Assembly (NCBI RefSeq): GCF_004963255.1
Contig: NZ_SUGA01000032.1
Coordinates: forward strand, 286-64,285
Length of the DNA: 64,000 nucleotides
DNA from: Mesorhizobium sp.
Lineage (GTDB): Bacteria; Pseudomonadota; Alphaproteobacteria; Rhizobiales; Rhizobiaceae
Reading direction: 5' to 3'
Shown: positions 1 through 64,000 of the stretch, in pieces
Position numbering within the stretch: position 1 is the stretch's first letter
Layout of the letters: every line of letters starts with the position of its first letter
Position numbers and translations under genes: made by a program
The notes under the pieces: model-generated
Told to the model about the DNA's origin: nothing
Database searches by the model: none
What the model saw: the letters and a program-made list of their open reading frames with translations, nothing else

Positions 1-18
1 CGGAAGCCTCAACGCCGC

Positions 19-216
19 CTACTTCTCCGCTCGCGCCGCTTTGCGCAAATCCCCGATAGTTCGATTCCAAAAGCGTACCAATTCAAAATGCTCTTGCCTG
101 GTCACCCAGATTTTATTCTCCAGGCTGACTGGATCCCCACCAACGATGACGGGTGTAATCTCAAACAGCTCCATGCCCTTGCGGCGCGAGTGTCCGTTTT
201 TGTCGCTCATTTTCAT
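19..216 (-). CDS. Small protein with a degenerate HNH-like motif; candidate immunity protein
   Basis: 65 aa; FEITPVIVGGDPVSLENKIWVTRQEHF resembles the HNH core HxxPxxxGG...N...H but lacks the first His. Start overlaps the SMI1/KNR4 stop (213-216). Confidence 0.55.
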   Translation of the reverse strand: MKMSDKNGHSRRKGMELFEITPVIVGGDPVSLENKIWVTRQEHFELVRFWNRTIGDLRKAARAEK

Positions 217-653
217 TCCGCCAATCGAGAAAATAGGTCAGCTATGTTACGCGCCGTTTTCAAAGCTAACTTCCTGTTCATGCCTACGAACGGAACGCGT
301 ACGATTGACATATTTGGATCCTGAGTATCAAAGCCATATCCTTCACCTCCTCCGTTCGATCCAAACAAGAAGATACCTGGCGCATATTTTTCGACTTCAT
401 ACTCTCGATTGAAGTCCGCCAATTCTTCGGCCTTAAAGAAAACAACGTAGTTGTCGTGGACAAAACCCTCGCCGCCATTATGCTCTCTGAGGAAGTCGGT
501 GTAGTCCTTGGGTAGCTCGACTCCCAAGCGTGCAGACAGTCCATCGACGACTTCGGGCTCAGCTGGCGGATCAAACTGCCCCTCGGTTAAGGTATATCTC
601 ACTGCTACCCTCGCCAAATCGAAACTGACCCCAGCCAAGACGGCCGACATCAC
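213..653 (-). CDS. SMI1/KNR4 (SUKH) family immunity protein
   Basis: Motifs LGVELPKDYTDFLREHNGGEG and FLFGSNGGGEGYGFD are typical of SUKH; lies downstream of a nuclease toxin. Confidence 0.85.
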   Translation of the reverse strand: MMSAVLAGVSFDLARVAVRYTLTEGQFDPPAEPEVVDGLSARLGVELPKDYTDFLREHNGGEGFVHDNYVVFFKAEELADFNREYEVEKYAPGIFLFGSNGGGEGYGFDTQDPNMSIVRVPFVGMNRKLALKTARNIADLFSRLAE

Positions 654-1130
654 TCAATTGCCTTTGAGCTCCGGCAAAATCCTTTCGTCGAGGAATTTGA
701 GGCGACCGGCCAGCATTTCCGCATTGGCGGGCGTTGCATCGACGTTGACCGGTATTAACTTCGCCACCGACTTTCCTTGCCGAGCCGCCTCGACCCATTC
801 CTCCAAGGCACCAATGTAGCCATCAAGAGCTTCGAAAGGCGTGGCGGCGTCATCAGCAGGGATATATGTCGGCGGCACGTCGCCGACGATCACCCATGTC
901 CATCGGTTCACCTCTGGACGACCAGGCTCTATCTCGAAAAGGAAGATGTAGATAATTTCTTCGGCGCCATATCCAAAATATTCGCCTTTGATGGATAGGA
1001 CCCAGTTGTAGAATTCGAGATACTGACGGGCCTCGACGCGGGCAGAATCGAGATCATCGTCGCCCGTGCTAACGTCGGCAGGGGGCAAGCGCTTGACGCT
1101 GCCTAGGTCTGGCTTTGCAAAATTGTCCAT
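654..1130 (-). CDS. DUF4826-like hypothetical protein, candidate immunity
   Basis: WVIVGDVPPTYI...TPFEALDGY motif; abuts the SUKH gene; lower GC than host genes. Confidence 0.5.
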   Translation of the reverse strand: MDNFAKPDLGSVKRLPPADVSTGDDDLDSARVEARQYLEFYNWVLSIKGEYFGYGAEEIIYIFLFEIEPGRPEVNRWTWVIVGDVPPTYIPADDAATPFEALDGYIGALEEWVEAARQGKSVAKLIPVNVDATPANAEMLAGRLKFLDERILPELKGN

Positions 1131-1182
1131 CAGCTAAGGGCTCAATCAAAGCATATGAGATTCTCAACGGGTCTAAGCGCCG

Positions 1183-1463
1183 TCAGCTCGCAGTCCGGCT
1201 TTGGCGACGGTCGCGAACAAAATCCACGACCAACCAGATCAACTGAGCACCGACGTATACCGGCTGTGAGACCAATCCGGCGCCCCGTCATGCGAGTAGC
1301 CGTAAGCGGACGCGACAACGGCGAGCGCCGCGCAAATGATATGCACCAGCAACAGGCGAGGCATGCCGCCATTCCAGCGCTTTGTGATCCACAGCAACAA
1401 GCGGCTCAGCAAAAATGTCGGAACCAGTGCCCCGAGCAGCATCGCGCCATAATCCGCCCCCAT
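1183..1463 (-). pseudogene. Small 3-TM membrane protein gene with a 1-nt frameshift
   Basis: ATG at 1463 with GGGGA RBS gives two hydrophobic helices (MGADYGAMLLGALVPTFLL...). A shift near 1263 continues as PVYVGAQLIWLVVDFVRDRRQSRTAS-stop at 1183, adding a third helix. Confidence 0.55.
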
Positions 1464-1662
1464 GTAATCCCCCTGTCTAATTATGAACACGCCGCAGTTC
1501 CGAACTGCGGTTCACTCGATAGAATCAAAGGCGAAAATGGCCGTTCTTCGCCCTTCACCTTCCGCCCTAACAATCTGTGATTGCAACTCCTTACATATAT
1601 GCACTTATAATTGCACGCAAGCTTACCCAACCAAACGGTAGGCTGCCCTGGGCTTCTCGAGG

Positions 1663-2277
1663 TCACCCGCCTTTGACGTTTATCCGCGTCCCTGGAGGCA
1701 AACCCCTCGCTTTCGCGATGAGCTGAGCCGTAATGTGCCAATAAACTTCCAGATCTGTCAGTTCCAGATTTGCACTATCGTCTTTGCCGCCCAGGAAGAG
1801 CGGCACCTTGTAGCCGATGCATTGGTCGTAGGCAGGTTCGGCGCCACCATTCCCGCGCCACGTCGCGTAAAAATTCGAGGCCAAGGCGGCATCCTGGTAC
1901 TCATCCAATTCGATTTCATGAAAAGTGCGGATATTGGCCGGAATCTGAAGCGCCTCGCCGGTCCCTGGCTCGAACATCACGACACCAGGCTCCCCATCCT
2001 CGGTTCGTTTGGTGTCAATGGCGAATGTCCTGCCCAACCAATCGTATCCAAAACAGGTAATGCGCCCGGCGAATGCAGGGAAGCCCACGACTATTCTGCT
2101 GCTCCACGCGGCCAAATCCTGGGCACGGACGATGCGGTAAAGGCCGTGATTGAACGACACGCCACTGAAACTGGAAAGCAGCTCATTCAGGCTTGGCACA
2201 CCAGTGTCGATGCTCACAGAATCAGGCTTGCGGCCTGCGTCCGGAGAAAAGCTTTGTCGAAACTTTGGAAACATCAC
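1663..2277 (-). CDS. Tdi1-like (DUF1851) nuclease immunity protein
   Basis: FGYDWLGRTFA and CIGYKVPLFLGGKDDSANLELTDLEVYW motifs; start overlaps the toxin stop (2274-2277). Confidence 0.8.
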   Translation of the reverse strand: MMFPKFRQSFSPDAGRKPDSVSIDTGVPSLNELLSSFSGVSFNHGLYRIVRAQDLAAWSSRIVVGFPAFAGRITCFGYDWLGRTFAIDTKRTEDGEPGVVMFEPGTGEALQIPANIRTFHEIELDEYQDAALASNFYATWRGNGGAEPAYDQCIGYKVPLFLGGKDDSANLELTDLEVYWHITAQLIAKARGLPPGTRINVKGG

Positions 2278-4955
2278 CGATCTCCGATCGTTACCTTGCC
2301 AATTCTCGTCCCGTGAGGCAGATGCTTTATCCGATGATATATCTGGGGACCCAAGCTACGGTTCACGCTTGAATCCAGCGGAGCCATGTTATGCGTCGCC
2401 TCCGCACCTCCCAATTGCAAATCGTGTACATGATCCACGTCGTGGCCGATAGGCACTTCATTGCCTTCTGCTTTGTACCTGGCACTGGCCGACGTCGGAG
2501 CACGAACCGACGGAGTGACTATCTTCTCAACCGCGTTTAGAGCCGCGACCTTTAGATCTGCCGCAAGTCGTTGTGCCGCTGTCCAATGCGGCATGTAAAA
2601 CAGATGTAAGTCGGGACGATCGGAGCCGTTGGTTGCGCCTTCAGAACCAATCGAGGCCTCGCCCGCGTCCCGTGGGATGGCGGAATTCTCGTTCGTTCTA
2701 GGATCGGCCAGATAGGGCGATGCCCCGTCTATTTTAACATCCGTGCCGAAAGACGACTTTGCATCGGCGGGCCGGTCGGCAATTCTCGCCACCACCCGCC
2801 GACCAATCGCGCCGATCCCCTCGGCGAGCGCATTTGCGCCAGTGCCCAGGATCGCTCCAGCGCCCATTTCGCGCACGATGTCCCGGCCGTTGAGCGCAGC
2901 ATCGACGCCGCCGAACACGGCCCCGTCGGCAGCCGCGGTGGTGCTTCTCGCCAGGAAGCCGGGGAAACCTTCAAGGGTTTCAGCTCCCAGCCTGCCCGTG
3001 AAGGTAAGGCCGGCTTTCTGAAAGCCTTGGCCGGTGAGGAAAGCGCCGAGCAGGTTTGCGCCTATGGCAGCCGAGCCGGCACGATCCTCGGCGTCTTCGG
3101 TTTCGGCTTGTTCGGCTGCCCGCAGTTCGGCGTAGCTCTTGTCCGAGAAGATCGCATTCAAGCCGGCGGCGATCGTGTCCGCCTGACCGAAAGTCGCGCC
3201 GTTGGCCATGAGCCTGACAGTGTCGTTCGCCGCCACAAATGGCTTTTGCCACCATGAGCCGGCATCGAACCGCACGCGCGCCGGATGCGCAGCCATCTCG
3301 ATCAGATTTGCCTGCAGCGCTTTTCCCTGGGCTTCCAACTCCGCGGGAGTGATCTTTGGATCGTCCGACGCCTTTTGGCGCAGGCGTGCCAAAGCGGACT
3401 GGAAAACCTGTCCGGCGAAGGCGAAGCGCGTCTCCGGGTCACGCAGAGCCTTGAGTTTGTCACTCAGCTCGATGATGCGCGGCTGCAGCGGCACGCTGTC
3501 ATCGACATATCTTGCGCCAAGGTCGTCCGAGAACTCCTGCGGGACAGCCAAAACCGTGCTGAAACCCAACCGCAGCTGGGCAGCTCTCGCCCACACAACG
3601 GCCGCTTGTAATTCCTCCGGCGTTTTGACCTTGCTCCAGTCTGGAGCATCGCCGCGAAACACCCCACTGGCGTACGCGACTGGATCGGCGGCGCGGGCGG
3701 CCATGATCAACTGAGCGGCGCCGGCCTTGACTTCGTAGCGTTTGCGCGCTTCCAGCGAGCCGCCGGGTCCAGGCCTGCAGTGTAGGAGCTCGGCACTGAT
3801 CGCCTGGTTCGACGCCGCATGCATGTCGGAGTAGGCTTTGCCGATGCCGGTGTTGACCCGGAATAGTTTGAATCGTTCTGGGCCCAGGTCGGCGCCGTAG
3901 ACCTGGACGAAGTCCTGAGCGGTTGGTTCTTCCTCAGGATATTTGCCGGTGGCCGCGATGACGGACGGCGCGCTCTGCTCGGCAAGCATGACCCGCGCAT
4001 TCGCGCCGATCATCTGGACCGCGGTGGCGTTGTTGGCCTGAGTTTTCAGCGCGGCAATGTCGCCGGGTTTCAGATAGGTGATGGCATCGAGAGGTATGGC
4101 TGTGTCGCTGTCCGGCGACGGGCGTTCGCCGAACGCTTGCGCCACCATCTCGTCCGGCGTTTTTTGGCCGGTTGCCGCAGCTTTTTCATCCCGAGCCACA
4201 GCACCAAGCTGCGCCCTCACCGTCTCGCCCATGCCATCGCTCGCCACCGGGCCGGCGCTGAGCAGCTCGGCGGCGCGGCGCGGGTCCAGCGCGATCAGCG
4301 CTTGCAGGCGCTCTTTCGCCGTACGGGCGAGCCAGTCGGCTTCGGCCAGCGCCTTGGCTCGCGGGTCAAGGTCCATCTTGGCGATGAGATCGAGGCCGGC
4401 CTGGCGGGAGGCGTCGAAGGCGGTGGTGTCGTTCGGGTCGCTCTGCGCGATGTTGCTGAGCACGGCGGTGTGAACCTCCGCCGCCTGATCCTGCTCATAT
4501 TGCTTGCGCCGCTGATTTTGCTGCGCCGCCATGCGCCGACCGCCTACGGCGCGAAGCGCCTCCTTGCGCGCGGCAAGACCGGCGCGCAGCTCGGGCGGCA
4601 GCTGTTTCAGGAAATTGCCGAACAGCGCGTCGAACACGCCGGTCTTCACAACCTGGCCGGTGTACGGATCGACCTGGCCATACATGGCATCGTGCAGGCC
4701 GGCGCCGTCGGCGGGCGCGTTGGCCACCGCATCGGCCTCGGCCTGGGCGAGCTCGCCGTTCAGCCGGCGCGCGGCGATCTCGGTGTCGAAGGCCTCTTGC
4801 TGCGCCTTGCGCTGCTCGTAGCGCTCGGCGGCGGCTTGCCACCGGTCGCCGAACTGCTGCATCGCCTCGCCGACCGGCGAGGAGTCCGGATATTGCACCG
4901 CATTGCCGGTATCGAGCCGGCGCTCGCCGACGAACAGGGGGATGATGTGGACCAT
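2274..4955 (-). CDS. Polymorphic toxin 1: carrier D1 + D2 + Gly/Ala-rich hydrophobic segment + HNH-like nuclease tip (893 aa)
   Basis: Start MVHIIPLF at 4955 with AGGAAA RBS matches the paralog starting at 14565. C-terminus DVDHVHDLQLGG...NMAPLDSSVNRSLG is a beta-beta-alpha-metal nuclease-like motif. Followed directly by a Tdi1-like gene. Confidence 0.8.
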   Translation of the reverse strand: MVHIIPLFVGERRLDTGNAVQYPDSSPVGEAMQQFGDRWQAAAERYEQRKAQQEAFDTEIAARRLNGELAQAEADAVANAPADGAGLHDAMYGQVDPYTGQVVKTGVFDALFGNFLKQLPPELRAGLAARKEALRAVGGRRMAAQQNQRRKQYEQDQAAEVHTAVLSNIAQSDPNDTTAFDASRQAGLDLIAKMDLDPRAKALAEADWLARTAKERLQALIALDPRRAAELLSAGPVASDGMGETVRAQLGAVARDEKAAATGQKTPDEMVAQAFGERPSPDSDTAIPLDAITYLKPGDIAALKTQANNATAVQMIGANARVMLAEQSAPSVIAATGKYPEEEPTAQDFVQVYGADLGPERFKLFRVNTGIGKAYSDMHAASNQAISAELLHCRPGPGGSLEARKRYEVKAGAAQLIMAARAADPVAYASGVFRGDAPDWSKVKTPEELQAAVVWARAAQLRLGFSTVLAVPQEFSDDLGARYVDDSVPLQPRIIELSDKLKALRDPETRFAFAGQVFQSALARLRQKASDDPKITPAELEAQGKALQANLIEMAAHPARVRFDAGSWWQKPFVAANDTVRLMANGATFGQADTIAAGLNAIFSDKSYAELRAAEQAETEDAEDRAGSAAIGANLLGAFLTGQGFQKAGLTFTGRLGAETLEGFPGFLARSTTAAADGAVFGGVDAALNGRDIVREMGAGAILGTGANALAEGIGAIGRRVVARIADRPADAKSSFGTDVKIDGASPYLADPRTNENSAIPRDAGEASIGSEGATNGSDRPDLHLFYMPHWTAAQRLAADLKVAALNAVEKIVTPSVRAPTSASARYKAEGNEVPIGHDVDHVHDLQLGGAEATHNMAPLDSSVNRSLGPQIYHRIKHLPHGTRIGKVTIGDR

Positions 4956-5099
4956 TGGGCTGTTTCCTGGCCGGCGGTTTTGGGGGATGCGCGCAGCGGC
5001 GGGCCGCCAGAGGGTGGCGGCCAGTTCGGCGGTGCGGATGGTGAAGGTTCGGCGGGGGGCGCGGATGGCGAAAGGAGTGCGGCGAGAGCGCCTGCGTCC

Positions 5100-5316
5100 C
5101 CTTCTCCCCTTGTGGGAGAAGGTGGCCGCGAAGCGGCCGGATGAGGGGTGCTCCAGCTTGGCGGCCACTCATCCCCTTGTGAGGCGGGAGCCAAGTTTGG
5201 CGACGCCTCGTTTCTTCCAGCACCCCTCATCCGTCTCGGCGCTGGCGCGCCGATCCACCGCCCGGGGGCGAGCCACGGGCCTCGCCCCGTCCTTCAGACC
5301 CCACAGGGGGAGAAGG
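5100..5316. repeat. REP/RIME-like palindromic intergenic repeat (mosaic copy)
   Basis: Arms cttctccccttgtgggagaaggtggccgcgaagcggccggatgagggg and cccctcatccgtctcggcgc match the copies at 28531 and 51442. Confidence 0.8.
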
Positions 5317-5323
5317 AGAGGCG

Positions 5324-5647
5324 TTATCTCTCCTCGGCGCGCGCCGCTTTTTCCAGCGCCGCGAGGTCGGCGTCTTCCAGCGTCAGGAACCCCATGATGT
5401 GCTGCACGACTTCGGCGCGGGCATTGCTCAGCGCGCTGTGCAGCTCGAAGCCGTCGGGCGTCTTCGTTCGGGCCAGCCAGTCGCCGTAGGAGGGGCGGCG
5501 GTAGTAGCCTGTCGTGGCGGTGAGGTCGGCCAGCACAAGCTCGCCATCCTCGCCGGAAAAGACGCGGCGATAGGCCTTGGTCAGCGCCTCGCGCGCGGCG
5601 AGCGGGCCGCCGGCGTCGGAGGGACGGGCGAAGCGTTTGCGGCTCAT
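5324..5647 (-). CDS. Bbp19-like phage protein
   Basis: AYRRVFSGEDGELVLADL...ARAEVVQHIMGFL pattern; coupled to the portal stop, the usual position in BPP-1-like podophages. Confidence 0.65.
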   Translation of the reverse strand: MSRKRFARPSDAGGPLAAREALTKAYRRVFSGEDGELVLADLTATTGYYRRPSYGDWLARTKTPDGFELHSALSNARAEVVQHIMGFLTLEDADLAALEKAARAEER

Positions 5648-7482
5648 GCGGCACCATTGGCGGCGCCGCCCACGGGGCCGCCCTGGGAGTCAGGCACGGC
5701 GCCCTGCCCGCCGGGCATCGCGCCTTGCGTCGCGCCGGCCGAACCGGCAGCGCCGCCGCCTGCCCCGCCTTGGGCGCCCTGCATCATCGCCTGAAGGCTG
5801 TCGAGCAGGCCGCTGTCTCGCGCCTGCACGGCGGCCGGCACCGCGTCCTTGGCCACCTTGCCGGCGGTGGCGATCGCCGCCATGCCGGCCTGCGCCTGCT
5901 GTGCCTGGGCGCGCGCGCCGCGCATCCCTTCCACCTCGTCCTTGCGCCGGAAAATGCGCTGCGGGCTGCGGCCGGCGCTCTGCACGACGCGGATCGCCTC
6001 GTCGCCGTCGATATTGTCCATGATGCCGGGATCGAACTGCGCCATCTGCATGGCGGTGGTCACCACCTGGATGGTGTCGCGGGCCTCGGCCGAGCGGCGC
6101 AGCACGTCGAGCGGGCCGGTGAAGGTCGGCCGCACCGCCTTGCCGGCGAGGCTTTCCGGCGGGCGGAAGCGGCTGTCCTGGTCGTAGAGGCCTTTGTCCT
6201 CGAGGATCGACAGCTCGCGATCGAGATTGGCGGCAAAGCCGGCCTGGATGATCGAGCCGGAGGGACCGAGCAGCGCGCCCTTCTCCTCCTGGCGGATCAG
6301 CGCCTCGGTCGCGGTCATCTGCGGGTTCTGCACCAGCGTCTGGAAAAGGTTGACGAACATCATGTCGCGGATCTCCTCCGCCCGGCTCGCCGCATAGTCG
6401 AAGGCATAGCTCGGGTTCTGGCCGGTGGCGATCGGCTGGATCAGCGGCCGGCCATTGTCGTCGATCAGGCCAGGATAATTCTCGCCGGGATTGAGCACCG
6501 GCACATAATCGAGCCTGGCCTTGGAGGCCCTCGGCGGATCGGTGATCTGCTGCAGCGCGCGCAAGCCGGAGCGGCGCACGGCGTTCTCCTCGCGCACCGT
6601 GGTCAGCGCCTCGATGGCCGGCGAGATGCCGTAGGCGTCGCCCTCGTAGCGGCGCCAGTTGAAGGTCGAGACCGGGAAGGTGCGGAAGCCGGACTCGCGC
6701 ACGATCTCCTCCTCGTCCTCAATGACGTGGTAAGAGGCGAAGGCCTGGTCGAGATACTGGTAGAAACCGCCCTTGCGGTACATGCGGCGCTCGTCGCGCG
6801 GCTGCACGCATTGGATCAGCGAGATCTTCTCCTCGCATTTGGCCGGGTCGTCGACCAGCGCCTTGATGCGCGCCGGCAGCTTTTCATAGCCGAGCAATTG
6901 CGCCGCCTGGCGCGCCGTGCGCTCGTAGCGGCGGTGGAAAATGTCGACCTGGCCCCAGCGGTTGCGCGACAGATAGCCCTCGACCACGGGGATCGAGGCG
7001 TAGCGGATCAGCGTGCCGCCGAACCCTTCCTCGGCATAGAGATAGGCCGGGCCGTAGCGGACGACGTTGCGCAGACAGGCCTGCGTCGCCGGCACGAAGT
7101 TGGAGTTGGCGGAATAGCGCAGCGCGAACAGGAAATCGCGCAAGGCCTCGGCCCATTCCTTCTCCTCGTCGGTTTCCTCGTCGTTCATCTCGGCCGTGGT
7201 CAGCCCATGCCATTTTTCGGACTGCGGGATGATCAGGCTTTCCAGACCAGCCGCAAGACGGTTGGCGGCGCTGTTGATGGTGTTGGCGTAGACGCGCGAA
7301 CCGCGGCGCTCCTGCCGCTCGGCCTGGCTGTCCGAGCGGCTGGTGCGGCGGCCCGACCAGATGTCGGGCGCATCCGGATCGCAGAACTCCGCCACCGCCT
7401 CCCAGACGGGCTCGTAAGTGGCGCGTTCGGTCTCGAGTTCGGCCTGTCGCGACAGGATATCGCGGGCGCGGGAGTCGGTCAT
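5644..7482 (-). CDS. Phage portal (head-to-tail connector, T7/BPP-1-like)
   Basis: 612 aa intact ORF with W...GYGISPAIEAL, MTATEALIRQEEKGALLGP and FTGPL patterns of head-to-tail connectors; Gly/Ala/Gln-rich tail; host-like GC. Confidence 0.85.
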   Translation of the reverse strand: MTDSRARDILSRQAELETERATYEPVWEAVAEFCDPDAPDIWSGRRTSRSDSQAERQERRGSRVYANTINSAANRLAAGLESLIIPQSEKWHGLTTAEMNDEETDEEKEWAEALRDFLFALRYSANSNFVPATQACLRNVVRYGPAYLYAEEGFGGTLIRYASIPVVEGYLSRNRWGQVDIFHRRYERTARQAAQLLGYEKLPARIKALVDDPAKCEEKISLIQCVQPRDERRMYRKGGFYQYLDQAFASYHVIEDEEEIVRESGFRTFPVSTFNWRRYEGDAYGISPAIEALTTVREENAVRRSGLRALQQITDPPRASKARLDYVPVLNPGENYPGLIDDNGRPLIQPIATGQNPSYAFDYAASRAEEIRDMMFVNLFQTLVQNPQMTATEALIRQEEKGALLGPSGSIIQAGFAANLDRELSILEDKGLYDQDSRFRPPESLAGKAVRPTFTGPLDVLRRSAEARDTIQVVTTAMQMAQFDPGIMDNIDGDEAIRVVQSAGRSPQRIFRRKDEVEGMRGARAQAQQAQAGMAAIATAGKVAKDAVPAAVQARDSGLLDSLQAMMQGAQGGAGGGAAGSAGATQGAMPGGQGAVPDSQGGPVGGAANGAA

Positions 7483-7655
7483 GTTGTGCCTTTCACGAGG
7501 GCCATGGGACACTGGTGGATGCATATCGGTCGCGTGCACCGCAAAAGGTTCTTGTGCGACGCAACAATCAATGCGTAGATGGGTTTGGGTAACGGCGGTG
7601 GGGTCACGATGGCCGGAGAGCGGATCTGAGACCCGAGACGACCCACTTCGACGCC

Positions 7656-8723
7656 TTGCACGGTTTGCGAGGCATCGCTGCCGTTCTGGTGATGCTTGGT
7701 CACTTCCGTGAGCTTACGGCGCCGCATCTTGATTTGGCGCCGTCAGGCTTTCTCGCCGTCGATCTGTTCTTTCTGCTGAGCGGCTTCGTGATCGCCCACG
7801 CCTATGACGAGAAGTTCCGAAAAGGCATGTCTTTCCGGGAATTCGCGGAGGCCCGCATCGTCAGGCTCTACCCGTTATATTTCGCCGGCATCGGCATTGC
7901 CGTGGCCTGCGTGGGAGCGACCATCGCGATGCACGGGCTAAGCTCGTATTCGCGGCTGGATTTGCTTGCGAGCCTTGCGTTTTCCCTGCTTTTCCTGCCG
8001 ACGCCGCCGTCGCTTTCAGTCGGTCCAGATTTGCTTTTTCCGCTGAACGGTCCGGCATGGTCGCTTTTCTATGAACTTGTCGCCAACGCGGTTTTCGCCG
8101 CGCTGGCCCTGAGGCTCGCTCGCCGCTCGCTGGCCGCTATCTTCAGCCTTGCTTTCCTGGCGCTGGCGCTGATGGCGTGGGACGGCGTCAGCCTGGGCGG
8201 CGGCGCCCATTGGGACGGCACGATCGCGGCCCCCGCCCGGATCGCCTTTTCCTTCTTCCTCGGGGTTTACCTGCGGCGATATGCGACCGGAGACAGCCGG
8301 GATGGCAATCTTTACATGCCCATCCTGCTGGCGCTTTGCGCGGGACTGATGATCTTCCGGCCCGCCGAAAATGCGCAATTGTACGATCTGGCGATTATAG
8401 TGCTGGTCTGGCCCTGGCTTGTTCTCATGGCTTCCCGCTTGCGGCTCTCGGGCTTCTGGCGTGCGATCGCCCTGTTCTCCGGCAATATCTCCTACGCCAT
8501 CTATGCGCTTCACACGCCGCTGATCAGGATCGTGAACATCCTCGACGAATCCGTCACCGGAACCTTGCGGAACCAGCACGGCCTGCCATTCGTCGTGGGA
8601 ACATCCATTCTCGTCATCGCGGTTGCCGCGTTCGCGCACTACGTCTACGACAAGAATGTGCGGACGCTGCTGCGGCATCTGCTTTCGCTGCGGCGCGCAC
8701 GCGAGGAAGTGACGCAGTTTTAG
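7656..8723 (+). CDS. Acyltransferase-3 (OafA-like) membrane protein
   Basis: LHGLRGIAA, GFLAVDLFFLLSGFVI, WSLFYE and GNISYAIYALH motifs. Start uncertain: no in-frame ATG; CTG at 7626, TTG at 7656, or a frameshift from ATG 7609. Confidence 0.85.
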   Translation: MHGLRGIAAVLVMLGHFRELTAPHLDLAPSGFLAVDLFFLLSGFVIAHAYDEKFRKGMSFREFAEARIVRLYPLYFAGIGIAVACVGATIAMHGLSSYSRLDLLASLAFSLLFLPTPPSLSVGPDLLFPLNGPAWSLFYELVANAVFAALALRLARRSLAAIFSLAFLALALMAWDGVSLGGGAHWDGTIAAPARIAFSFFLGVYLRRYATGDSRDGNLYMPILLALCAGLMIFRPAENAQLYDLAIIVLVWPWLVLMASRLRLSGFWRAIALFSGNISYAIYALHTPLIRIVNILDESVTGTLRNQHGLPFVVGTSILVIAVAAFAHYVYDKNVRTLLRHLLSLRRAREEVTQF

Positions 8724-8779
8724 GCAAGCCGGGGTCTGCCGCACATTGGCTCGGCGGGCCGGCGATTGCGGCTTTGCTG

Positions 8780-9940
8780 CTACCCGACGGTACTTGGCTC
8801 AAGCGCTGGCTTCTTGCGTGCAAACCGGCGCAACACCACGCGTCCGAGTTGCTGCCCAGGCATCTCGATGAGCCTGTAGGTCACGAAGGACAGAAGACAA
8901 ACCACCGGCAGCACGACCGCCAGCACGATGGCGAAGCGCAGCGGCGCGCCGAGGCCGTCGCCATAACGGGTAATCACGAAGGCCGCGACGGGCTGCAGCA
9001 CCAGAAGATGGATCAGATAGATGCTGTAGGACAGTTCGCCGAGCACATGAAAGATGCCTCCGCCCAATGCGATGGCGACTTTTCGCGCCGCGGCGCCCGC
9101 CGCGCCGGGCAGCATCCGATAGAGGACGAGGGCAAAGAACCCAAGCACAAGCGCTTCGCGTATCAGGAACTTCGAAAGGCCGTGGCCGTCGCCGAAGGGG
9201 ATCGCCGCGAACGCCATGGCCAGGGCCAGATGCACCAGGGGCCGCGGCTGATCCTTGCCCAGGACGCCCGCCAGAAGCATGCCGCACAAGAAAACCTGGA
9301 TCTTCAGCGGCAGGAAGGACGGCATCGGGAAATGGACCGACATCGACTTCAGGGCCACCACCGCCAGGGCGCCGAGCGCCACAACGACTAGCGCGCTCCC
9401 GACCCAGCCGAAACGGCGCACCAGAAGCATGAGCGCCGGGAAGACCGCGTAAAACTGCATTTCCAGCCCGAGGCTCCAGTCGGGCAGCGGGGTCCGGTAG
9501 GCGAAGTTCGGGGAGAGGCCGAACAGGAAGGTCAGGTGGGCGACAATGTTCTTCAGGCCGCTGTCGAGGTACCGCTCAGGCGCCTGCGGCGCGCGGCCCA
9601 CGAATGCGTCGATGACTGTTCGCGACTCGTAAACATACGGGCCGAGCGCCAGTGCGAAGAACAGCATGGCGTAGAACAGCGGCGCGATGCGGAAATAGCG
9701 CCGCGTCCAGAATTTGAGCCAGGTTTCAGGCCTTTGCCAGGGCTCCTTGTCCTGGCGCAGTTGATAGTGGAACACCATCAGGAAGCCGGAAAGCATGATG
9801 AAGAGATCGACGCCGAGTGCCGGGTCGCCAAGCACCGGGAGATGCCAGCCGGTCAGGAGCAGGCAGTGGCCGACCAGCACCCACAATGCGGCGGCGGCGC
9901 GAAGGCCATCCAGGCATTCGATGCGCGATGACTCGGTCAT
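8780..9940 (-). CDS. Acyltransferase-3 (OafA-like) membrane protein
   Basis: LDGLRAAAA, GVDLFIMLSGF, WSLGLEMQFY and GELSYSIYLIH motifs; convergent with the previous gene. Confidence 0.9.
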   Translation of the reverse strand: MTESSRIECLDGLRAAAALWVLVGHCLLLTGWHLPVLGDPALGVDLFIMLSGFLMVFHYQLRQDKEPWQRPETWLKFWTRRYFRIAPLFYAMLFFALALGPYVYESRTVIDAFVGRAPQAPERYLDSGLKNIVAHLTFLFGLSPNFAYRTPLPDWSLGLEMQFYAVFPALMLLVRRFGWVGSALVVVALGALAVVALKSMSVHFPMPSFLPLKIQVFLCGMLLAGVLGKDQPRPLVHLALAMAFAAIPFGDGHGLSKFLIREALVLGFFALVLYRMLPGAAGAAARKVAIALGGGIFHVLGELSYSIYLIHLLVLQPVAAFVITRYGDGLGAPLRFAIVLAVVLPVVCLLSFVTYRLIEMPGQQLGRVVLRRFARKKPALEPSTVG

Positions 9941-10130
9941 GCTCTCTCCATGCTGCAATGCAGCATGACCAGGGGAGTCTCAATGTCAACCCGGTTTCGG
10001 CACTCCCCTCCTCCGCTCGCGGCAAGGTTGGCCTCAGTCCGCCCGTTTTTTCACCAGCCGCGCATGCCGCCGCCAGTACCACCAGTCCAGCACGCGCCGA
10101 CGGAAGCTGCGTTTCATCGCGGTCATGGCG

Positions 10131-10325
10131 TCACACTCCGAGCAGCACGCGGCGCTGTCCGGAGACATCGCTCGGCGCAAGATCGGTCTTGATGGTGGAG
10201 AGCGTGCCCTGGCGCTGCTCGAGCTCAGCGCGCAGCGCGTCTTCCCGCGCCTGCACATCCTTGTCCTGCGCGGTCGGCACCGGCGGCAGCGGCTTCAGTT
10301 CCGGGGGCTTTTGAAAGAGACACAT
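10131..10325 (-). CDS. Small phage-type protein preceding portal (MCLFQKPP..., 64 aa)
   Basis: MC-x-x-x-K-PP Pro-rich start and position upstream of the portal resemble small podophage virion assembly proteins. Confidence 0.55.
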   Translation of the reverse strand: MCLFQKPPELKPLPPVPTAQDKDVQAREDALRAELEQRQGTLSTIKTDLAPSDVSGQRRVLLGV

Positions 10326-10794
10326 GGTTCCAGCTTTCCCTTGTCCAGTCATGGAGGAAGAAGTCTTCGCCGTTCCTGCCATAGCCCGGCAGGCGGCAGC
10401 GTTGGGTAGCGCCGAGCCTGTCCAGCCAGCGCAAGGCAAGTTCATTGTCGGCAAGCGCCCTCGCCTCGACCCGCCATGCGCCCCGCGCCGCGACCTGCGG
10501 CCCCAGCACCGCGTGGAAGAAGCGGGTGATCTCGGGCACGCAGCGCCTCATGCGGCGCGTGCCCCAGCTCCAGGCGATCCACAGGCCGGCGCGCTGCTCG
10601 GCCGCGCCAAAACCGGCCTCCGGATTGCCGTCGAGCTCGGCGACATAGGCAAAGCCCTGAAGTGCGGTCAGCGCCAAGAGCGCCGGCGACCAATGGTCGA
10701 GCTGGCAGTCGATCTCGGCCCGGTCCTCCGGGCGCAGGTTCGCGGCGATATAGGAGAGGTCCCGCAGCGTGGCGGGGACAATGCGGATGGGCAT
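10225..10794 (-). CDS. GNAT-fold phage virion protein (internal virion protein A-like)
   Basis: IAANLRPEDRAEI...NELALRWLDRLGA pattern; GGGAG RBS; overlaps the next gene by about 100 nt. Confidence 0.65.
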   Translation of the reverse strand: MPIRIVPATLRDLSYIAANLRPEDRAEIDCQLDHWSPALLALTALQGFAYVAELDGNPEAGFGAAEQRAGLWIAWSWGTRRMRRCVPEITRFFHAVLGPQVAARGAWRVEARALADNELALRWLDRLGATQRCRLPGYGRNGEDFFLHDWTRESWNHVSLSKAPGTEAAAAGADRAGQGCAGAGRRAAR

Positions 10795-11049
10795 GGGCAG
10801 ACTCCCGCCGGTCAGCAGCGAGGCGTGCCAGCGACGTATGGTGTAGAAACTCTGACGCCCCTGGCCTCGGCGTACGTCTCGGAATTGGCCTACGATTGAT
10901 GTGCCAGTGATACGCCTCGGCGTACTGGAACATTATTTTTCCCGTAGAGCTCTTCCACCACATCTTTGTCGAAATCATTTTCGTTTCTGATGGGCGAATT
11001 ATCCGTCGTGGGTCATAAGGAACGCCCCGTGGTTGACAGACATTCTTTG

Positions 11050-11496
11050 ATGAATCGGATTCGACGACCCTTTTTATTCAGTCGATTCCTTTGTCTCACG
11101 CTTGCTGTTTTGGCCACTCTGCCGACAATGCCGGGATATCCTTCCGAGGTGAAGGGCGAAAAATATTCGGTTCGATTTGTTGTCCGGATGAACGACGGGC
11201 AATATTTCAGTGGAAATTCACGGTGCAGCAGAAGGTATTATTGCGATATCCGATTTGGAAAATCGTTCGAACTCAGCGTCGGTGACTACGGAAAATCATA
11301 CAATTTTTCTATGACGGACTATGATGTAACCTCCCTTCCATGCTGCACTTTTCCGAATGGTAAGCACAGTATGGAATTTTCCAAAACTGAAAATCGCGTT
11401 AGCATGATATTTTACCAGTCCGTCGCCGATGATTTGGCGTACAGACGAAGGGCGCAAATCGGAGAAATCTTCATCATAATATCAGAAGATAAATGA
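11050..11496 (+). CDS. Low-GC hypothetical exported protein
   Basis: Hydrophobic N-terminal segment (FLCLTLAVLATL), several Cys, AT-richer than flanks. Confidence 0.45.
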   Translation: MNRIRRPFLFSRFLCLTLAVLATLPTMPGYPSEVKGEKYSVRFVVRMNDGQYFSGNSRCSRRYYCDIRFGKSFELSVGDYGKSYNFSMTDYDVTSLPCCTFPNGKHSMEFSKTENRVSMIFYQSVADDLAYRRRAQIGEIFIIISEDK

Positions 11497-11557
11497 GATG
11501 CGCCCGATGACAACGCATCGTTGGCAGCCCAGAGAATTAGGCTCCCGTCCCGTAATC

Positions 11558-11872
11558 TCAACCGGCAAAGTTGTTGTCCACAAACATTTCCGCAAATTGC
11601 TGGGGCGTGAGCGTCACCTTGTTGTCGTGGGCGATTTTGAGATTCTTCTTCCACATATCGCGGATTGCCTCCGGCATGGTGTCGGGCATGCGGAGAGCCT
11701 TGGCGATCGCATCTTCCCACCGTCCATCGCCGCCATAGATGGCCTGCAGCTTGGGAGCCATGGCGTTTAGGGACTCTTCGGACTCTCGAGCGAGTTCTCC
11801 GATAGCCTTGAGCACATAGAATTCGAGCAGTCTAAGCAGCGGCTTGCCTTCATACCGCCTGTCGGTCGACAT
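11558..11872 (-). CDS. Hypothetical protein, candidate immunity (MSTDRRYEGKPLLRLLE...)
   Basis: 104 aa ORF with GAGGAAA RBS; its 3' part is duplicated at 16353-16565. Confidence 0.65.
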   Translation of the reverse strand: MSTDRRYEGKPLLRLLEFYVLKAIGELARESEESLNAMAPKLQAIYGGDGRWEDAIAKALRMPDTMPEAIRDMWKKNLKIAHDNKVTLTPQQFAEMFVDNNFAG

Positions 11873-11881
11873 CTTGTTTCC

Positions 11882-12167
11882 TCATGCATCATTGGTGGCG
11901 TATTCGATGAGCCGTTGGCAGATGGCCGATTGGCTCGGCTTTTCCTCCTGGGACGCAATCCAGGCCTCGGTGAATTCGATCGCGATGAACACCTCGATGA
12001 AATATTTTAGGCCTGCCTTGGCAGCCTTCGCCGGCACCAATGCTGGGCTCGGGCGCAACCATCGCAGCGGAATCTTCGGTCCAAGGCTCCGCTGCATAAA
12101 TTGTGTCGTCCTCGTCAAAGTCTGACAGCCGTCCAACGATGTCCAACAGCTTCGTTATTTTTGCCAC
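11882..12167 (-). pseudogene. Frameshifted small acidic protein, candidate immunity
   Basis: GTG at 12167 (GGGAGG RBS) encodes MAKITKLLDIVGRLSDFDEDDTIYAAEPWTEDSAA; the protein continues in another frame as ALVPAKAAKAGLKYFIEVFIA...EYATNDA. Shift near 12045. Confidence 0.6.
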
Positions 12168-12298
12168 ATCGCCCTCCCCAGATTGAATCGCCAAACGCTA
12201 CACGCTATGGGTGCATAGCCTTAATGTTTGGCAATGAAGATGTCGACTGGCTCGGGGCGCCGATGCCGTTTTCGCGAATGTCGCCGGGGGAGAACACC

Positions 12299-12556
12299 AT
12301 GAAAGCACTCGTCCTTGCGCTTGGCTTGATGTTGCCCGCGCCGCTTGCCGCGGCCGAAGAGCCGATCAAATGGACATTTTCCCGCCACGGGGGAACCACG
12401 GTCGAGATCCCCGTCTTCATAGCCGACGGCAATACCAGGTTGCTTAAGGGAGGCGGAAAGGTCGGCTTAATTTTTGACTCGAAAGAGTATGGTGTCGAGT
12501 TTTCTCAATACAAAGTAATTGATGGGACCAACAAGCGCCCGATCGACTATGTCTAC
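12299..12556 (+). pseudogene. Truncated paralog of periplasmic protein 16810-17343
   Basis: MKALVLALGL...AEEPIKW...GG..VEIP matches the 16810 gene; homology stops at about 12556 where a minus-strand toxin remnant begins. Confidence 0.65.
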
Positions 12557-12830
12557 GCAGCGCCTGTTCCACCCTGTCATAGAGCGGCGCGAGCTCGGCA
12601 GACTGGTCGCTGGCGCCGGCATTCTCGCCTGTGCCTTCGGTTTGGTCCTCGGCGTGATCGAGGGCGATGCCGCTGCCAGCGTTGCGCTCCATTGTCCTGA
12701 CCTCTTGTTGCTTGAAAATGTTCGCCGGCCTGGCAAGACCTTGCCTCGCCTGACGATCGCGCCCGGCGGAGGCGCCTGGGGTCCTGCGCGATCAGCGCTT
12801 CCAGGCACGCATTCGCGGCGCCGGAGCGTC
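12557..12830 (-). pseudogene. Remnant of a toxin carrier gene (D1 end + D2 start)
   Basis: MERNAGSGIALDHAEDQTEGTGENAGASDQSAELAPLYDRVEQAL closely matches the start of the 19185 gene; upstream, another frame gives LEALIAQDPRR, matching the D1 end of both full toxins. Confidence 0.65.
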
Positions 12831-12889
12831 AGGCGGACTCGATATGGGATTTGCGATGAGGACCCGGGCCCTCTGCCTTCTGTTCGCCA

Positions 12890-13084
12890 TCAGGCTGGCG
12901 TCAGTCGGATAATTACAAACACCATATACAAAGACATAAATCCGGGAACACTGAACGCGGCTGCGCCAAAAAGAACAAGGGCTCGCCGGAGCGGCGTAAG
13001 CTGTTGCGACTTGACGCCCTTCGCCAACAGGAACATGGCGAATGCAAAACTGGGAACTCCCAGTAAGAATATTAAAACATCCAC
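12890..13084 (-). CDS. 64-aa two-TM protein, candidate PLA2 immunity (copy 2)
   Basis: GTG at 13084 with GGAG RBS; FLLGVPSFAFAMFL...FSVPGF aligns with the neighbour's YFLGSISFVFAIFL...LSLPGF. Confidence 0.55.
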   Translation of the reverse strand: MDVLIFLLGVPSFAFAMFLLAKGVKSQQLTPLRRALVLFGAAAFSVPGFMSLYMVFVIIRLTPA

Positions 13085-13122
13085 CTTAACATCTCCGACT
13101 TCAGCAGTATATATAAGTCCAT

Positions 13123-13314
13123 TCAATGGAAAATCCAGACAATTCTGTATACTGCAAAATCCCAAATAACGAAGAAGCCCGGCAAACTCAGAAAAGCCGA
13201 TATATAAATAGTGTATCGACCAATTTTCGGCCAGCGATCACTGCAGATTACGCCAACAAATGCCAAAAATATTGCGAAGACAAATGAGATAGAGCCAAGA
13301 AAGTAAAACCCCAT
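13123..13314 (-). CDS. 63-aa two-TM protein, candidate PLA2 immunity (copy 1)
   Basis: Two hydrophobic helices, low GC, immediately downstream of the PLA2-like toxin. Confidence 0.6.
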   Translation of the reverse strand: MGFYFLGSISFVFAIFLAFVGVICSDRWPKIGRYTIYISAFLSLPGFFVIWDFAVYRIVWIFH

Positions 13315-13389
13315 CGACTACCCCTTAACGCCGGCTCCAAGTCAAAACCGGAGGCAAAATGAAGGCTCTGATCTCATTCCGGATCGCGA

Positions 13390-14565
13390 CTACCAATTGC
13401 CGAATGACATGCCGCTTTCAAACCGCGCCCTTCCAACAGCCGCTTGCACGTCGTCGTAAGCCCTTTGCGCTTCATCTCGGCCAGAAATCTCCGCCGCGCT
13501 CAACGGATGGAGCGCCAAATCGCCGGCAATCTTAATCCGGAAAGCCCTGAGCGCCAGTCGAGCGTATTTGGATGCGTCCCTGCGCTCCTCGTCGGTCTTC
13601 AAGGCTGGATCCGTGGCGTAATCCTCATTGTCGAGATATGACTTCAATGATGCTGCAAGTTTCCTATCCGCTAAAATTGTATCGCCCGGCGTTTTCGCGT
13701 CATGGTAGTCCGCGTCATGCTGTTTGTAAAACCCGTTCTGAATATCAAAGGGCGGCACGTCAAAACCGCCACCCCATGTCCCGCCGGTCCAGCCACGACC
13801 GCCGTAGTTGCCATAGGTTGGCATATTTCGGTTGATCCTATCGGACAGGCTTAAAGGCTGGTCATCGCGGGTCACCCCTGCGGCGCCCAGCATTTCCAAC
13901 GCGCGCTTGGGATCCCGCGCGATCAGCGCCTCGATCCGCGTCGTCGCCGCGCGATCGCGCCAAGCGGCTTCGGCCTGCAGCCGGCTTTCAGGATCGAGGT
14001 TCATCTTGCCGATGAGGTCGATGCCGGCCTGACGGGCGGCCTCGAAGGCGGCGTGGTCGTCGGGGTCGCTCTTCGCGATGCTGTCGAGCTCTTCGGCCTG
14101 GGCCGCCGCGAGATGGTCCTGCTCATACTGGGCGCGACGCTGCAGCTGCTGCATCGCCATGCGCACCGAGCCTGCCTCCCGCAGGGCCGGCTTGCGGCTG
14201 GCGAGGCCGGCGCGCAGTTCGGGCGGCGCCTGCTTCAGGAAATTGTCGAACAGCGTGTCGAACCGGCCTTCGAGCAAGACGCGCCCGCTATGCGGATCGA
14301 CCTCGCCATACGTGGCGTGGTGCAGGCCCTCGCCGTCGGCCGGCGCGTTGGCCGCGACATCGGCCTCTGCGCTCGCGATCTCGCCATCCAGCCTGTGCGC
14401 CGCGATCTCGGTGTCGAAGGCCTGCTGCCGCGCCATGCGCCGTTCGTAGTGAGCGGCAACCTCCTGCCAGTAGGGATCGAGCGGGCCGGCCGGCGCAGCG
14501 CCGGGCGCCGCATCGCGGGGATCGGGGCGGCGCTGATCGGTGAAGAGCGGAATGATGTGGACCAT
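13390..14565 (-). CDS. Polymorphic toxin 2: carrier D1 + phospholipase A2-like tip (391 aa)
   Basis: N-terminal ~230 aa collinear with toxin 1; tip has YGNYGGRGWTGG (Ca-loop-like) and HDADY (catalytic HD-like); GC drops at the tip. Confidence 0.75.
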   Translation of the reverse strand: MVHIIPLFTDQRRPDPRDAAPGAAPAGPLDPYWQEVAAHYERRMARQQAFDTEIAAHRLDGEIASAEADVAANAPADGEGLHHATYGEVDPHSGRVLLEGRFDTLFDNFLKQAPPELRAGLASRKPALREAGSVRMAMQQLQRRAQYEQDHLAAAQAEELDSIAKSDPDDHAAFEAARQAGIDLIGKMNLDPESRLQAEAAWRDRAATTRIEALIARDPKRALEMLGAAGVTRDDQPLSLSDRINRNMPTYGNYGGRGWTGGTWGGGFDVPPFDIQNGFYKQHDADYHDAKTPGDTILADRKLAASLKSYLDNEDYATDPALKTDEERRDASKYARLALRAFRIKIAGDLALHPLSAAEISGRDEAQRAYDDVQAAVGRARFESGMSFGNW

Positions 14566-14823
14566 GGGGTGCTTCCAGGCGCGCGGAGGCGCCGCCGGCG
14601 GCATGGCCAGCGCGCGCCGCGCCGGCTGCCGCTACGGGGCTGTCGGATCGGGGATTTCAGGGAGGCGGGAAGGCCGGCGTTGCGGAATAAAGGCGCCGGC
14701 GGCGCAAGCTTCAAACTACGGTGACAGTGCGTGATTTTCCGCTCGATCGAACGGAAACGTTGCGGACTTCAACAAGTGGAATCGCGTTCAGAAAATGAAT
14801 GCGTCCTCACCGCAATTCCGATG

Positions 14824-15252
14824 CTATTCCTCATCGTAGGGTTCGACTATCGCAACGAAAATGCCCAACGAATCAAGCAGATCAAAAGCGCGTTCTGAAA
14901 TGACGAGGCGGAAGGGCACTGCGATCCCGAAGTCGTCCTGACCCGCCTTTCCATGCACTTTCAACCAAACGAAACGCGGCAGCACCACGCCGGGTTGATC
15001 TTCCTGAAATTCTTCCGAGGTCGTCACCTCGGCGTCGGCAAACGTTGCGCCTGAAAAGCCCATCTTCTCCAACGCGCGCTGGGCTTCTTCAGTAACAAGG
15101 AAACAGGGAAACGTCGCAACAATCACGTCCCCGAACCATGCGTTCACCTCGTAGTGGAGCTTGGTTACGATCGGTGGATGAACGCTCGAGTCGAGAACCG
15201 TGCCTTTGCCAACCCCGCCAGCCGGGTGCGGCCGTATTTTAAAGTATTGCAT
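14824..15252 (-). CDS. Candidate immunity protein, paralog 3 of a tandem trio
   Basis: Shares DSSVHPPIV..LHY, FPCFLVTE, FVWLKV.G.AG.DDFG and ISER motifs with the other two copies. Confidence 0.65.
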   Translation of the reverse strand: MQYFKIRPHPAGGVGKGTVLDSSVHPPIVTKLHYEVNAWFGDVIVATFPCFLVTEEAQRALEKMGFSGATFADAEVTTSEEFQEDQPGVVLPRFVWLKVHGKAGQDDFGIAVPFRLVISERAFDLLDSLGIFVAIVEPYDEE

Positions 15253-15285
15253 CAGAGGAAGACCGATCAACCTGCAAGCTGAACC

Positions 15286-15717
15286 TCAGAAAGGTTCGAT
15301 TAAAGCATGGGAGATGCCCAATGGCCTCAGGGCATCGAGCACACGCTCGGAGACAACATGCCGGTGGTCCTCGGCTAGCCCGAAATCGTCGTGGCCCGCC
15401 CTCCCATCCACTTTCAGCCAAACGAATGGCGGCAACTCCACGTCCGGCTGCATCTCCTCGAACAATTCGGACGTGGTTACTTTGACCTTGTCGGAGGTCG
15501 CTCCCGAAAAGCCAGCCGTAAGAAATTTCGCTTTTAGGTATTCAGTGACGAGACAGCACGGGAACGACGCAACCATCACATCATCCAGCCACCCGTCGAA
15601 TTCATAGTGCAGACGTGTCACGATAGGAGGATGGACGCTTGTGTCCATAATGGCATCATCGCCAAGCCCGCCCGAGACTTCCGGTTCCAAATAGAAATAT
15701 TTCACTGGCCCTCCCAT
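15286..15717 (-). CDS. Candidate immunity protein, paralog 2 of a tandem trio
   Basis: Same motifs; likely GTG start overlaps the stop of an upstream gene remnant (GTGA). Confidence 0.65.
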   Translation of the reverse strand: MGGPVKYFYLEPEVSGGLGDDAIMDTSVHPPIVTRLHYEFDGWLDDVMVASFPCCLVTEYLKAKFLTAGFSGATSDKVKVTTSELFEEMQPDVELPPFVWLKVDGRAGHDDFGLAEDHRHVVSERVLDALRPLGISHALIEPF

Positions 15718-15909
15718 TCCGGAGCGAAATCACCGACGTCCGAAATCGCCTCGTCAACGGCTCCACACCTCAGTGGTGCCGCAGCATCCTATGCAATCTA
15801 TAATTGCAAGCCAGCCCCCCCCTGTTTAGGCGCCTACGGTCGTGGGGGGCGCGGGAACTCCTCAAAGCCGCGCGATCTTGTAGCCATCCTCACATTTGAA
15901 ACGCCCAAC

Positions 15910-16338
15910 CTACCGATCATCGTAAGGCTCGACTATCGCGAACGGAATGCCCAGCGATTCAAGCAGATCAAGAACGCGTTCCGAGATGATGAGGTGGAAG
16001 GGTACCGCGATCCCGAAGTCGTCTTGACCCGCTCTCCCATTCACTTTCAACCAAACGAAATGTGGCAGGTCCAGGCCGGGTTGATCTTCTTGACATTCTT
16101 CCGAGGTTGTCACCTCGGCGTCTGCGAACGTCGCGCCTGAAAAGCCCATCTTCTGCAGCGCGCGCTGGGTCTCTTCAGTGACGAGGAAGCAAGGGAACGT
16201 CGTAACAATCACATCCCCGAACCAGCCCTCTACCACATAGTGTAGCTTGCTCACGATTGGCGGATGGACACTCGAATCGAAAACTGTGCCTTTGCCGACC
16301 CCACCAGCCACGTTCGGCCATATTTTAAAAAATCGCAT
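15910..16338 (-). CDS. Candidate immunity protein, paralog 1 of a tandem trio
   Basis: Highly similar to 14824-15252 at both DNA and protein level. Confidence 0.65.
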   Translation of the reverse strand: MRFFKIWPNVAGGVGKGTVFDSSVHPPIVSKLHYVVEGWFGDVIVTTFPCFLVTEETQRALQKMGFSGATFADAEVTTSEECQEDQPGLDLPHFVWLKVNGRAGQDDFGIAVPFHLIISERVLDLLESLGIPFAIVEPYDDR

Positions 16339-16352
16339 CAGAGAAAGACCGA

Positions 16353-16680
16353 TCAACCGGCGAAGTTGTTGTCGACGAACATCTCAGCAAATTGCTGAGG
16401 CGTGAGCGTCACCTTGTTGTCGTGGGCGATTTTGAGATTCTTCCTCCACATATCGCGGATTGCATCCGGCATCGTGTCGGGCATGTGGAGAGCCTTGGCG
16501 ATAGCATCTTCCCATCGTCCATTGCCGCCATAGATGGCCTGCAGCTTGGGCGCCATGGCGTTCAGCGTTGCGGCGGAATCTTCGGTCCAAGGCTCTGCTG
16601 CATAAATTGTGTCGTCCTCGTCAAAATCTGACAACCGTCCACCGTCCAACGATATCCAACAGCTTTGTTATTTTTGCCAC
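16353..16680 (-). pseudogene. Deletion chimera of the 11882-12167 and 11558-11872 homologs
   Basis: LSDFDEDDTIYAAEPWTEDSAA is fused in frame to LNAMAPKLQAIYGG...NNFAG; a 7-bp tandem duplication (ccgtcca x2, ~16635-16648) frameshifts the 5' end. Confidence 0.7.
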
Positions 16681-16809
16681 GCCAGCCCCCAAGATTGAAT
16701 CGCCAACCGCCACACGCTATGGGTGCATAGCCTTAATGTTTGGCGGTGAAGATGTCGATTGGCTCGGGGCGCCGATGTCGTTTTCCGAATGTCGCCGGGG
16801 GATAACACC

Positions 16810-17343
16810 ATGAAAGCACTTGTTTTTGCACTTGGCCTTTTAGCAGCGTCATCGCCCTTTGCGATGGCAGAGGAGCCGATCAAATGGATCGTTTCCACGA
16901 CTGGCGGAAGCCAGATCGAGATTCCCTCGTTCTTTGCCGACGGGAAGGTCGAACCTCTGTCTTCCTTCTCCGAAGGACTTACGTTTACACCCAAAAATTA
17001 TCCGGATACCCATTTTCGTCAATATGAAGGAAGCGGAACGATAACTCCATTCGGGTATATCGCGCGCATGCTCGTCGACGATACTGAAAACTATGAAGAC
17101 CAAACGAAAGATTATTACGAACGTAACCACCCTGGCGATAAAGTTACTTATACTTCCGATAATGCGTCCATCGGCGCGGTTTCCGGTACGCGCGCATACG
17201 GTGCTCTCATCTACTATGGCATGTGTCGGAAGCACGCCACCGATATCATAACCTGTTTCGATATGACCTGGAGCAAGAAAGATAAAGCGATATTCGAACC
17301 GATCGCTCAGCGTATCGCTCGGTCGTTCGGTAAAGATAGATGA
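16810..17343 (+). CDS. Periplasmic protein with signal peptide, candidate amidase immunity
   Basis: MKALVFALGLLAASSPFAMA signal peptide; C-terminal Cys pair; convergent with the amidase tip. Confidence 0.6.
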   Translation: MKALVFALGLLAASSPFAMAEEPIKWIVSTTGGSQIEIPSFFADGKVEPLSSFSEGLTFTPKNYPDTHFRQYEGSGTITPFGYIARMLVDDTENYEDQTKDYYERNHPGDKVTYTSDNASIGAVSGTRAYGALIYYGMCRKHATDIITCFDMTWSKKDKAIFEPIAQRIARSFGKDR

Positions 17344-17395
17344 TCGTCATAGATTCGCAGATAGACGCCCCCAGGGACGACGATAAAAATCTGCT

Positions 17396-17815
17396 CTACC
17401 TTTCAATAATGTAGTAATAAGCGCCACTCTCAAGGCCCTGACCTGCACCCTCCCAGGGCCGGAAGGTTATGTTTGCGTTCCGACGCTTCCATTGATCCAA
17501 AATGAAGATCCCCGATTCATTTTGACCGAGGTAAATTCCGGTGTGACTAAATCCGCTTACCCCCCCAGATTGGCCCTTTGGTCCATAATGAATTTTGCCC
17601 TTTCCGTCACCCCAATCACCGTTGAACGTGGCGATGGGAGTCCCGGGTAAAATCTTACCATTTCCTTGTACTCTCTCTCCCTTTTTCCATGTTGAGGCAG
17701 GAATACCGGCCATACCTCCCACTTCCTTTGTCAACGCGACGCATTGGCCATTGCCGAAACTTTTTCCCAGAATTTTTGTGTAGGATTTAGCCCTCGCCTG
17801 GACGTCTTCCGGCAA
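17396..17815 (-). CDS. Tae/BPSL0067-like NlpC/P60 peptidoglycan amidase domain, out of frame with its upstream carrier
   Basis: GQCVALTK (Cys), PIATF, HTGIYLGQ (His) and ILDQW motifs; frame is open upstream to about 17955. Confidence 0.75.
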   Translation of the reverse strand: MPEDVQARAKSYTKILGKSFGNGQCVALTKEVGGMAGIPASTWKKGERVQGNGKILPGTPIATFNGDWGDGKGKIHYGPKGQSGGVSGFSHTGIYLGQNESGIFILDQWKRRNANITFRPWEGAGQGLESGAYYYIIER

Positions 17816-19185
17816 AACTGAAATATTTGTGGTGCTGTTCCCAAACCATCCTTCAAGAGATTTTTCGACTGCGGTAGCTTTTTGCTGAAATCGATAGAAG
17901 GAGCCTTCGGACTCCCTGGCGGCGGCTTCATCTGTTCTGATGGGACCTCCTTCAAGTCAACCCGCAAATTGGAATTGTCGTCCGCGGATTGGGACGCCGG
18001 GTCAGATGTTCCAGAAGGAACGCCCGGACGCTCTGGCGGCGGATCTATCTGCTCCGGCAGCACCTGCGTCAGTTCAACCGGCGCATCAAAATTGTCATTG
18101 GCAAGCCCGGACGCGGATACCAGGGAACCACTGTCGGCAGCGACCGGAGAGTCACCAGCCGCAAGGGTCTCGGAGGATTGCGCAGGCGCCCGCGTCGAAG
18201 GCGACGCATCCTGGCTCTCAAAGGGTGCCTTTGAGGGCAACCCAAAGCGCTTGTCGAAATCATCCTGCCCAAGCGGGGTTACCTTCTGCGTCTGCCCGCC
18301 AAGCAATCCAGCCTCGGCAAACTGCTGCTTGACCGCCGCCTTGACGACCGGATCCGTCGTTCCGGAAAGCAGGCCGTTCATCCCGGCCCACATGTCTTGC
18401 GGCGGCATTCCGCCGAGCTCTTTCAGCACCGATCGCGGCACGGGCTCAGCGTTCTCGATGCCGAGATAGCGCTGCGTGGCGATGGTGAGGGCCAGCGCGT
18501 TCCGGACCGCGGCGGGGTCGCGCCAGCCCTGGGCCGCCGCGGCGCGCCAGGCCTCGTTCGCCTGCGGAAACGCCTTGACGGCCTCGCCGGCAGGATCGTT
18601 CTGCCTGGCTTCCAGCACGTGTTGGGCGGCAGCGGCGGTTATCCGGTAGCGCGACTGGCCCTCCGGCGAATTCGCCGCGCCGACGGCTGCGTCCAGCAGC
18701 TGGCTGTTTATGTCCCGGGCCGGCATGACACGCATGTCGAAGGCCTGCTTGCCCGTCCCCACGCTCTGGTCGAACTTCGCCAGTTGCCGGCGGCCTTCCT
18801 CGACGCCGAAGACATAGGCGAAGTCCTCGGGCTTGGGCATCACGCCGGCATAGCTGCCGGTGTCCGCAAAAGCCTTCGGGGCGTTCTGAAAGGCCAGAGA
18901 GATATTGGCGCGCGCGCCGACCAGCTGGGAGACATTGGCGGCGCGCGCACGCCGGGCAAGAGCGCCGGCGGAGCCCGGCGTGAGATCGGCAAGCACGGCG
19001 GCGAGCGGCCGATCCTTGTCCGTCAGGGCATCGACCGGCCGGTCCTTCGCCAGCGCCTGTTTCACCCTGTCATAGAGCGGCGCGAGATCGGCGGACTGGT
19101 CGCTGGCGCCGGCATTCTCGCCGGTGCCTTCGGTCTGGTCGTCGGCGCTATCCAGGAGCGTTCCGTCGCCGATCTTACGATCCAT
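17731..19185 (-). CDS. Polymorphic toxin 3 carrier (D2 + Pro-rich linker), frameshifted before the amidase tip
   Basis: LADLTPGSAGAL...GSYAGVMPKPEDFAYVFGVEEG aligns with toxin 1 ITYLKPGDIAAL...GKYPEEEPTAQDFVQVYGADLG. Confidence 0.7.
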   Translation of the reverse strand: MDRKIGDGTLLDSADDQTEGTGENAGASDQSADLAPLYDRVKQALAKDRPVDALTDKDRPLAAVLADLTPGSAGALARRARAANVSQLVGARANISLAFQNAPKAFADTGSYAGVMPKPEDFAYVFGVEEGRRQLAKFDQSVGTGKQAFDMRVMPARDINSQLLDAAVGAANSPEGQSRYRITAAAAQHVLEARQNDPAGEAVKAFPQANEAWRAAAAQGWRDPAAVRNALALTIATQRYLGIENAEPVPRSVLKELGGMPPQDMWAGMNGLLSGTTDPVVKAAVKQQFAEAGLLGGQTQKVTPLGQDDFDKRFGLPSKAPFESQDASPSTRAPAQSSETLAAGDSPVAADSGSLVSASGLANDNFDAPVELTQVLPEQIDPPPERPGVPSGTSDPASQSADDNSNLRVDLKEVPSEQMKPPPGSPKAPSIDFSKKLPQSKNLLKDGLGTAPQIFQFCRKTSRRGLNPTQKFWEKVSAMANASR

Positions 19186-19246
19186 TGTTTTGACCCTTGT
19201 AACTCTGGGATGAGTGCGAGGTGCCCTGCTCGGCTCGCCGAACACG

Positions 19247-19468
19247 CTATTCGGCGGCCGCCGCAGATTGTATGGCGATGGCCGCGTCGGTCAGCTGTTT
19301 GAACTCTTCCAGTTTCATTGGATAGTACTGGTAGTTGCCACTGGCCATGCCTGCCAGCACTACGTATTTGCGGCCTTGGCTATCGCGCTTCAAACGCAGG
19401 GAAATCGTGCATTGGCGGTCCATAATTGGCGTGTCGATCCGTTGGATGACCTTGCCAGTGATCGCCAT
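19247..19468 (-). CDS. Small hypothetical protein
   Basis: 73 aa, lower GC, between the terL fragment and toxin 3. Confidence 0.45.
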   Translation of the reverse strand: MAITGKVIQRIDTPIMDRQCTISLRLKRDSQGRKYVVLAGMASGNYQYYPMKLEEFKQLTDAAIAIQSAAAAE

Positions 19469-19562
19469 CTTGATAGAGCGGAAAATCGTCAAGAAGTTCA
19501 TGCGGTCTGCCCCAAGCTCGATGAACTTTACCGCGCGAGTTCCGCCTTGTCGCCTTCACCAT

Positions 19563-19999
19563 CTCACCTGAAAGCTCCCAGCGGATCGCTCTGCCCACCT
19601 GGCGCCGCGCCGCCTTGAACTCCGCCGGATCGACGATCGCCTCGCGCAGCATCATCACGCCGTAGCGCGTCGCGGCCATGAGATCGTCGCGCAGCTTCAC
19701 CACCTGGCCGTTCTTGCGATGGTAGAGGCGGAATTCCTCGAACCAGGCGGCTAAGGTCGAAAACACCTTGAAGCGGCCGGACTGCATGCGGTCGAGCATG
19801 TCCATTAGGCCGGCCTCGACCGAGACGGAGCCGTCGGCGAAACGGGCGTGGCCGGTCAGCATGTTCAGCCCAGGCGCGGCATATTGCTTCGCCAGCGCCA
19901 CGCCGGCGCCTTCCAGCGTCTCGCGCCGGCCGTCGCGCGGCCAGGCGAAGGGCAGCCATTCGCCCCAAGCCTTCAGCGCCACCGCCTGCATAGCGGGCG
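19563..19999 (-). pseudogene. Duplicated 3' fragment of terL with a 1-nt deletion
   Basis: Near-identical direct repeat of 22735-23172 (437 vs 438 bp); no 5' half. Confidence 0.9.
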
Positions 20000-20395
20000 A
20001 CCAATGGTCGAAACAGACAGTCGATCTCCGCCCGATCTCCGGGGCGCAGATTAGCGGCAATGTTGGAGAGGTCCCGCCGGCGTGGCGGGGACGACGCGAA
20101 TGGGCATTCAGAGATATTCAGAATCGCACGGATGTCGAGTCGACGAAGCCGACGATGATGGCACTCAGACTAGTTGGACGGCCCACGGTTGGTGTCGATT
20201 GAAGCTGCAAGGCGGCACGACCTGCAAGGGCCAATCGACGAACAATCGTGTTGCTTGATGCACACCCATACGTCGGCGTCACCATCAGCGTGTGGCAGTA
20301 ACTCAGGCGGATAGGTGATAACTTTCCCCTGGGGAAGACTCATGGTGTCTGCTCCGGTATAGTTCGTATCCCGAATCACCCAAGGAGCTGCCGCT

Positions 20396-20629
20396 ATGGC
20401 ACGGGTTCAATACTTTGTTGTCCTCCACGAAAATGAATGGAAGGTTACTTTGGACGGGAAGCACTATGGCCCGTACGCCACCCAAGCACTCGCGATAAAA
20501 GCAGCCGTCGATGCGGCTCATAGCACTGGAAAGAAGGGCACCGACGCCCAAGTTCTTGTGCAAGGAACGAACAATCAGTTCCGGACTGAGTGGACATATG
20601 GCAATGATCCCTATCCGCCGAAGGGATAG
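20396..20629 (+). CDS. DUF2188 family protein
   Basis: YFVVLHENEWKV...YATQALAIKAAVDAA...RTEWTYGNDPYPPKG pattern; GGAG RBS. Confidence 0.75.
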   Translation: MARVQYFVVLHENEWKVTLDGKHYGPYATQALAIKAAVDAAHSTGKKGTDAQVLVQGTNNQFRTEWTYGNDPYPPKG

Positions 20630-20966
20630 GTTTGGACTGTTTGCCTTCCAAGGCGGCCCAGAAAGCCGCCTTTTTTCGTTTGCCGAAGATCGCGTAGATT
20701 GGGCAGATAGCCACCTGCTGAGCAGCAACTCTCAGTCTGTCATATTGGTTTGCCGCATCACACTTGCGAAGTGAGCGCCAAGAGCCCCGGCGACCAGTGG
20801 CCGGCCTGCGGTCGCCAAGGTGCAGATTGGCGGTGATGTAGGAGAGATTCAATAGGATGCCGGAACAATGGATTTGGCATCACGCACCCATTGTCGAAAA
20901 CCGACACTTTCTGGTTTGGCCACCAACAGCGAGGATCGGCTAGAAACAATCTCAAGAAGCAGACTT

Positions 20967-21713
20967 TTATCTAGCCTTTTCAAACTCCACAAAGGGTTGA
21001 TGGACTTCTGATTGCATAACCTGAAAACCGCTAGGAACCACCGATTCAAATCGGCACAGCAGCCGAAGCTGAATTGGTGCGTCTTGATTGGTTCGAACCA
21101 CCTTGATCCTCGCACTGGCGCAAGACTTCTTGTCGATGAGAAGACGCTTAATGTCCTCGGCATAAAACGTTGGGATGTACCCGACCAAGATCGTGTCATC
21201 TTCGCCACGAAGGGCCACAGCACAAGGGTCCACAGGGTTTTGGACATCCAGCAGAGGCAACAACCTTCCGCCAATCTCCAACTTCTTTGACCAATCCAAG
21301 ACGTCTTTGTGCATATGTCGCATGGCATGGACAAAGAATTCGAGTTCATAGCGGCCGTCCGCGACGGCCGGTTCGGGGTACATCAAAATTGAATCTGTTC
21401 CTGGAATTAATCCAAATTTCGACAACAGCTCGAATTCGTTCCCCATTTCGCGAACGTTGAGCCAATGCGCCATCTTTTCAAAATCCCCCCTGCTCCGAGA
21501 AGGGATTCTGTTTGTAAACAGAGGAATTAATTCTTCAAACCGATATTGAAATTTTGGATCCATACGGAAAAGATCAAAAGGAATTGTTCTTAGATATTTT
21601 ACGCCCTTCGTAAAAACAAAGTAGTATGCGTCTTTCTCTTTAGTCAACCGCCCAATTGTATGCCATTTGCGAGTAGCGTCATCCTGCCACGCCACGAAAA
21701 TACGATTAGACAT
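20967..21713 (-). CDS. HIRAN-domain protein, partner of the HipA-like kinase
   Basis: N-terminal IFVAWQD...WHTIGRL...LFTNRIPSRSR; C-terminal NPVDPCAVAL...VGYIP HIRAN-like motif; overlaps the kinase stop; low GC. Confidence 0.75.
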   Translation of the reverse strand: MSNRIFVAWQDDATRKWHTIGRLTKEKDAYYFVFTKGVKYLRTIPFDLFRMDPKFQYRFEELIPLFTNRIPSRSRGDFEKMAHWLNVREMGNEFELLSKFGLIPGTDSILMYPEPAVADGRYELEFFVHAMRHMHKDVLDWSKKLEIGGRLLPLLDVQNPVDPCAVALRGEDDTILVGYIPTFYAEDIKRLLIDKKSCASARIKVVRTNQDAPIQLRLLCRFESVVPSGFQVMQSEVHQPFVEFEKAR

Positions 21714-22635
21714 TTGTGGCTCCCAAAATCATTGCCTGATTGGCACACAACATACGAATCGCGAAACGGGCTGCCCCTTCGTCAATCCATTCTTCGCCAA
21801 TCTGTCCAAAGACCTTGCTGAACGCCTCCTCAGAAAGCTCGCCGATGCGGGTCGCCCAAAACTGAGTAGCCTCGGGGTACACTTTGACCAATTCGTCGAC
21901 CAACTCACAGAGGTGCAGGGTGCCAGGCGTATTGCTACCGAAGAAGGCGGACTTACCGCGCTCCGCATAAGCCTCAACCGTCGCACGGTGATCTTTGGTA
22001 GTAAGTCTCATTGACCGCTTCTCAGCAGGCTCATTTCTACCGAGGGACGACGCATGATCAAAACTCGGCGCTAGATGAACGGAAATATTTTCCTTTTCGA
22101 CATTTACAACTACGCCCCAGTTCTCATGATGTCTGTCGGTGTTTCCGATCAATGCATCAAATAAAAGGTAGCCTACAAATACCTCCGTGGCCGACAAATT
22201 CTTGAGTTCCTCTTCCCATCCCACCGGCTTTCGAAGTCCTCGAAGCCGTTTTATCAGGTTCAGCACATGGCCGATCTTGTAGTCGATCTGTTGAAACCTT
22301 TTGTTCCCATCGTAACCGTCTACTACTCGCGCAAGCAGCATGTTACCCGGAATGAACTGTGCCGCATCTGGCATGAAACGCTCAGACACAACTCCTTTTA
22401 CGTCACCGATACGAGCGAAATCATACGAAGCGCATGGAATGCCCAGCAGCTTGCAAAGCTCAAAGGACACTTTTTCCGCCCAATTTTCTCCAGTATTGGG
22501 CCGACCTATCTTAAAGAGGTGCGGCCGCCGAACCAACTCGTGGCCCTCGCTGGGAAGCACCCAAGTCTTCTCTTTTGTGCCGAGACTCTCCGGACGCTGA
22601 GAAACGAAGTCGCTGATGTTGTAGACTGGAAACAC
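21706..22635 (-). CDS. HipA-like (CtkA-type) Ser/Thr kinase
   Basis: SLGTKEK, LFK...GENWAEKV, DALIGNTDRHHENWG and LAPSFDHASSL motifs; low GC. Confidence 0.85.
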   Translation of the reverse strand: MFPVYNISDFVSQRPESLGTKEKTWVLPSEGHELVRRPHLFKIGRPNTGENWAEKVSFELCKLLGIPCASYDFARIGDVKGVVSERFMPDAAQFIPGNMLLARVVDGYDGNKRFQQIDYKIGHVLNLIKRLRGLRKPVGWEEELKNLSATEVFVGYLLFDALIGNTDRHHENWGVVVNVEKENISVHLAPSFDHASSLGRNEPAEKRSMRLTTKDHRATVEAYAERGKSAFFGSNTPGTLHLCELVDELVKVYPEATQFWATRIGELSEEAFSKVFGQIGEEWIDEGAARFAIRMLCANQAMILGATNV

Positions 22636-22735
22636 GCGCTAAGCGCCCTAACCTACAGAACAATACGCTGAATCGGCCACCTTGTGTCAACGGTGCATTT
22701 AATGACTGCTGCCATCCTAGTGACGCAGAGTTCGC

Positions 22736-23491
22736 TCACCTGAAAGCTCCCAGCGGGTCGCTTTGCCCCGCCGGACGCCGCGCCGCCTTGAACTCCGCCG
22801 GATCGACCACCGCATCCCTCAGCATCATCACGCCGTAGCGCGTGGCGGCCATCAAATCGTCGCGCAGCTTCACCACCTGGCCGTTCTTGCGATGGTAGAG
22901 GCGGAATTCCTCGAACCAGGCGGCCAAGGTCGAAAACGCCTTGAAGCGGCCGGACTGCATGCGGTCGAGCATGTCCATCAGGCCGGCCTCGACCGAGACG
23001 GAGCCGTCGGCGAAACGGGCGTGGCCGGTCAGCATGTTCAGCCCATGCGCGGCATATTGCTTCGCCAGCGCCACGCCGGCGCCTTCCAGCGTCTCGCGGC
23101 GGCCGTCGCGCGGCCAGGCGAAGGGCAGCCATTCGCCCCAGGCCTTCAGCGCCAGCGCCTGCATGGCGGGCGTCTGCTGGGAGGCGCGGTGCGCCTTGGT
23201 CACATAGACGACATCGGCCTCGGTATCCCAGGCAAGCTCGACCGCGGCGGAAGGATGGTCCCAGCCGAAATCGAGCGCGCCGACCCGCGGCCACCAGCGC
23301 GGCAATTTGAACGGCTCGCAGGCGATCAACTCCTCCGCCACCGGGAAAATGCGGCCCGAGCCCAGCACCGGAATGCCTTTCGCGCGGGCCTCGCGTTCAT
23401 GCTCGGGATAGGCGGCGATGATTTCGGCGCGCTGCTCAGGCGAATAATGCCCGGCATCGTCGATGGTCATGAAGGTGACGTGGCGGGACAT
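22736..23491 (-). CDS. terL: Terminase large subunit, C-terminal nuclease half
   Basis: GALDFGWDHPSA and DDLMAATRY nuclease-domain motifs; own GGAG RBS before MSRHVTF. Confidence 0.85.
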   Translation of the reverse strand: MSRHVTFMTIDDAGHYSPEQRAEIIAAYPEHEREARAKGIPVLGSGRIFPVAEELIACEPFKLPRWWPRVGALDFGWDHPSAAVELAWDTEADVVYVTKAHRASQQTPAMQALALKAWGEWLPFAWPRDGRRETLEGAGVALAKQYAAHGLNMLTGHARFADGSVSVEAGLMDMLDRMQSGRFKAFSTLAAWFEEFRLYHRKNGQVVKLRDDLMAATRYGVMMLRDAVVDPAEFKAARRPAGQSDPLGAFR

Positions 23492-23502
23492 GGCAACTCC
23501 AG

Positions 23503-23670
23503 TTCCTCGCCCCGCGAGAGCGGGGAGAGGTGGCGCGGCGAAGCCGCGACGGAGAGGGGATGGCGCCGGCTTTGACCAGGGACGGGAGGCCATTCGCCAA
23601 GCGCTCTACGAAGGCCCCTTTCCGGCCGCTGCGCGGCCACCTCTCCCCCCGCTTCGCGCGGGGCGAGGAA
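23503..23670. repeat. REP/RIME-like palindromic repeat inside split terL
   Basis: ttcctcgcccc...ggggcgaggaa outer arms with ggggagaggtggcgcggcgaagccgcgacggag internal arm. Confidence 0.75.
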
Positions 23671-23674
23671 AAGG

Positions 23675-24028
23675 TCAGCCCTTGTACCCTTCGTTGACGC
23701 AGTCGTTCTTCCAGGCCCAGTCGAAGTCGGCCTGCGACATGGGCGAGCCGAGGCCCGGTTCGACATAGGGCCCGGCGCCGTCGATGTAGACGATGAAGCG
23801 CGTTTGCTTGGTGAAGATGCCGACCTTGCTTATGACGACGCCGCAGGTCTGTCCGGTCGCGCTGTCGCCGGTGAGATCGACATGGGAGAAGGTTGCCTCC
23901 GGATTATTGACCAGGCCACGCATCCTGGCTTCCGCCGAAGCGATCGCATCGGCGCGCCAGTCGCCGCTGGAGCCGGAGCAGGCCGAGAGCAGCGCGCAGA
24001 GAAAAAGCAGTTCTGGCAGGGGTCGCAT
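23675..24028 (-). CDS. Lipoprotein inserted between the terL halves
   Basis: MRPLPELLFLCALLSAC lipobox; 117 aa; bracketed by two related palindromic repeats. Confidence 0.75.
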   Translation of the reverse strand: MRPLPELLFLCALLSACSGSSGDWRADAIASAEARMRGLVNNPEATFSHVDLTGDSATGQTCGVVISKVGIFTKQTRFIVYIDGAGPYVEPGLGSPMSQADFDWAWKNDCVNEGYKG

Positions 24029-24120
24029 GTCGGCTCCGGATCGGCCGGAAGCTACTCGACCTCCGGTTGCGGCCAAAGCGGCATCGCAAATCATGGTTTC
24101 GGTGTGGTTTCGTGAAGCGC

Positions 24121-24290
24121 TCTTTCCTCGGCCCACGCAAGTGGGGAGAGGTGGCGCGGCGAAGCCGCGACGGAGCGGGGGCAGCGCCGGCTTTTGATGC
24201 AAGAGCGGAAAGCTGCTCGTTAAGCTTGTCGCTCTAGGACATCCCCCTCTCCGGCCGCTGCGCGACCACCCCACCTTGCGGGGGCGAAGA
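24121..24290. repeat. REP/RIME-like palindromic repeat providing the terL-N stop codon
   Basis: Same arm sequence as 23503-23670; the TerL-N ORF ends inside it at 24234. Confidence 0.75.
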
Positions 24291-24968
24291 ACCCAAGTTC
24301 TGAACCGCTTCAGCCGACAAAAACCTCAGCACCACATCGCTCATGCCGAGCAGCGGCGTGAAGGTCACGATGGTTATGCCGTCGGTGGCATTGGTGCGGG
24401 TCAGCCCCTCGGAATAAATGTCCAGCGGCGGCTCCTCGTCGAACCACACGCCGTGCAGCGTCTCGCCCTGCCATTTCTCGCGGCCCTTTTCGTAGCTCTT
24501 GAAGGAGAGCACGCTTTCACCGGCCTGGACGTCGCCACCGCCGCCCCAGCGCACGATGACGCTGTCCAACGCTCCGGGCGTACCGCGGCCCATCACCGTG
24601 CCGGCGATGGCATTGGCCGGGATCATGCCGGTGCCCCATTCGTCCTGCTGCTGCGGCGGGCCGACCAGCACGCGCTGCGGATTGTCGCGCGTGCCTTCGC
24701 CGGTGACGCCGGCGGCCCAGAGCCTGACGGGCTGATCGAACACCTTGCCCGCCCACCAGTCGGGATAGCGGCCGGTGAGGTGCATGGCCCATTCCGCGCC
24801 CCCTGCCCTGGTCTTGCCGAGCTGGTTGCCGGCCATGAACAGGCGCTCGCGGTGGGTCGCGCCCGCCGTGTGAAAGGCGGCCTGCCTTTCGTATGGCGCG
24901 TAGGCGGCGAGAAGATTACGGCGCCGCCTTCGGTCCAATTCCTCGAGCAGCGCCAGATAGGTCTGCAT
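24234..24968 (-). CDS. terL: Terminase large subunit, N-terminal ATPase half
   Basis: Walker A FMAGNQLGKT, Walker B WFDEEPP and TFTPLLG coupling motif. Confidence 0.9.
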   Translation of the reverse strand: MQTYLALLEELDRRRRRNLLAAYAPYERQAAFHTAGATHRERLFMAGNQLGKTRAGGAEWAMHLTGRYPDWWAGKVFDQPVRLWAAGVTGEGTRDNPQRVLVGPPQQQDEWGTGMIPANAIAGTVMGRGTPGALDSVIVRWGGGGDVQAGESVLSFKSYEKGREKWQGETLHGVWFDEEPPLDIYSEGLTRTNATDGITIVTFTPLLGMSDVVLRFLSAEAVQNLGSSPPQGGVVAQRPERGMS

Positions 24969-25329
24969 CGCCGTCGAGGAGCGGCCGAAGGCTCGCCTCG
25001 AGACCACGGATGCGGCTTCGGATCTCCTCATCGCTCAGTTGCTCGAGAGTGGTTTTATCGGCATCGAAACTTTCCGAGCTGGCCGCAAAATCCTTGGGCA
25101 GCAGCGTCAGCACGACCTTGAGATACTGGTCGGGCTTTTCGGCCCTGACCGCCGCGATGACGCCGGCGCCATGAGCGCTGAAATCGGCGCGAAGGGCGGC
25201 GGCGAAGTCATCGACGAGCGTCTTTCGCGGTCGTTTGCGGCAGGCGGCGGCTTGAACCGGTGCGGACCTCGCTCGCTTCGCGCCGGCGGGCTTGCGGCTC
25301 GCGGCCTTGTCGGCGTCAGGCCTGGGCAT
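24916..25329 (-). CDS. Terminase small subunit-like protein
   Basis: ADFSAHGAGVIAAVRAEKPDQYLKVVLTLLPKD and LEQLSDEEIR patterns; overlaps the terL start. Confidence 0.6.
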   Translation of the reverse strand: MPRPDADKAASRKPAGAKRARSAPVQAAACRKRPRKTLVDDFAAALRADFSAHGAGVIAAVRAEKPDQYLKVVLTLLPKDFAASSESFDADKTTLEQLSDEEIRSRIRGLEASLRPLLDGDADLSGAARGIGPKAAP

Positions 25330-25672
25330 CGGACGGTGTCGCTTTCGCTTGTCTTGCCTTGCGCGGCTTGCGCGCCGGCTTCTTGCGCGGCCTGGCGCGC
25401 CTCGGAGGCTCGCCATCGACGGCCGGCGCGGCAATCGCCTTCAGCTTCGCTGTCGCGGCACGGACCACCGAGGCATCGAGGCCCCAGCGCGGGAAGCCGA
25501 AACCGGCGACCGCGTCGACCGGTCCGCCGCGCACCATGCCGATGCGCACGCCGGGCGGAACCTGCTCGACGCGCCCAGTGCGGCGTGGCGGGTCCGCGCC
25601 TTCGAACGCGCCGATGGCGCTGACGATCTCGGCGCCGTCATCGGCGGTGATGATGGTGGCATAGCGTGGCAT
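25316..25672 (-). CDS. Hypothetical protein, first gene of the terminase operon
   Basis: GAGG RBS, MPRYATIITADDG..., basic tail; overlaps the TerS-like start. Confidence 0.55.
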   Translation of the reverse strand: MPRYATIITADDGAEIVSAIGAFEGADPPRRTGRVEQVPPGVRIGMVRGGPVDAVAGFGFPRWGLDASVVRAATAKLKAIAAPAVDGEPPRRARPRKKPARKPRKARQAKATPSDAQA

Positions 25673-25738
25673 GGAGCCTCGGGGCAGAATGGTGAGGCCG
25701 CGCTCCATCGCGCCAGCGCTCGAAAGAAATGGATGGCC

Positions 25739-25772
25739 AAAAAACAAAACCCGCCTCGCGGCGGGTCGTTGG
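25739..25772 (-). terminator. Intrinsic terminator-like hairpin upstream of the terminase operon
   Basis: Minus strand acccgcc-gcga-ggcgggt followed by tttgtttttt. Confidence 0.5.
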
Positions 25773-25947
25773 CGCAAATCAGCACCATGGACAAAATAGT
25801 AGCATAGCTGCCCTCACCAGGCAAGAGGTTGCAGGCATATTTTCCTATCCTCCTGAGGCCAGCCTTTGTCCCAGACCTGCTGACAAAAAACCCGATGCGC
25901 CACAGCCAGGGATTGAACCGCAGGCAAAAGCCGCGCGAGTTTTTGTC

Positions 25948-25972
25948 GGAACCAACCGTGGTCCGACGGGTT
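25948..25972 (+). promoter_or_regulatory. EcfG-type promoter motif
   Basis: GGAAC-N16-GGTT upstream of 26041. Confidence 0.6.
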
Positions 25973-26040
25973 CCACCCTCAGTCGCAGACGCGACAGACC
26001 CTGCAACAGACGAACCGTCTCGAAACAGAGGAGAAGAATC

Positions 26041-26358
26041 ATGCTTACGAAGATTCTCGCGGCTTCGGCCCTGACAATCGGCCTCGCCACGGCGGCGATG
26101 GCCCAGACCGCGAACTCGCCCGATAATTCGGCCGGCAGCGGCCAAAGCATCACCGTCGAACCGAGGACGCCGGCCGCCCCGCCGCCTGACCAGATGGCGC
26201 CCGACACCGGCACGACCGGCAGCGTCACCGGCGGCGATATGAATTCCAACGCCGACAAGAACTGCCCGAACAGCCCGCAGGGCGCGCAGGCCGATGCCAA
26301 CAACACCGCCGCCACGACGGCGCAGCCGAACGTCAACGATAATAATTGCGGCAAGTAG
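26041..26358 (+). CDS. Small secreted low-complexity protein
   Basis: Signal peptide MLTKILAASALTIGLATAAMA; GAGGAG RBS; two Cys. Confidence 0.75.
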   Translation: MLTKILAASALTIGLATAAMAQTANSPDNSAGSGQSITVEPRTPAAPPPDQMAPDTGTTGSVTGGDMNSNADKNCPNSPQGAQADANNTAATTAQPNVNDNNCGK

Positions 26359-26444
26359 GCGTGCAACTTGCTCTCGCTGAGGCCGTGGAGCAACTCCACG
26401 GCCTTTATCTTGGAGCCGGCCTGACCGGCTCGGCAAGGCCGGTC

Positions 26445-26469
26445 GGAACCATGCGGCCTTCCGACCGTT
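26445..26469 (+). promoter_or_regulatory. EcfG-type promoter motif
   Basis: Exact GGAAC-N16-CGTT. Confidence 0.75.
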
Positions 26470-26493
26470 GCAAGGGGCACAAAGGAGAAACCC

Positions 26494-27027
26494 ATGGCAG
26501 ACAATGAAAGCAGCAGCGGTGGCGCCGCAAACGGCGCCGGCACCTCGAGCACTAGCCCAGCCAGCGAAGCGCGTCCCCGTAACGCCGCTTCGCGCAGCAG
26601 CGGCGCGTCGCGCAGTGGCGCCGCATCGCGCGGCAACGCCAGGGCATCCGAGGCGGCCATGAAGAAGCAGATCGCGGAGTTGAAGCGCGAGGTGAACCGC
26701 CTGAACCGCGCGCTTTCCGAGCAGGCCGAGGAAGCGTCCGAGGCCGCGCAGGGCTGGTACCAGAGCGCGGCCGACCGTGCATCGAACCTTTATAGCGGTG
26801 CGGCCGACCGCGCGTCGAACCTCTACAGCGGCGCCTCCGGCCGCGCGTCGCGCGCGGCAAGCCAGTTGCGCAGCCAGGCGCAGAGCGTTTCGGAAACCGT
26901 GCAGCAGAATCCGGGCACTTTCTCGACGGCCATGCTGATCGGCGGCCTTATCGGGCTGCTGGCCGGCATGGCGATCAGCCGGACCTCGGACCCCGAGCCG
27001 GACTGGCTGCATCGCTGGCGCAGATAG
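26494..27027 (+). CDS. ElaB/DUF883-like stress protein with C-terminal TM anchor
   Basis: Coiled region, 11-aa repeats, QQNPGTFSTAMLIGGLIGLLAG anchor; AAGGAG RBS. Confidence 0.65.
   Translation: MADNESSSGGAANGAGTSSTSPASEARPRNAASRSSGASRSGAASRGNARASEAAMKKQIAELKREVNRLNRALSEQAEEASEAAQGWYQSAADRASNLYSGAADRASNLYSGASGRASRAASQLRSQAQSVSETVQQNPGTFSTAMLIGGLIGLLAGMAISRTSDPEPDWLHRWRR
26758..26856 (+). repeat. Three in-frame 33-bp tandem repeats
   Basis: YQSAADRASNL / YSGAADRASNL / YSGASGRASRA. Confidence 0.85.
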
Positions 27028-27105
27028 GCATTTCCGGTCCGGCTGGAGCAGCCGGGCCGATCAACGGTAGTAAGCGAAGGCTGCCTTGATGCGGCCGCGC
27101 GGAGA

Positions 27106-27140
27106 AGAAGGCCGGGCCGGCGCGCCCGGCCTTCTCTTTT
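27106..27140 (+). terminator. Intrinsic terminator
   Basis: agaaggccgggc / gcccggccttct stem followed by ctttt. Confidence 0.6.
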
Positions 27141-27263
27141 GGATGCCGGGCTTTTTCATTTCAAGGTTGTGTCGTCCCCATCCTTTTGCTGTGGCCGGTT
27201 GTCCCGGGCTGGTCATTAGCGGAAGCTTATGGGATCATCCCTCGGGGAATCGCGGAGAGCGGC

Positions 27264-27533
27264 ATGGACAGACCTGCCATGGCATCCGTCTTTCGGATGC
27301 GGCATGTGCCTGCAAACATTTCGGGCGTTCGCAGCCTTGGCAGAGGCCAGGCCGATCCGATCTTTCATTCGAGACCACTCGGCGAGGCAATTCGCTTCAT
27401 CGCTCAGGCCGATGGCCAGTACGACCTCAGCGCCGTCGCCATCTTCTACGGCGACCGCCAGACGCCGCCGCTGGGCAACCGCGAGATCAGGCAGCTCTGG
27501 AGCGAGTATGGCGAGCGGCTGATGGAGGCGTAG
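27264..27533 (+). CDS. Hypothetical protein (89 aa)
   Basis: GGAGAG RBS; host-like codon usage. Confidence 0.6.
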   Translation: MDRPAMASVFRMRHVPANISGVRSLGRGQADPIFHSRPLGEAIRFIAQADGQYDLSAVAIFYGDRQTPPLGNREIRQLWSEYGERLMEA

Positions 27534-27607
27534 GCGGCGCAGGCTTTCCCGCCGGATCGGAAACGCCGCTCATGCGTTCTTGTGGCGAGGCCAATGAGAG
27601 GAACGCC

Positions 27608-27913
27608 ATGAACGTCGCCAATCTCCAACTCGAAGGCCTGCTGATGGCCGTCGCAGCGATCAACCACGTGCTGGTCAAGAAAGGTGTGCTCACCGTCGAG
27701 GAAATCGACATCGCGCTGCGCAAGGCCGAGGCCGGTGAGACCGGCGAGGAGCGCTCGGAGGCGATCTCGGCCTCGAACCGCGACGCCATCAATTTCCCGA
27801 TCCGGCTGCTCGAGCTCGCCAACCAGTGCCAGCCCGAAGCGGAGATGCCGTCCTTCTCGAAGCTGGCGCGCATGGTCGGGCAGATGAAGGAGCCGTATAA
27901 CGACCAGATGTGA
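27608..27913 (+). CDS. Hypothetical protein (101 aa)
   Basis: GAGAGGA RBS; MNVANLQLEGLLMAVAAIN...; GGATC-N16-CGTT upstream. Confidence 0.7.
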   Translation: MNVANLQLEGLLMAVAAINHVLVKKGVLTVEEIDIALRKAEAGETGEERSEAISASNRDAINFPIRLLELANQCQPEAEMPSFSKLARMVGQMKEPYNDQM

Positions 27914-27952
27914 GGTTGCGGAAAGGCGCCTTGCCTGGAGATGCCTGCGCCG

Positions 27953-28004
27953 CCCCTCATCCGCCCCTTTCGGGGCACCTTCTCCCCGTAGAACGGGGAG
28001 AAGG
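27953..28004. repeat. REP-like half unit
   Basis: cccctcatccgcccctttcggggcaccttctccccgtagaacggggagaagg, between convergent genes. Confidence 0.75.
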
Positions 28005-28009
28005 AAAGG

Positions 28010-28429
28010 TTACGCCCTGCCCGGCCAGCCTTGGCGCAGGGCCAGCACGCTGCCCGGGCCGTGGGCGGCGGCGTAGAGCAGGCCGGCGGCGAAGGGGAAA
28101 TGCGACATGAAGGCGCCGAACTCGGCCTGGTTTCCGACCCAGTGCGACGGGCCGTGGAATGCAAAGCCAAGGAAAACGACATAGACCGCGCCGATCAGCG
28201 CCAGCGGCGTCAGATAAGCGCCGGTCAGGAAGGCGATCACCAGCAGCGTCTCCAGGAGCGCGGCGCACCAAGCGAGGAACAGCGGGAACGGGAACCCGGC
28301 GGCGGCGATGTAGCCGGCGGTGGCGCCCATATCCATCAGCTTGAAGGCCACGCCCATCGCGAACATGGCGGCGAAGATCAGGCGAGCGATGAGAATGGCG
28401 GCGGTCTGCCAGGTCGATTGGGTTTCCAC
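28010..28429 (-). CDS. DoxX family membrane protein
   Basis: LIARLIFAAMF...KL, four hydrophobic helices, GPG tail motif. Confidence 0.8.
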   Translation of the reverse strand: METQSTWQTAAILIARLIFAAMFAMGVAFKLMDMGATAGYIAAAGFPFPLFLAWCAALLETLLVIAFLTGAYLTPLALIGAVYVVFLGFAFHGPSHWVGNQAEFGAFMSHFPFAAGLLYAAAHGPGSVLALRQGWPGRA

Positions 28430-28530
28430 GAGTGTCCCTCCGGGTTGTCTGTTGATGCCCCAAGGACGGACGAAGGAAGAGGATTCCGACAGGGGGGTGG
28501 AAAATTGTTGGAAACGGAGACGCGGCGCCT

Positions 28531-28679
28531 CTCCTTCTCCCCTTGTGGGAGAAGGTGGATCGGCGCGTCAGCGCCGAGACGGATGAGGGGTGTTCCAGCG
28601 GAGTGAGACGCTGGCTGTCCCTGGAGCACCCCTCATCCGGCCGCTTCGCGGCCACCTTCTCCCACAAGGGGAGAAGGAG
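28531..28679. repeat. REP/RIME-like palindromic repeat (~149 bp)
   Basis: Near-identical to 51442-51590; ends are inverted copies of cttctccc...gggagaagg. Confidence 0.85.
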
Positions 28680-29424
28680 AATGGTGCCGCGGATGGCTGA
28701 TCGAGTCCCGCACGGTGCCGTATTCGGCGCCCCAGCGGTCAGTCATGTCGCAGCGTATGTCCCACAGCTCGGGGAAGAAGCGATGGCGGGCGCCGCCTTC
28801 CAGCATCTCCACCGGCCTGCCCTTCAGCGACTTCGAGCCCAGGCCGATCGAGCGGTGAATCAGGTAGAGGTGGTTGGCGCGGAATTTCTGGAACAGCTCG
28901 TCGAACTCGATCAGCGCCTCGGCCACGACATAGGCGTCGCCATGGTCGTAATGCTCGTCATAGATATCCGCCACGGTCAGCCCGCGGCCATCGAGATAGG
29001 CATGCTTGAAGGCCCGCCAAAGGTCCGGCGGCAGGCGCAGCAGGAATTTGAAACCCGGCGATTCCTGGCCGCTGCCATTGCCGAGCTGCAGGCGGATCTG
29101 CTGGTACTCCTTGGGCGACATGGTCTCCAGGAGATCGAGCTGCGCCGTCATCATACGCATCAGCCGGTGCACGCGGCCCATCAGCGTGACGACGCGGTGG
29201 GTATCCTGTTGCTCCAGGTAGTCGAGCACATCGACCAGCGTGTAGGCGATGAGCTTCATCCACAGCTCCTCGACCTGGTGCACGATCTGGAACTGCAATT
29301 CGTCGGCGTTGACCATCTCGGCAAGCGGCTTCTGGCAGGCGAGCAGCTGGTCGCATTTCAGATAGACGCCGTAGTCGCGCATCTCGGGCGCCTCGATGCG
29401 GGCGTGATAGTCCGTCTTGTCCAT
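28633..29424 (-). CDS. Tryptophan 2,3-dioxygenase family protein
   Basis: DELQFQIVHQVEELWMK and GNGSGQESPGF motifs; last codons lie in the repeat. Confidence 0.85.
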   Translation of the reverse strand: MDKTDYHARIEAPEMRDYGVYLKCDQLLACQKPLAEMVNADELQFQIVHQVEELWMKLIAYTLVDVLDYLEQQDTHRVVTLMGRVHRLMRMMTAQLDLLETMSPKEYQQIRLQLGNGSGQESPGFKFLLRLPPDLWRAFKHAYLDGRGLTVADIYDEHYDHGDAYVVAEALIEFDELFQKFRANHLYLIHRSIGLGSKSLKGRPVEMLEGGARHRFFPELWDIRCDMTDRWGAEYGTVRDSISHPRHHSPSPLVGEGGREAAG

Positions 29425-29558
29425 GGCTCATCCTCCTCGGGGCATGACCGCGCCACAAGGATAGCGCTCCCGGCTTGAACATTGTTCCTTTCTGTTATCT
29501 AAATAGCTTGAAATGAAGGACGATTAGCGCTTCTTCGCGCCTCAATGGAGAACGAACC

Positions 29559-30029
29559 GTGCTGGATGCCCTGGACCGCAGAATAGTCGCCGCGCTCGAG
29601 CGCGATGCGCGGATCTCCTTCGGCGAGCTGGCAGAGGAGGTCGGCTTGAGCAAGACGCCGTGCTGGAAGCGCGTGAAGGCGCTGGAAGAGGCAGGCGTCA
29701 TCCGTGGATATTCGACCCGCATCGACCCGGCCAGGATCGGCTTCGGCATCGAGGCCTTCATACAGGTGTCGATCGACTTCGAGGTGTCGGACGCCTTCGA
29801 GGCGGCGGTGAAGACGCATCCGCTGATCCGCCGCTGCTACGCCACCACGGGTGAAGCTGACTATCTGCTGCAGATCGTCACCGTCGATATGATGGCGCTC
29901 GACCGCATGCTGCGCGAGGAGCTCAGCCGCCTGCCCGGCGTGCGCCGCACGGTGACCTCGATGGCGATGCGCGAGATCAAGGGCGACATCTCCTTTGCCG
30001 AGGCGGCGGCGCGTGCGCTGAGGGGATGA
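29559..30029 (+). CDS. Lrp/AsnC family regulator
   Basis: LDALDRRIVAALERDARISFGELAEEVGLSKTPCWKRVK HTH; divergent from the TDO-family gene. Confidence 0.9.
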   Translation: MLDALDRRIVAALERDARISFGELAEEVGLSKTPCWKRVKALEEAGVIRGYSTRIDPARIGFGIEAFIQVSIDFEVSDAFEAAVKTHPLIRRCYATTGEADYLLQIVTVDMMALDRMLREELSRLPGVRRTVTSMAMREIKGDISFAEAAARALRG

Positions 30030-30077
30030 GGCGAGCACACCGAATGGCCTGAGCGCGGCGAGCATGGAGGGGCGCCG

Positions 30078-30380
30078 AGCCCTGACTTTTTCTGGGATGG
30101 TCGAGAACGGGCTCGAACCTGTCTATAGTCGCGACGGGGGTACGGCGGTGGCGGTTCATCTCAATGAAGATCAGGGCGCAGGCTGCCCCGCGATGGCCGG
30201 CGCGAGGCTTACGCCCGCGATCGCCATGAAAGCGCAAAGCCGCAAGCGTCCCGTCGGCAGCCGACCGGCGGGCCGCGCACCTATCCTGATTGAGATGATA
30301 TCCGCCACCCGCGCACCCCCGTCGCAATCATAGACCGGTTCAACGCCCGGTCCTCGATCATCCCAGAAAAAGTCAGGGCT
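30078..30380. repeat. ~300-nt imperfect palindrome (long inverted repeat)
   Basis: agccctgactttttctgggatggtcgag... at 30078 pairs with ...ctcgatcatcccagaaaaagtcagggct ending 30380; pairing continues inward for more than 100 nt. Confidence 0.85.
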
Positions 30381-30630
30381 ATGCGTAGGTCAGAAAGGCC
30401 AATAAGCAGGCGACATGGACCGCCTTTATTGGGTCAGACGACCTTGGCCCGTCGCAGCAGCCTGCGGTCCGCGCAACGGGCCAAGTGGCCTGCCTTTTGC
30501 CCGCCAGCTAAAGGCTGGCTCCTCCCATCCTCCGCTTCAGGGCAGCGGAGAGCTCGAACAATGACCGGGTTGTGCGAGGCTTGGCGATAACTTTTGTTAG
30601 TCCCAACTAAAATAAGCAACCCGACGCTGG

Positions 30631-30885
30631 CTAGCGACCGACGTGGTGGATCGCTGGCAGCGTCTGGGAGACGCTGAGCGTAGCAGAATAGACAGGCCTG
30701 CCGACTTCATCATGGACGGACACGGTCACCGTTTCATCCAAGTCGCTTGAAGCCATTTCGTCAACGGCGATGTCGTGCAGAGCCTTGAGCGCTTCTCGTC
30801 GCATCTCGCTCAAACTGCCGAGATCGACCCAGGCATCACCCAGGCACTGCCCGTTTCGGATGACCTCGAACCTGTAATTCGACAT
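30631..30885 (-). CDS. DUF6894-like small protein
   Basis: YRFE...L.SLSEMRREALKALHDIAVDE...TVSVHDEVGRPVYSATL; similar to 47979-48212. Confidence 0.65.
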   Translation of the reverse strand: MSNYRFEVIRNGQCLGDAWVDLGSLSEMRREALKALHDIAVDEMASSDLDETVTVSVHDEVGRPVYSATLSVSQTLPAIHHVGR

Positions 30886-31180
30886 GTGCCATTGTGAGAC
30901 GAAGCGATAGCAGCCGCATTAAAATTTGAGAGCCGGCTTGCTAATAAGTTTCGGCGATCGTCGATGGCGACCGATAACCCTTCACCAAAGACCGCCCGCC
31001 GATCTGGCCAGCGGGCCTGAACGTCACTTAAAAAAGATGCAGCAACGCTAAAATAAGCCTGTGCACTGTCAGAATTTGCGGTCGCTGGGCCCGCTCAGAC
31101 AGCTCACTTTGATGGTGCGGCGAACTTCGATTCGCCGGGCCGGCGCCGGGAAATCCACCCCAACAGGCAACGGGCGCCGG

Positions 31181-31372
31181 TCACTTACATTGGGGCGGGG
31201 GCTGCCGCCATAGCGCCCCGCTGGCGAGCGGAGGCTTGGAGCCGGCTACCCGCGCCGCCTCTTCCTTCTCGGCGTCGGCCTTGCGCTTCGGGCATTCCTC
31301 GAAATCATGGTCACGGCCGCCGCAATAGGAGCAGCATTTCGCGGGGGCATCGGGGTGGAGCATCGAGACCAT
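31181..31372 (-). CDS. Small protein with CCHC zinc knuckle
   Basis: CSYCGGRDHDFEEC = C-x2-C-x4-H-x4-C. Confidence 0.6.
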   Translation of the reverse strand: MVSMLHPDAPAKCCSYCGGRDHDFEECPKRKADAEKEEAARVAGSKPPLASGALWRQPPPQCK

Positions 31373-31508
31373 TCCCAAGAATGCACGAAAAGGTTTCCGG
31401 TTGCAGCAATTGCGTGAAGCCGCAACACCGCCGCCTTGCGCCATGTCCGAGAAGATCAAAATTCGAGGAGCTCGCCGCTCGCGCGGCGGGCTCCCGACCG
31501 ATCACCGC

Positions 31509-31862
31509 TCACGCATGCGCGTGAGGATGACGGAAGTCCCAGACGGCCCAAGCCGATGCCACGACCACCAGCACGCCGAGGACGACATGCGTAGTCATGA
31601 CATTCGTGTCAGCCGCAAAGCCCAGAAGCCAGGGCGACACGATCAGCCAGAGCCCGAGGACCGCGCTGACCCATTCTTCCCACTCGGCGAACACCGAAAG
31701 CGTCGCCAGCGCCAGCGCGCCGAGCAGAACGCCGACGATCCAGGCGTTCCACGCGGGCACCATCGCCGCGGTGAATCCGATAACCCAGGGTGAGATGAAG
31801 AGGCAGATCGCGAGGACCAGAGTAATCCAGTCCAGGCTCTTTCTTGTTTCAATCATTGCCAT
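31509..31862 (-). CDS. SPW repeat membrane protein
   Basis: Two SPW motifs (FISPWVIGF, IVSPWLLGF); AAGGAGG RBS. Confidence 0.9.
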   Translation of the reverse strand: MAMIETRKSLDWITLVLAICLFISPWVIGFTAAMVPAWNAWIVGVLLGALALATLSVFAEWEEWVSAVLGLWLIVSPWLLGFAADTNVMTTHVVLGVLVVVASAWAVWDFRHPHAHA

Positions 31863-32049
31863 GACAACCTCCTTGGAGCTTGACCAAAGCAACTGTATCC
31901 GCGTGGACATTGCACGCTCACCATTGATGTAATTACGCTTTTGCGGCGCTGCAAGGAGGGCCTGAGCGGCCGCGGCTCGCCCGGGCCGATCTCATCCGCC
32001 AGACGGCAAGGTGCAAATCACATCGGCGCCGGCCACCGCGAATAGACGC

Positions 32050-33132
32050 TCAAACGGCGATGTCGCTGTCGGTCTCGGCGCCGAGCTGCGGAACGATGAT
32101 TGCCTCGAGCGGCGCGTCGAGCGCCCATTTCAAACTGCCGGCCGAGCGTTCGAGACTGGAAGAACCGCTCAGCGATTGCGGGGCCACCCGCTGCAGCACC
32201 ACCGTGCCGAACCCTTTTCGTTCGGCGCCCCCCTTCTCCTTGCCATTCCTGTCAGCGACCCCAATTCCTGCCGCGCTGGACGTCTCCTGCCACAGAAGAT
32301 GAAACCGCCGCCGCGCGTCCGGACCCGTCTCGACCCTCCAGGTGATTTCCACATGGCCCCCGTCGAAGGCAAGGGCGCCATATTTGGAGGAGTTGGTGCC
32401 GAGCTCATGGAAGGCCATGCCGAGATTCTGCACCGCATTCGACTGCAGCGTCAGCAGCGGCCCGGACAGAGAGATGCGTTCCTCATGGCCGAAGGGCTTC
32501 AGATGCTCCTGGACCAGGTCGAACAGGCTGGCGCCGGCCCATTCCGAGGTCACCAGAAGATCGTGCGAGCGTGACAGCGCCATGATGCGCGCGCGGATCA
32601 TCTGCTCGAACTCAGCCGGATCGGTCGAGCGCTTGCTGGTTTCCCTGACCATCGACAGGATCACCGCGAACTGGTTCTTCACGCGGTGGTTGACCTCGCG
32701 CATCAGCAGCCGGATGCGGCGCTCGCTTTCCTTGGCGGACGTGATATCGCGGGCGATCTGTGAGGCGCCGACGATCTCGCCCGCGCTGTTCCTGATGGGA
32801 GAGACGGTGATCGACACGGCGATCAACGAGCCGTCCTTGCGCTTGCGCGTCGTCTCAAGGCTGCCCACGCCCTCGCCCCGGCGGATACGGCCGATGATCT
32901 CGGTTTCCTCGCTGTGCATATGCTCGGGGATCAAGATCAGAATCGACTGGCCTATCACCTCCTCGGCGCTGTAGCCGAACATGCGCTCGGCCGCGTGGTT
33001 CCAATCGGTGATGACGCTGTTGAGATCCTTGCCGATGATGGCGTCATAGGAGGAGTCGACGATCGCCGCGAGGCGAGCATCGGCATTGGCGTTCGGACGA
33101 AAAAACCCCCCTGGACTGGTCATGCGCATCAA
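32050..33132 (-). CDS. PAS + HWE histidine kinase
   Basis: PAS with SITVSPIR; EVNHRVKN, HELGTNSSKYGAL and KGFGT HWE motifs. Confidence 0.9.
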   Translation of the reverse strand: MMRMTSPGGFFRPNANADARLAAIVDSSYDAIIGKDLNSVITDWNHAAERMFGYSAEEVIGQSILILIPEHMHSEETEIIGRIRRGEGVGSLETTRKRKDGSLIAVSITVSPIRNSAGEIVGASQIARDITSAKESERRIRLLMREVNHRVKNQFAVILSMVRETSKRSTDPAEFEQMIRARIMALSRSHDLLVTSEWAGASLFDLVQEHLKPFGHEERISLSGPLLTLQSNAVQNLGMAFHELGTNSSKYGALAFDGGHVEITWRVETGPDARRRFHLLWQETSSAAGIGVADRNGKEKGGAERKGFGTVVLQRVAPQSLSGSSSLERSAGSLKWALDAPLEAIIVPQLGAETDSDIAV

Positions 33133-33180
33133 ATAGGGCCGTCCGCAATCAAGGCAACATATCCGCTGGATCGCATCCGC

Positions 33181-33426
33181 TTACGGCTTGGAGTCGCCGG
33201 AGCCGTCGCCCGCTGTCCTGTCCGAGGATATCACGCCGAAATCCTGAGACTTCACCCCCGCATGCGCGGTGAGGAACCCATCCGACAACAATCCTCGACG
33301 CAAAAGTTCGCGGACCGCGGCCGAACGGCTCGGCATGCGCTTTTCGAAACGCCAGTTCTCCAGCGCGGCCAACTCCTCGTCGGTCAGCATGATCTGCAAT
33401 CTTTGCGGCCGTTCCAGCTCAGCCAT
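33181..33426 (-). CDS. Ribbon-helix-helix-like small regulator
   Basis: RLQIMLTDEELAALENWRFEKRMPSRSAAVRELLRRGL. Confidence 0.7.
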   Translation of the reverse strand: MAELERPQRLQIMLTDEELAALENWRFEKRMPSRSAAVRELLRRGLLSDGFLTAHAGVKSQDFGVISSDRTAGDGSGDSKP

Positions 33427-33692
33427 GCCTGCCTCCCTGACAGACAAAAATGCTACGAATGAGTAAGTGCCTCATTGTGAGTAGAAGTAGGATTTGTCGC
33501 ATAGGACGTCAAGAATGGCGAAGCTGTGAAAGACGGCACAAACTAACGATACCAACGATGCGCCGAAACCACATTTGTTGTTCTATGCTAACTTGTTGAT
33601 TTTCTTGTCGCTTTCTGGATTTTTTGCTTGCAATCCGTGACCGTCGGGCGCAGGGTTGAAATTGAGGGATAACCTCCAGGGAGGAGGCATCC

Positions 33693-34031
33693 ATGTTCCA
33701 AAGATTTTCCATCCGCTTGCGCGATGACGCCCACCACAAGGTCCAGCGGGCTCTGCGGACCAAGGGAATCGTCAACATCATCCGGCTTTCCGAAGAGATC
33801 AGGTTGAATCATCTGGCCGAGAACATCGCCCGAGAGGACATAGAGAGCCTCGTGATGGAGATATCACAGCTCTACGGGGCGCCGATCGAGTTCGACGACG
33901 AGGCCCTTACTGCGCTCGACCTGCCGGAGGTCCTTGCGCCCGACAATCGCAACGACCTCGAAAAGATGCTGGATGGGCGCACGCTCGGCGGCGAGATCAG
34001 CATCGACGTGCTGCATATGAAACGGTGCTAG
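33693..34031 (+). CDS. Hypothetical protein
   Basis: GGAGGAGG RBS; 112-aa ORF. Confidence 0.55.
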   Translation: MFQRFSIRLRDDAHHKVQRALRTKGIVNIIRLSEEIRLNHLAENIAREDIESLVMEISQLYGAPIEFDDEALTALDLPEVLAPDNRNDLEKMLDGRTLGGEISIDVLHMKRC

Positions 34032-34228
34032 GCGCGTCGCGTCTGAACGACCCCAATCGACCGCGCCCCTCCAGGTCTGCGCGCGTCGCCGCGCTCCTTG
34101 CTCCGCCCTGGAATGACGAGGTTCAGAAGCCTCCAGCTCATCGCCGACGTTTGCGCTGACTACCCATCGGACGTCGATAGCCTTGCCCTTGAAGCCTGCA
34201 ATGTTTCAACGTCACCTGCGTTGAGGAA

Positions 34229-34450
34229 CTAGCCCTTCTTCGGGCGCTTCGCAGCGGTTTTCTTTGGCAGTACCACTGGCGCTTCGGCTTCCTGCGCCAG
34301 TCTGGCGGCGCGCAACCGCTCGGTCTTGGCCGCCCTCTCCTTTGCTTCCAGGTCCTGAATCTGCCGAGAGACACGAGAGGTCGTGTCGGTCTTGGCTTCC
34401 GTGCGGGATGGGACCGGCTTGAACAGGCCGGTATCCGGTAGCGACTTCAT
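34229..34450 (-). CDS. Small basic protein downstream of cspA
   Basis: AAGGAG RBS; KTERLRAARLAQE motif. Confidence 0.7.
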   Translation of the reverse strand: MKSLPDTGLFKPVPSRTEAKTDTTSRVSRQIQDLEAKERAAKTERLRAARLAQEAEAPVVLPKKTAAKRPKKG

Positions 34451-34556
34451 TGTCTTCTCCTTAATCAAAAAAGGCCGGGCAAAGCCCGACCTTCTCCAAC
34501 GCGCCTCTGCGGCCGATGCCAGTACATCCGTGGTCAAGGACCCCGAGGCGCTGTGA

Positions 34557-34766
34557 TCAGGCGGCTTGCAGATTCTCGGCCGCGCTTTTGCCGCTGCGGG
34601 CATCCTTCACGACATCGAAGCTGACCTTTTGGCCTTCGACGAGGGAACGCAGCCCTGCGCGCTCCACGGCCGAGATGTGAACGAACACGTCCGGCTGGCC
34701 GCCGCCCTGCTCGATAAAGCCGAAACCCTTGGTGGAATTGAAAAACTTCACCGTTCCAGTAGTCAT
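34557..34766 (-). CDS. cspA: Cold-shock protein
   Basis: [15 protein letters not shown] (RNP1) and DVFVHISAV (RNP2). Confidence 0.95.
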
Positions 34767-34991
34767 TGCGATCTCCTTACAAATCGACGCAAAATTATAC
34801 GCGCTCGGCAACCGCCAAGCGACGAATTCTTCGAAATTGAGAGGGAAGATCGCAGGGGCGCATTTTGCGCGAAAACAACGTTCTTTCAGCAAGATCGATT
34901 TGCTCTATATAGCTCTTAATTTCCTCAGCGACAAGGCCTCCTGGCAGAATACTTCAAACCGCGGTCCGTCCAAACCAAAGCAGTTCCCCCC

Positions 34992-35016
34992 GGAACGGTC
35001 GATCCGACAGAGCGTT
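34992..35016 (+). promoter_or_regulatory. EcfG-type promoter motif
   Basis: Exact GGAAC-N16-CGTT upstream of 35053. Confidence 0.75.
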
Positions 35017-35052
35017 GCTCTCTGCATGCAAGAGCGCGGATTCGGGGTAGCA

Positions 35053-35220
35053 ATGGCCGAAAGGGACAACAATCCACCCTCTCCCGACGTGGTGAAGCGA
35101 TTGATGCAGGAGACGGGAATCAGGGAGGCACAGGCGCGCGATCTCGTCCGCCTTATCGGCCTGGACTGGAGTTCTCTTGTCCGCGAGGCCAAGTTGATCG
35201 CTTCCCCACCCCGGGATTAA
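35053..35220 (+). CDS. Small protein (55 aa)
   Basis: RLMQETGIREAQARDLVRLIGLDWSSLVREAK; EcfG-type motif upstream. Confidence 0.65.
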   Translation: MAERDNNPPSPDVVKRLMQETGIREAQARDLVRLIGLDWSSLVREAKLIASPPRD

Positions 35221-35228
35221 GTCCGGAT

Positions 35229-35642
35229 TCAGCCCCTGGAATCCAGATGGTCGAGGATGGCAAGGCCGGTTTCGTATTTCTCAGGCGCTGCGCCCGCCTG
35301 GTGCGCCTGCCAGAGATTGTCGCGCAGATCGGCTATCTTCACGGCCAATGCCAGCTCGTTCGAGGCGGCGCGGCAAAGGAAGCCCTCCTCGCTCTCGTCC
35401 ATGCGCCGCGTCAGCGCATCGACCGCGGCCACCACCGACTGGCCGAACCCTGCGCCCTGCAGCCTCTCCAGGGTCCAGCCGTCGCCTTTCTCGACAATGT
35501 CGTGCAGATAGGCGACGGTCTTTTCGTCCAGCGTCTCGACGGCATCGGCAACGCGCCTCAGATGTTCGATATAGGGCCGGCCGGTCTTGTCCTTCTGGTC
35601 GCGATGAGCCTGCTCGGCTATCTTTGCTGCCTCGTGAAGCAT
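35229..35642 (-). CDS. Stand-alone HD-domain hydrolase (RelA/SpoT hydrolase-like)
   Basis: AEQAHRDQKDKTGRPYIEHL, AYLHDIVE and VKIADLRDN motifs. Confidence 0.8.
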   Translation of the reverse strand: MLHEAAKIAEQAHRDQKDKTGRPYIEHLRRVADAVETLDEKTVAYLHDIVEKGDGWTLERLQGAGFGQSVVAAVDALTRRMDESEEGFLCRAASNELALAVKIADLRDNLWQAHQAGAAPEKYETGLAILDHLDSRG

Positions 35643-35826
35643 GTTTGTTCCAATCTCGTCACAATAGAGCCCGCCCCGGCGAGGGACGGCCGAGGCGGGC
35701 TTGCTTGGGTCTGGGCCCGTTAGGTGGCGCGCCTTTCGCGGGGGGAGCGGGGCTGCGCGCCATCCTGCCTTGCAGAACAGCGGCGCTGCGCGAATGTTCC
35801 CGCCCGGAGAAAAAGACTTGTCCGCA

Positions 35827-35851
35827 GGAACCTCGCGACCGCGCTGCCGTT
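35827..35851 (+). promoter_or_regulatory. EcfG-type promoter motif
   Basis: Exact GGAAC-N16-CGTT upstream of csbD. Confidence 0.8.
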
Positions 35852-35882
35852 AGCCCTGCGTGTCCAACAGGAGGTCCGGCAA

Positions 35883-36086
35883 ATGGATTGGAACCGCGTC
35901 GAAGGCAATTGGAAGCAGGTGAAGGGCAAGGTCAAGGAACAGTGGGGCAAGCTCACCGACGACGACCTCGACCGCATCGCGGACAAACGCGACCAGCTCG
36001 AAGGCAAGATCCAGGAACGCTACGGCATCGAGAAGGATCGCGTGCGCCGCGACATCGACGACTGGTACAGCCGCCAAGGCTGGTGA
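35883..36086 (+). CDS. csbD: CsbD family general stress protein
   Basis: MDWNRVEGNWKQVKGKVKEQWGKLTDDDL; followed by a terminator hairpin at about 36105-36138. Confidence 0.95.
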   Translation: MDWNRVEGNWKQVKGKVKEQWGKLTDDDLDRIADKRDQLEGKIQERYGIEKDRVRRDIDDWYSRQGW

Positions 36087-36234
36087 CAACCGACGGCCCC
36101 AAGCAAAGGGCGCTGCCGGGCGGCAGCGCCCTTTTGGTGTTGGCGTCCGGCGCATCTTCCCATGCGGAGACCGGGACTGAAATTCGGCTTGTCCGTACTC
36201 GCGCTGGAACCTTCATTCGCGGTCCGCATTTGTT

Positions 36235-36432
36235 GTGGCCATGGATATTTTCGACGCAAATTCTCTGGTCATCGAACAGGCAAAGGCCCTGCGCGCCGAA
36301 AACAGCCGCTTGCGGCAGCTGGCCCGGGCGTATGTGGAGCAATCCAGGACCCTCGCCCGGCAATCGGCAGCGGCTCGGAACCAGCCACGTCTGGCATTGC
36401 CGATGATAGGCGACTTGACGGAGATCGAATGA
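36235..36432 (+). CDS. Small coiled-coil hypothetical protein
   Basis: 65 aa; GGAAC-N16-CATT upstream. Confidence 0.4.
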   Translation: MAMDIFDANSLVIEQAKALRAENSRLRQLARAYVEQSRTLARQSAAARNQPRLALPMIGDLTEIE

Positions 36433-37061
36433 GCCCTAGATAGCTCAGATCGCTGGTACCCCCCCCACTGGACACCATTAGCGGCTGAGAGACGACGAAC
36501 GCGCTCCCGTCTGAATACGGGAGAGCGCTATGCGCCAAACCAGAACCCCGCCGCCGCGGGCACGCGAAACCTTCCAGGATCAACTGATCCAAAGCAGCAA
36601 AGACGCGATCGAGCGCTCCCGAGACTTGCTGCGCCGCACCGAGCGTCTGGTGCGCCCAGGACTGCCTATTGTCTCGGCACAGCCCTCCGACGAAACCCCT
36701 AATCCCTAGAGCAATTGCAGGTACATCTGGGCGGCTTTCCGCCCGGAATTGGTTAAACCAACGGGATTGGAAGATTTCACCGTTCTCGTGAAACGGTGAA
36801 ATGCTCCGGCCGCACGACTGCTTCGAGTGCGGCCAAACCATGTCGCTGTTGCCTGCAGGCGCGAACAGCGACATGGCGCGATCGGCTCCAGGCCATCGGA
36901 CCGGTCATGCTTTCCGGCATTTCGCGGGGAAAAAGCGCCGATCTATCAAATGTTAGCGCGCTCTGTTCAACAACCCCATACCTCGTCAAACGCGCCTGTT
37001 TTTGAATCACTTGTGACATCCCCTGTGACCGGGCCGCTCGGCCTGCTCATGGAAGACATGA

Positions 37062-37781
37062 ATGCTTGAATCGCTTTTCCTGAACCTCGGCCAGCACGAC
37101 AGCCTCTCGGACGAGGAAAAATCCCTGCTCGGCGATTTGATGGCCGGCGAGCGCAGCTTCACCGCGGGGCAGGATATCGTCGCTTCGGGATCGCGGCCGG
37201 TCTACAGCACGCTTATCCTGGACGGCCTCGCGGCCCGCTACAAGGTGCTTGCCGATGGCGGCCGACAGTTCTCCTCGCTGCAGGTTCCAGGCGATTTCGT
37301 CGATCTCTACGCCTTCCTGCTGAAGACCATGGACCACGGCGTCATCGCGCTGTCACCCTGCCGCGTCATCCTGGCCGACCATTCCAAGCTGCGCAGCATC
37401 ACCGAGCGGGCGCCGCACCTGACGCGGCTTCTGTGGCTTGACACGCTGATCGACGGCGCCATCCATCGCGAGTGGATCGTCGCCATGGGACGGCGCTCGA
37501 AGGTCTCGCATCTGGCGCATCTGTTCTGCGAGCTGTTCGTCAGGCTCGAGGTGGTGAAACGGACCAGCGGCATGAGCTTCCATTTGCCCGTTTCGCAAGC
37601 CGAGCTCGCCGATGTGCTCGGCCTGTCGGTGGTGCATATGAACCGCGTCATCAGCGCGTTGCGCAACAGCGGCGTGATCGCCTGGGCGAACCATACGGTT
37701 ACGATCCTCGACTGGCGGAAGCTGCAGCAGATCGCCGAGTTCGACCCGACCTATCTCTCGATGACCCGCGAGCCGCGCTAA
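37062..37781 (+). CDS. Crp/Fnr family regulator
   Basis: cNMP-binding domain plus HTH (LPVSQAELADVLGLSVVHMNR); paralog of 47097-47816. Confidence 0.9.
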   Translation: MLESLFLNLGQHDSLSDEEKSLLGDLMAGERSFTAGQDIVASGSRPVYSTLILDGLAARYKVLADGGRQFSSLQVPGDFVDLYAFLLKTMDHGVIALSPCRVILADHSKLRSITERAPHLTRLLWLDTLIDGAIHREWIVAMGRRSKVSHLAHLFCELFVRLEVVKRTSGMSFHLPVSQAELADVLGLSVVHMNRVISALRNSGVIAWANHTVTILDWRKLQQIAEFDPTYLSMTREPR

Positions 37782-37823
37782 CGCCCCTTCCCCAACCCGC
37801 TGCGCTTTTCTGGCCGACAGCCA

Positions 37824-38066
37824 TCAGTCGCCGCGTCGTTTGCGGTGCGAAGACTCCTGATTCTCGCCGCGCAGCATCTGCCTGTTGTCGGGATCGATCA
37901 GATCGCGCTCTCCGGGCTTCAAGGCGCTGCCCTTCGCGCGGGCGGCCCGCTCCTGGCTCGGCCGCTTCAGCTCTTCCCTGGCGTTGAAATCCTTGCCGGC
38001 GTTCCTGGTGTTGACGCGCTCCTCGATGATGCGTTGCTGCTGGTCGTGCGTTGTCTTGCCTGCCAT
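37824..38066 (-). CDS. Small hydrophilic stress-type protein
   Basis: GGAGAG RBS; GGAAC-N16-GGTT at 38196-38220 on the minus strand. Confidence 0.65.
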   Translation of the reverse strand: MAGKTTHDQQQRIIEERVNTRNAGKDFNAREELKRPSQERAARAKGSALKPGERDLIDPDNRQMLRGENQESSHRKRRGD

Positions 38067-38642
38067 GACGGTCTCTCCTGTGTTGAAACCAATCTGTCAA
38101 AATGGAGAAGCCCGCCCGGAGGGGAGCGGGCGGGCTTCTATCGGGAGGATTGGAACCCCGATGGCGGCGGGCTTCGGGGATGCCGCCGCGGACCAAACCG
38201 GCGAGCGGCTTTTATGTTCCGGCAGGAAGGGACGCTGGCTGAGTTTAACTGAGCCTAGCGCGCTACAGCCCGCTCACGGGCTACCGCCAGCGGCGATGAC
38301 AAATCACGATTGCGCAGCGGAACAAGTCCAGGCGCTTGCGGTTTCGCAGTGATCAGGACTGCGTGAAAATGGCCCAGGATCGACGTCACAACGAAGCTCT
38401 CGCCAAGTTGCTGAGACAGCAGTTTTCCAGCGAGTTTTTGAGACGGCACTTGCGCGCGTGGCCACTTTCCGGGTTGACCGTCAGCTTCCCGAGCGCCTTC
38501 GAGCCCTGCTTGAAAGGCTGGGGCGAAGGAACGGTCGAAATCACAAAGGAGATGACAACCGCTGAGTGGCCAAGTTCGGGCAATCAGGAGAGGCGCCGTT
38601 AAGACTTCGGTCCGGACCGCGCGGGACCGTGGGCCCACACCG

Positions 38643-38667
38643 GGAACGGAAGCCACTTGCTCCCGTT
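38643..38667 (+). promoter_or_regulatory. EcfG-type promoter motif
   Basis: Exact GGAAC-N16-CGTT upstream of the 24-aa ORF. Confidence 0.75.
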
Positions 38668-38722
38668 GGTCGAAGGCGAAAGCTGCACAGGCAGCGCCTC
38701 ATCAAGAATTGAGAGAGAAGAC

Positions 38723-38797
38723 ATGAACAACATCATCTGGCTCGTAGGAGCAATCGTCATCGTCCTTGCCATCCTTGGATTCCTCGGCATCCGGTGA
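38723..38797 (+). CDS. 24-aa single-TM microprotein MNNIIWLVGAIVIVLAILGFLGIR (not in ORF track)
   Basis: GAGAGAAG RBS, one hydrophobic helix, EcfG-type promoter 56 nt upstream. Confidence 0.75.
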   Translation: MNNIIWLVGAIVIVLAILGFLGIR

Positions 38798-38813
38798 CGC
38801 TGGCGGGCGGCAC

Positions 38814-39011
38814 TTAATTCAGAAGCCGCTCCCGGTGGGCAACGTGCAGCGCCTGCGTGACTTCGAACAGATCAAGCAGCTCCAACGCCTGCTCGGCTGG
38901 AGCGCCCAGCTCGATGAGGCGATCGATGATCTCTCGCTGGCGAGAGATATGACGCGCTCCCGTGCGGATATGACGATTGAGCATTTGAAGCTCGGTTTCG
39001 GGGCTAACCAT
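38814..39011 (-). CDS. Small hypothetical protein
   Basis: ETELQMLNRHIRTGARHISRQREII...; 65 aa. Confidence 0.55.
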   Translation of the reverse strand: MVSPETELQMLNRHIRTGARHISRQREIIDRLIELGAPAEQALELLDLFEVTQALHVAHRERLLN

Positions 39012-39173
39012 CTGGTTCCAACGCGAGGGTAAGGATCGCCAACATAGTATTGTACGCCTGCGATCGCGCCGGCTTTGATCTTCATCAATTTCCCGAGGGG
39101 CCTGGTTGTCATGGCGCGCCTCGACTCCTCTCTGCCACGGGGATATGATTCCAAAGCTCGGAGGCCGAGCCTG

Positions 39174-39509
39174 ATGGACCGCTTTATCGCCAGAGAGAAC
39201 ATCAAGCACTTCGTGGACCGCCTTCAAACGGAGACGGACGAGGGCACCAGAGCGACGGTTCAAAGATTGCTGATTGCTGAAGAGGACAAATTCGCGAAAC
39301 TGTCCGAACGGCTGGACATGGTGGACCAGAACATCCTCAGGATCGCCGAACTTGCAGTGCTACAGCGGGCAAAGGTCAACGACATGCGCCCTGATGGCGA
39401 CGGCGCGGCATTGGCCCACCGTCACCTCGAAAACCTCGAGCAATTACACGAACTCTTTGTCGAGAGCCGGCAGCTCGTGGTCAGCATGATGGATAGGTCC
39501 AGCCTGTAA
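39174..39509 (+). CDS. Hypothetical protein
   Basis: GGAGG RBS; MDRFIARENIKHF...LLIAEEDK. Confidence 0.65.
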   Translation: MDRFIARENIKHFVDRLQTETDEGTRATVQRLLIAEEDKFAKLSERLDMVDQNILRIAELAVLQRAKVNDMRPDGDGAALAHRHLENLEQLHELFVESRQLVVSMMDRSSL

Positions 39510-39598
39510 ATCGGCAGCCGGTGAGCCGTGTTGCCCGGCGCCGCGAACAACAAAAACGGCGGCCGAAAGAGCCGCCGTTCCTCGTCTGTCGACCCGCC

Positions 39599-39892
39599 TC
39601 AGTTTGCGCCGCCGAGTTCCTTGGTCATCTTGCAGAAATTGTCATGCTGCTTGGCGATGGTCTCGTCGCCGCAATCCTTCTTGATCGAGGCGCGGTCTTC
39701 CTCGGTCATGGCCAGCCATGCCTTCTTGAACTCATCGCCGGATCTCATCGTCTTCATCCCCGCATCGGTGAAGAAAGGCGACATTTTTTGCGGGTCATCC
39801 AAGGCCGACGTGCCTTTGGCGCTGCTGGCCATCGCCGCGCTGGTCGCGAGCGAAAGCGCGAGTGCGCTCATGCAAAGAATCTTGGTATGCAT
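39599..39892 (-). CDS. Small secreted protein with two Cys
   Basis: Signal peptide, GGGAG RBS, terminator hairpin at about 39552-39580. Confidence 0.7.
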   Translation of the reverse strand: MHTKILCMSALALSLATSAAMASSAKGTSALDDPQKMSPFFTDAGMKTMRSGDEFKKAWLAMTEEDRASIKKDCGDETIAKQHDNFCKMTKELGGAN

Positions 39893-40160
39893 TTTTCTTC
39901 TCCCTGCGTTCATTGGAAACAACTGCTTTTCAACAGCGCTTGTGCAGGCAAAAAGTTCCAGGCGGAAACAAAGAATGCAGCAGCGTGAATTGCCGCCCCG
40001 AGGACGGTCGGTCTGCCGGCTTCGGTCGGCTCGTTTGTTCGGGCGGCGGTCAACAACAAATGAGAGTTTCCTGGGCGCTTTCACTGGAAAATTCTGTTGG
40101 GAACAAGTTCGAAAAAACTGTGTTGGGGTTGGTTATCCACCCCACTCAGGAGATGCAGAC

Positions 40161-40673
40161 ATGCCGACAACGAAAGCGGCCTCGAACAAGGGCCTCAACG
40201 AACTTTTCCACGACACGCTGAAGGACATCTATTTCGCCGAGAAGAAGATTCTGACGACGCTGCCCAAGATGGCCAAGGCAGCGCAGGACGACGCGCTGAG
40301 GGCCGCCTTCGAAAAGCACCGCGACCAGACCCAAGAACATGTCGCGCGTCTCGAGGAAGTATTCGAGGTGATCGACAAGAAGCCGGTGGGCAAGACCTGC
40401 CAGGCGATCATGGGCATCACCGAGGAAGGCGCCGAGATCATGGAAGAGTACAAAGGCTCGCCCTCACTCGACGCAGGCCTGCTGGCCGCGGCGCAGGCCG
40501 TCGAGCACTATGAGATTTCGCGCTACGGCACGCTCAGGACCTGGGCGCAGGAACTCGGCCTGACCGAGGCCGTCACCTTGCTCGACAAGACGCTGAACGA
40601 AGAGAAGGAAACGGACGTCGCGCTCACCAAGCTCGCCGAGTCTGCGGTCAACGTCGCGGCGGAAGCAGCCTGA
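40161..40673 (+). CDS. yciF: YciF/DUF892 ferritin-like stress protein
   Basis: LKDIYFAEK and AAQAVEHYEISRYGTL motifs; GGAAC-N16-TGTT at 40100-40124. Confidence 0.9.
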   Translation: MPTTKAASNKGLNELFHDTLKDIYFAEKKILTTLPKMAKAAQDDALRAAFEKHRDQTQEHVARLEEVFEVIDKKPVGKTCQAIMGITEEGAEIMEEYKGSPSLDAGLLAAAQAVEHYEISRYGTLRTWAQELGLTEAVTLLDKTLNEEKETDVALTKLAESAVNVAAEAA

Positions 40674-40782
40674 GTTTAGAGCAATCTGCGACATGGTCCG
40701 GGAGGCAGCCTGCGTGCCTGCCTTCCCGAGCCCGCGCCATGGAACTTCAGCGTCGGCCGGGAGTTGCCATGGGGCGGAAACT

Positions 40783-40998
40783 ATGGCGATGACAAAAGCG
40801 TCGCTCCACCTGCTGAAGGGCATAGGTTATCTGATCTCGACGGTCAGCGTGATATTGCTCGCCATCGTGAGCTGGTCGAGCGCATCGCAAAGCCCGTTGC
40901 TGGTTGCCTGCGTGCTCGGTGGCGCCGCGACCTCGATCGCCGGCATGTTCTGCCGCTGGCTATCCTACCAAATCGAGAAGCGCGAGGAGGAGCGGTAA
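40783..40998 (+). CDS. Small two-TM protein
   Basis: Two hydrophobic helices; GGAAC-N16-AGTT at 40741-40765. Confidence 0.65.
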   Translation: MAMTKASLHLLKGIGYLISTVSVILLAIVSWSSASQSPLLVACVLGGAATSIAGMFCRWLSYQIEKREEER

Positions 40999-41092
40999 GC
41001 TCGCCTCCAATAAGGCTGAGAGCGTTTTCACCGGTTCATCGGCTAAACACGCTATCTCTTTGATCTTACGCACTTCCGTCGCAACGTTCGGC

Positions 41093-42088
41093 CTATTGCC
41101 TGGTGCCAGTTTTCGACATCAGCGCGGTGATCAGGCAGGCGATGACAATCCATACGGCAACTTCGATGCCGGAGGCGCCGCGGGCCGGCGGCGGGGCGGT
41201 GGCGGCCGCTGGCGGATCGGCGGCCACCACGGGCGCGAGGTCCGAACGGCTGCCGCGGCGCACCGAATAGGCGCGCGTGATCTCGGCGCCGAAGAGGAAT
41301 ATCTGCGCCGAATAGTAGACCCAGACCAGCACCACCATCAGGGCTCCGGCCGCGCCATAGGAGGTGGCGATGGCGCTGGTGCCGATGTACCAGCCGATGA
41401 GCGACTTCCCGACGGTGAAGAGGAGCGCGGTGACCAGCGCGCCGACGCCCACATCGCGCCATTTGAGCTCCCGGTCGGGCAGGACCTTGTAGATCGCGGC
41501 AAAGAGCAACGCGATCAGCGCGAAGGAAACGATCGTGTTGATGGCGCTGACGATCAGCTCTCCGAAGGGTAGGCTCCGGTTGATGATCTCGCCCAGCGCC
41601 GCGATCGCCGTGCTGGCCGCGAGCGAGACCAGGAGCAGGAAGCCGAGCGCAGCCACGAGGCCGAGGCTCGCCGCCCTCGCCCTAACAAGGCGCGACAGCG
41701 ACGCCCCGTTGGGCTTCACCTTCCAGATTTCGTTGAGCGACTGCTGCATCTCGCCGAAGACGCCGGAGGCCGTGACCAAGAGCGTCACCACTCCGATCAG
41801 CGTGGCAAGCGCGCTCGACCAGCCATGCGAAGCGGTCTCCAGCGTGGCCTTCAGCAGGTCGGCGCTCTGTGGCCCCATCACGCCCGATATCTCGGCCGAC
41901 AGCGCCAGCTGGGCGGCATCGTTGCCGATGACGAAACCGGCGATCGCGACGACGATCAACAGGATCGGCGCCAGCGACGTGGTGGCGTAGAAGGCCATCG
42001 CCGCGCCATGGCTCAGCGCATTGTCATCGATGTAGCCGCTGACGCTTTCCTTCAGTATTATCCAGCCTTCGTCGACCCAGCGCGGCAT
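41093..42088 (-). CDS. YihY/BrkB family membrane protein
   Basis: GAAMAFYATTSLAP and YGAAGALMVVLVWVYYSAQIFLFGAE motifs. Confidence 0.9.
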   Translation of the reverse strand: MPRWVDEGWIILKESVSGYIDDNALSHGAAMAFYATTSLAPILLIVVAIAGFVIGNDAAQLALSAEISGVMGPQSADLLKATLETASHGWSSALATLIGVVTLLVTASGVFGEMQQSLNEIWKVKPNGASLSRLVRARAASLGLVAALGFLLLVSLAASTAIAALGEIINRSLPFGELIVSAINTIVSFALIALLFAAIYKVLPDRELKWRDVGVGALVTALLFTVGKSLIGWYIGTSAIATSYGAAGALMVVLVWVYYSAQIFLFGAEITRAYSVRRGSRSDLAPVVAADPPAAATAPPPARGASGIEVAVWIVIACLITALMSKTGTRQ

Positions 42089-42464
42089 CGCCCCCTCACC
42101 TGTCTTGGACACGGACCGGGCGCGGTTCGGCGGCGGCTTTGTCGGACTGCATGTTTCCTGCCATTGCTGACAAGACCTCCATTGAGCGGGCCGGGTGAGA
42201 CAAGAGCTCGACTGCCTTTTCGTTGGCCAGGGCGAGAAGCCGGAGAAACCAGCCCTGTTCTCTTTGCCACCAGGTCCGGCTGACGCGGCCCGCCAAACAC
42301 AACCCGACGCCGGCGCTATGGTTCCGGGACACCCGAAGGCCGCAGCTGAAGCAAGCGGCCGCGCCGATGCCATAAGGCTGCGTCGCGCGAGCTTCGCTTT
42401 GGAGAAGCGCGGTTGTATGATCGGCGGCGGGCTTATAGATTGTCGGGCTATCGGGTATTCGGAA

Positions 42465-43472
42465 ATGGATTTGGAAGACCTCTACCGGATTCTGCGAACC
42501 GGTCACGTGCAAGCTCAAGGCATTGTCGATACCGTCCCGGATCCGATGCTGGTGCTGGATTCGGCCCTGACGGTCCAGAGCGCCAACCGCGCCTTCTTCA
42601 GAACATTCGCGGTCGGACGTTACGACACGATCGGACAACACCTGTATGAGCTGGGCAATGGTCAATGGAATATTCCGGAGTTGCGGCATCTCCTGGGAGA
42701 AGTGATCCCGAAAAGCTCGGCAGTGATCGACTACAAAGTGGAGCATGATTTCCCGGACATCGGGAAGAAAGTCATGCTTCTTACAGCGCGCACCGTGTTC
42801 AATGCGGACAATGTCAGCCACCTCATGTTGCTGTCGATCGTCGACATTACGGAGAGAAGCCGGAAGGAAGCGGAGTTCGAAGCGGTCTTTGGAGAATTGC
42901 GGCACCGACTGAAGAACGTGCTCGGGCTGGTGCGGGCCCTAGCCAACCAAACCAAAGCGGAAGGCGTTTCGGGAGAGGAGTATCGCACGGCGTTCCTCGG
43001 CCGGCTGCAAGCCGTTGCGGATGCCAATGATCTGGCCTTGAGCGATCATGGTGAAGACAGTCTCGAAGCCCTGGTGGCGCGCGCAACGAAACCCTTCCAA
43101 ACCGCTCCGGAGACCATCATCATCGAGCCCGGCCCGTCAGTGACCTTGGCCTCGAAGGAGATGATGTCGCTCAGTCTTATGCTGCACGAACTGGCAACCA
43201 ACGCCGTCAAATATGGCGCTTTGTCAACTCCGGCTGGGACGGTTCGAATTCGATGGGAGGTCGAGCAAGGCGATCACCCCTTGCTGCGGCTCTCGTGGCG
43301 CGAGAGCGGCGGCCCGCCTGTACGCAAGCCCACCTCCACAGGATACGGAACCCAGCTCATTCAGTTCGCCATCGCCTACAATCTCGGTGGCAAGGTGGAA
43401 CAGAATTATCGAACCGAAGGTTTCGAAGCCGAGATTGTCGTCCCACTCGAAAGGGCCGCTCGCCCAGATTGA
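42465..43472 (+). CDS. PAS + HWE histidine kinase
   Basis: ELRHRLKN, HELATNAVKYGAL and WRESGGP...GYGT motifs. Confidence 0.9.
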   Translation: MDLEDLYRILRTGHVQAQGIVDTVPDPMLVLDSALTVQSANRAFFRTFAVGRYDTIGQHLYELGNGQWNIPELRHLLGEVIPKSSAVIDYKVEHDFPDIGKKVMLLTARTVFNADNVSHLMLLSIVDITERSRKEAEFEAVFGELRHRLKNVLGLVRALANQTKAEGVSGEEYRTAFLGRLQAVADANDLALSDHGEDSLEALVARATKPFQTAPETIIIEPGPSVTLASKEMMSLSLMLHELATNAVKYGALSTPAGTVRIRWEVEQGDHPLLRLSWRESGGPPVRKPTSTGYGTQLIQFAIAYNLGGKVEQNYRTEGFEAEIVVPLERAARPD

Positions 43473-43478
43473 TGGCCG

Positions 43479-43835
43479 GTGCAAAAGACCATCCTGATCG
43501 TCGAAGATGAATTCATCATCGCGATGGATCTTAAGGTGATGTTGGAGCGCCAGGGATGGCGGGTGCTGGGACCGGTCGCCAGAGTCGCACACGCGCTCCG
43601 CCTGCTGGAAGACGAACTGCCGACGGTCGCCTTGCTCGACGTGAATTTAGGCGACCGTCCCGTCACGCCGGTAGCCGAGGCCTTGCGCAGCCGTGGTGTG
43701 CCATTCGCGGTGGCGAGCGCCTATGACAAGCCGGAACTCTTTGGCGGGGCCGTACTGGCGGACGCACCCAATGTCGGGAAACCCACATCGGAGTGGAGCC
43801 TCCTGGAGGTTCTGGCGAAGCTCTCGCCGCCCTGA
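43479..43835 (+). CDS. Single-domain response regulator
   Basis: ILIVEDE, ALLDVNL and KP receiver motifs. Confidence 0.9.
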   Translation: MQKTILIVEDEFIIAMDLKVMLERQGWRVLGPVARVAHALRLLEDELPTVALLDVNLGDRPVTPVAEALRSRGVPFAVASAYDKPELFGGAVLADAPNVGKPTSEWSLLEVLAKLSPP

Positions 43836-43929
43836 CCTCGCGGCCCTCCGCTTCTCGCGTCGAAGCCTAGGCAAACCTACGGTGTTCGACTAGCCTCGAA
43901 GCCTGATCAGGGCCGCGTGGGGGCATGCG

Positions 43930-44521
43930 ATGAAGGTCAATGTCGTCTACGCGCATCCGGCGCAGGACAGCTACATGGCCTCGCTGCACAGGCGAGTCTT
44001 TGGGGGCCCTCAAGGCCAGGGGCGACGAGGTCGTCGATTTCGATCTCTACGCGATGAAATTCGATCCCGTCATGCAGGTCGAGGAATTGAAGGGGCACGC
44101 CGGTCCATCGCCAGCACCTGCGGAGCTGCGGGTCTATATCGACGCATTGCAATGGGCCGAGGCGTGCGTGTTCTGCTTCCCGACCTGGTGGTCGGGCATG
44201 CCTGCTGTGCTCAAGGGATATTTCGACCGCGTGTGGCGCCCGGGCGTCGCCTTCGACCTGCCGACGGATGGCGGCACGATCAAGCCGGCGCTTTTGAACA
44301 TCCGCCGTATGGGCGTCGTCACCACCTTCGGCTCGCCATGGTGGTACACCAGGCTCTACATGCAGGACCCGGGCAGGAAGGTGCTTTTGCGCGGCTTGAA
44401 ATCCATGTGCGGACGCACGGAGAAGCACCTCTATCTGGCGAGATACTCGGTGGAAAGCATCTCCAACGAGGAACGGGAAAAGTTCGCCCGCAAGGTGGAG
44501 CAGCGGTTCGAGCGATTTTGA
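43930..44521 (+). pseudogene. NAD(P)H dehydrogenase (flavodoxin-2) with a 1-nt frameshift
   Basis: MKVNVVYAHP start is in one frame; ALKARGDEVVDFDLY...FPTWWSGMPAVLKGYFDRVW in another. Shift at the tttggggg run near 44000. Confidence 0.8.
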
Positions 44522-44671
44522 TCGACTGCCGGACTTGCCCGCAGGCTCGCCAACCGCGGTTTGACCGATGGCCTGGGCCGGCCTCCCCTGCTGGCATTTA
44601 CCCGGAGTTTTGCAATGAGGGGCAATCGCGATATATTTAGTTGACTAAGTGATTCATGGCACGGTGAACCG

Positions 44672-44857
44672 ATGGCCAAGAAGAAAGACAGACAGGCTGA
44701 TTCGGGCATCGCGGAAGCGTCGCGCGCCGAAATCCTTGAGGCGACCTATTTTGCCCGCAAATGCGGCCTCACGCGCGACGAGGCCCTGCAGATGATCCGC
44801 GAGGCGCACGCCTCGCCGGTGCTCAAGCCGGCCGAGAGCGAGAAGCGCAAGCACTGA
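44672..44857 (+). CDS. Small hypothetical protein
   Basis: EATYFARKCGLTRDEALQMIRE; 61 aa. Confidence 0.6.
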   Translation: MAKKKDRQADSGIAEASRAEILEATYFARKCGLTRDEALQMIREAHASPVLKPAESEKRKH

Positions 44858-44879
44858 TCCTTATCAGTCAGGGCGGGCC

Positions 44880-45179
44880 TCACTGCCCAGTCTGCGGCGG
44901 CACCTCGCCCGGCTTGATCACCGGCATTTCGCTGCCGGTCGGCGGCGGGGTCGTCGCGTTCTTGTCGCCGGTCGGCGGCGGCTTCAGCACGCCGCCGCAA
45001 TTGCCGAGCTGTTTCGACAGCTCGTCCGTATCGGCCTCTTGCTTCTGTTTCTGCTGCTGGTCGTTGGCGTCCGGCTTGGCCTGGCAGTTCTGCGTCTGCT
45101 GATCCGGCTTGGCCGTCTGCGCCGCCGCCGGCAGCACCGGCATCAGCGCGATGGCCGCGATGAGAAGCGCTTTCTTCAT
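44880..45179 (-). CDS. Small secreted Pro/Gln-rich protein
   Basis: Signal peptide, GGAGGA RBS, LSKQLGNCGGVLKPP...MPVIKP motif. Confidence 0.75.
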   Translation of the reverse strand: MKKALLIAAIALMPVLPAAAQTAKPDQQTQNCQAKPDANDQQQKQKQEADTDELSKQLGNCGGVLKPPPTGDKNATTPPPTGSEMPVIKPGEVPPQTGQ

Positions 45180-45195
45180 GGGATCCTCCTGGTGG

Positions 45196-46233
45196 TCAGT
45201 AGCCCCCGATGATCGGCAGGATCTCGCCGGTGATGTAGCTGGAGCATTGCGGCGAGGCCAGGAACACATAGGCCGGCGCGATCTCCTCCGGCTGGGCGGG
45301 CCGCTTCATCGGCGTCTTGGCGCCGAACTGCGAAACATCCTCCGCCTGCTTTTCCGACGGGTTGAGCGGCGTCCAGACCGGACCCGGCGCGACCGCGTTG
45401 ACGCGGATCCCCTTGGCGATGAGATTGCCGGAGAGCGCTCGGGTGAAGGCATGGATGCCGCCCTTGGTCATCGAGTAGTCGACCAGTTCCTTCGAGCCTT
45501 CGATGCCGGTGACCGAACCGGTGTTGATGATCGCCGAGCCCGGTTTCATCTGCGGCACGGCTTCCTGCGCCATGTGGAAATAGCCGTAGAGATTGGTCTT
45601 TAGCGTGGTGTCGAAATGCTTTTCGGTGAGATCGGCGAAATCGGCCGAGTGAACCTGGAAGGCCGCGTTGTTGACGAGCACGTCGATCCTGCCAAACGCC
45701 TTGACCGTCTCGGCCACCGCCTTGCGGCAGAAGGCGCGTTTGGCGACGTCGCCGCGCAGGGTGATGCAGCGCCTGCCCTCGGCCTCGACCGCCTGCTTCG
45801 TCGCCTTGGCGTCGCGGTCCTCGCTGAGATAGACGATGGCGACATCGGCGCCTTCGCGCGCGAACAGCACGGCCACCGCGCGGCCGATGCCGGAGTCGCC
45901 GCCGGTGATGAGCGCGACCCTGTCCTTGAGCTTGCCCGATCCTTGCCAGAACGGCGCGTCATAGAGCGGCGCCGGGTCGATCGCCCACTCCTCGCCGGGC
46001 TTGGGATGATGCTGCTTCGGGAAAGGCGGCACCGGGTAGCGGCGCGCGCCGGCCTGCATGGCGCCCGAGGCTTTCGGCTTCGGCTTGCTGCGATCGGTGG
46101 CGTCGACCTGGCGCTGGACGCTGCGCTGCCTGCGCGCGGTCTTGGCGGTGTCAGGTTTCTCCCCGGTGACTGATTTCTCCCTGGCGACTGATCTCTGGGC
46201 TGCGTCTGATTTCGTTCGGCTGCTGGTTGGCAT
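45196..46233 (-). CDS. SDR oxidoreductase (general-stress YhdF-like)
   Basis: TGGDSGIG, NNAA, YSMTK and NAVAPGPVWTP; AAGGAG RBS; CCAAC-N16-CGTT upstream. Confidence 0.9.
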   Translation of the reverse strand: MPTSSRTKSDAAQRSVAREKSVTGEKPDTAKTARRQRSVQRQVDATDRSKPKPKASGAMQAGARRYPVPPFPKQHHPKPGEEWAIDPAPLYDAPFWQGSGKLKDRVALITGGDSGIGRAVAVLFAREGADVAIVYLSEDRDAKATKQAVEAEGRRCITLRGDVAKRAFCRKAVAETVKAFGRIDVLVNNAAFQVHSADFADLTEKHFDTTLKTNLYGYFHMAQEAVPQMKPGSAIINTGSVTGIEGSKELVDYSMTKGGIHAFTRALSGNLIAKGIRVNAVAPGPVWTPLNPSEKQAEDVSQFGAKTPMKRPAQPEEIAPAYVFLASPQCSSYITGEILPIIGGY

Positions 46234-46390
46234 AATGGTCTCCTTTCGGGAGACAACGCATGTCGGCGCAAAAGGTTGGCCCGGTTCGTCGCCCCGTCGA
46301 GAAGCCCGCGGATACATCAAAGTTAAATGCGGCTGACCGATCCAGGGTGCTAACCCTCGGTCATTGGGGGGACTCTCGAGGAGGAGTCCC

Positions 46391-46567
46391 ATGGACGTTC
46401 GAACTTTCATCGGCAGCCTGTCGGCCGCCTTGCGGCGCCGGCGCGCAGCCACGCCGCCAGCGCCCGTGCGGGTGATCCGCGCTTCGCTCGCCGACGCGCC
46501 GCTGAGGCCGCGTCCGCGGCCGCCGCACCGGCCGGCGCCGCCGATCCGGCCCGCGAGCAACATGTGA
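46391..46567 (+). CDS. Small Pro/Arg-rich hypothetical protein
   Basis: Strong GAGGAGGAG RBS before the ATG; 58 aa. Confidence 0.45.
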   Translation: MDVRTFIGSLSAALRRRRAATPPAPVRVIRASLADAPLRPRPRPPHRPAPPIRPASNM

Positions 46568-46655
46568 CCCGAGGCTTGTCGTACCGACTGGCCGGCCGGA
46601 TGCAACCGACCGGCGACATCCTCGTTTAGGCCCATCCCCAATCTTGTGGTGCACC

Positions 46656-46766
46656 ATGAAATCCTTGCCTATCAACAGCCCTCTTCTCATCCTGGCCGCC
46701 GCAGTGGTCGCTCTGGCGCCCTTTGCCGGCCTGGCCTGGCGCACCCGCGAATGGCTCGGATGGTGA
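46656..46766 (+). CDS. 36-aa single-TM microprotein (not in ORF track)
   Basis: MKSLPINSPLLILAAAVVALAPFAGLAWRTREWLGW; GCAAC-N16-CGTT at 46602-46626; stop overlaps the next gene's RBS. Confidence 0.55.
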   Translation: MKSLPINSPLLILAAAVVALAPFAGLAWRTREWLGW

Positions 46767-46773
46767 GGACCCG

Positions 46774-47073
46774 ATGAGCCGTTTCCTCCCCCTCACCATC
46801 CGCTTCGTCAGCGGCGGCACGATGGTGGTCACCACGGTGGCCGAGGCCAAGAAGGCGCTCGCCGGGACATGGAAGAACAAGGAAGCGCCGGACTATCTCA
46901 AGGCGGCGCGGCTGGTGGACGATGCGATCGCCGGCATCTGCCGGCCGGCCGTCGCCTTCGCCGCCTTCAAGAAGGCCGCCGCGCAGCAGGGGCTGCTGAA
47001 GGAGGCCGCGCCGAGCGCCGCGCTCACCATGCTGGACGAGTTGTGGTCACGCTCCAAGGTCCCGCCAAGCTAG
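46774..47073 (+). CDS. DUF982 family protein
   Basis: VTTVAEAKKAL...A.RLVDDAIAG...AVAFAAFKKAAAQQGLL pattern; GAGGA RBS. Confidence 0.75.
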   Translation: MSRFLPLTIRFVSGGTMVVTTVAEAKKALAGTWKNKEAPDYLKAARLVDDAIAGICRPAVAFAAFKKAAAQQGLLKEAAPSAALTMLDELWSRSKVPPS

Positions 47074-47096
47074 GAGGCCGCTCCATCCCGGCTGGT

Positions 47097-47816
47097 CTAT
47101 CTCGGCTCGCGCGACATGCTGAGATAGGTCGGATCGAATTCGGCGATCGTGACCAGGCGCTCCCAGTCAAGGATCGTGATCATATGGTTGGTCCAGTTGA
47201 TGACGTTCATGCGTCGCAGCGTTCCGATCACCCTGTTCATATGGACGACGGACAAGCCCAGCACGTCCGCGAGCTGGGCCTGCGACAGCGGCAGGTGGAA
47301 GCTCATATCACGTGTCTTCTTCACCACCTGAAGCCTGACGAACAGCTCGCATATGAGATGCGCGAGATGGGATAGCTTGGAGCGGCGCCCCATGGCCACG
47401 ATCCATTCGCGATGGATGGCGCCATCGACCAGCGTGTCCAGCCAGAGCAATCGCGTGAGATGCGGCGCCTGCTCCGTGATCGTCTTGAGCTTGCTGTGCT
47501 CGGCCGCCGCCACATGACAGGGCGACAGCGCGACGATGCCATGATCCATCGTCTTGAGCAGGAAGGCATGCAGGTCAACGAAATCGCCCGCGACCTGCAG
47601 CGAGGTGAACTGGCGGCCGCCGTCCTCCAGAACCTTGTAGCGGGCGGCGAGCCCGTCGATGATCAGGGTGCTGTAGGTCGGCCTGCTTCCTTCGACAACG
47701 ATATCCTCTCCCACGCCGAAATATTTCTCGATCGACAAGGTCGATATGAGCAACGCTTTCTCTTCGTCCGAGAGAGCGTCATGCTGGCCGAGATTGAGAT
47801 AGAGTGATTCCAGCAT
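47097..47816 (-). CDS. Crp/Fnr family regulator (paralog)
   Basis: Same 239-aa length as, and collinear with, 37062-37781; GCAAC-N16-CGTT at 47842-47866 on the minus strand. Confidence 0.9.
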   Translation of the reverse strand: MLESLYLNLGQHDALSDEEKALLISTLSIEKYFGVGEDIVVEGSRPTYSTLIIDGLAARYKVLEDGGRQFTSLQVAGDFVDLHAFLLKTMDHGIVALSPCHVAAAEHSKLKTITEQAPHLTRLLWLDTLVDGAIHREWIVAMGRRSKLSHLAHLICELFVRLQVVKKTRDMSFHLPLSQAQLADVLGLSVVHMNRVIGTLRRMNVINWTNHMITILDWERLVTIAEFDPTYLSMSREPR

Positions 47817-47978
47817 CCGGCTGCCTCCATTCGCCACTGCTAACGCCGCAAGCCGACGCTGGTTGCGAGCGGTGCCGCGCCGAAGGCCGGCGCATGGCCG
47901 ATTCTCCCTCTGGATCAGATGTTTGGAACCATGATCGCGTCCGTGAATTGACCGTCGAAATTGGGGCTCAACGTGCCG

Positions 47979-48212
47979 ATGCAACGCTTCTATTTCGACC
48001 TTTACAACACTGAGCACAGCCAGGAAGATACCGAGGGACAGCTCTTCGCCAACCGCGAGCGCGCCGGCATGGAGGCACTGCGCATCCTGCATGACGTCGC
48101 CCGCGACGAGATGCCGGGCGGCAGCCATCTGACCATCACGGTCAAGGTGCTCGACGAAAAGCGTGACCAGATCTTCGAAGCGTCGCTGACGCTGGATTCG
48201 GCCTGGACCTGA
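47979..48212 (+). CDS. DUF6894-like small protein
   Basis: MQRFYFDL...D.EG...EALRILHDVARDE...VKVLDE pattern. Confidence 0.75.
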   Translation: MQRFYFDLYNTEHSQEDTEGQLFANRERAGMEALRILHDVARDEMPGGSHLTITVKVLDEKRDQIFEASLTLDSAWT

Positions 48213-48247
48213 GGCGGCCGGCGCCGGTCCAGATACCGGAGGCAAGC

Positions 48248-49141
48248 ATGTTCGACGATTTCGACAGCCGTGAGATCGATACGGGTGAGGCCAGGATCTT
48301 CGCCCGCCGCGCCGGCGCCGGCCCCGGCCTGCTTCTGCTGCACGGCTTTCCGCAGACGCATGCGATGTGGCGCGAGGTCGCGCCAATCCTGGCGCGGGAT
48401 TTCACTGTCGTCTGCGCCGATTTGCGCGGCTATGGGCGAAGCTCCTGTCCGCCATCGGCCGCCGATCATGCACCCTATGCCAAGCGCGCCATGGCCGCCG
48501 ACATGGTGGCGCTGATGGAGAAATTGGGTTTCAGGCGCTTCATGGTCGCCGGTCACGACCGCGGCGGGCGTGTCGCCTACCGACTGGCGCTCGACCATCC
48601 GGATCGCGTCGAGAGGCTCGCTGTGCTCGACATCATTCCCACCGCCGACGCGTGGGACCGCGCCGACGCAAGACTGGCCCTCGGCTATTGGCCGTGGTCG
48701 TTGCTGGCGCAACCCGAGCCGCTGCCGGAGACGATGCTCGCGGCCGCCGCCGATGCCATCGTCGACAATGCGCTTTCCGGCTGGGGATCGTCGCCCGAAG
48801 CGTTCCCGCCCGGGGTGCGGCAACTCTATGTCGACGCGCTGCGCGACCCGGCGCACATCCATGGCATTTGCGAAGAATATCGCGCGGCGGCGTCCCTCGA
48901 CCGCGAGCATGACCATGCCGACAGGGAGACCGGCCGGCACATCGCCTGCCCGCTGCTGGCGCTATGGAGCGAGCATGGGGCGCTGGCCGAATGGTACCTT
49001 GAGCAAGGCGGCCCTGAGGCGCTGTGGCGAAACTGGGCCGACGACGTCAGCGGCGGCGCCTTGCCCGGCGGTCATTTCTTCCCGGAGGCCTCGCCGATCG
49101 AAACGGCAGCCACGCTCGACGCATTCTTCTCCGGAAGATAG
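48248..49141 (+). CDS. Alpha/beta hydrolase (fluoroacetate dehalogenase-like)
   Basis: LLLHGFPQTHAMW, GHDRGGRVAY and GGHFFPE motifs. Confidence 0.9.
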   Translation: MFDDFDSREIDTGEARIFARRAGAGPGLLLLHGFPQTHAMWREVAPILARDFTVVCADLRGYGRSSCPPSAADHAPYAKRAMAADMVALMEKLGFRRFMVAGHDRGGRVAYRLALDHPDRVERLAVLDIIPTADAWDRADARLALGYWPWSLLAQPEPLPETMLAAAADAIVDNALSGWGSSPEAFPPGVRQLYVDALRDPAHIHGICEEYRAAASLDREHDHADRETGRHIACPLLALWSEHGALAEWYLEQGGPEALWRNWADDVSGGALPGGHFFPEASPIETAATLDAFFSGR

Positions 49142-49738
49142 CCCTGCGGACACTGGCGCCGGCCCGCCAGGCGCCCGACGGGACGGCTCACGCAAGCATC
49201 AGGTAAAGCAACGGCACTGCAGCAAGGCCGATCGCCATTGCGATAAGCGCGGCATGGCCCAGACGCTCCGCGCGCCTGGCGATGTCGGCTATCTCAGCCT
49301 CATCATTGATGTCGTCGAGGAATGAAAGATCGAAAGGCGCGAAAGGTTGGTTGTCGTTGGCAGGCAGGGTTTCGACAGTCTGCCGGGTGGGCTTTGCAGA
49401 GATATAGGTCAAAACGTCGTCTCGCTCCGGGGCCGGCTCGCGGCCTTCTTGTTCGTGGATGTTGGTGTCCGCCGACTTGCGCGGGGGAGCGATCGGCGGG
49501 CACCAGTAGGGCCGGCGATGAAGGGGTTTTCCCGTCGGCCGCTCACCAATTCGCAGAAAGCCCATTGGTTGCACAAGCCAGCCCAATGCGCTTGCCGGGT
49601 CGGACTTCAGTCGGGCGGAGTCACGAAATATTTCGGGCGGAACATCGGTTGCCGGAGCTTGTTCCCCCTACTCAAGGATGTCGAGCGCGTCCTTGATTTC
49701 AACCCTGAAGAACAATCCGAACCAACGGAGAATTGGAT

Positions 49739-49954
49739 ATGCCCAATCAAGGCGGAACCCACGAACAGCACGTCAAGGCCGGCCAGCAGAGCCACAAGAA
49801 CCGCGACGATCAACGCCGCGGTGGCGGACAGCAGCAGGCCGAGGACCGCAATATGGGTCAGCGGAGCGCGGGCCAGCACAGAGGCGGCAGCGGCAACTTC
49901 GCCGAAGATCGTCAGCGCGCCTCGGAAGCAGGCCGCAAGGGCGGCCAGCGCTGA
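49739..49954 (+). CDS. KGG-repeat (YciG-like) stress protein
   Basis: GNFAEDRQRASEAGRKGGQ; GGAAC-N16-TGTT at 49639-49663. Confidence 0.85.
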   Translation: MPNQGGTHEQHVKAGQQSHKNRDDQRRGGGQQQAEDRNMGQRSAGQHRGGSGNFAEDRQRASEAGRKGGQR

Positions 49955-50105
49955 GTTCAAGATGGCGTCCGCGGATGCGGGCGCCATCTTATTTGCCCGG
50001 CGCAATCGATCCCGGGATGGAACATCTTCCCCGCCCTCCAGTTGACCTTAGGAGCGGCTGCCGTAGCAGGCTGCCGTCGCCGCAGGATGTTCAACGGAGG
50101 CACCA

Positions 50106-50600
50106 ATGTCCTTGCATTCCCTTCATCCCGAACGCGTCGATGAGACCCGCATGCAGGCCTATTCGACCTTCGGTCCCCTGCTGATCCATGCCCTGGCGCA
50201 AAAACTGGCGCGCTGTCAGGGCGTGCGTGAATTGGACAAGATCGAACAGTCGCTGGTGCGCCTGGTCGAGGAGACCGACGTCGCCGCTCCGGATGCCGAG
50301 GCGATGAAGGAGTTCGCGGTCGAGCTCGTCGTGTCGACGCTGCGCAACGCGCGTGAGCATCCCGACGCCAAGCAGGACCTGGAACAAATCGACGAGCGCC
50401 GCACGGAAGGCCGCTCGGAGGACCCGGACACGCTGGAAGAGCAGTTGCAGTCGGGTCTCGAGGACAGTTTTCCGGCCAGCGATCCGCCGGCCGTGGTTTC
50501 CACCGCGATCACCGGCGGCTCCAAGGATATCGTCGGGACCGACGAGGTGCTGCGCCGCAAGAAGGAAGCACGCCGCAAGCAGTCGGAGACGGCGGACTGA
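50106..50600 (+). CDS. Hypothetical stress-type protein
   Basis: GGAGG RBS; LEEQLQSGLEDSFPASDPPA motif; GGAAC-N16-AGTT at 50019-50043. Confidence 0.75.
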   Translation: MSLHSLHPERVDETRMQAYSTFGPLLIHALAQKLARCQGVRELDKIEQSLVRLVEETDVAAPDAEAMKEFAVELVVSTLRNAREHPDAKQDLEQIDERRTEGRSEDPDTLEEQLQSGLEDSFPASDPPAVVSTAITGGSKDIVGTDEVLRRKKEARRKQSETAD

Positions 50601-50628
50601 CACGGCGCCGAAGCAAAGGAGACGCGCA

Positions 50629-50847
50629 ATGACGCAGGCAAACGACAACATACCGCACCGGCCGGGCGCCGCGAACGCGCCACATGGCGGCACGCTGCCG
50701 GTCAAGGGCGGCGAGGATCCCGACGTGCGGTTCCTGGCGGAGAACACCGACCTTTCGCCGAAGCAGGCGCGCGAGTTGATCCGCGAGCACGGACACGACC
50801 GCGACAAGCTGCTCGAGATCGCACGAACCATGAAGGCGGAAGGCTGA
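50629..50847 (+). CDS. Small hypothetical protein
   Basis: AAGGAG RBS; FLAENTDLSPKQARELIREHG. Confidence 0.7.
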   Translation: MTQANDNIPHRPGAANAPHGGTLPVKGGEDPDVRFLAENTDLSPKQARELIREHGHDRDKLLEIARTMKAEG

Positions 50848-50872
50848 ACGCCCTCCGGAAAGCGAGGCAAGG

Positions 50873-51070
50873 ATGAGCAATTCACCGAAGAAGGGACCGG
50901 CTGGAACGTCCGATCAATGGCCGCGCTGGGAGGGCCCGAAGGCCAACAAGCCGCGCGGCTACCTGCCGCCAAAGGACGATCCCGACGAGAACCGCGATGC
51001 CGCCGGCGAGAACAACAAGGACCCGGAACGCTCCGACCTTGGCGACGTCGCCAAGAAGAAGGGCGATTAA
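50873..51070 (+). CDS. Small hydrophilic protein
   Basis: 65-aa ORF in the same cluster and orientation. Confidence 0.5.
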   Translation: MSNSPKKGPAGTSDQWPRWEGPKANKPRGYLPPKDDPDENRDAAGENNKDPERSDLGDVAKKKGD

Positions 51071-51110
51071 TCCCTTCCCGAATTCACTCAGCGCAACAAG
51101 GAGTAAGACG

Positions 51111-51431
51111 ATGCCACGTGGCGACAAATCGAAATACACCGACAAGCAGGAACGCAAGGCCGACCATATCGCCGAAGGCTATGAGAAGCGCGGCGTCTCG
51201 GAGAAGGAAGCCGAGCGGCGCGCCTGGGCGACCGTCAACAAGGACGATGGCGGCGGCAAGAAGGAAGGCGGATCGGGACGCGGCAAGCACACCGGCCATC
51301 CGGCCGCGCATAAGGGCGGCAAGATGGGCGGCAAGGCCTCGGGCGAGCGTTCCGCGGCGGACAGATCGGCTTCGGCGAAGAAGGCTGCCGCGACGCGGAA
51401 GCGCAATGCGGAGCACCACGCGCATCATTGA
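51111..51431 (+). CDS. Conserved small basic stress-type protein (MPRGDKSKYTDKQ...)
   Basis: AAGGAG RBS; YTDKQERKADHIAEGYEKRGVSEKEAERRAWATVNK. Confidence 0.8.
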   Translation: MPRGDKSKYTDKQERKADHIAEGYEKRGVSEKEAERRAWATVNKDDGGGKKEGGSGRGKHTGHPAAHKGGKMGGKASGERSAADRSASAKKAAATRKRNAEHHAHH

Positions 51432-51441
51432 GCGCGGCTTC

Positions 51442-51590
51442 CTCCTTCTCCCCTTGTGGGAGAAGGTGGATCGGCGCGCAGCGCCGAGACGCATGAGGGG
51501 TGTTCCAGCGGAATGAGACGTTGGCTTTCCCTGGAGCACCCCTCATCCGGCCGCTTCGCGGCCACCTTCTCCCACAAGGGGAGAAGGAAG
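51442..51590. repeat. REP/RIME-like palindromic repeat
   Basis: Near-identical to 28531-28679; lies between convergent genes. Confidence 0.85.
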
Positions 51591-51595
51591 AGGCG

Positions 51596-52054
51596 CTACA
51601 GCGGCATCTCCGAGGTCTGCTTGATGATCTGGCTGGGCACGTCCGTCTTGACGTTCTGGACACCCTTGATGCGGCTCAGATGCTCCGATTGGAAGCGGCG
51701 GTAGTCGTCGATGCCGGCCGCCACGATCCGCACCAGCGCGTCGCAGTCGCCCATCATCAGATAGCACTCCATCACTTCGGGAAATTTCGCCACCTCGGCG
51801 GCGAAATGCTCGATCGTGTCCTCGTCCTGCTGCTTCAGCCAGATGCGGGTGAAGAAGGTCTGGCCGCGGCCGATCTTGGCCGGGTTGAGCACCGCGACAT
51901 AGCGGTCGATGACGCCCGCCTCTTCGAGCAGTTTCACGCGCCGCAGGCAGGGCGACGGCGACAGACCGACTTGCCTGGCAAGATCGTTGTTTGCCATGCG
52001 CCCGTCGCGCTGCAAGGCGCGCAGGATGCGTCTGTCGATCTCATCGAGCTTCAT
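51596..52054 (-). CDS. Lrp/AsnC family regulator
   Basis: LDEIDRRILRALQRDGRMANNDLARQVGLSPSPCLRRVK. Confidence 0.9.
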   Translation of the reverse strand: MKLDEIDRRILRALQRDGRMANNDLARQVGLSPSPCLRRVKLLEEAGVIDRYVAVLNPAKIGRGQTFFTRIWLKQQDEDTIEHFAAEVAKFPEVMECYLMMGDCDALVRIVAAGIDDYRRFQSEHLSRIKGVQNVKTDVPSQIIKQTSEMPL

Positions 52055-52227
52055 GGTTCCAGATTCCAGTTCTTCAGGTGAACTCGCTATCCAATGCCGA
52101 ATTTTGGCGGAAATAGCGCATTTTCGCAACCCGATTGCCGCGCGTTTCGGCTATGGTCCGGGACCGACAACAACCCCACAACCGACCGGGAGAACGGATT
52201 GCCGCAAGGCCAGCCGAAAGCAAAGCC

Positions 52228-52971
52228 ATGAGCGTTTCCGAGATCGCCCTCGCCGAGGGCAAGGCCGCCAACAGGCGCGGCGCCGAGTTCCGGCGCGGGC
52301 TGGCTGCCGCGACGCCTGTGCTGCTCGGCGTCGTCCCCTATGCGCTGGTGCTCGGCGCGCAGGCCGCGCAGAGGGGCCTCAGCGTGCTCGAGGTGCCGCT
52401 GATGACCGGGCTCAATTTTGCCGGAGGCTCGGAATTCGCCGCTATCCAGCTCTGGACCTCGCCGCCGCACATCCTGCTGATCGCCGCCATCACGCTTTTG
52501 GTCAACAGCCGGCATTTCCTGATGGGCGCAGCGCTTGCGCCTTTCATCAGGCACCTGCCGAAGCGCCAGGTTTTTCCGGCGCTGTTCCTGATGTGCGACG
52601 AGAGCTGGGCGGTGGGCCTTGCAGATGCGCAGCGCCGTGCCGTGGCCGGCGCGCGGCCGGCCTTCAGCCTGCCCTTCTATCTCGGCGCCGGCTTGGCCGT
52701 CTACCTCGCCTGGGCGGCGTTCACGACTTGCGGCGCGGCGCTCGGGCCTGTGCTCGGCGACGTCGAGACATATGGTTTCGCGATGGCCTTCCCGGCCGTC
52801 TTCCTTGTGCTGCTGCGCGGCATGTGGAAAGGCTTTGCCGCGGCGCGGCCCTGGCTGATCAGCCTCGTGGCGGCGGCGCTCACCTATCTCGTCGTGCCCG
52901 GCGCCTGGTATGTGGCGGCCGGCGCGCTGTCCGGCCTGGTGGCCGCGTGGTTCCTGGCAGGTGAGACATGA
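52228..52971 (+). CDS. azlC: AzlC branched-chain amino acid exporter subunit
   Basis: FAGGSEFAA, LVNSRHFLMG and CDESWA motifs. Confidence 0.85.
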   Translation: MSVSEIALAEGKAANRRGAEFRRGLAAATPVLLGVVPYALVLGAQAAQRGLSVLEVPLMTGLNFAGGSEFAAIQLWTSPPHILLIAAITLLVNSRHFLMGAALAPFIRHLPKRQVFPALFLMCDESWAVGLADAQRRAVAGARPAFSLPFYLGAGLAVYLAWAAFTTCGAALGPVLGDVETYGFAMAFPAVFLVLLRGMWKGFAAARPWLISLVAAALTYLVVPGAWYVAAGALSGLVAAWFLAGET

Positions 52972-53267
52972 TCGATCCGATGACAGTGCTTGCCATCCTG
53001 GCGATGGCCGGCGTGACGTATCTCACCCGCGTCGGCGGCTATGTTGTGCTCAAGAACCGCGCGCTCAGCCCGCGCGCCACGGCGGTGATGGAAGCCGCGC
53101 CCGGCTGCGTGCTGATCTCGGTGATCGCGCCGGATTTCGTCTCGAGGAATCCGGCCGACCTCGCGGCTTTGGCCATCACCCTGCTTGCCGCGACGAGGCT
53201 GTCGATGCTGCCGACAGTTGCGATCGGGGTGGCCTCGGCGGGCGTGTTGCGGTGGCTGATCGGATAA
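52968..53267 (+). CDS. azlD: AzlD family exporter subunit
   Basis: ATGA overlap with azlC; MAGVTYLTR motif; hydrophobic. Confidence 0.8.
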   Translation: MIDPMTVLAILAMAGVTYLTRVGGYVVLKNRALSPRATAVMEAAPGCVLISVIAPDFVSRNPADLAALAITLLAATRLSMLPTVAIGVASAGVLRWLIG

Positions 53268-53273
53268 CCGGCC

Positions 53274-53759
53274 TCAGAAGCTGTAGAGCCCGAGCTCGTC
53301 CGGTTGGTCGCCCTCACCGCTTGCGTGCCGCTTCAACGCGGCATCCAGCCTGTCGTTGTCGCCGCCTTGCGGGCGGACGATCGCGTTGACCAGCGCATCC
53401 AGCGAAACGCCAAGCTGGTCCAGGCCAAGCTGCCTTTCGATCTTGGCAACCGCCGACGGAGATTGCCGTTTCAACGCCTCGACGGCGCTCTTGATCGCCG
53501 AACCGTAGGAAGACACGGACTCGTAGTCGGTCTGATCGACGGCGAATTCCTTGCTCGCCTGCTGCATCAGCCGGACCTTCGTCGCCGTGATATTGAGGCC
53601 GTCGAGGCTGAACTTGGATGCCGAGATCGCGGGCTCCGCCTGCATGACCGGCGAAGCCGCCGGGCCGGAGACACCGTCGATGCTCGCGGCGGGTCTGGCG
53701 GTTGGCGGCAGGCGCTGCGGCTGCAGGGTCACAAGCGCGGTGCTGAGCGTCGAGGACAT
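53274..53759 (-). CDS. Hypothetical protein
   Basis: 161-aa ORF with host-like codon usage. Confidence 0.55.
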   Translation of the reverse strand: MSSTLSTALVTLQPQRLPPTARPAASIDGVSGPAASPVMQAEPAISASKFSLDGLNITATKVRLMQQASKEFAVDQTDYESVSSYGSAIKSAVEALKRQSPSAVAKIERQLGLDQLGVSLDALVNAIVRPQGGDNDRLDAALKRHASGEGDQPDELGLYSF

Positions 53760-53942
53760 TGCCGGGTCTCGCACGCGCCCGTCCGTCATGGACCGGACGC
53801 CGGACAGTCAAGCCAAGACCTCATGTCCCGAGCGAAGCGTTTCACGGGAAATAACCCGGTTGTCCTAAGAGTTCGATAGAACGATGGTTCGCCTTTTAAC
53901 GATGAGCCGCGCTATCGCCTTGGTTTGGCTCAACGCCGAAGC

Positions 53943-54305
53943 TCAGTCGTCGCCGCCGCCACCGCCATCGCCGCCGCCGCTGTCCCCGCCGCCGTCATGG
54001 CCGCCGCTGTCGCCGCCGCCATCGTGGCTGCCACCGTCGCCGCCCTCGTGGTCCTCGCCCTGGTGATCGCCGTCCTGGTCGCCCTCATGCGAGCCGGAGG
54101 CGGCGCTGTCCCCGCCATGCCCGGCATCGTCATTCTCGGCGGCCTCTTGGTCGTCGCCGACACTGGATGTGTTGATCTCGTCATCGTCGGCCGTCGACGC
54201 CGTCGTCAACCCGCCGCCATTGTCCGAGCCCGCATCGGATGGCTGCGTGGCTAAGATGCCGAGCAGGCCGATTGCGGTTGCCGCAAGCAAGGGAAGGGTT
54301 TTCAT
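53943..54305 (-). CDS. Secreted Gly/Asp-rich low-complexity protein
   Basis: Signal-like start, then GDQDG/HDGGGDSGG repeats. Confidence 0.6.
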   Translation of the reverse strand: MKTLPLLAATAIGLLGILATQPSDAGSDNGGGLTTASTADDDEINTSSVGDDQEAAENDDAGHGGDSAASGSHEGDQDGDHQGEDHEGGDGGSHDGGGDSGGHDGGGDSGGGDGGGGGDD

Positions 54306-54394
54306 ACAGGCGCTCCGATCCGGTTGTCGTAGCGCATCTTTGCCGCGCCGGATTACAGCGCCCTTAAATGAGTGATTTCAATTTTAGCAACTTC

Positions 54395-56512
54395 TTATTT
54401 TCGACCCAGCCTGGCATGCGGCCGTTCCTGCGACATCGAGCCGCCGGCGGCTCTAACCACGATCGCCGCCAGCGGTTCGGGCCGGTGCAGGAAATAACCC
54501 TGGCCATAGGCGACGCCCATGCCCATGAGGATCTCCAGCGCGTTTTTCTCCTCGACCTTTTCGGCCACCACGGCGGCGCCCATCGAGCGGGCGATGCCGG
54601 CGATCGCCGAAACGATCTCGCGGTCGAAGCGGCTTTCGGCGATGTGCTCGACGAAGGAACCGTCGATCTTGATGGCGTCGATGGGGAAGCGCCTGAGATA
54701 CTCGAACGAGCTCATGCCGGCGCCGAAATCGTCGAGGCTGACGCGACAGTGGCGGAGCCTCGCCTTGCGCACGAACTCGGCCGCCGCGTCGAAATTGGTT
54801 ACGGCGGCGGTTTCGGTGATCTCGAAGCCGACGGCCGACGGCGGCGCGCCGCTCTCGGCAATGGCCTCGTCGACGAAGTCCCATAGATGCGGATCGGAAA
54901 GCGTCTGCGCCGACAGGTTGAAGTCGAGCGCGATGGCGCCCGCGCGCATCGCCTCGCCGTGGCGCGTCAGCGCGGTGCGGATGATCCAGCGGTCGAGCCG
55001 CGCGGCAAGGCCGAAACGTTCGGCGACCGGCATGAAATCGCCGGGCGGGATCATCGTGCCGGTGCGGGCCTCGAGCCTGGCCAGCACCTCGACGTGGCGG
55101 CTGTCCTCCCACGGCAGGCCGAGCCGATGGATCTCCTGGCCGAACAGCTTCAACCGGCCATCCTCCATCGCGTCGACAAGGTCGGCGGCCAGCCGCGCGG
55201 CGTTGAGCCCGCCGGCGCCGGACGTCGTGTCGGGCGAGAACACGGCGAAACGGTCGCGGCCGCCGGCCTTGGCGGCGTAGCAGGCATCGTCGGCGCAGGC
55301 GAGCGCATCGGCCACGCTCATGCTGCGGTCGCGCACGAAGGCGATGCCGATGCTGGCAGCAAGCCTGCGCGAGGTGACCGCCGAGCCGAGATCGGCATCG
55401 CGCACCGCAGCGAGCACGCCGCGGGCGATGCGCTCGGCGCAAGCGTCATTGCAGTTCGGCACCATCAGCGCGAATTCATCGCCGCCGAGGCGCGCTGCAC
55501 GCGCCGACGCGGGCAGGCTGGCGAGGATGCCCGCCGCGACGCTCTTCAGCGCCAGGTCGCCGGCGGCATGACCGGCATAGTCGTTGAGCGCCTTGAAGTA
55601 GTCGAGGTCGACGTAAAACACCGCCAGCGGCAGGCGCTCGACCATGGCGATGTTCTCAGCGAGCAGCCGGTCGAAGGCGGAACGGTTGAGAAGGCCGGTC
55701 AGGGCATCGTGACCCGCGGCGAAGGCGAGTTCCTCGGCGCGCATCTTCTCCTCGGTGATGTCGCGCACGGTGCCCAAGATCTGCCCGGCCGAGCCGACGC
55801 CGGCAACGAAACGCACCAGCGACTCGACGTGGCGGATCTGGCCGTCACGCAGGACGATGCGGTATTGCGAGGCGACGACGCTGTTCGAGCCGGGCTCGAT
55901 CTGGTGGGCTCGCTCGGTGGCGTCCTTGTCGTCGGGATGAAGATAGGTGTGCCACAGGTCTGCCATCACCTCATCCGTGTCGGCAACCAGGCCGAATATC
56001 TCGCGGGTGCGGGCGTCCCAGTAGCTTTTCCGGGTGCCGATATCGTGATGCCATATGCCGGTGCCGCTGGCGGCAAGCGCGAGGCGGAAGCGGACGTTGA
56101 CCTGCTCGAGCGCCGCCTCGGCTTCTTTCTGGCGGGTGATGTCGGTCTGCACGCCCATCAGCCGAAGCGGCTTGCCGTCGGCGTCGCGCTGGACAATGCC
56201 GCCACGGTCGAGAACCCACACCCAGTGGCCGTCCTTGTGGCGCAGGCGAAGCTCGGTCTCGATGGAATCGACAAGGCCCGCAATATGCCGGTCGCCACTT
56301 TCCTGCGCGCGCTGGCGGTCGTCGGGATGGGTAAGCTTCAGCCAGAGATCGGACGTGTTGGCGAGCTCGTCCGGCTCATAGCCCAGCATCTTCGACCAGG
56401 TCGGCGAATAGTAGCAATCGCCGGTCGACAGATTCCAGTCCCAAAGGCCCAGATAAGCGCGATCAAGCGCCTGCGCCCAGAACTTGCCGTTGCGTTTGTT
56501 GTCGTCCGCCAT
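54395..56512 (-). CDS. PAS-PAS-GGDEF-EAL c-di-GMP enzyme
   Basis: Two PAS_3-like domains, RLGGDEF, EVLARL and SLDDFGAG. Confidence 0.9.
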   Translation of the reverse strand: MADDNKRNGKFWAQALDRAYLGLWDWNLSTGDCYYSPTWSKMLGYEPDELANTSDLWLKLTHPDDRQRAQESGDRHIAGLVDSIETELRLRHKDGHWVWVLDRGGIVQRDADGKPLRLMGVQTDITRQKEAEAALEQVNVRFRLALAASGTGIWHHDIGTRKSYWDARTREIFGLVADTDEVMADLWHTYLHPDDKDATERAHQIEPGSNSVVASQYRIVLRDGQIRHVESLVRFVAGVGSAGQILGTVRDITEEKMRAEELAFAAGHDALTGLLNRSAFDRLLAENIAMVERLPLAVFYVDLDYFKALNDYAGHAAGDLALKSVAAGILASLPASARAARLGGDEFALMVPNCNDACAERIARGVLAAVRDADLGSAVTSRRLAASIGIAFVRDRSMSVADALACADDACYAAKAGGRDRFAVFSPDTTSGAGGLNAARLAADLVDAMEDGRLKLFGQEIHRLGLPWEDSRHVEVLARLEARTGTMIPPGDFMPVAERFGLAARLDRWIIRTALTRHGEAMRAGAIALDFNLSAQTLSDPHLWDFVDEAIAESGAPPSAVGFEITETAAVTNFDAAAEFVRKARLRHCRVSLDDFGAGMSSFEYLRRFPIDAIKIDGSFVEHIAESRFDREIVSAIAGIARSMGAAVVAEKVEEKNALEILMGMGVAYGQGYFLHRPEPLAAIVVRAAGGSMSQERPHARLGRK

Positions 56513-56568
56513 ACTTTGTTCGTGCCACCCGGTTCTGGCAGTATTGCAGGAAAGCAAAGAAGAAAGAG

Positions 56569-56760
56569 TTACCGGGATGTGTCGTTGCCAACGGCATCGG
56601 CCAATACCGTCCTGGCCGCCGCAAGCGCCTTGTCGACAAGCGCCGCGTCGTTGATCAAGGGCATGAACTCGCGCGTGTAAACCACTTTGACCGCGACGTT
56701 ATATGCCCGCGCAGTGCCTTCGGCGATGCGGCGCATCTCTTTCTCGATCGCGGCCCTCCG
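56569..56760 (-). pseudogene. Internal fragment of an M20 amidohydrolase
   Basis: IEKEMRRIAEGTARAYNVAVKVVYTREFMPLINDAALV, with no N- or C-terminus; directly after dpaL. Confidence 0.55.
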
Positions 56761-56788
56761 CCCCGAGGTGAGCGAACCGGAACTGCTC

Positions 56789-57985
56789 TCAGGCAGTCTG
56801 CAGGAAGACCTCTTCGGGCGCCATCCCAACCAGCTCGGCAAAACGGCCATGGTCGGTCGCGCCCTCCGAGTTGATGACCAGCGCGCGCGAACGCCTGTCG
56901 AGGCCGAGCGCCGCGCGCATGCGCCTGTCGCCCGCGGCGCGGACCAGCCCGGCGAGGCCTGCTCCGCCGCTCTCGCCGGAGATAATGGCAGGGTCGTTGC
57001 CGAGCGGTCGCGCCAGCCGCTTCATCACGGCGACCGCATCCTCCTCGTCCACCGTCATGAAGGCATCGCCGACGCGCGCCAGCACGCGCCAGGCTACCAG
57101 GGACGGCTCGGCGCATTCGAGCATCGTCATGACCGTCGGCTCCTGGTTGGCGATCGTTGCCGGACGGCCGGCCTCAGCCGAAGCGTAGACGCAGGCCGAG
57201 CGCTTCGGCTCCACCACAACGGCCTTCGGCCGCCTGGAGCCGAGCATGACCGCCATATGGCCGGCGATCGCAGCCGCGAAGCCGCCGACGCCGGCCTGCA
57301 GGAAGACATGGGTGGGAGGTTCGGGCAGGCGCCGCAGCGTCTCGCGCACGATCACCGTATAGCCCTGCATGACCAGGCCGGGGACGCGCTCATAGCCGAG
57401 CCAGGAGGTGTTGGAGACGATCTTCCAGCCGCGCTCGGCGCCGACGCGCGCGACCTCGCGCACCGCATGGTCATAGCCGCCCTCGACCTCGACGATCTCG
57501 GCGCCTAAGCGGGCGATGGCCGCGACGCGCTCGCGGCTTACGCCGGCATGTACGAAAATCACCGAACGCGCGCCGACAAGGCTGGCGCCCTGGGCGACCG
57601 AGCGGCCATGGTTGCCGTCGGTGGCGCAGACGAAGATCATGCCGGACGCGATCTGGCGCACTCTGGTGTCGTTTATCTCGCCGATATCGACGTCGCGACC
57701 GAGCCACTTGCCGGCCTCCTCGAGCACCAGCCGCATGACGGCATAGGCGCCGCCCAGCGCCTTGAAGGAGCCAAGGCCAAGACGCTGGCCCTCATCCTTG
57801 ACATGAAGCGCGGCGATGCCGAGCTCGCCGGCCAGCGCCGGCAAGGCGCGCAGCGGGGTCTCGGCACGGTCATCGCGCGCCTTGAGGTAGCGCTCGGCCC
57901 GCTCGCCTCCCGCCATGCCGAGCGACTCGGCATCGGCGGTAACCAACGGCTGGTTGTGTTCTGGGCGTTGGTTGAGAAGCAGCAT
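56789..57985 (-). CDS. dpaL: Diaminopropionate ammonia-lyase
   Basis: KDEGQRLGLGSFKALGG, ATDGNHG, QAGVGGFA and GESGGAG motifs. Confidence 0.9.
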   Translation of the reverse strand: MLLLNQRPEHNQPLVTADAESLGMAGGERAERYLKARDDRAETPLRALPALAGELGIAALHVKDEGQRLGLGSFKALGGAYAVMRLVLEEAGKWLGRDVDIGEINDTRVRQIASGMIFVCATDGNHGRSVAQGASLVGARSVIFVHAGVSRERVAAIARLGAEIVEVEGGYDHAVREVARVGAERGWKIVSNTSWLGYERVPGLVMQGYTVIVRETLRRLPEPPTHVFLQAGVGGFAAAIAGHMAVMLGSRRPKAVVVEPKRSACVYASAEAGRPATIANQEPTVMTMLECAEPSLVAWRVLARVGDAFMTVDEEDAVAVMKRLARPLGNDPAIISGESGGAGLAGLVRAAGDRRMRAALGLDRRSRALVINSEGATDHGRFAELVGMAPEEVFLQTA

Positions 57986-58204
57986 GCTAGTCTTCCTGCG
58001 AGGCACTGAATTCTGTCGGCGGGCGCGATTCTGGACGCTTTCATTGGCTAAGTGATTGAAGTTTGTTTCGATTGGATGTCGCCGGATGTTCGTTTCGGAA
58101 GGCTCGACACCGCCGACTTGACTATTTTTGGGGGTATTTCGCTTCGGTTGCAGGGTGCGGGCGTGGAGGTGCCGGTGGGGTAAGCGGAGCCGAAAGCCGA
58201 CAAT

Positions 58205-58912
58205 TCACCACGGCAACCGCTTGCCATCGCGAAAGAAGCCGCCGGTCGGGCCGTCGTCGGGCAAGGTCGCGGCCCAGACGATGCCGGCAGCGCCTTGCGC
58301 CACCGGGCGTCCGCCCGGTCCGCCCATGTCGGTGGCGACCCAGCCTGGGCAGATCGCATTGACGAGCACGCCCGCGCCACGCAGCTCGGCCGCCAGGATG
58401 CGGGTCAGCGCGTTGAGCGTCGCCTTGCTGGTGGAATAGGCCGGCGCGCCGGCGCCCATCGAAGCAAGCGAGCCGCCTTCCGATGAAACGTTGACCAGCC
58501 GGCCATGGCCGGAAACGCTGAGCAGCGGCGCAAAGGCGGCGGCGACGCGCCAGGCGCCGAAGACATTGGTCTCGAAGGCCTCGCGGATCACTGTCCAGTC
58601 TGGCTGGAGCGCCCGCCCCGACGGGTCGTAATGGATCGCGGCGTTGTTGACCAGAACGTCGAGCCGGCCAAAGCGGCGCTCGACCTCTGCCGCGGCGTGC
58701 GCGGCGGCATCATGGGCGGCGACATCGAGCGCGATGGCCTCGACCTTGCCGCCGAGCTTCCTGGCCGCCGCCTCGCCCTTGGCGACGTCACGCACGCCGA
58801 TGAGCACGGTGAAGCCGAGTTCCGCGAGCTGGCGGGCCGTTTCCAGGCCGATGCCACGGTTGCCGCCGGTGACCAGTGCCAGCTTGCCGGAGTGATTTGT
58901 GCCGCCGGTCAT
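58205..58912 (-). CDS. SDR oxidoreductase (carbonyl reductase-like)
   Basis: TGGNRGIG, YSTSK and ICPGWVATDMGG. Confidence 0.9.
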   Translation of the reverse strand: MTGGTNHSGKLALVTGGNRGIGLETARQLAELGFTVLIGVRDVAKGEAAARKLGGKVEAIALDVAAHDAAAHAAAEVERRFGRLDVLVNNAAIHYDPSGRALQPDWTVIREAFETNVFGAWRVAAAFAPLLSVSGHGRLVNVSSEGGSLASMGAGAPAYSTSKATLNALTRILAAELRGAGVLVNAICPGWVATDMGGPGGRPVAQGAAGIVWAATLPDDGPTGGFFRDGKRLPW

Positions 58913-59270
58913 TGCTCCAGCTCCCTTGGTTCCTTGCACCGCCTGCAACATCGCATCGAGCGGGCGGTTTGATTAGGGCGAAAAGTTCGCAATCATCATG
59001 CGACGCGGCTCAAGAGTGGCGCCGAACCAGTCGGATACGGCACCGCGGCAGCGTGAATCGCACAGGCAAGCGCTGCTTTGCCCGGCCGCCTTGCGGCCAC
59101 CTCCCTCGCCCGCATGGAGGCAAGTGCCTCGCCGGACACAAACCAGAAACAAGATTCAATAATCCGGAAAAACTCGCGAAAAAACCCGCTGTCATAAACG
59201 GCATCGCAGCAGCCGAACGATTGCGGCGCGCGACAAGAGACATCGATCGAAACCCAAGGAGTTGCCGATT

Positions 59271-59612
59271 ATGAAAAAGACCCTTCTTTCCGCACTCGGC
59301 CTTGCCGTCGCGCTCGCTTTCGCGGTGCCGGCGCTGGGCACCACCGAAGCCAACGCCGCCGCGACGACCACCGCCACCACGACGACCACGACCACTGCTC
59401 CGGCCGCCACCACCGAAGCTGCGAAGCCGGCAGCGACCGCCGCCAAGCCGGCCAGCAACGGCCCGCACAAGAAGCGTCACCGCATGCATCACCACGCCCG
59501 TAAGCATCATCACGTGAAGAAGCACGCGAAGCATCATGCCAAGAAGCATCACGTGAAGAAGCACCACGTGCGCAAGCACCATGCGAAGAAGCCTGTTGCG
59601 AAGAAGGCGTAA
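59271..59612 (+). CDS. Secreted Thr/Ala-rich protein with His/Lys-rich tail
   Basis: AAGGAG RBS, signal peptide, poly-Thr, KKHH(V/A) repeats. Confidence 0.8.
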   Translation: MKKTLLSALGLAVALAFAVPALGTTEANAAATTTATTTTTTTAPAATTEAAKPAATAAKPASNGPHKKRHRMHHHARKHHHVKKHAKHHAKKHHVKKHHVRKHHAKKPVAKKA

Positions 59613-59686
59613 GGCCAGAGACGTTTCGAACTTCAGAGCCGGATGATCCCGGACCGCTTCCAAAGGGTTCAGGATCATCGCTTCCC

Positions 59687-59722
59687 GAAAACGCCGCCCT
59701 CCCTTCCGGGCGGCGTTTTTGG
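59687..59722. terminator. Bidirectional intrinsic terminator
   Basis: aaaacgccgccc / gggcggcgtttt stem between convergent genes. Confidence 0.75.
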
Positions 59723-60322
59723 TTATTTCTTCTTCTGCGGATGGATCGTCTCGCCGCGCGCCAGCATCGCCACCAGATCGGCGATCTTCTTCTTGCGCCC
59801 CGCCTCCGTCTTCATGTTGCGGGTGCGGAAGGCGAGCGCGAAGCGGTTCTGCGCCGAGAGCTTCTCCAGCATCGCTTTCGCCTTCGGCTCGGCATCGATC
59901 GCGCCCTGCAGGTCGGGCGGAAGGGTCATCTCCTTCGAGCCGGCATAGGCACGGTCCCAGCGGCCGTCGGCCTTGGCAGCCTCGACCTCGCGCAGGCCGT
60001 GCTCGGTCATGCGGCCCTCCGCGACCAGGCGCGCGACATTGTCGATGTTGATCTTGCTCCAGATGCTCTTTTTACCGCGCGGCGTGTAGCGCTGCAGGAA
60101 GCTCTTGTCGTCGAGCGACTTGCGTACCGCGTCGATCCAGCCGAAGCAGAGCACAACGTCGACCGCCTCCTTCGGCGTGATCGATGGGAGCCCCGAGCCG
60201 ACCTTGTGGATCTTGATCCAGACCTCGCTTTCGGAGGCGTGATTGTCGGCCAGCCAGGCGTGGAAGCTTTGCGCATCGGGGAATTCCCGGACCTTGTCCG
60301 GATCGACCTTGATCGGGGCCAT
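59723..60322 (-). CDS. YdeI/OmpD-associated family protein
   Basis: AVDVVLCFGWID, RYTPRGKKSIWSKIN and LSAQNRFAL motifs; AAGGAGG RBS. Confidence 0.85.
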   Translation of the reverse strand: MAPIKVDPDKVREFPDAQSFHAWLADNHASESEVWIKIHKVGSGLPSITPKEAVDVVLCFGWIDAVRKSLDDKSFLQRYTPRGKKSIWSKINIDNVARLVAEGRMTEHGLREVEAAKADGRWDRAYAGSKEMTLPPDLQGAIDAEPKAKAMLEKLSAQNRFALAFRTRNMKTEAGRKKKIADLVAMLARGETIHPQKKK

Positions 60323-60479
60323 TGTTGTTCCTCCTTGCGCGGCGCCGGAACTGCTGATCTCCCCGCTCGTGGGGGAGATTGGCTGTACCATCATCGGGCC
60401 TTCCGATACCACTATCGGTTTCTTCCGTTTCCGCTTCGCGGGTTGGCCTGCCACATGACCGTCCATGCAAAGGAAAGGC

Positions 60480-61202
60480 ATGGACATGGAGAAGATCCTG
60501 ATCGTCGGCGGCAGTTCGGGCATGGGGCTGGCGCTTGCCAGGCGCTGTCTCGAGGAAGGCGCGCACGTCATCGTCGCCGGGCGTGGCGAAGCGAGGCTGA
60601 ACGCGGCGCGGGATGGGCTCGGCCGGCCGGGAGCGTTCGAAACGGCGGTGGTCGACATCAGCCGCGAGGATGAGGTCGCGGCGCTGTTCGAGCGCATCGG
60701 GCGGCTCGATCATATCGTCAGCACCGCGGCCGCGATCGAGGGCGCCTACCGGCTGTTGCCGGAGATCGAACTTTCAGCCGCGCAACGCGTGGTGGAGAGC
60801 AAGTTCTACGGCCCGCTGCTGCTTGCCAAGCACGGCGCGCCCACGCTGCCGCCGACCGGCTCGCTCACCTTCGTCTCCGGTATCGCGGCCTACCGGCCGG
60901 CGGCGCGCGGCTCGGTGGTCGCCGCCGTCAACGCGGCGCTGGAGGGGCTGGTGCGGGCCTTGGCGGTCGAGCTGGCGCCGATCCGCGTCAACGCCGTCTC
61001 ACCGGGCTGGGTCGACACGCCGATCTGGGAGTTCGTCGTCGGCGAGAAGAAGGACGAGACGCTGGCCGCGATGGCGAAGCGTCTGCCGGCCGGACGCGTC
61101 GGACGGCCTGAGGACATCGCCGATGCAATCCGCTTCCTGATCGGCAACGGTTTCACGACGGGAGAGACGCTGCATGTCGAGGGCGGGCACCGGCTGGTGT
61201 GA
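60480..61202 (+). CDS. SDR oxidoreductase
   Basis: VGGSSGMG, RVNAVSPG and TGETLHVEGG. Confidence 0.9.
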   Translation: MDMEKILIVGGSSGMGLALARRCLEEGAHVIVAGRGEARLNAARDGLGRPGAFETAVVDISREDEVAALFERIGRLDHIVSTAAAIEGAYRLLPEIELSAAQRVVESKFYGPLLLAKHGAPTLPPTGSLTFVSGIAAYRPAARGSVVAAVNAALEGLVRALAVELAPIRVNAVSPGWVDTPIWEFVVGEKKDETLAAMAKRLPAGRVGRPEDIADAIRFLIGNGFTTGETLHVEGGHRLV

Positions 61203-61226
61203 CCGGCGCAAAGCCGCCTGCAGCGG

Positions 61227-62159
61227 CTATTTGTTTTTCCGCAATTCCGGACGGAAAACCGTTGCACACTTTTCCTGGAATTGCTCGAGCAGCGCCTTCA
61301 GCGCCGGCGGCTGGACGCGGCGACGGCGCCAGACCATCACGATGTCGGCCGAGCGGACGGGGCCGGGCCAGGCGAGCTCGGCGACCTTACCGCGCTCGAT
61401 TGCGGCGGCGACCGCCAGCCGCGGCACGAGGCCAAAGCCGGCGCCGGCCGCCACCAGTCCGGCGATGGCGTCGATGCTGCCGGCTTCGGCGGCCAGCCTT
61501 GGCTTGCCAACTCCCGCTTCGCCGAACGCCTTGTCGACCATGGCGCGGTAGACGCAGCCGGTCTCGGTGGCGACGAAATGCTTCTCGGCCAGCGTCGCCA
61601 GATCGACATCCACATGGTTGTCGCCGGGCGGGGCGATCAGCGCCAGCGGCTCGACCGCCACGACACGCCTGGCAAGACGCTGGTCCGGCGCTTCGGTATC
61701 AAGCTCGGCGGGCCGTTCGAAGCAGAAGGCGACGTCGATCTCGCCATCGCTGAGCCTGCGCAGCAACTCGCCGCTGCCGGCGATCCGAAGCTTGATGTCG
61801 ATGCCGGCATGGGCGGCACGGAAACCGGCGAGCCATGGAGCCAGCCTTGCCGAGGCGATCGTCTCCAGGGCGCCGATCGACAGGCTGCCCACCGTCCCTG
61901 CCCCGGTGGCATCGACGGCGGCGCGCGCGTCATCGGAAAGCGCCAGCAGGTCGTCGGCATAGGGTTTCAGCGCCTCGCCCGCCGGCGTCAGAGTGAGCCC
62001 CTGCCGCGAGCGGGTGAACAGGCTGGCGCCAAGCTCGGTCTCCAGCGCCTGGATCTGGTCGCTGACGCTCGACTGGGCGAGATTGACCTCCTGCGCCGCG
62101 CGCGTGACGTTGCCGGTGCGCGCGACCGCGAGAAAGGTCTTCAGCAGCCTTGGATGCAT
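61227..62159 (-). CDS. LysR family regulator
   Basis: FLAVARTGNVTRAAQEVNLAQSSVSDQIQALE HTH. Confidence 0.9.
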   Translation of the reverse strand: MHPRLLKTFLAVARTGNVTRAAQEVNLAQSSVSDQIQALETELGASLFTRSRQGLTLTPAGEALKPYADDLLALSDDARAAVDATGAGTVGSLSIGALETIASARLAPWLAGFRAAHAGIDIKLRIAGSGELLRRLSDGEIDVAFCFERPAELDTEAPDQRLARRVVAVEPLALIAPPGDNHVDVDLATLAEKHFVATETGCVYRAMVDKAFGEAGVGKPRLAAEAGSIDAIAGLVAAGAGFGLVPRLAVAAAIERGKVAELAWPGPVRSADIVMVWRRRRVQPPALKALLEQFQEKCATVFRPELRKNK

Positions 62160-62165
62160 CCGGCG

Positions 62166-63068
62166 CTACTGCAATTGCGGCTTCTTCAGGAAGGAATTGC
62201 GGTCGGCTGATTTCACGCGCAGCCAGGTCTCGCGGCCGTCACGTACGACGCGCAGCGGGATTTCCGAGCCGGCCGGGTTCTGCCAGAGTTTCCTGTAGAA
62301 ATCGGCCAGACCGTCCACCTCACCGTCGCGCACGTCGGAGATGATGTCGCCCTGGCGCAGTCCGGCCTTTGCCGCCGGACCGCCTTCGGCGACGCTCATC
62401 ACCACCACCATGCCGTTCGACTCGGCCGAGAAGGCGCCGAGCCACGGACGCGGCGCCTTCGCCGCCTGGCCGCGCTTGATGAGATCATCGAGGATCGGCG
62501 TCAGAAGATCGATGGGCACCACCATGTTGATGTCGGCCACCTCGCCGGCGCGGCTCATCTGCAGCCGCAGCGAGCCGATGCCGAGCAGCTTGCCCTCGCG
62601 GTCGAACAGCGCGGCCCCACCCCAGGACGGATGCGCGGGGGCGATGAAGATCGCCTCGTCGATCAGATATTCCCAATAGCCGGCGAATTCCTGCTTGGTG
62701 ACGATGTGGGCGTCGACCTGCTGGCCGATGCCGTCGGCAAGCGTCACCGCGTCGCCGATATTGGCCTTCCTGGCATCGCCGAACTGGACAGCCGGAAGGT
62801 TGAGCGGCGACAGCGCCTGCACGAGGCCGAAGCCGGTCTCCTGGTCGTAGGCCAGCGCATGCGCGGCGACCACGCGGCCATCCTGGTCGGTCAGCCACAC
62901 TTCCTCGGCCTCGGTGATGAGGTAGCCTATGGTCAGCACAAGGCCGTTGTCGCGGATCACCACGCCGCTGCCCTCGCGGCGCGTGCCCAGCGCATTGGCG
63001 GTGAAAGCGTCGTCCGGAACCGTGGCGCGCACGGCAACGACGGAGCGCGAAATTTTCTCGACGGTCAT
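62166..63068 (-). CDS. S1C serine protease with PDZ domain
   Basis: GSGVVI, LTIGYLI, SWGGAAL and a PDZ domain (GPAAKAGLRQGDII). Confidence 0.85.
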   Translation of the reverse strand: MTVEKISRSVVAVRATVPDDAFTANALGTRREGSGVVIRDNGLVLTIGYLITEAEEVWLTDQDGRVVAAHALAYDQETGFGLVQALSPLNLPAVQFGDARKANIGDAVTLADGIGQQVDAHIVTKQEFAGYWEYLIDEAIFIAPAHPSWGGAALFDREGKLLGIGSLRLQMSRAGEVADINMVVPIDLLTPILDDLIKRGQAAKAPRPWLGAFSAESNGMVVVMSVAEGGPAAKAGLRQGDIISDVRDGEVDGLADFYRKLWQNPAGSEIPLRVVRDGRETWLRVKSADRNSFLKKPQLQ

Positions 63069-63290
63069 CGATCCATCCTGCGTTGCGGGTTTTGTTCTAT
63101 AAGTATGGCCGAAGGAGCGCCGCGCAAGGGTGGATTTTCCCGTTGCGGGGCTGGCACAAGCGCTAGTTCAACGAAGGTTGAACTTTTTTCTTTGACGCGC
63201 GCGCAACCGCACCTAAGTCTATCGGCATCGTGGCAGATTTCCCGCCCTTCACGAAACGCTCCGCCCCGCGCGAAACACAAGGCCTCTGAC

Positions 63291-64000
63291 ATGGACCAAT
63301 ATATCCCGCCGAAAGTCTGGACCTGGAACAAGCCCAATGGCGGCCAGTTCGCTTCGATCAACCGGCCGATCGCCGGCCCGACGCATGAGAAGGAGCTGCC
63401 GGTCGGCAAGCACCCGCTGCAGCTCTATTCGCTGGCCACGCCCAACGGCCAGAAGGTGACCATCATGCTGGAGGAGCTTCTGGCGCTTGGCCACACGGGC
63501 GCGGAATACGATGCCTGGCTGATCAAGATCGGCGACGGCGACCAGTTCGGCAGCGGCTTCGTCCAGGTCAATCCGAACTCGAAGATCCCGGCGCTCATGG
63601 ATCACAGCGAGCCGAAACCGGTGCGCGTGTTCGAGTCCGGCTCGATCCTCACCTATCTCGCGGAAAAATTCGGCGCGTTCCTGCCCACCGAGCGCGCGGC
63701 GCGCGCGGAAACCTTCTCGTGGCTGTTCTGGCAGATGGGTTCCGCGCCCTATCTCGGCGGCGGCTTCGGCCATTTCTATGCCTATGCGCCGCAAAAGATC
63801 GAATATGCCATCGACCGCTTCGCCATGGAGACGAAGCGGCAGATGGACGTGCTCGACCGCCGGCTGGCGGAGAGCGAATATCTCGCGGGCCCCGATTACA
63901 CGATCGCCGACATGGCGGTGTGGCCCTGGTATGGCGGGCTCGCCAAGGGCCGCAGCTACAACGATGCCGCGCAGTTCCTGTCGGTGCATGAATACAAGAA
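63291..64000 (+). CDS. yghU: Glutathione-dependent disulfide oxidoreductase YghU (GST family), 3' end outside window
   Basis: MDQYIPPKVWTW...FASINRPIAG...LYSLATPNGQKV...NPNSKIPAL; absent from the ORF track because it is open-ended. Confidence 0.9.
   Translation, partial: MDQYIPPKVWTWNKPNGGQFASINRPIAGPTHEKELPVGKHPLQLYSLATPNGQKVTIMLEELLALGHTGAEYDAWLIKIGDGDQFGSGFVQVNPNSKIPALMDHSEPKPVRVFESGSILTYLAEKFGAFLPTERAARAETFSWLFWQMGSAPYLGGGFGHFYAYAPQKIEYAIDRFAMETKRQMDVLDRRLAESEYLAGPDYTIADMAVWPWYGGLAKGRSYNDAAQFLSVHEYK

What the first reader, a model, noticed from the sequence alone, without database searches (positions are those of the whole stretch)
19..25672. Capsid-less podophage packaging module coupled to a polymorphic toxin/immunity array
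Seen: TerS-like, TerL, GNAT-like virion gene, small pre-portal gene, intact portal and Bbp19-like gene, all at host-like GC. Directly after Bbp19, where BPP-1/T7-like phages place scaffold and capsid genes, there is a toxin. No capsid, tail, integrase or replication gene is recognisable from 1 to 25.7 kb. Three toxins share carrier segments but end in different low-GC tips, each beside candidate immunity genes. Known: prophage polymorphic toxins exist (MuF family), but these carriers do not look like MuF. Inference: a domesticated phage-derived toxin system whose carriers resemble podophage internal/ejection proteins, loaded into a helper phage's virion or delivered by a reduced apparatus.
Basis: partly seen in the sequence, partly recalled or inferred. 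Interest (0 to 1): 0.92.

Follow-up and report, generated by a model that had tools for sequence, protein, structure and literature searches.

The report
Decayed phage-derived cluster with toxin-tipped ejection proteins
This stretch is a half-deleted copy of a phage-derived gene cluster that sits at one fixed chromosomal site across Mesorhizobium; its "toxins" are copies of the phage's internal ejection protein carrying swappable killing domains with antidote genes, and the capsid genes are missing here only because this strain deleted them.

Summary
They are a two-ORF TerL, a GNAT-like virion gene, an intact T7/BPP-1-type portal, Bbp19 (true frame 5324-5647), three carrier-plus-tip genes and immunity genes (Tdi1-like, SUKH).

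The carriers are podophage internal-virion (ejection) proteins. In relatives the gene follows tail-tube and T7_gp14-family genes, and the AF2 model matches podovirus internal proteins. Family tips include WHH/colicin-DNase, TNT and cell-wall hydrolase. The 893-aa tip here is an HNH nuclease module that also ends Rhs proteins.

"Capsid-less" is true only for this genome. All 48 other Mesorhizobium species with enough flank keep the major capsid gene. Here about 15 kb (scaffold to holin) is replaced by a Fic gene, with both junctions on contig C97. One toxin is frameshifted and part of terL is duplicated. Portal-less relatives hold other deletion remnants at the same doxX-msrA site. This copy is therefore a decay intermediate, not a designed capsid-less system.

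The family is unusual. It has late genes only, no tyrosine integrase nearby, a fixed locus, divergence that tracks the host flanks, and dN/dS of 0.06-0.29. TerL is split at the ATPase/nuclease boundary in 41 of 41 loci.

The parts
25316..25777 (-). Conserved small ORF upstream of TerL. It is 'TerS-like' by position only.
   Evidence: 48-79% identical in relatives. It is kept even in the most-deleted remnants. No Pfam, PHROG or NCBIfam hit.
24234..25031 (-). TerL N-terminal (ATPase) half, a separate ORF with its own stop codon.
   Evidence: Terminase_6N positions 1-152, E 4e-18. Aligns to residues 14-227 of the single-ORF TerL of Xylella phage Xfas53. dN/dS 0.14-0.21.
23499..24295 (.). Spacer between the TerL halves. 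It holds two copies of a dispersed intergenic repeat (24115-24295 and 23499-23672).
   Evidence: Dozens of copies on other contigs. A spacer of 120-2672 nt is present in 41 of 41 relatives where both halves were seen.
22736..23593 (-). TerL C-terminal (nuclease) half. Homology starts at residue 34 of the ORF (about nt 23494).
   Evidence: Terminase_6C, E 5e-15. Aligns to Xfas53 TerL 227-453 with no residues lost at the break. dN/dS 0.09-0.13.
20967..22635 (-). Low-GC insert carrying a HipA-like kinase (21706-22635) and a HIRAN-domain protein (20967-21713).
   Evidence: HipA_C E 3e-11 and HIRAN E 8e-7. GC 0.51.
19380..20060 (-). Duplicated 3' fragment of terL (19563-19999 is 95% identical to 22735-23172).
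   Evidence: blastn. Terminase_6C, E 4e-8.
17396..19245 (-). Orphan carrier gene with D2 only and no conserved N-terminus. Its Cys/His amidase-like tip (17396-17956) is out of frame, so it is a pseudogene.
   Evidence: phrog_24166 positions 237-525. In M. plurifarium (L034) the carrier and tip are in one frame. The tip gave no family hit.
14824..16356 (-). Three paralogous small ORFs (148, 143 and 148 aa). They look like orphan immunity genes.
   Evidence: 84% and 70% internal nucleotide repeats. About 88% nucleotide identity to the ORF that overlaps the stop of a toxin gene in G023. No Pfam hit.
13390..14604 (-). Short carrier gene: D1 plus a PLA2-like tip (YGNYGGRGWTGG ... QHDADYHD).
   Evidence: phrog_37988 positions 1-240, E 3e-91. 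The tip motif is invariant in 5 homologues, two of them on full-length carriers. AF2 plus Foldseek gave no match.
10225..10794 (-). GNAT-like internal virion protein.
   Evidence: phrog_308, E 1e-12, and a weak acyltransferase PHROG. 86-92% identical in relatives. dN/dS 0.06-0.14.
7656..9958 (.). Two acyltransferase-3 genes (8780-9958 minus strand, 7656-8723 plus strand). They are inserted cargo.
   Evidence: PF01757, E 2e-28 and 5e-30. One copy is present in some relatives.
5644..7539 (-). Intact portal of the T7/BPP-1 type.
   Evidence: PF12236, E 4e-70. phrog_332, E 1e-124. 79-96% identical in 14 of 36 other same-genus genomes. dN/dS 0.07-0.17.
5324..5647 (-). Bbp19-like gene (107 aa).
   Evidence: PF25181, E 4.7e-13. 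79% identical to the G024 orthologue, which is phrog_19137.
5079..5322 (.). Dispersed intergenic repeats between Bbp19 and the toxin gene.
   Evidence: Many copies genome-wide, several at contig ends.
2274..4955 (-). Full-length 893-aa carrier-toxin. It has helical D1-D3, a Gly-rich hydrophobic stretch, a linker and a C-terminal HNH nuclease tip (about 2274-2612).
   Evidence: phrog_37988 full length, E 0. AF2 mean pLDDT 72. BFVD matches to podovirus internal virion proteins, E down to 6e-9. The tip matches NucB and HNH domains with probability 0.96-0.97. The same tip ends Rhs/YD-shell proteins.
1663..2277 (-). Candidate cognate immunity gene; it overlaps the toxin's stop codon.
   Evidence: T6SS_Tdi1_C, E 3.8e-9.
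213..1130 (-). Orphan immunity-type genes: SUKH-1 (213-653) and an unknown 158-aa ORF (654-1130).
   Evidence: SMI1_KNR4, E 1.4e-13. The orthologues in G023 lie directly after a toxin with a different tip (78% and 92% aa identity).

Best explanation
Window 1-25.8 kb is the surviving left part of a degraded copy of a Mesorhizobium-wide, podophage-derived late-gene cluster. The cluster lies at one chromosomal site, between doxX/tryptophan dioxygenase and msrA.

Intact copies have this gene order: small ORF, TerL (two ORFs), GNAT, portal, Bbp19, scaffold, major capsid, tail tube A and B, T7-gp14-like and other internal virion proteins, a large internal-virion 'carrier' protein, tail fibre, endolysin and holin.

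The three 'toxins' are paralogues of that carrier. Each has a helical N-terminal body that would be packaged in the capsid and ejected through the portal and tail. This is followed by a hydrophobic Gly-rich stretch and an exchangeable C-terminal effector. The effectors here are an HNH nuclease, a PLA2-like domain, and a Cys/His amidase-like domain that is now frameshifted. Immunity genes lie downstream.

Extra carrier/immunity cassettes have accumulated at two insertion points: after Bbp19, and between TerL and GNAT.

In this genome about 15 kb, from the scaffold gene to the holin, was replaced by a Fic-domain gene. The element therefore cannot build or release particles. The toxins are probably undeliverable relics or a recombination reservoir. 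The immunity genes may still protect against particles made by neighbouring strains.

Shown: gene identities, carrier homology, tip polymorphism, the deletion, the fixed locus, and purifying selection. Inferred: packaging and ejection of the carriers, toxicity, and the protective role of the immunity genes.
For: Gene identities.

Carrier as an ejection protein:
- In G023 the carrier follows tail tube A/B and a T7_gp14-family gene and precedes the endolysin and holin.
- 19 BFVD matches at E<=1e-3 are podovirus structural proteins, many with GH108, SLT or lysozyme domains.
- Weak hit to phrog_992 'head protein'.

Polymorphism:
- 118 homologues, every source-named one from Mesorhizobium, with tips including WHH/Colicin-DNase, TNT, Hydrolase_2, DUF6973 and LPD3.
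- The HNH tip is shared with Rhs/YD-shell proteins at 54-58% identity.
- Immunity families Tdi1_C and SUKH.

Deletion:
- No scaffold, capsid or tail homologue in the whole assembly.
- Both junctions lie inside contig C97 and flank a 423-aa Fic ORF.
- 48 of 48 other species keep the major capsid gene.

Decay signs: frameshifted tip, duplicated terL fragment and repeat insertions, and independent deletion remnants in 7 portal-less relatives.

Family features:
- Host genes abut both ends.
- No PF00589 integrase within the fetched 60-kb regions of the 6 relatives, or on own contigs C85 and C97.
- dN/dS 0.06-0.29.
- Element dS tracks flank dS.
- Portal distance correlates with flank distance, r 0.84-0.87, Mantel p<=0.0005.
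Against: - Portal, both TerL halves and GNAT show no relaxed constraint on this genome's branch (portal: 1 amino-acid change against 7 on the G023 branch). Either the deletion is recent or these genes still do something.
- The C85-C97 adjacency is inferred from collinearity with G023 and from IS-like contig ends. It was not read through.
- The PLA2-like and amidase-like tips have no HMM or fold support.
- Serine recombinases and replication genes were not searched with profiles in every relative.
- No expression or particle data exist.
Confidence: 0.72

Rival explanations
1. The capsid-less set (TerS, TerL, GNAT, portal, Bbp19 and toxins) is a working domesticated system. Its carrier-toxins are loaded into a helper phage's capsid or delivered by a reduced apparatus.
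For: Portal, TerL halves and GNAT are intact and show no excess amino-acid change on this branch. The full-length 893-aa toxin and its Tdi1-like immunity gene are intact.
Against: - The capsid-less state is unique among 49 species examined.
- It arose by a replacement deletion that also removed the lysis genes.
- The assembly holds no second portal and no related capsid or tail gene.
- One toxin is frameshifted and lacks its N-terminus.
- Sister species show a continuum of other deletions at the same site.
Confidence: 0.07
2. The family is an ordinary temperate podophage that repeatedly integrates at one attachment site. The copies seen are recent prophages, not a vertically inherited domesticated element.
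For: - The distribution is patchy: 14 of 36 other same-genus genomes have the portal.
- Cargo genes typical of prophages are present (acyltransferases, HipA-like kinase, bestrophin).
- The nearest TerL homologues are in Rhizobium phages and the temperate Xylella phage Xfas53.
Against: - No tyrosine integrase within the fetched regions of the 6 relatives or on own contigs C85 and C97, and host genes directly abut both ends.
- No early or replication genes were seen in the annotated G023 and G024 copies.
- Element divergence matches flank divergence in scale and ranking.
- Portal-less genomes keep remnants rather than empty sites.
- The best phage-isolate portal match is only 31% identical.
Confidence: 0.08
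3. The C-terminal tips are entry or host-takeover enzymes of the particle, comparable to the transglycosylase on T7 gp16. They are not inter-bacterial toxins. The adjacent small genes only protect the producer during assembly.
For: - Structural relatives of the carrier usually carry lysozyme, SLT or GH108 domains.
- Some family members carry Hydrolase_2 or transglycosylase-like tips.
- The PLA2-like and amidase-like tips could act on the cell envelope.
Against: - The HNH, WHH/colicin-DNase and TNT tips are classic killing modules.
- The HNH tip is shared with Rhs toxins.
- Arrays of orphan immunity genes whose cognate toxins sit in other species fit inter-strain conflict better than self-protection.
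Confidence: 0.13

Closest known systems
MuF polymorphic toxins of temperate phages (Jamet et al. 2017, PMC5576092)
   Same: Both are phage-encoded. Both have a conserved N-terminal head-internal protein fused to variable C-terminal toxin domains, with immunity genes downstream. Both genes often sit next to the portal gene. Delivery by co-ejection with DNA is proposed but unproven in both cases.
   Different: There is no MuF domain. The carrier is a podophage internal-virion/ejectosome-type protein. The host element is a late-gene-only cluster at a fixed locus rather than a mobile prophage. One element can carry several carrier copies.
Podophage ejection/internal core proteins (T7 gp14-gp16; lysozyme-bearing internal virion proteins of phiKMV-like phages)
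   Same: The gene slot is the same, after the tail-tube genes and a gp14-family gene. Both are long helical bodies. Predicted-structure matches reach E 6e-9. Both carry an enzymatic domain on the same polypeptide.
   Different: The enzymatic domain is polymorphic (nuclease, NADase, lipase-like and others) and paired with immunity genes, instead of being a fixed peptidoglycan hydrolase. There is no detectable sequence match to solved structures. The T7 core match was not significant.
Polyvalent proteins of phages and conjugative elements (Iyer et al. 2017, PMC5512222)
   Same: Both are effector domains on large virion-packaged proteins thought to be injected with DNA. UniRef names some family members 'large polyvalent protein-associated domain' proteins. 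One member carries an LPD3 domain.
   Different: There is one variable effector per carrier rather than many disparate domains. Immunity genes and orphan cassettes give it polymorphic-toxin logic.
Gene transfer agents (RcGTA, BaGTA) and phage-derived bacteriocins (tailocins)
   Same: At family level: a phage structural and lysis cluster without integration or replication genes, a fixed chromosomal locus, vertical co-divergence and purifying selection.
   Different: The architecture is podovirus-type, with a T7/BPP-1-type portal. It carries toxin/immunity cargo and a split TerL. Particle production and DNA content are untested. The copy in this window lacks capsid, tail and lysis genes, so it cannot be a GTA.
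Rhs/CDI orphan toxin-immunity arrays
   Same: Both show displaced or truncated carrier fragments with alternative tips, strings of orphan immunity genes, low-GC tips, and the same HNH module at the C-terminus of Rhs proteins.
   Different: The carrier and the presumed delivery route are viral. The orphans lie upstream of the full-length gene, inside a phage morphogenesis operon.

Membership tests
Polymorphic toxin systems | Conserved N-terminal carrier with a variable C-terminal toxin domain | tested here: met
   118 homologues share D1-D3. Tips include WHH/Colicin-DNase, TNT, Hydrolase_2, DUF6973, LPD3 and HNH.
Polymorphic toxin systems | Immunity gene immediately downstream of the toxin | tested here: met
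   A T6SS_Tdi1_C-family ORF overlaps the stop codon of the 893-aa gene, and a SUKH-1 gene lies nearby. The cognate relationship was not tested functionally.
Polymorphic toxin systems | Tip modules shared with other toxin classes, plus orphan cassettes | tested here: met
   The same HNH tip lies at the C-terminus of Rhs/YD-shell proteins. Truncated carriers and orphan immunity genes are present.
Polymorphic toxin systems | Tip is toxic and is neutralised by its immunity protein | not testable with these tools
   Needs expression assays.
MuF polymorphic toxins | N-terminal MuF (Phage_Mu_F) domain | tested here: not met
   No Pfam hit at E<=0.01 on any of the three proteins.
Podophage internal virion / ejection proteins | Gene lies in the internal-protein block after the tail-tube genes | tested here: met
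   G023 order: tail tube A/B, phrog_24149, T7_gp14-family gene, carrier, endolysin. Five further relatives have the carrier downstream of tail tube B.
Podophage internal virion / ejection proteins | Fold resembles known internal virion proteins | tested here: inconclusive
   19 BFVD matches at E<=1e-3 with probability 1.0, but TM-scores are only 0.16-0.33. No significant match to solved T7 core proteins.
Podophage internal virion / ejection proteins | Present in virions and ejected on infection | not testable with these tools
   Needs particle proteomics.
Gene transfer agent (family level) | Structural cluster without integration or replication genes, at a fixed locus | tested here: met
   No PF00589 hit in the fetched regions of the 6 relatives or on own contigs C85 and C97. 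Host genes abut both ends. Only tyrosine integrases were searched by profile.
Gene transfer agent (family level) | Vertical inheritance under purifying selection | tested here: met
   dN/dS 0.06-0.29. dS matches the flanks. Mantel r 0.84-0.87.
Gene transfer agent (family level) | Particles that package and transfer host DNA | not testable with these tools
   No experimental data.
Gene transfer agent (this window's copy) | Complete head, tail and lysis genes | tested here: not met
   Scaffold-to-holin segment deleted.
Defective (cryptic) prophage remnant | Partial phage gene set with deletions, disruptions and insertions | tested here: met
   15-kb replacement, frameshifted tip, duplicated terL fragment, repeat and IS-like insertions.

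The most novel reading that the evidence does not exclude
Intact members of this Mesorhizobium family may be a domesticated podovirus-type particle system, a GTA- or bacteriocin-like element. It would be released by its own holin and endolysin. Its ejectosome proteins would inject exchangeable toxins (nuclease, NADase, lipase-like, amidase-like) into neighbouring rhizobia. Immunity arrays would decide who survives, and packaging would be driven by a two-chain terminase. The window's copy would then be a recently disarmed locus that keeps its immunity repertoire.
Probability: 0.3. Interest if true: 0.9.

Novelty: new variant of a known kind. Interest (0 to 1): 0.66.

Why it matters
Phage-borne polymorphic toxins are so far known mainly on MuF head proteins of siphophage-type prophages. 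Here the same logic sits on a different vehicle, the podophage ejectosome protein, which is physically pushed into the target cell. This gives a direct and testable delivery route.

The surrounding element has several features of a domesticated element. It holds late genes only, has no tyrosine integrase nearby, sits at a fixed locus in at least 59 Mesorhizobium species, and has stayed under purifying selection across species-level divergence (dS 0.25-0.9).

If particles are made, this would be a new class of contact-independent weapon or gene-transfer particle in agriculturally important nitrogen-fixing symbionts. It could be relevant to strain competition for nodulation. The genus-wide split of TerL exactly at the ATPase/nuclease boundary is a natural experiment for how terminases work.

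For the scan itself, the case shows that an 'absent module' at a contig edge must be checked against the whole assembly and against orthologous loci.

Tried and rejected
- Direct tblastn of Burkholderia phage BcepC6B structural proteins against the genome found only the portal. The phage is too distant to be useful.
- phmmer of the three toxins against PDB sequences found nothing useful.
- Pfam and NCBIfam on the three tips and most island ORFs gave no hits.
- AF2 of the 404-aa protein (pLDDT 64) plus Foldseek against the PDB gave only helical-repeat noise. The PLA2 call therefore rests on the motif alone.
- Rfam found no intron in the terL spacer, and a 120-nt spacer in one species excludes an intein. 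The split is a true two-ORF arrangement.
- No tRNA that could mark an attachment site was found.
- I first took ORF 5169-5657 as Bbp19. Its Arg/Pro-rich translation and GC pattern showed it is the wrong frame, and it was replaced by 5324-5647.
- I considered that window 28.6-64 kb might hold the phage early region. Pfam shows ordinary host genes there.
- A link to BaGTA could not be established. The portal search hit nothing in the 24 sampled genomes from other families of the order, and the papers read gave no family assignment.
- Literature searches found no description of this element or of toxin-tipped podophage ejection proteins.

Full report
**Where the window lies**

The window is G000:C85:286-64285, so only 285 bp of contig lie to its left. 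The genus is Mesorhizobium, from the source names of homologues. All genes of the finding read on the minus strand, from about 25.8 kb down to 1.

**Gene inventory**

In reading order on the minus strand:
- A small conserved ORF at 25316-25777. It has no family hit, so it is 'TerS-like' by position only.
- The TerL N-terminal half at 24234-25031 (Terminase_6N positions 1-152).
- A 640-bp spacer holding two copies of a dispersed intergenic repeat.
- The TerL C-terminal half at 22736-23593 (Terminase_6N 162-215 plus Terminase_6C).
- A low-GC insert with a HipA-like kinase and a HIRAN protein.
- A 95%-identical duplicate of the terL 3' end at 19563-19999.
- A 504-aa carrier fragment at 17731-19245.
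- Three paralogous small ORFs at 14824-16356.
- A 404-aa carrier gene at 13390-14604.
- The GNAT-like internal virion gene at 10225-10794 (phrog_308).
- Two acyltransferase-3 genes.
- The portal at 5644-7539 (PF12236, E 4e-70).
- Bbp19 at 5324-5647 (PF25181, E 4.7e-13). The longer ORF 5169-5657 is a wrong frame that runs into a repeat.
- Dispersed repeats at 5079-5322.
- The full-length carrier-toxin at 2274-4955, 893 aa, with true start MVHIIPLF.
- A Tdi1_C-family ORF at 1663-2277 that overlaps the toxin's stop codon, and a SUKH-1 ORF at 213-653.

Carriers have GC of 0.66-0.71. Tips and islands have 0.50-0.56, and the host part of the window has 0.64. TerL is split and partly duplicated. TerS is unproven. 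One of the three toxins is broken.

**What the carriers are**

The 893-aa protein matches phrog_37988 over its full length, matches phrog_24166, and weakly matches phrog_992 'head protein'. D1 is shared with the 404-aa protein at 57% identity. D2 is shared with the 504-aa protein at 30%.

In the closest relative with a complete element (G023), PHROGs and Pfam give this order: scaffold-like gene, major head (phrog_247), tail tube A (phrog_394), tail tube B (phrog_376), phrog_24149, a T7_gp14-family internal virion protein, a 677-aa carrier, endolysin, holin, and then host msrA. That is the gp15/gp16 slot of T7-like phages.

The AF2 model of the 893-aa protein was built from 45 sequences and has mean pLDDT 72. 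It is an elongated helical body, then a low-confidence Gly/Ala-rich hydrophobic stretch and a linker, then a compact C-terminal domain. Against predicted viral structures it gives 19 matches at E<=1e-3, the best at 5.6e-9. These are podovirus proteins of 700-970 aa. Many carry GH108, SLT or lysozyme domains, and they include structural proteins of Vibrio phage phiVC8 and Acinetobacter phage Petty. TM-scores are low (0.16-0.33), as expected for long flexible helices, so I treat the fold evidence as supportive rather than decisive. No MuF domain is present.

**Are they polymorphic toxins?**

A search with the carrier region found 118 proteins, and every hit that a source names is from Mesorhizobium. 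Members carry different C-terminal Pfam domains. These include WHH plus Colicin-DNase, TNT, Hydrolase_2, DUF6973 and LPD3.

The tip of the 893-aa protein holds a DVDH..DLQLGG...N...N motif. In the model it matches the nuclease NucB (probability 0.96), HNH domains of type I-F Cascade (0.97) and an Rhs2-CT endonuclease toxin. The same 110-residue module, at 54-58% identity, forms the extreme C-terminus of Rhs/YD-shell proteins from other bacteria. Sharing of tips between toxin classes is a hallmark of polymorphic toxins.

The 404-aa protein ends in a cysteine-free PLA2-like motif (YGNYGGRGWTGG ... QHDADYHD). The motif is invariant in its five homologues, two of which are full-length carriers. 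Neither HMMs nor Foldseek confirm the fold.

The 504-aa gene lacks D1 and the conserved N-terminus. Its Cys/His amidase-like tip (17396-17956) is in another frame. In M. plurifarium the carrier and this tip are in one frame, so the window's copy is frameshifted.

The SUKH gene and the 148-aa paralogues are orthologues of genes that sit directly after toxins with other tips in G023. Here they are orphan immunity-type genes.

**Is the element really capsid-less?**

In this genome, yes. Homologues of the G023 scaffold, capsid, tail-tube and gp14-like genes are absent from the entire assembly. The right flank of the G023 element maps to contig C97. There, one contig contains both deletion junctions: sequence matching G023 position 26837 and sequence matching position 42268 are separated by 1.4 kb. 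That 1.4 kb encodes a 423-aa low-GC Fic-domain protein with the HPFGDGNGR motif. The start of C85 and the end of C97 both finish in IS-like multi-copy termini. The two contigs are collinear with G023, so they are probably neighbours.

In other genomes, no. The portal occurs in 14 of 36 other same-genus genomes and in 59 species-level loci of the genome collection. Of the 48 loci with at least 9 kb downstream of the portal, all 48 carry the major capsid gene, 45 of them as one full-length match. In 27 of 56 loci a carrier gene starts within 1.5 kb after the portal, as it does here, with the scaffold and capsid genes following a few kb later. Thirteen loci have carriers between TerL and GNAT. 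So 'toxin directly after Bbp19' is a common cassette insertion, not a replacement of the capsid module.

**Nature of the family**

Window 28.6-64 kb holds ordinary host genes. These include tryptophan dioxygenase, a HWE kinase, BrkB, an SDR, a GGDEF-EAL protein, a PLP enzyme, LysR and a trypsin-PDZ protease. They are syntenic with the left flank of the element in other species. doxX lies upstream in every locus whose flank reaches that far (29 loci). msrA follows the holin in G023 and G005, and lies about 3.4 kb further on in G011.

No tyrosine integrase lies within the 60-kb regions fetched from the six relatives, or on this genome's contigs C85 and C97. The annotated G023 and G024 copies contain only packaging, head, tail, internal-protein, tail-fibre/esterase and lysis genes plus cargo.

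Selection is purifying throughout. dN/dS is 0.07-0.17 for the portal, 0.14-0.21 and 0.09-0.13 for the two TerL halves, and 0.06-0.14 for GNAT. It is 0.06-0.07 for the capsid, 0.22-0.29 for tail tube B and 0.19-0.28 for the scaffold. Synonymous divergence of the element (0.25-0.7) has the same scale and ranking as that of flanking host genes (0.24-0.94). Pairwise portal distances correlate with doxX and tryptophan-dioxygenase distances, with r of 0.84 and 0.87 and Mantel p<=0.0005.

Genomes without a portal do not have empty sites. The seven examined retain different remnants between doxX and msrA:
- the small ORF only;
- the small ORF plus endolysin and holin;
- the small ORF plus both TerL halves plus endolysin and holin;
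- further variants.

A few portal-bearing copies are fragmented; L090 has its portal in six pieces. Overall, this looks like an old element that was inherited vertically. It is kept intact under selection in many lineages and lost by large deletions in others. That resembles gene transfer agents and other domesticated phage-derived machines more than an active temperate phage. Particle production has not been tested.

**The split terminase**

In all 41 loci where both halves were seen they are separate ORFs, 120-2672 nt apart. The first half ends with a conserved stop after ...AGMG. The second half starts at its own ATG behind a Shine-Dalgarno-like sequence. Against the single-ORF TerL of Xylella phage Xfas53, the halves align to residues 14-227 and 227-453 with nothing missing. 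There is no intron by Rfam, and the shortest spacers are too small for an intein. Both halves are under purifying selection. This suggests a functional two-chain terminase, which needs a biochemical test.

**Verdict on this window**

The window's locus is one decay intermediate among many. It has lost the scaffold-to-holin segment, carries a frameshifted orphan toxin and a duplicated terL fragment, and has acquired repeats and foreign low-GC inserts.

The portal shows only one amino-acid change on this genome's branch, against seven on the G023 branch. The deletion is therefore probably recent. I cannot exclude that the remaining genes still serve some function. There is no capsid, tail or second portal in the assembly that could serve as a helper.

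The most likely surviving function is immunity against toxins delivered by particles from related strains. This is an inference.

**Novelty**

I found no paper describing toxin-tipped podophage ejection proteins or this Mesorhizobium element. The nearest concepts are MuF polymorphic toxins (PMC5576092) and polyvalent proteins (PMC5512222). I class it as a new variant of a known kind. A more novel reading remains open: intact copies may be a podovirus-type toxin-injecting particle system.

Noticed in passing
window 22736-25031; loci L034-L091: TerL is encoded as two ORFs, split exactly at the ATPase/nuclease boundary (Xfas53 TerL residue 227), in all 41 Mesorhizobium loci where both halves were seen. 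Each half is under purifying selection, and the spacer has been colonised by repeats or cargo genes. It may be a natural two-chain terminase.
   Followed up: partly
window 5079-5322, 23499-23672, 24115-24295: Short dispersed intergenic repeats (about 60-180 bp, RIME-like) with dozens of copies across the assembly. Several lie at contig ends.
   Followed up: partly
window 19563-23172: A 2.7-kb low-GC insert carries a HipA-like kinase and a HIRAN-domain protein. It is bracketed by 95%-identical direct repeats of the terL 3' end, which looks like the footprint of an insertion by recombination into terL.
   Followed up: partly
G000:C97:41484-43033 (outside the window): A 423-aa low-GC Fic-domain gene (HPFGDGNGR motif) sits exactly where the scaffold-to-holin segment was lost.
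   Followed up: partly
window 42188-42295 (-) and 34464-34600 (-): Rfam matches above the gathering score to the Rhizobiales sRNAs Atu_At1 (90 bits) and ar35 (57 bits), in the host part of the window.
   Followed up: no
window 28600-54400: About 26 kb of host-type genes (SDR, BrkB, HWE kinase, tryptophan dioxygenase and others) lie between the GGDEF-EAL gene and doxX. They are absent from the same interval in G024 and G028. This is a variable chromosomal region next to the element.
   Followed up: no
L027:7890-8891 (G023): A bestrophin-family gene (PF25539, E 2e-32) sits inside the terL spacer of the sister species, so the spacer is a cargo insertion site.
   Followed up: no
L093-L099 (portal-less relatives): The doxX-msrA interval keeps differently sized remnants of the element. 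The small 'TerS-like' ORF and two unknown ORFs (homologues of window 25845-26660 and 27186-27533) recur in several remnants, and the small ORF is present in all seven. They may be regulators or host genes rather than packaging genes.
   Followed up: partly
L090 (M. waimense): The portal is in six pieces and the capsid gene in three. This is a pseudogenised copy, in contrast to the intact ORFs elsewhere.
   Followed up: no
L019:14969-16891 (G024): A 640-aa protein with a C-terminal GDSL/SGNH esterase domain lies next to a tail-fibre-like gene. It may be a receptor-modifying tailspike of the element.
   Followed up: no

What the first reader, a model, noticed from the sequence alone, without database searches (positions are those of the whole stretch)
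2274..19185. Mix-and-match carrier architecture: D1-D2-HNH, D1-PLA2, D2-amidase
Seen: toxin 1 (4955-2274) has D1 (MVHIIPLF...ALIALDPRRA) and D2 (LKPGDIAAL...QDFVQVYG). Toxin 2 (14565-13390) has only D1, switching to its tip right after EALIARDPKRALEML. Toxin 3 (19185-17396) has only D2, with its own start. A remnant at 12557-12830 holds a D1 end followed by the same D2 start. Inference: two recombination breakpoints let tips swap onto either module, or D1-only and D2-only proteins load at different positions of one particle.
Basis: partly seen in the sequence, partly recalled or inferred. Interest (0 to 1): 0.8.

Follow-up and report, generated by a model that had tools for sequence, protein, structure and literature searches.

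The report
Phage ejection-protein carriers of swappable toxins
Three genes in a broken-down Mesorhizobium prophage are copies of a podovirus internal (ejection) protein whose two helical modules, encoded fused or as separate genes, carry interchangeable nuclease, lipase-like and cell-wall-amidase tips with immunity genes, which would be a second phage-borne polymorphic toxin carrier besides MuF.

Summary
D1 is 57% identical between toxins 1 and 2 (E 1e-81). D2 is 30% identical over about 250 residues between toxins 1 and 3 (E 2e-19). Toxin 2 leaves D1 right after ...ALIARDPKRALEML.

D1 and D2(+MID) are all-helical modules of a podovirus internal-virion (ejection) protein. In canonical phage relatives it is one gene after tail tubular B, with a peptidoglycan hydrolase between D1 and D2.

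Mesorhizobium prophage-like elements hold it in up to three slots: terL–portal, after portal, and after the internal virion proteins. It occurs fused or split into D1 and D2 genes. At least 15 tip families are seen (HNH/WHH nucleases, Tae2-like amidase, glucosaminidase, SleB), with immunity genes (Tdi1-like, SUKH).

Identity drops sharply at the D1 end, which marks a recombination breakpoint. D1-tip fusion exists only for the PLA2-like tip.

The 'remnant' is the displaced D1 tail plus a truncated duplicate of the D2-amidase start. M. plurifarium has the intact contiguous form.

In this genome toxin 3 is frameshifted and the capsid and tail genes are deleted, so no particle can be made here.

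Verdict: new variant of a known kind (phage-capsid polymorphic toxins). Delivery is inferred, not shown.

The parts
2274..4955 (-). Toxin 1 (slot B). Modules: D1 (4943-4254), D2 (4076-3387), MID (3362-2898), Gly/Ala-rich segment (2882-2628), HNH/NucB-like nuclease tip (2612-2277).
   Evidence: AF2 gives confident all-helical D1 and D2-MID. The tip resembles NucB and HNH folds. phrog_37988 matches the full length.
1663..2277 (-). Tdi1-like immunity gene. Its start overlaps the stop of toxin 1.
   Evidence: PF08906 T6SS_Tdi1_C, E 3.8e-9. The same gene follows the slot B and slot C toxins in L001, L002 and L005.
213..653 (-). SUKH-1 (SMI1/KNR4) immunity-type gene in the downstream cassette array.
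   Evidence: PF09346, E 1.4e-13.
5324..5647 (-). Bbp19-family small phage protein between the portal gene and toxin 1.
   Evidence: PF25181 on the orthologs in L001 and L002. dN/dS 0.03.
5644..7539 (-). T7-type portal protein.
   Evidence: PF12236, E 4e-70. 97% aa identity to the G001 ortholog. dN/dS 0.06.
12558..12830 (-). Remnant. It holds the displaced D1 3' tail (about 12830-12706, with a 10-nt deletion) followed by a truncated duplicate of the D2-amidase gene start (12705-12558).
   Evidence: The same D1-tail relic sits just upstream of the intact D2-amidase gene in L001.
12890..13314 (-). Two small ORFs after toxin 2. They are candidate membrane immunity proteins and part of the PLA2 cassette.
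   Evidence: They are co-inherited with the PLA2 tip at 95-99% nt identity to L001. No Pfam match. Function is inferred.
13390..14565 (-). Toxin 2 (slot A). D1 (14553-13882) is fused to a PLA2-like tip (13863-13393).
   Evidence: The PLA2 reading rests only on the YGNYGGRG...HDADY motifs. No Pfam or PDB sequence match was found.
14824..17343 (.). Bank of small ORFs between toxins 3 and 2, with no family assignment. They are immunity-like by position.
   Evidence: No Pfam match. The region is partly syntenic with L001 11847-13643.
17396..19185 (-). Toxin 3 (slot A). It has its own leader (MDRKIGDG...), D2 (18987-18304), a Pro/Ser-rich linker and a Tae2/BPSL0067-type amidase (17815-17396). A 1-nt deletion at about 17857 breaks the frame.
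19563..19999 (-). Duplicated terL 3' end directly upstream of toxin 3. It marks the rearrangement of slot A.
   Evidence: Window 19999-19571 and 23491-22743 both match L001 7320-7749.
22736..25031 (-). Split large terminase (N and C parts). It is the upstream border of slot A.
   Evidence: Terminase_6N/6C on the orthologs. terL-C dN/dS is 0.05-0.07.

Best explanation
The three genes are paralogs of one podovirus internal-virion (ejection) protein.

Ancestral form (shown by synteny in phage contigs): a single ~700-1000-aa gene after tail tubular B and a small internal virion protein. Its layout is an N-terminal helical module (D1), a peptidoglycan hydrolase, a second helical module (D2+MID), then a C-terminus.

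State in Mesorhizobium (shown): a prophage-like element found in about 38% of species holds this gene in up to three slots. Slot A lies between terL and portal, slot B after portal and Bbp19, and slot C at the ancestral place. The internal hydrolase has been lost. D1 and D2 are encoded either fused or as adjacent, overlapping genes. The C-termini have become polymorphic tips (HNH/WHH nucleases, Tae2-like amidase, glucosaminidase, SleB-type hydrolase, a PLA2-like domain), followed by immunity genes (Tdi1-like, SUKH) and orphan tip fragments.

How diversity arises (shown by identity breakpoints): recombination occurs at the conserved D1 end (...ALIAxDPxRA...) and at the carrier/tip junction. The D1-PLA2 fusion arose when a PLA2 + small-TM cassette replaced the tail of a bare D1 gene. 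The old tail was left as a relic in front of the D2-amidase gene.

Proposed mechanism (inferred): D1 and D2 act together as the capsid-core or ejectosome scaffold. This packages the tips in the head and ejects them into the envelope or cytoplasm of the cell the particle attacks. The immunity genes protect the producer and its kin.

State in this genome (shown): the system is defective. Slot A is rearranged and duplicated, toxin 3 is frameshifted, and about 16.7 kb of capsid, tail and internal-virion genes are deleted.
For: - Homology.
- Distant relatives carry SLT, lysozyme, M15 or VanY domains between the N-terminal module and D2.
- Canonical gene order is portal-Bbp19-protease-MCP-ttA-ttB-IVP-D1... 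in viral contigs L008, L047 and L051. IMG/VR Mesorhizobium-type elements show three slots, as does G001.
- BFVD fold matches (prob 1.0, E down to 2e-9) are to podovirus structural or internal virion proteins with lysozyme, SLT or GH108 domains, including phiVC8 and LIMElight.
- The D2-only class has its own conserved leader, which is found in no fused homolog, and varied tips.
- About 13 clusters of bare D1 genes exist.
- At least 15 tip clusters exist, some shared between carrier types.
- Breakpoints at the D1 end.
- The D1-tail relic is conserved in L001 and homologous to the natural D1|D2 junction of L002.
- Immunity families. Tae2 match E 1.5e-7.
- Purifying selection: portal and terL-C ω about 0.06, D1 and D2 ω 0.2-0.3.
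- Deletion of the structural genes.
Against: - No experiment or proteome shows D1 or D2 proteins in virions.
- No solved structure, including the T7 core proteins, matches the confident D2-MID model.
- The slot A and B copies are not at the internal-virion-protein position.
- Several copies in several genomes carry frameshifts (window toxin 3; G001 slot C D1), so part of the family may be decaying.
- Tips that are peptidoglycan hydrolases could simply be the virion's own wall-opening enzyme rather than toxins.
- The PLA2 assignment is by motif only.
- G001's element shows no tyrosine integrase and has a split terL, so even 'intact' elements may not be active phages.
Confidence: 0.65

Rival explanations
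1. First reader's second option. D1-only and D2-only proteins are independent carriers that dock at different sites of one particle, each delivering its own tip.
For: - D1-PLA2 and D2-amidase are separate genes, each with an enzymatic tip.
- The D2-only class has its own leader peptide.
Against: - D1 and D2 are fused in most homologs. Searches give 93-106 D1-D2 forms plus 45 longer forms.
- Fused and split states alternate in the same slot among close relatives (window and L001 fused, L002 split). This is the usual signature of two parts of one complex.
- Bare D1 genes have no cargo.
- No particle can be built in this genome.
Confidence: 0.12
2. The tips are infection-aid enzymes of the phage itself, not interbacterial toxins. 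They would open the wall, perturb the membrane and degrade host DNA. The 'immunity' genes would only protect the producing cell during late gene expression.
For: - Canonical relatives carry PG hydrolases in the same protein.
- Most D2-only tips are PG hydrolases: BPSL0067 ×6, glucosaminidase ×4, SleB ×1.
- In L001 the amidase gene has no co-directional downstream gene.
Against: - Nuclease tips are hyper-variable and have abrupt breakpoints.
- Dedicated immunity families typical of polymorphic toxin loci are present (Tdi1-like, SUKH), as are orphan tip fragments and extra immunity genes.
- Three to five paralogous copies per element are more than an entry function needs.
Confidence: 0.25
3. In this genome the slot A genes are inert debris of a decaying prophage. 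The architecture reflects accidental truncations and has no function.
For: - Toxin 3 is frameshifted.
- Slot A has duplicated terL 3' ends and a truncated D2 start.
- Capsid and tail genes are deleted.
Against: - The same D1-PLA2 (92% aa, 391 aa) and D2-amidase (595 aa, intact) genes are kept in other species.
- D1 and D2 have dN/dS of 0.2-0.3.
- The D2-only and bare-D1 classes are recurrent, each with conserved starts.
- So the architectures are evolved states even if this copy is dying.
Confidence: 0.3
4. They are effectors of a bacterial secretion system (T6SS or similar) that merely lie inside a prophage.
For: - The Tae2-like amidase and the Tdi1-like immunity protein are families first described with T6SS.
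Against: - No PAAR, VgrG, Hcp, MIX or Rhs domain was found in the toxins or their neighbours by Pfam.
- The carriers are homologous to phage structural proteins and always sit among terL, portal, capsid and tail genes.
Confidence: 0.03

Closest known systems
MuF polymorphic toxins of temperate phages (Zhang et al. 2012, PMC3482391; Jamet et al. 2017, PMC5576092; Bxa and Apk2, PMC11699363)
   Same: - A phage head-associated N-terminal carrier with variable C-terminal toxin domains.
- A small immunity gene directly downstream.
- A position next to the portal gene (slot B).
- Occurrence in prophages and prophage remnants.
   Different: - The carrier is not MuF. No PF04233 or PF06152 match was found, even at E<=10.
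- It is an all-helical two-module protein derived from a podovirus internal virion protein.
- There are up to three slots and 2-5 copies per element.
- The carrier can be split into two genes, each able to bear a tip.
Podovirus internal virion / ejection proteins with a peptidoglycan hydrolase (T7 gp15/gp16 position; phiKMV gp36-type; from my own knowledge of these phages)
   Same: - Same gene position in canonical relatives, after tail tubular B and a small internal virion protein.
- A PG-hydrolase domain in the same polypeptide.
- Fold-level matches to predicted structures of such proteins.
   Different: - No sequence or fold match to solved T7 core proteins.
- The Mesorhizobium copies have lost the internal hydrolase.
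- They have gained nuclease or lipase-like tips with immunity genes, and have been copied to new genomic slots.
Rhs / CdiA C-terminal displacement and orphan cassette arrays (Zhang et al. 2012, PMC3482391)
   Same: - A conserved motif at the end of the constant region acts as the recombination point.
- An incoming tip+immunity cassette displaces the old 3' end, which persists downstream as a relic.
- Orphan tips and extra immunity genes accumulate.
   Different: - The constant region is a phage structural protein.
- Displacement is seen at two levels: the D1 end and the carrier/tip junction.
Polyvalent proteins of phages and conjugative elements (Iyer et al. 2017, PMC5512222)
   Same: - Proteins predicted to be packaged and injected with the DNA.
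- Some database names call homologs 'Large polyvalent protein-associated domain'.
- One homolog ends in LPD3.
   Different: - Each protein here has one catalytic tip, not many disparate domains.
- Immunity genes and allelic tip replacement are hallmarks of polymorphic toxins, not of polyvalent proteins.

Membership tests
Polymorphic toxin system (sensu Zhang et al. 2012) | Conserved N-terminal trafficking/carrier region joined to hyper-variable C-terminal toxin domains | tested here: met
   - At least 15 C-terminal clusters occur on conserved D1/D2 carriers.
- Abrupt identity breakpoints are seen.
Polymorphic toxin system (sensu Zhang et al. 2012) | Cognate immunity gene immediately downstream | tested here: met
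   - A Tdi1_C-domain gene overlaps the toxin 1 stop.
- A SUKH-1 gene lies further downstream.
- A DUF7716 gene follows the WHH toxin in L002.
- For toxins 2 and 3 there are only unassigned small ORFs, so those cases are inconclusive.
Polymorphic toxin system (sensu Zhang et al. 2012) | Displaced or orphan tip fragments and cassettes near the main gene | tested here: met
   - D1-tail relic at 12830-12706.
- Orphan HNH-tip fragment at L001 21694-21786, 99% identical to window 2299-2388.
Polymorphic toxin system (sensu Zhang et al. 2012) | Toxicity of the tip and neutralisation by the immunity protein | not testable with these tools
   This needs expression assays.
MuF toxin family | MuF domain (PF04233 / PF06152 or MuF3/4) | tested here: not met
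   No Pfam match was found on the whole proteins or on the D1, D2 and MID pieces at E<=10. MuF3 and MuF4 profiles were not available.
MuF toxin family | Gene immediately downstream of the portal gene | tested here: met
   This holds for slot B only. The order is portal, Bbp19, toxin 1.
Podovirus internal virion (ejection) protein | Position after the tail tubular proteins and a small internal virion protein | tested here: met
   - Met for relatives L008, L047, L051, L090, L093 and L094, and for G001 slot C.
- The window's own copies sit in slots A and B.
Podovirus internal virion (ejection) protein | Fold similarity to known internal virion proteins | tested here: inconclusive
   - BFVD predicted structures of podovirus structural and internal virion proteins match (E to 2e-9, prob 1.0, low TM).
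- No match to solved structures.
Podovirus internal virion (ejection) protein | Physical presence in the virion and ejection into the host | not testable with these tools
   This needs particle proteomics.
T6SS effector | T6SS trafficking domain (PAAR, VgrG, MIX, Rhs) or linkage to T6SS genes | tested here: not met
   No such Pfam domain was found in the toxins or their neighbours. The context is phage structural genes.
Phospholipase A2 (toxin 2 tip) | Match to a PLA2 family model or structure, with the Ca-loop and HD dyad | tested here: inconclusive
   The motifs YGNYGGRG and HDADY are present. No Pfam match and no PDB sequence match was found.
Tae2 / BPSL0067 peptidoglycan amidase (toxin 3 tip) | Family model match with the catalytic Cys and His | tested here: met
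   - NF033857, E 8e-16.
- PDB 6WIN (Tae2), E 1.5e-7, with QCV and H aligned.
- The frame is broken upstream.

The most novel reading that the evidence does not exclude
The element is not a decaying prophage. It is a chromosomally fixed, integrase-less, podovirus-derived particle system that Mesorhizobium keeps as a contact-independent toxin-delivery device.

In this reading the ejection proteins are re-purposed as a multi-slot polymorphic toxin rack. The D1|D2 split allows two different cargoes per ejectosome, for example a wall-opening amidase plus a membrane or DNA toxin. This would be a capsid-based analogue of tailocins and eCIS.

Observations consistent with it:
- The same chromosomal site in three species.
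- A split but strongly constrained terL.
- No integrase in G001.
- Purifying selection on portal, terL-C and the carriers.
Probability: 0.15. Interest if true: 0.85.

Novelty: new variant of a known kind. Interest (0 to 1): 0.6.

Why it matters
The only described capsid-borne polymorphic toxins use the MuF domain, and their biological role is still unknown. This family would be a second, unrelated carrier with a clear origin. It derives from the ejection (internal virion) protein that podoviruses already send into the cell envelope, so a delivery route is built in.

The family offers natural experiments:
- fused versus split carriers;
- periplasmic versus cytoplasmic tips;
- three genomic slots;
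- intact versus deleted elements in sister species.

These make two questions directly testable in a non-pathogenic soil genus: whether phage particles deliver toxins, and who benefits.

It also gives names and boundaries to two unannotated domains (no Pfam entry) that occur in hundreds of phage proteins.

Tried and rejected
- Pfam and NCBIfam on the whole toxins and on D1, D2, MID and tip pieces gave no carrier family.
- PHROGs gave only families of unknown function and a weak 'head protein' match.
- megablast and tblastn against the phage collection gave no D1 or D2 match.
- A profile search of PDB sequences gave nothing for the carriers.
- Foldseek against PDB with the full model and with a confident D2-MID model (pLDDT 89) gave only generic helical repeats and no T7 core protein.
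- The PLA2 tip had no PDB or Pfam match, so it stays a motif-level call.
- The 'TM' label for 2882-2628 was rejected. The maximum Kyte-Doolittle 19-mer score is about 1.2, so this is a Gly/Ala-rich, weakly hydrophobic segment and not a classical TM helix.
- The search for related loci with the distant-relative alignment failed because no block was conserved enough. A single protein was used instead.
- Single-linkage clustering of whole tails lumped everything together. It was replaced by clustering of the last 140 aa.
- The T6SS-effector reading was rejected on context.
Full report
**Setting**

The window is almost the whole of a 64.6-kb contig of a 6.7-Mb genome. All close protein matches are from Mesorhizobium. 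From about 28,000 upward the window is ordinary chromosome: DoxX, tryptophan dioxygenase, AsnC, a histidine kinase and others.

Below that, all on the minus strand, lies the head end of a podovirus-like element, in this order:
- split large terminase (25031-22736);
- a low-GC insert;
- a duplicated terL 3' end (19999-19563);
- toxin 3;
- a bank of small ORFs;
- toxin 2;
- two small ORFs;
- the remnant;
- an acyltransferase moron;
- a T7-type portal (7539-5644; PF12236, E 4e-70);
- a Bbp19-family gene;
- toxin 1;
- a Tdi1-like gene;
- a SUKH gene.

This order rests.

**Check of the observation**

- BLASTP gives 57% identity over 246 residues between toxins 1 and 2 (E 1e-81).
- BLASTP gives 30% identity over 249 residues between toxins 1 and 3 (E 2e-19).
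- Toxins 2 and 3 share nothing.
- HMMs that I built from 241 homologs place D1, D2, a further conserved helical module (MID), a Gly/Ala-rich segment and the tip precisely.

Two corrections apply. D2 is about 230 aa, not about 60. Toxin 3 is broken by a single-base deletion at about 17857, relative to an intact 595-aa ortholog that is 91% identical in DNA.

**What the carrier is**

No Pfam or NCBIfam model matches D1 or D2.

An exhaustive phmmer search found 228 relatives. Beyond Mesorhizobium these are 700-1100-aa proteins. In them D1, or another N-terminal module, is followed by a peptidoglycan hydrolase (SLT, phage lysozyme, M15 peptidase or VanY) and then by D2.

In viral contigs the gene order is portal, Bbp19, protease/scaffold, major capsid protein, tail tubular A, tail tubular B, a small internal virion protein, then this gene (L008, L047, L051). 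That is the place of the internal-virion or ejection proteins in T7-like podoviruses (my own knowledge of T7 gene order).

AlphaFold models are confident and all-helical. D1 spans residues 36-236. D2-MID spans 285-640, and its separate model has pLDDT 89.

Foldseek against predicted viral structures returns podovirus structural and internal virion proteins, many with lysozyme, SLT or GH108 domains (E down to 2e-9). Against solved structures nothing matches the carrier. Only the tip matches, to NucB and HNH nucleases.

I therefore file the carrier as working like, and descended from, a podovirus ejection protein. A relation to the solved T7 core proteins is unproven.

**What happened in Mesorhizobium**

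Of 61 species genomes, 23 carry D1, usually as 2-3 copies within 10-25 kb. Loci from M. plurifarium (L001), Mesorhizobium sp. B2-8-5 (L002/L005, G001) and IMG/VR contigs (L087-L097) show the same element with three slots:
- slot A between terL and portal;
- slot B after portal and Bbp19;
- slot C at the ancestral place.

This rests.

The internal hydrolase is gone. The C-termini instead fall into at least 15 unrelated clusters among 91 homologs. They include several HNH-like nucleases, WHH/colicin-DNase, a BPSL0067/Tae2-like amidase, glucosaminidase, SleB-type hydrolase, DUF6973 and LPD3.

WHH and SleB tips occur on both D1-D2 and D2-only carriers.

Immunity-type genes follow. A Tdi1_C-domain gene follows the HNH toxins in slots B and C, DUF7716 follows WHH, and a SUKH gene lies further down. 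An orphan HNH-tip fragment in L001 is 99% identical to the window's tip.

These are the defining genomic features of polymorphic toxin loci (PMC3482391).

**Fused versus split carriers**

D1 and D2 are fused in most homologs, but split forms are regular.
- About 13 clusters are bare D1 genes of 225-314 aa. They end shortly after ...ALIAxDPxRA....
- A D2-only class begins with its own leader, MERNAGSG.../MDRKIGDG..., which occurs in no fused homolog.
- In L002 both slot A and slot B are split, with overlapping stop and start codons. In slot B, however, the D1 ORF runs on in-frame through the linker sequence that precedes D2 in the fused toxin 1, so that split looks like a recent frameshift in a fused gene rather than an established split.
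- In the window and L001, slot B is fused.

**Origin of D1-PLA2 and of the remnant**

In L001 the order is contiguous: D1-PLA2, a small TM ORF, a short D1-tail relic, then the intact D2-amidase gene.
- Window 14685-12558 matches that stretch at 92%.
- Window 19200-16811 matches the D2-amidase gene and its downstream region at 88%.

The relic aligns with the natural D1-end/D2-start junction of L002 and carries a 10-nt deletion.

Divergence between the window and L001 is dS 0.21 in D1 but 0.018 in the PLA2 tip. So a PLA2 + TM cassette replaced the tail of a bare D1 gene, recombining at the conserved D1 end, and the cassette has moved recently.

The same breakpoint is seen in slot B. Identity to L001 is 90-95% through D1 and collapses from about 4240.

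Only two protein clusters have a tip directly on D1, and both are PLA2-like.

In the window, slot A has been further rearranged:
- the terL 3' end is present twice;
- the D2 start is present twice;
- L001 segment 12743-13643 is present twice;
- L001 segment 13688-13817 is present twice.

This looks like partial tandem copies followed by deletions.

**State in this genome**

tblastn finds no major capsid protein, tail tubular A or B, internal virion proteins or slot C anywhere in the assembly, which is rated 100% complete. Contig C97 runs straight across the deletion junction, and about 16.7 kb is missing relative to G001. Together with the toxin 3 frameshift, this means the element here cannot make particles.

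Across species, the portal, Bbp19 and the C-terminal half of the split terminase show dN/dS of 0.03-0.07. D1 and D2 show 0.2-0.3. The genes have therefore been functional until recently.

**Mechanism, with its status**

Shown:
- homology and synteny of the carrier;
- the slot layout;
- fused and split states;
- tip polymorphism;
- the breakpoints;
- the immunity families;
- the defects in this copy.

Inferred:
- D1 and D2 form one scaffold that is packaged in the head and ejected on adsorption.
- Hydrolase tips act in the periplasm, and nuclease tips reach the cytoplasm.
- Immunity genes protect the producer and its kin.

Nothing here measures packaging, toxicity or delivery.

**Comparison and novelty**

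The nearest described system is the MuF family of phage polymorphic toxins (PMC5576092, PMC3482391, PMC11699363). It has the same logic and the same neighbourhood to the portal. The carrier here is not MuF by the available models. It has a different origin, occupies several slots and can be split in two.

A full-text search for 'internal virion protein' together with 'polymorphic toxin' returned no paper.

Some database names already call homologs 'large polyvalent protein-associated' (PMC5512222), so the family is not wholly unseen.

I rate it a new variant of a known kind, interest 0.6.

**Limits**

- No HHpred-type comparison with MuF3/4 or T7 core profiles was possible.
- The absence of an integrase was checked only for tyrosine recombinases in G001.

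Noticed in passing
window 22736-25031; L001 5778-7756; L002 1595-7665: The large terminase is split at the same point in three species. The inserts differ (about 0.5 to 4.6 kb). The C-terminal half is nevertheless under strong purifying selection (dN/dS 0.05-0.07). It is either a functional two-chain terminase with a cargo hot spot, or a very recent loss in each lineage.
   Followed up: partly
own genome contig C97 41528-42959 (outside the window): This is the deletion junction. About 16.7 kb is missing relative to Mesorhizobium sp. B2-8-5. The missing stretch holds the protease/scaffold, major capsid protein, tail tubular A and B, internal virion proteins, the slot C toxin, the tail fibre and the endolysin. 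Only the first 90 codons of the phrog_11997 gene remain.
   Followed up: yes
G001:C1 about 4841285-4884566 (L002, L005, L006): The about 43-kb 'intact' element has packaging, head, tail, fibre and endolysin genes but no tyrosine integrase inside or next to it. It sits at the same DoxX / Trp-dioxygenase / AsnC flank as in the window and in M. plurifarium. This hints at a vertically kept, GTA-like or tailocin-like element rather than a mobile prophage.
   Followed up: partly
window 1678-1842 (inside the Tdi1-like immunity gene); also L001 21442-21621, L002 20950-21117, L005 3959-4120: The HMM of the HNH tip weakly matches the C-terminal part of the Tdi1-like immunity proteins (E 1e-4 to 6e-6). 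The match covers tip positions about 50-106.
   Followed up: no
L001 21694-21786: An orphan HNH-tip fragment lies downstream of the slot B immunity gene in M. plurifarium. It is 99% identical in DNA to window 2299-2388, although the two slot B toxins are otherwise only 30-50% identical past D1.
   Followed up: partly
window 8780-9958 and 20300-22635: Moron-like cargo lies in slot A. It comprises an O-antigen acetyltransferase (PF01757, phrog_3333) and a low-GC insert flanked by direct repeats of the terL 3' end.
   Followed up: no
own genome, more than 20 places (e.g. C71 2620-2697, C73 88078-88143, window about 51430-51504): A ~25-residue peptide (residues 15-40 of the G001 protease/scaffold ORF as I called it) hits many contigs by tblastn at 75-95% identity. 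It is probably a dispersed short repeat that overlaps that ORF's 5' end.
   Followed up: no
toxin 1 residues 1-35 (window 4955-4851) and homologs: The N-terminus MVHIIPL..RRLDTG..VQYP is nearly invariant (I5, P6, R12 invariant in 66 sequences). AlphaFold predicts it to be disordered. It is a candidate capsid-targeting or processing signal.
   Followed up: no

Follow-up and report, generated by a model that had tools for sequence, protein, structure and literature searches.

A cysteine-free phospholipase A2-like domain as a putative exchangeable toxin tip on a prophage carrier protein of Mesorhizobium

Introduction

The locus described here raises the question of what a phospholipase A2 (PLA2)-like domain without a single cysteine does at the end of a prophage protein. 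The domain lies in the window, a stretch of 64,000 nucleotides from a Mesorhizobium sp. contig (NZ_SUGA01000032.1). The initial annotation offered two answers, a membrane-damaging toxin or a virion entry enzyme, in either case on a phage-type carrier. The choice between them depends on the ancestry of the domain, the nature of the carrier and the company that the domain keeps.

Results

The domain forms the C-terminal part of the protein P0001, whose gene has the following features.

13390..14565, minus strand: carrier-PLA2 gene (P0001), 391 aa from M14, ORF intact
13864..14565, minus strand: carrier N-terminal module, aa 14-247, 234 aa, 71% GC
13390..13863, minus strand: cysteine-free PLA2-like C-terminal domain, aa 248-404, ~155 aa, 56.6% GC
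13630-13833, minus strand: conserved core of the PLA2-like domain, aa 258-325
13789..13815, minus strand: putative Ca2+-binding loop YGNYGGRGW, aa 264-272, with the G..GG invariant in the family; aligns with sPLA2 YGCYCGxGG
13705..13719, minus strand: putative catalytic H296-D297 and Y300 (HDADY), aligned to H48-D49-Y52 of bovine PLA2
13666..13668, minus strand: D313 of the AD..L motif, at least 90% conserved, candidate Asp partner of the catalytic His
13735..13737, minus strand: Asn290 (AAC), a position with Asp in at least 90% of the family

The ORF (13390..14604, minus strand) is open up to an ATG at 14604, and that start gives 404 aa. The true start is likely M14 at 14565, as judged from a GGAAG ribosome-binding site and agreement with the 391-aa orthologue P0004. 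The segment YGNYGGRGWTGG covers aa 264-275 (window 13780-13815), and PPFDIQNGFYKQHDADY, which contains YKQHDADY, covers aa 284-300; the codons of H296, D297 and Y300 are at 13717-13719, 13714-13716 and 13705-13707, respectively. The whole protein has 0 Cys. When the pattern [YFW]G.[YFW][GC]G.G…HD..Y was run against the whole genome (13.4 million six-frame residues), the P0001 ORF was the single match. The YGxYGGxG-type loop and HD motif without cysteine, as first described from the sequence, are thus present once in this genome, in an intact ORF. Asn290 is exceptional even in comparison with the closest relatives of P0001, which have Asp; in the profile comparison with the PDB, its counterpart in bovine PLA2 is Asp42.

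The PLA2-like domain belongs to a rare family. A word-based homologue search yielded few relatives and an exhaustive search was required, which recovered 45 clusters among 1.84 billion representatives. The family core reads YGxYGGxGW…PxDxxDxxFxxHDxxY…ADxxL. Across 34 aligned members, G..GG and HD are invariant, and the Y, D, Y and AD..L positions are at least 90% conserved. Compared with the PDB, the family profile matched PLA2 entries only (pancreatic, venom and rice sPLA2 and parvovirus VP1) among the 60 matches listed. This direct comparison gave E-values of 0.02-0.3, the best being 0.019, with the alignment over PvDxLDxxxxxHDxxY. An intermediate is provided by a lipoprotein family of Mesorhizobium that contains Cys: it matches the cysteine-free family in HHalign (probability 94.4%, E 9e-8) and PDB sPLA2 structures with E 5.4e-5. 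Through this intermediate, a sequence relationship to the His/Asp Ca2+-dependent sPLA2 superfamily is statistically supported. In the alignment with the Cys-containing homologue, D313 falls on its C-D, and it may be equivalent to sPLA2 Asp99.

Curated databases largely pass over the family. The parvoviral PLA2-like family PF08398 was touched by 18 of the 34 members (best E 9.3e-5). P0001 itself had no match to it at E <= 1, and relatives scored 18.1-18.8 bits, under the gathering cut-off of 23.9 bits. The C-terminal domain of P0001 matched nothing in Pfam, NCBIfam or PADLOC, with no curated family at threshold, and its sole match in PHROGs was a weak one to phrog_11353, whose annotation carries no function. 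A tblastn search with the domain found no match in 50,697 phage records. The matches returned by phmmer against PDB sequences were FLAG-tag artefacts (DYKDHDGDYKDHD) and were discarded.

The Ca2+ loop and the HDxxY motif (after PxDxxD) expected of the sPLA2 superfamily are both found in the P0001 sequence; the disulfide framework of sPLA2 (5-8 S-S bonds) is absent from it. This framework does not define the superfamily, because parvoviral group XIII PLA2 likewise lacks it. The initial reading of a PLA2-like domain agrees with the profile, the HHalign intermediate and the PF08398 matches alike. These comparisons support assigning the C-terminal domain of P0001, a putative enzyme without cysteine, to the His/Asp Ca2+-dependent phospholipase A2 superfamily.

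Members of the family occur in diverse settings. The domain is found at the C-terminal tip of RHS proteins (P0037 and P0023) and at the N-terminus of RTX exoproteins. S-domain coat proteins of RNA viruses also start with it (P0020 and P0036), and an RdRP polyprotein contains it (P0030). PLA2 domains have been reported to occur in RNA viruses (Wolf et al. 2020). A standalone member of 105 aa lies inside a T7-like structural module, adjoining genes of tail-tubular size and gp14.

Structure prediction contributed less. The AF2 model of the PLA2-like domain had a pLDDT of 71-77, with the calcium loop under 50 in both models and a predicted helix at aa 287-301, the HDxxY region, at 75-85. Foldseek of the domain against the PDB returned generic helical bundles only and no PLA2. 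Against BFVD, the top matches were parvovirus and densovirus VP1 PLA2 regions (E 0.13-1, probability at most 0.99, TM at most 0.67). The predicted fold is a weak indication of PLA2. The carrier N-terminal module was modelled as all-helical with a pLDDT above 90. Full-length P0001 likewise matched only generic helical bundles in the PDB, leaving the carrier without a solved structural relative.

The carrier places P0001 in a podovirus-like prophage, which adjoins the same host genes in three strains. The relevant features are as follows.

2274..5168, minus strand: paralogous full-length carrier P0002, with M72 at 4955 as the probable start and a phrog_37988 match over the entire protein
5644..7539, minus strand: T7-type portal gene (PF12236, E 4e-70)
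17399..19245, minus strand: third carrier piece P0003 with a Tae2-like amidase tip, middle part 17731-19245
22736..23593, minus strand: terminase large-subunit piece, with a second 3' copy at 19380-20060

The carriers are embedded among genes for terminase, portal and Bbp19 and genes of scaffold, capsid and tail size. The N-terminal 234 aa of P0001 correspond to the first module of PHROG 37988/24166 proteins (phrog_37988, E 3e-91), and this module is 57% identical to aa 66-311 of P0002. Its membership in these PHROGs and its location near terminase and portal uphold the proposed phage-type carrier. P0001 lacks the middle and Gly-rich parts of carriers of 800-1000 aa, and has orthologues of the same architecture in P0004 (92% identity) and P0057 (67%). 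P0002, encoded directly after the portal gene, combines a Gly-rich region with an HNH-like tip, the latter a reading by eye with no Pfam or PDB match. It gave short matches only against 50,697 phage records. The Tae2-like amidase tip of P0003 is intact (17399-17812, minus strand) and lies in a different reading frame from the middle part. A Pfam search detected no MuF domain (PF04233/PF06152) in P0001 or P0002. Because the carrier has neither a detectable MuF domain nor a solved structural relative, its packaging into virions is proposed solely from where the gene lies. Rearrangements are extensive at the locus: the terminase ends are duplicated, the amidase is frameshifted and there are deletions, and the prophage may therefore be defective. 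A promoter and terminator scan gave consensus-level matches only.

The carrier module is widespread and its tips are exchanged. It was found in 54 of 151 Mesorhizobium species, with 1-5 copies each, and the carriers are encoded between terminase and portal, or directly after portal, of podovirus-like prophages. The PLA2 tip was found in only 4 of the 151 species. Paralogous carriers bear other tips, including a TNT NADase (PF14021), a Tae2-like amidase, a glucosaminidase (PF01832) and an HNH-like domain, and the Tae2-like tip of the L001 orthologue matches T6SS amidase effector 2 (PDB 6win, E 6.8e-8). A conserved N-terminal module with PLA2-like, TNT, Tae2-like, glucosaminidase and HNH-like tips is the architecture of a polymorphic toxin system.

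Two small genes follow the PLA2 domain, with a displaced carrier fragment behind them.

13123..13314, minus strand: miniprotein a, 63 aa with two TM segments and an AAGGGG ribosome-binding site, candidate immunity protein
12890..13084, minus strand: miniprotein b, 64 aa from a GTG at 13084, two TM segments, candidate second immunity protein
12558..12708, minus strand: displaced remnant of the start of a carrier middle part, behind the cassette, 85% identical to 19051-19200

Miniprotein b is a paralogue of miniprotein a. Of the seven loci examined, six (the window, L001, L014, L002, L004 and L012) encode both immediately behind the PLA2 domain, and the seventh, L016, has one b-like copy there. 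At L004 the cassette is an orphan without a carrier, consisting of the PLA2 gene g192 and miniproteins a and b. Neither miniprotein belongs to a Pfam or PHROG family, holin families included. The phospholipase immunity proteins that are known are for the most part lipoproteins of the periplasm, unlike membrane hairpins of 64 aa. From their linkage and predicted topology, miniproteins a and b are candidates for a membrane immunity pair of the PLA2 tip.

The cassette also bears a footprint of recombination. GC content steps down from 71% in the carrier to 57% in the tip and 44% in the miniproteins. Relative to L001, the tip has a dS of 0.03 and the carrier 0.20, so the tip was shared more recently than the carrier. 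The segment 19051-19200, to which the remnant is related, is the N-terminus of P0003, and in L001 a full gene of 596 aa occupies the position of the remnant. The orphan cassette of L004, the remnant, the GC step and the discordance in dS together form the pattern looked for in a polymorphic toxin system.

Purifying selection acts on the PLA2 domain. The dN/dS was 0.10 for the PLA2 core against L002 and 0.15-0.17 for the C-terminal domain against L012 and L004; for miniprotein b it was 0.34-0.48. Changes in the core relative to the closest orthologue numbered four non-synonymous and one synonymous. A chance fusion of carrier and tip through local rearrangements is rejected because the N240-PLA2 junction is kept under purifying selection in P0004 and P0057, at dS of 0.6-0.9. 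This points to a functional P0001 gene with a putative enzymatic activity.

Discussion

Of the two options raised initially, the context favours an exchangeable toxin payload over an entry enzyme. With a probability of roughly 0.6, the PLA2-like tip is a Ca2+-dependent phospholipase payload of a phage-borne polymorphic toxin system that lacks a detectable MuF domain, accompanied by a membrane immunity pair. P0001 would then be one exchangeable warhead among several. The carrier module would direct the protein into, or along with, the phage particle, from which it would be ejected, and the PLA2 tip would attack the membrane of the target cell from the periplasm, where Ca2+ is abundant, by hydrolysing its phospholipid. 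The two-TM miniproteins encoded downstream may shield the lysogen's own inner membrane. The Tae2-like amidase, like the PLA2-like tip, is expected to act in the periplasm and TNT in the cytoplasm. Since warheads expected in the periplasm and in the cytoplasm share one carrier module, the delivery route is open to experiment.

A different role for the same enzyme appears rather unlikely, namely that the tip is an accessory of an ejection protein and opens a host membrane locally for the passage of phage DNA, as parvovirus VP1u does in endosomes, and is not a toxin with immunity. Miniproteins a and b would in that case be superinfection-exclusion or unrelated membrane proteins. The relatives on RNA-virus coat proteins and in the RdRP polyprotein, the standalone member in a T7-like structural module and the parvoviral VP1 regions that head the matches to the models all suit a virion enzyme, as does the position of the carrier gene among head and internal-virion genes. 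Even the amidase and glucosaminidase sister tips are also typical of virion-associated enzymes that degrade the envelope. However, an essential entry function should be conserved, and the PLA2 tip occurs in far fewer species than the carrier. The tip is also exchanged with cytoplasmic toxins such as TNT, the orphan cassette exists without a carrier, and constant co-inheritance with two small membrane proteins, together with a foreign GC content, is the signature of a toxin-immunity cassette. A lysis role, in which the PLA2-like protein and holin-like small TM proteins form a membrane-disrupting prophage lysis cassette, is very improbable indeed. Two small two-TM proteins beside a putative lipid hydrolase do recall a holin and a membrane enzyme, but the domain is fused to a carrier module common to TNT, Tae2-like and HNH-like tips, the cassette lies between terminase and portal and outside any lysis module, and the miniproteins match no PHROG, holins included.

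The preferred reading of a phospholipase toxin also presumes activity. The domain could instead be a catalytically inactive PLA2-like module with a membrane- or lipid-binding, structural or pore-type role, like Lys49 homologues, or this copy could be decaying within a defective prophage. Asn290 replaces a nearly invariant Asp, the core changes relative to the closest orthologue are mainly non-synonymous, the prophage around the gene has undergone rearrangement and, in part, frameshifts, and the calcium loop, modelled with low confidence, carries a Gly-rich insertion of ~9 residues relative to sPLA2. Nevertheless, inactivity seems quite improbable, given that the His, Asp, Tyr, loop glycines and AD Asp are all intact, the long-range dN/dS is 0.10-0.17 and the ORF is uninterrupted and has a ribosome-binding site. 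Moreover, Asp42 of sPLA2, to which Asn290 aligns, is a non-catalytic residue. If the enzyme is active, it would be a disulfide-free PLA2 that can be produced in the bacterial cytoplasm; if the immunity function holds, a lipase antidote as small as this pair of 64-aa membrane hairpins would be unusual.

A broader extension of the toxin reading is speculative and unlikely. It would make the prophage a particle-based device for delivering toxins with exchangeable warheads, in which each particle packages several carriers by way of the N-terminal module they share and ejects them into target cells, and the cysteine-free PLA2 the sister group from bacteria and phages, possibly the source, of the capsid PLA2 with which parvoviruses and some RNA viruses enter cells. 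The family itself, missed by curated databases, connects RHS and RTX bacterial toxins, tailed phages and capsid proteins of eukaryotic viruses.

Among known enzymes, the parvovirus and densovirus VP1 PLA2 (group XIII, PF08398) resembles P0001 in being cysteine-free, in its Gly-rich Ca2+ loop, HDxxY and nearby downstream Asp, and in belonging to a virus-associated protein that has no signal peptide. P0001 differs in its loop, YGNYGGxGWTGG with an extra Gly-rich insertion, and in its bacterial host, tailed-phage carrier and two paired membrane miniproteins. With sPLA2 of groups I/II (bovine pancreatic, PDB 1bp2) and plant sPLA2 (2wg7), P0001 shares YGxY[C/G]GxG and the identical spacing P-x-D-x-x-D-x-x-x-x-x-H-D-x-x-Y. 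Unlike these enzymes, it lacks disulfides and a beta-wing and has ~9 extra loop residues, and its Asp lies 17 residues past HD, as opposed to about 50. A phospholipase A2 tip of RHS and filamentous polymorphic toxins has been described as Tox-PLA2 (Streptomyces-type fold, PDB 1kp4), with the motifs DxC[ST], CxxHxxxYxN and C (Zhang et al. 2012, PMC3482391). The cysteine-free family also occurs on RHS proteins, but has neither those motifs nor Cys and instead carries the sPLA2/parvoviral YGxYGGxG…HDxxY signature.

A literature search found no paper on a PLA2 attached to an ejection or head protein of a phage. Most known phage-borne polymorphic toxins are MuF proteins from phages of Firmicutes. 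These prophage-encoded toxins lie in the packaging module beside portal and terminase and have a conserved N-terminal part, variable C-terminal toxin domains and small downstream genes of presumed immunity function (Jamet et al. 2017, PMC5576092). Few proteobacterial MuF proteins with known toxin domains were reported there, and a PLA2 tip is absent from the list. The P0001 system shares the location in the prophage packaging module, the conserved N-terminal part with variable tips and the small downstream genes. It differs in its lack of a MuF domain by Pfam, its several carriers per prophage and its proteobacterial host. The P0001 locus may thus represent a proteobacterial counterpart of MuF toxins that uses a carrier without a detectable MuF domain.

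Results

The window encodes P0001, in which a carrier N-terminal module is joined to a cysteine-free PLA2-like C-terminal domain (aa 248-404). The genes central to the analysis are listed below by window position.

Principal features of the window
13390-14604, minus strand: P0001 (ORF call)
13123-13314, minus strand: miniprotein a, 63 aa, directly downstream of the P0001 gene
12890-13084, minus strand: miniprotein b, 64 aa, GTG start with a well-spaced GGAG
2274-5168, minus strand: P0002, paralogous carrier protein, 964 aa, covering phrog_37988 in full
17731-19245, minus strand: P0003, carrier piece
17399-17812, minus strand: Tae2-like peptidoglycan amidase tip, intact, 91% identical to its orthologue in the related locus L001

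The two motifs in the P0001 translation are YGNYGGRGWTGG (aa 264-275) and PPFDIQNGFYKQHDADY (aa 284-300), and the whole protein has zero cysteines; this confirms the cysteine-free PLA2-like motif pair that the initial annotation placed at 13390-13860. The gene probably starts at M14 (14565), since GGAAG lies ahead of this codon and the same start is shared with the 391-aa orthologue P0004 and with paralogues beginning MVHIIPL. A six-frame translation of the whole genome (13.4 million residues) has a single occurrence of the combined loop-plus-HDxxY pattern.

The C-terminal domain is unrecognised by the curated Pfam, NCBIfam and PADLOC libraries. Searched exhaustively with HMMER, 1.84 billion cluster representatives yielded only 45 relatives at E <= 0.001, indicating that the cysteine-free PLA2-like family is rare. 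When aligned, 34 members (A1) share the consensus P.YGNYGGPGWTGG..GG….PP.D.LD..F..HD..Y..A……AD..L, in which G..GG and HD never vary, and Y, the second D, Y and AD..L are kept in 90% of members or more. All matches listed for the A1 profile against the full set of PDB sequences are PLA2 entries (best E 0.019): sPLA2 of pancreas, venom and rice, plus two chains of parvovirus VP1, aligned on PvDxLDxxxxxHDxxY with exactly the spacing of sPLA2. In P0001, Asn290 replaces the Asp of nearly all relatives; this position pairs with Asp42 of bovine PLA2, which we take to lie outside the sPLA2 catalytic His/Asp/Ca2+ site. The parvoviral PLA2-like domain of Pfam (PF08398) is touched by 18 of the 34 members, with scores of 18-19 bits for those scanned individually, below the cut-off of 23.9 bits.

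When 151 Mesorhizobium genomes were scanned, A1 also picked up a second, weak class of match, a conserved lipoprotein of ~145 aa. HHalign relates A1 to this cysteine-containing family with 94.4% probability (E 9e-8), and the family in turn matches sPLA2 structures (E 5.4e-5). Membership of the P0001 C-terminal domain in the PLA2 superfamily is thus well supported at the level of sequence, with a probability of roughly 0.85-0.9. The lipoprotein itself, a chromosomal bacterial sPLA2 homologue, has the canonical Cys-containing signature GNYCGPG…PVDRLDAACQxHDACY…CDCD. Weak matches of this class occur in roughly half of the 151 species; the genome's own copy lies outside the window (contig C81:40149-40328), and relatives are found at loci L019-L022.

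Evidence for a PLA2 fold is only suggestive. AlphaFold2 models are confident for the helices around HD and AD (pLDDT 75-92), and the calcium loop is poorly defined. In the structural comparison with sPLA2 proposed initially, Foldseek of the domain model found no PLA2 in the PDB; in a viral model library densovirus and parvovirus VP1 PLA2 regions, together with a Vibrio phage "phospholipase A2 domain protein", were the leading matches, all weak (E 0.13-1).

The P0001 gene is maintained by selection. The PLA2 core has a dN/dS of 0.10 against locus L002 (dS about 1), and the C-terminal domain has values of 0.15-0.17 against locus L012 and an orphan copy in locus L004. The N240-PLA2 junction (…EMLG…DDQ.LSLSDR.NR..PTYGNYGG) recurs in P0057, an orthologue of 67% identity, so the carrier-PLA2 architecture is no accident of local rearrangements.

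The phage-type carrier postulated for this domain is supported: residues 14-247 of P0001 align with phrog_37988 and phrog_24166 at positions 1-240 (E 3e-91) and share 57% identity with the start of P0002, which follows closely on a T7-type portal gene (PF12236). The module is predicted with confidence to be all-helical; a structure search with the P0001 model found no informative relative of it, and Pfam detected no MuF domain in P0001 or P0002. Carrier frames are usually 800-1000 aa, and the module is present in 54 of the 151 Mesorhizobium species genomes, in 1-5 clustered copies each. L001 and L002, assemblies of other Mesorhizobium, show synteny with the window; in both, a prophage adjoins the same host genes (AsnC regulator, tryptophan dioxygenase, DoxX). 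Prophage gene order is terminase, carrier plus cassettes, a phrog_308 internal-virion-like gene, portal, Bbp19 and another carrier; in a complete genome, genes of scaffold, capsid and tail size come after the Bbp19-carrier stretch.

Several further features of the prophage were observed. The phrog_308 "internal virion protein" homologue (189 aa, 10225-10794, minus strand) is kept in all related prophages between toxin cassettes and portal, at 82-92% nucleotide identity, and its first ~110 bp are duplicated at 19993-20107. The 3' end of the terminase large-subunit gene is also duplicated (19563-19999 and 22735-23172, 95% identity) around an insert of HipA-like and HIRAN-domain genes; terminase is likewise called as two ORFs in L001 and L002. 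Three widely separated sites (5086-5259, 28521-28680 and 51430-51596) share short direct and inverted repeats (40-160 bp, 75-100% identical); one of the sites is at the P0002 5' end and another is close to the prophage-host junction. The repeats could represent a small mobile or REP-like element.

Carriers bear exchangeable C-terminal tips. One paralogue, its identity as a carrier confirmed, ends in a TNT NAD-glycohydrolase domain (PF14021), a relative ends in a glucosaminidase (PF01832), and the L001 orthologue of the amidase tip matches T6SS amidase effector 2 (PDB 6win, E 6.8e-8). The window's amidase tip lies in a different frame from P0003, being either frameshifted or read by a shift. 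The C-terminal ~110 aa of P0002 (…HDVDHVHDLQLGG…HNMAPLD…) look HNH/EndoVII-like by eye, a reading that Pfam and PDB searches, which gave no match, did not confirm; the tip's relatives among phages are limited to hypothetical proteins encoded by two Ruminococcus phages, at 42% identity. Only 4 of 151 Mesorhizobium species have the PLA2 tip, which in L004 also occurs as an orphan without a carrier. After the PLA2 gene and miniproteins, L001 has a 596-aa gene with the carrier middle part at its start and the amidase at its end, of which the window retains only a 150-bp remnant (12558-12708). A PLA2 cassette that had entered a longer carrier gene by recombination and displaced the gene's 3' part would leave such a footprint. 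GC content falls from 0.71 (carrier) to 0.57 (PLA2) and 0.44 (miniproteins), and divergence from L001 is far lower in the tip (dS 0.03) than in the carrier (dS 0.20).

Miniproteins a and b are paralogous hairpins of two TM segments each, without a Pfam or PHROG family match. Both follow the PLA2 domain in L001/L014, L002, L004 and L012, and L016 has one b-like copy; identity to the window copies is 48-92%, with dN/dS of 0.26-0.48 where dS is unsaturated. As expected of immunity genes, they are tightly linked to the tip, are low in GC and evolve faster than the toxin, which makes them candidates for an immunity function. Three tandem phrog_32682 paralogues of ~145 aa (14824-15270, 15286-15717 and 15910-16356, minus strand) probably form an immunity family belonging to a different tip, since in L004 a homologue lies directly 3' of a 699-aa carrier gene.

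Discussion

The position of the gene in the head/packaging module and its likeness to MuF toxins (PMC5576092) suggest that P0001 may be delivered with the phage particle. On the favoured reading, the tip would be a Ca2+-dependent phospholipase payload which, being disulfide-free, could be made in the cytoplasm, held inactive there by low free Ca2+, and activated on the periplasmic face of the target's membranes. The lysogen would be shielded by miniproteins a and b in its own inner membrane.

The main rival explanation is that the tip is a true entry enzyme, and the viral-capsid and T7-like settings of its relatives favour it. Outside Mesorhizobium, the domain is N-terminal on S-domain coat proteins of metagenomic RNA viruses (P0020, P0036) and internal in an RdRP polyprotein (P0030), paralleling parvovirus VP1u; RNA viruses with PLA2 domains have been described (Wolf et al. 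2020, PMC7508674). P0050 is a standalone PLA2-like gene inside a T7-like structural module. However, the Mesorhizobium tip is rare, interchangeable and cassette-like in behaviour, which speaks against an entry enzyme. The domain also forms the C-terminal tip of RHS proteins (P0037, P0023) and the N-terminus of RTX/cadherin-type exoproteins (P0047, P0018, P0039, P0022, P0029). The standalone cysteine-free member in a T7-like setting, of 105 aa, is on a metagenomic T7-like phage contig (L005, 264-581) and is closely followed by two genes of tail-tubular size (212 aa and 831 aa) and a T7_gp14 homologue; it may be a virion-associated PLA2 of a lytic podovirus.

Three of the elements have precedents: polymorphic toxins with PLA2 tips (Tox-PLA2; Zhang et al. 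2012, PMC3482391), phage-borne polymorphic toxins (MuF; Jamet et al. 2017, PMC5576092) and cysteine-free viral PLA2. Unlike Tox-PLA2, which has Cys-containing 1kp4-type motifs, the P0001 tip has the sPLA2/parvoviral signature and falls beneath every curated threshold. Unlike MuF toxins, the carrier in the window is without a detectable MuF domain. P0001 further differs from the known elements in that its host is an alphaproteobacterium and its putative antidote consists of two 64-aa membrane hairpins.
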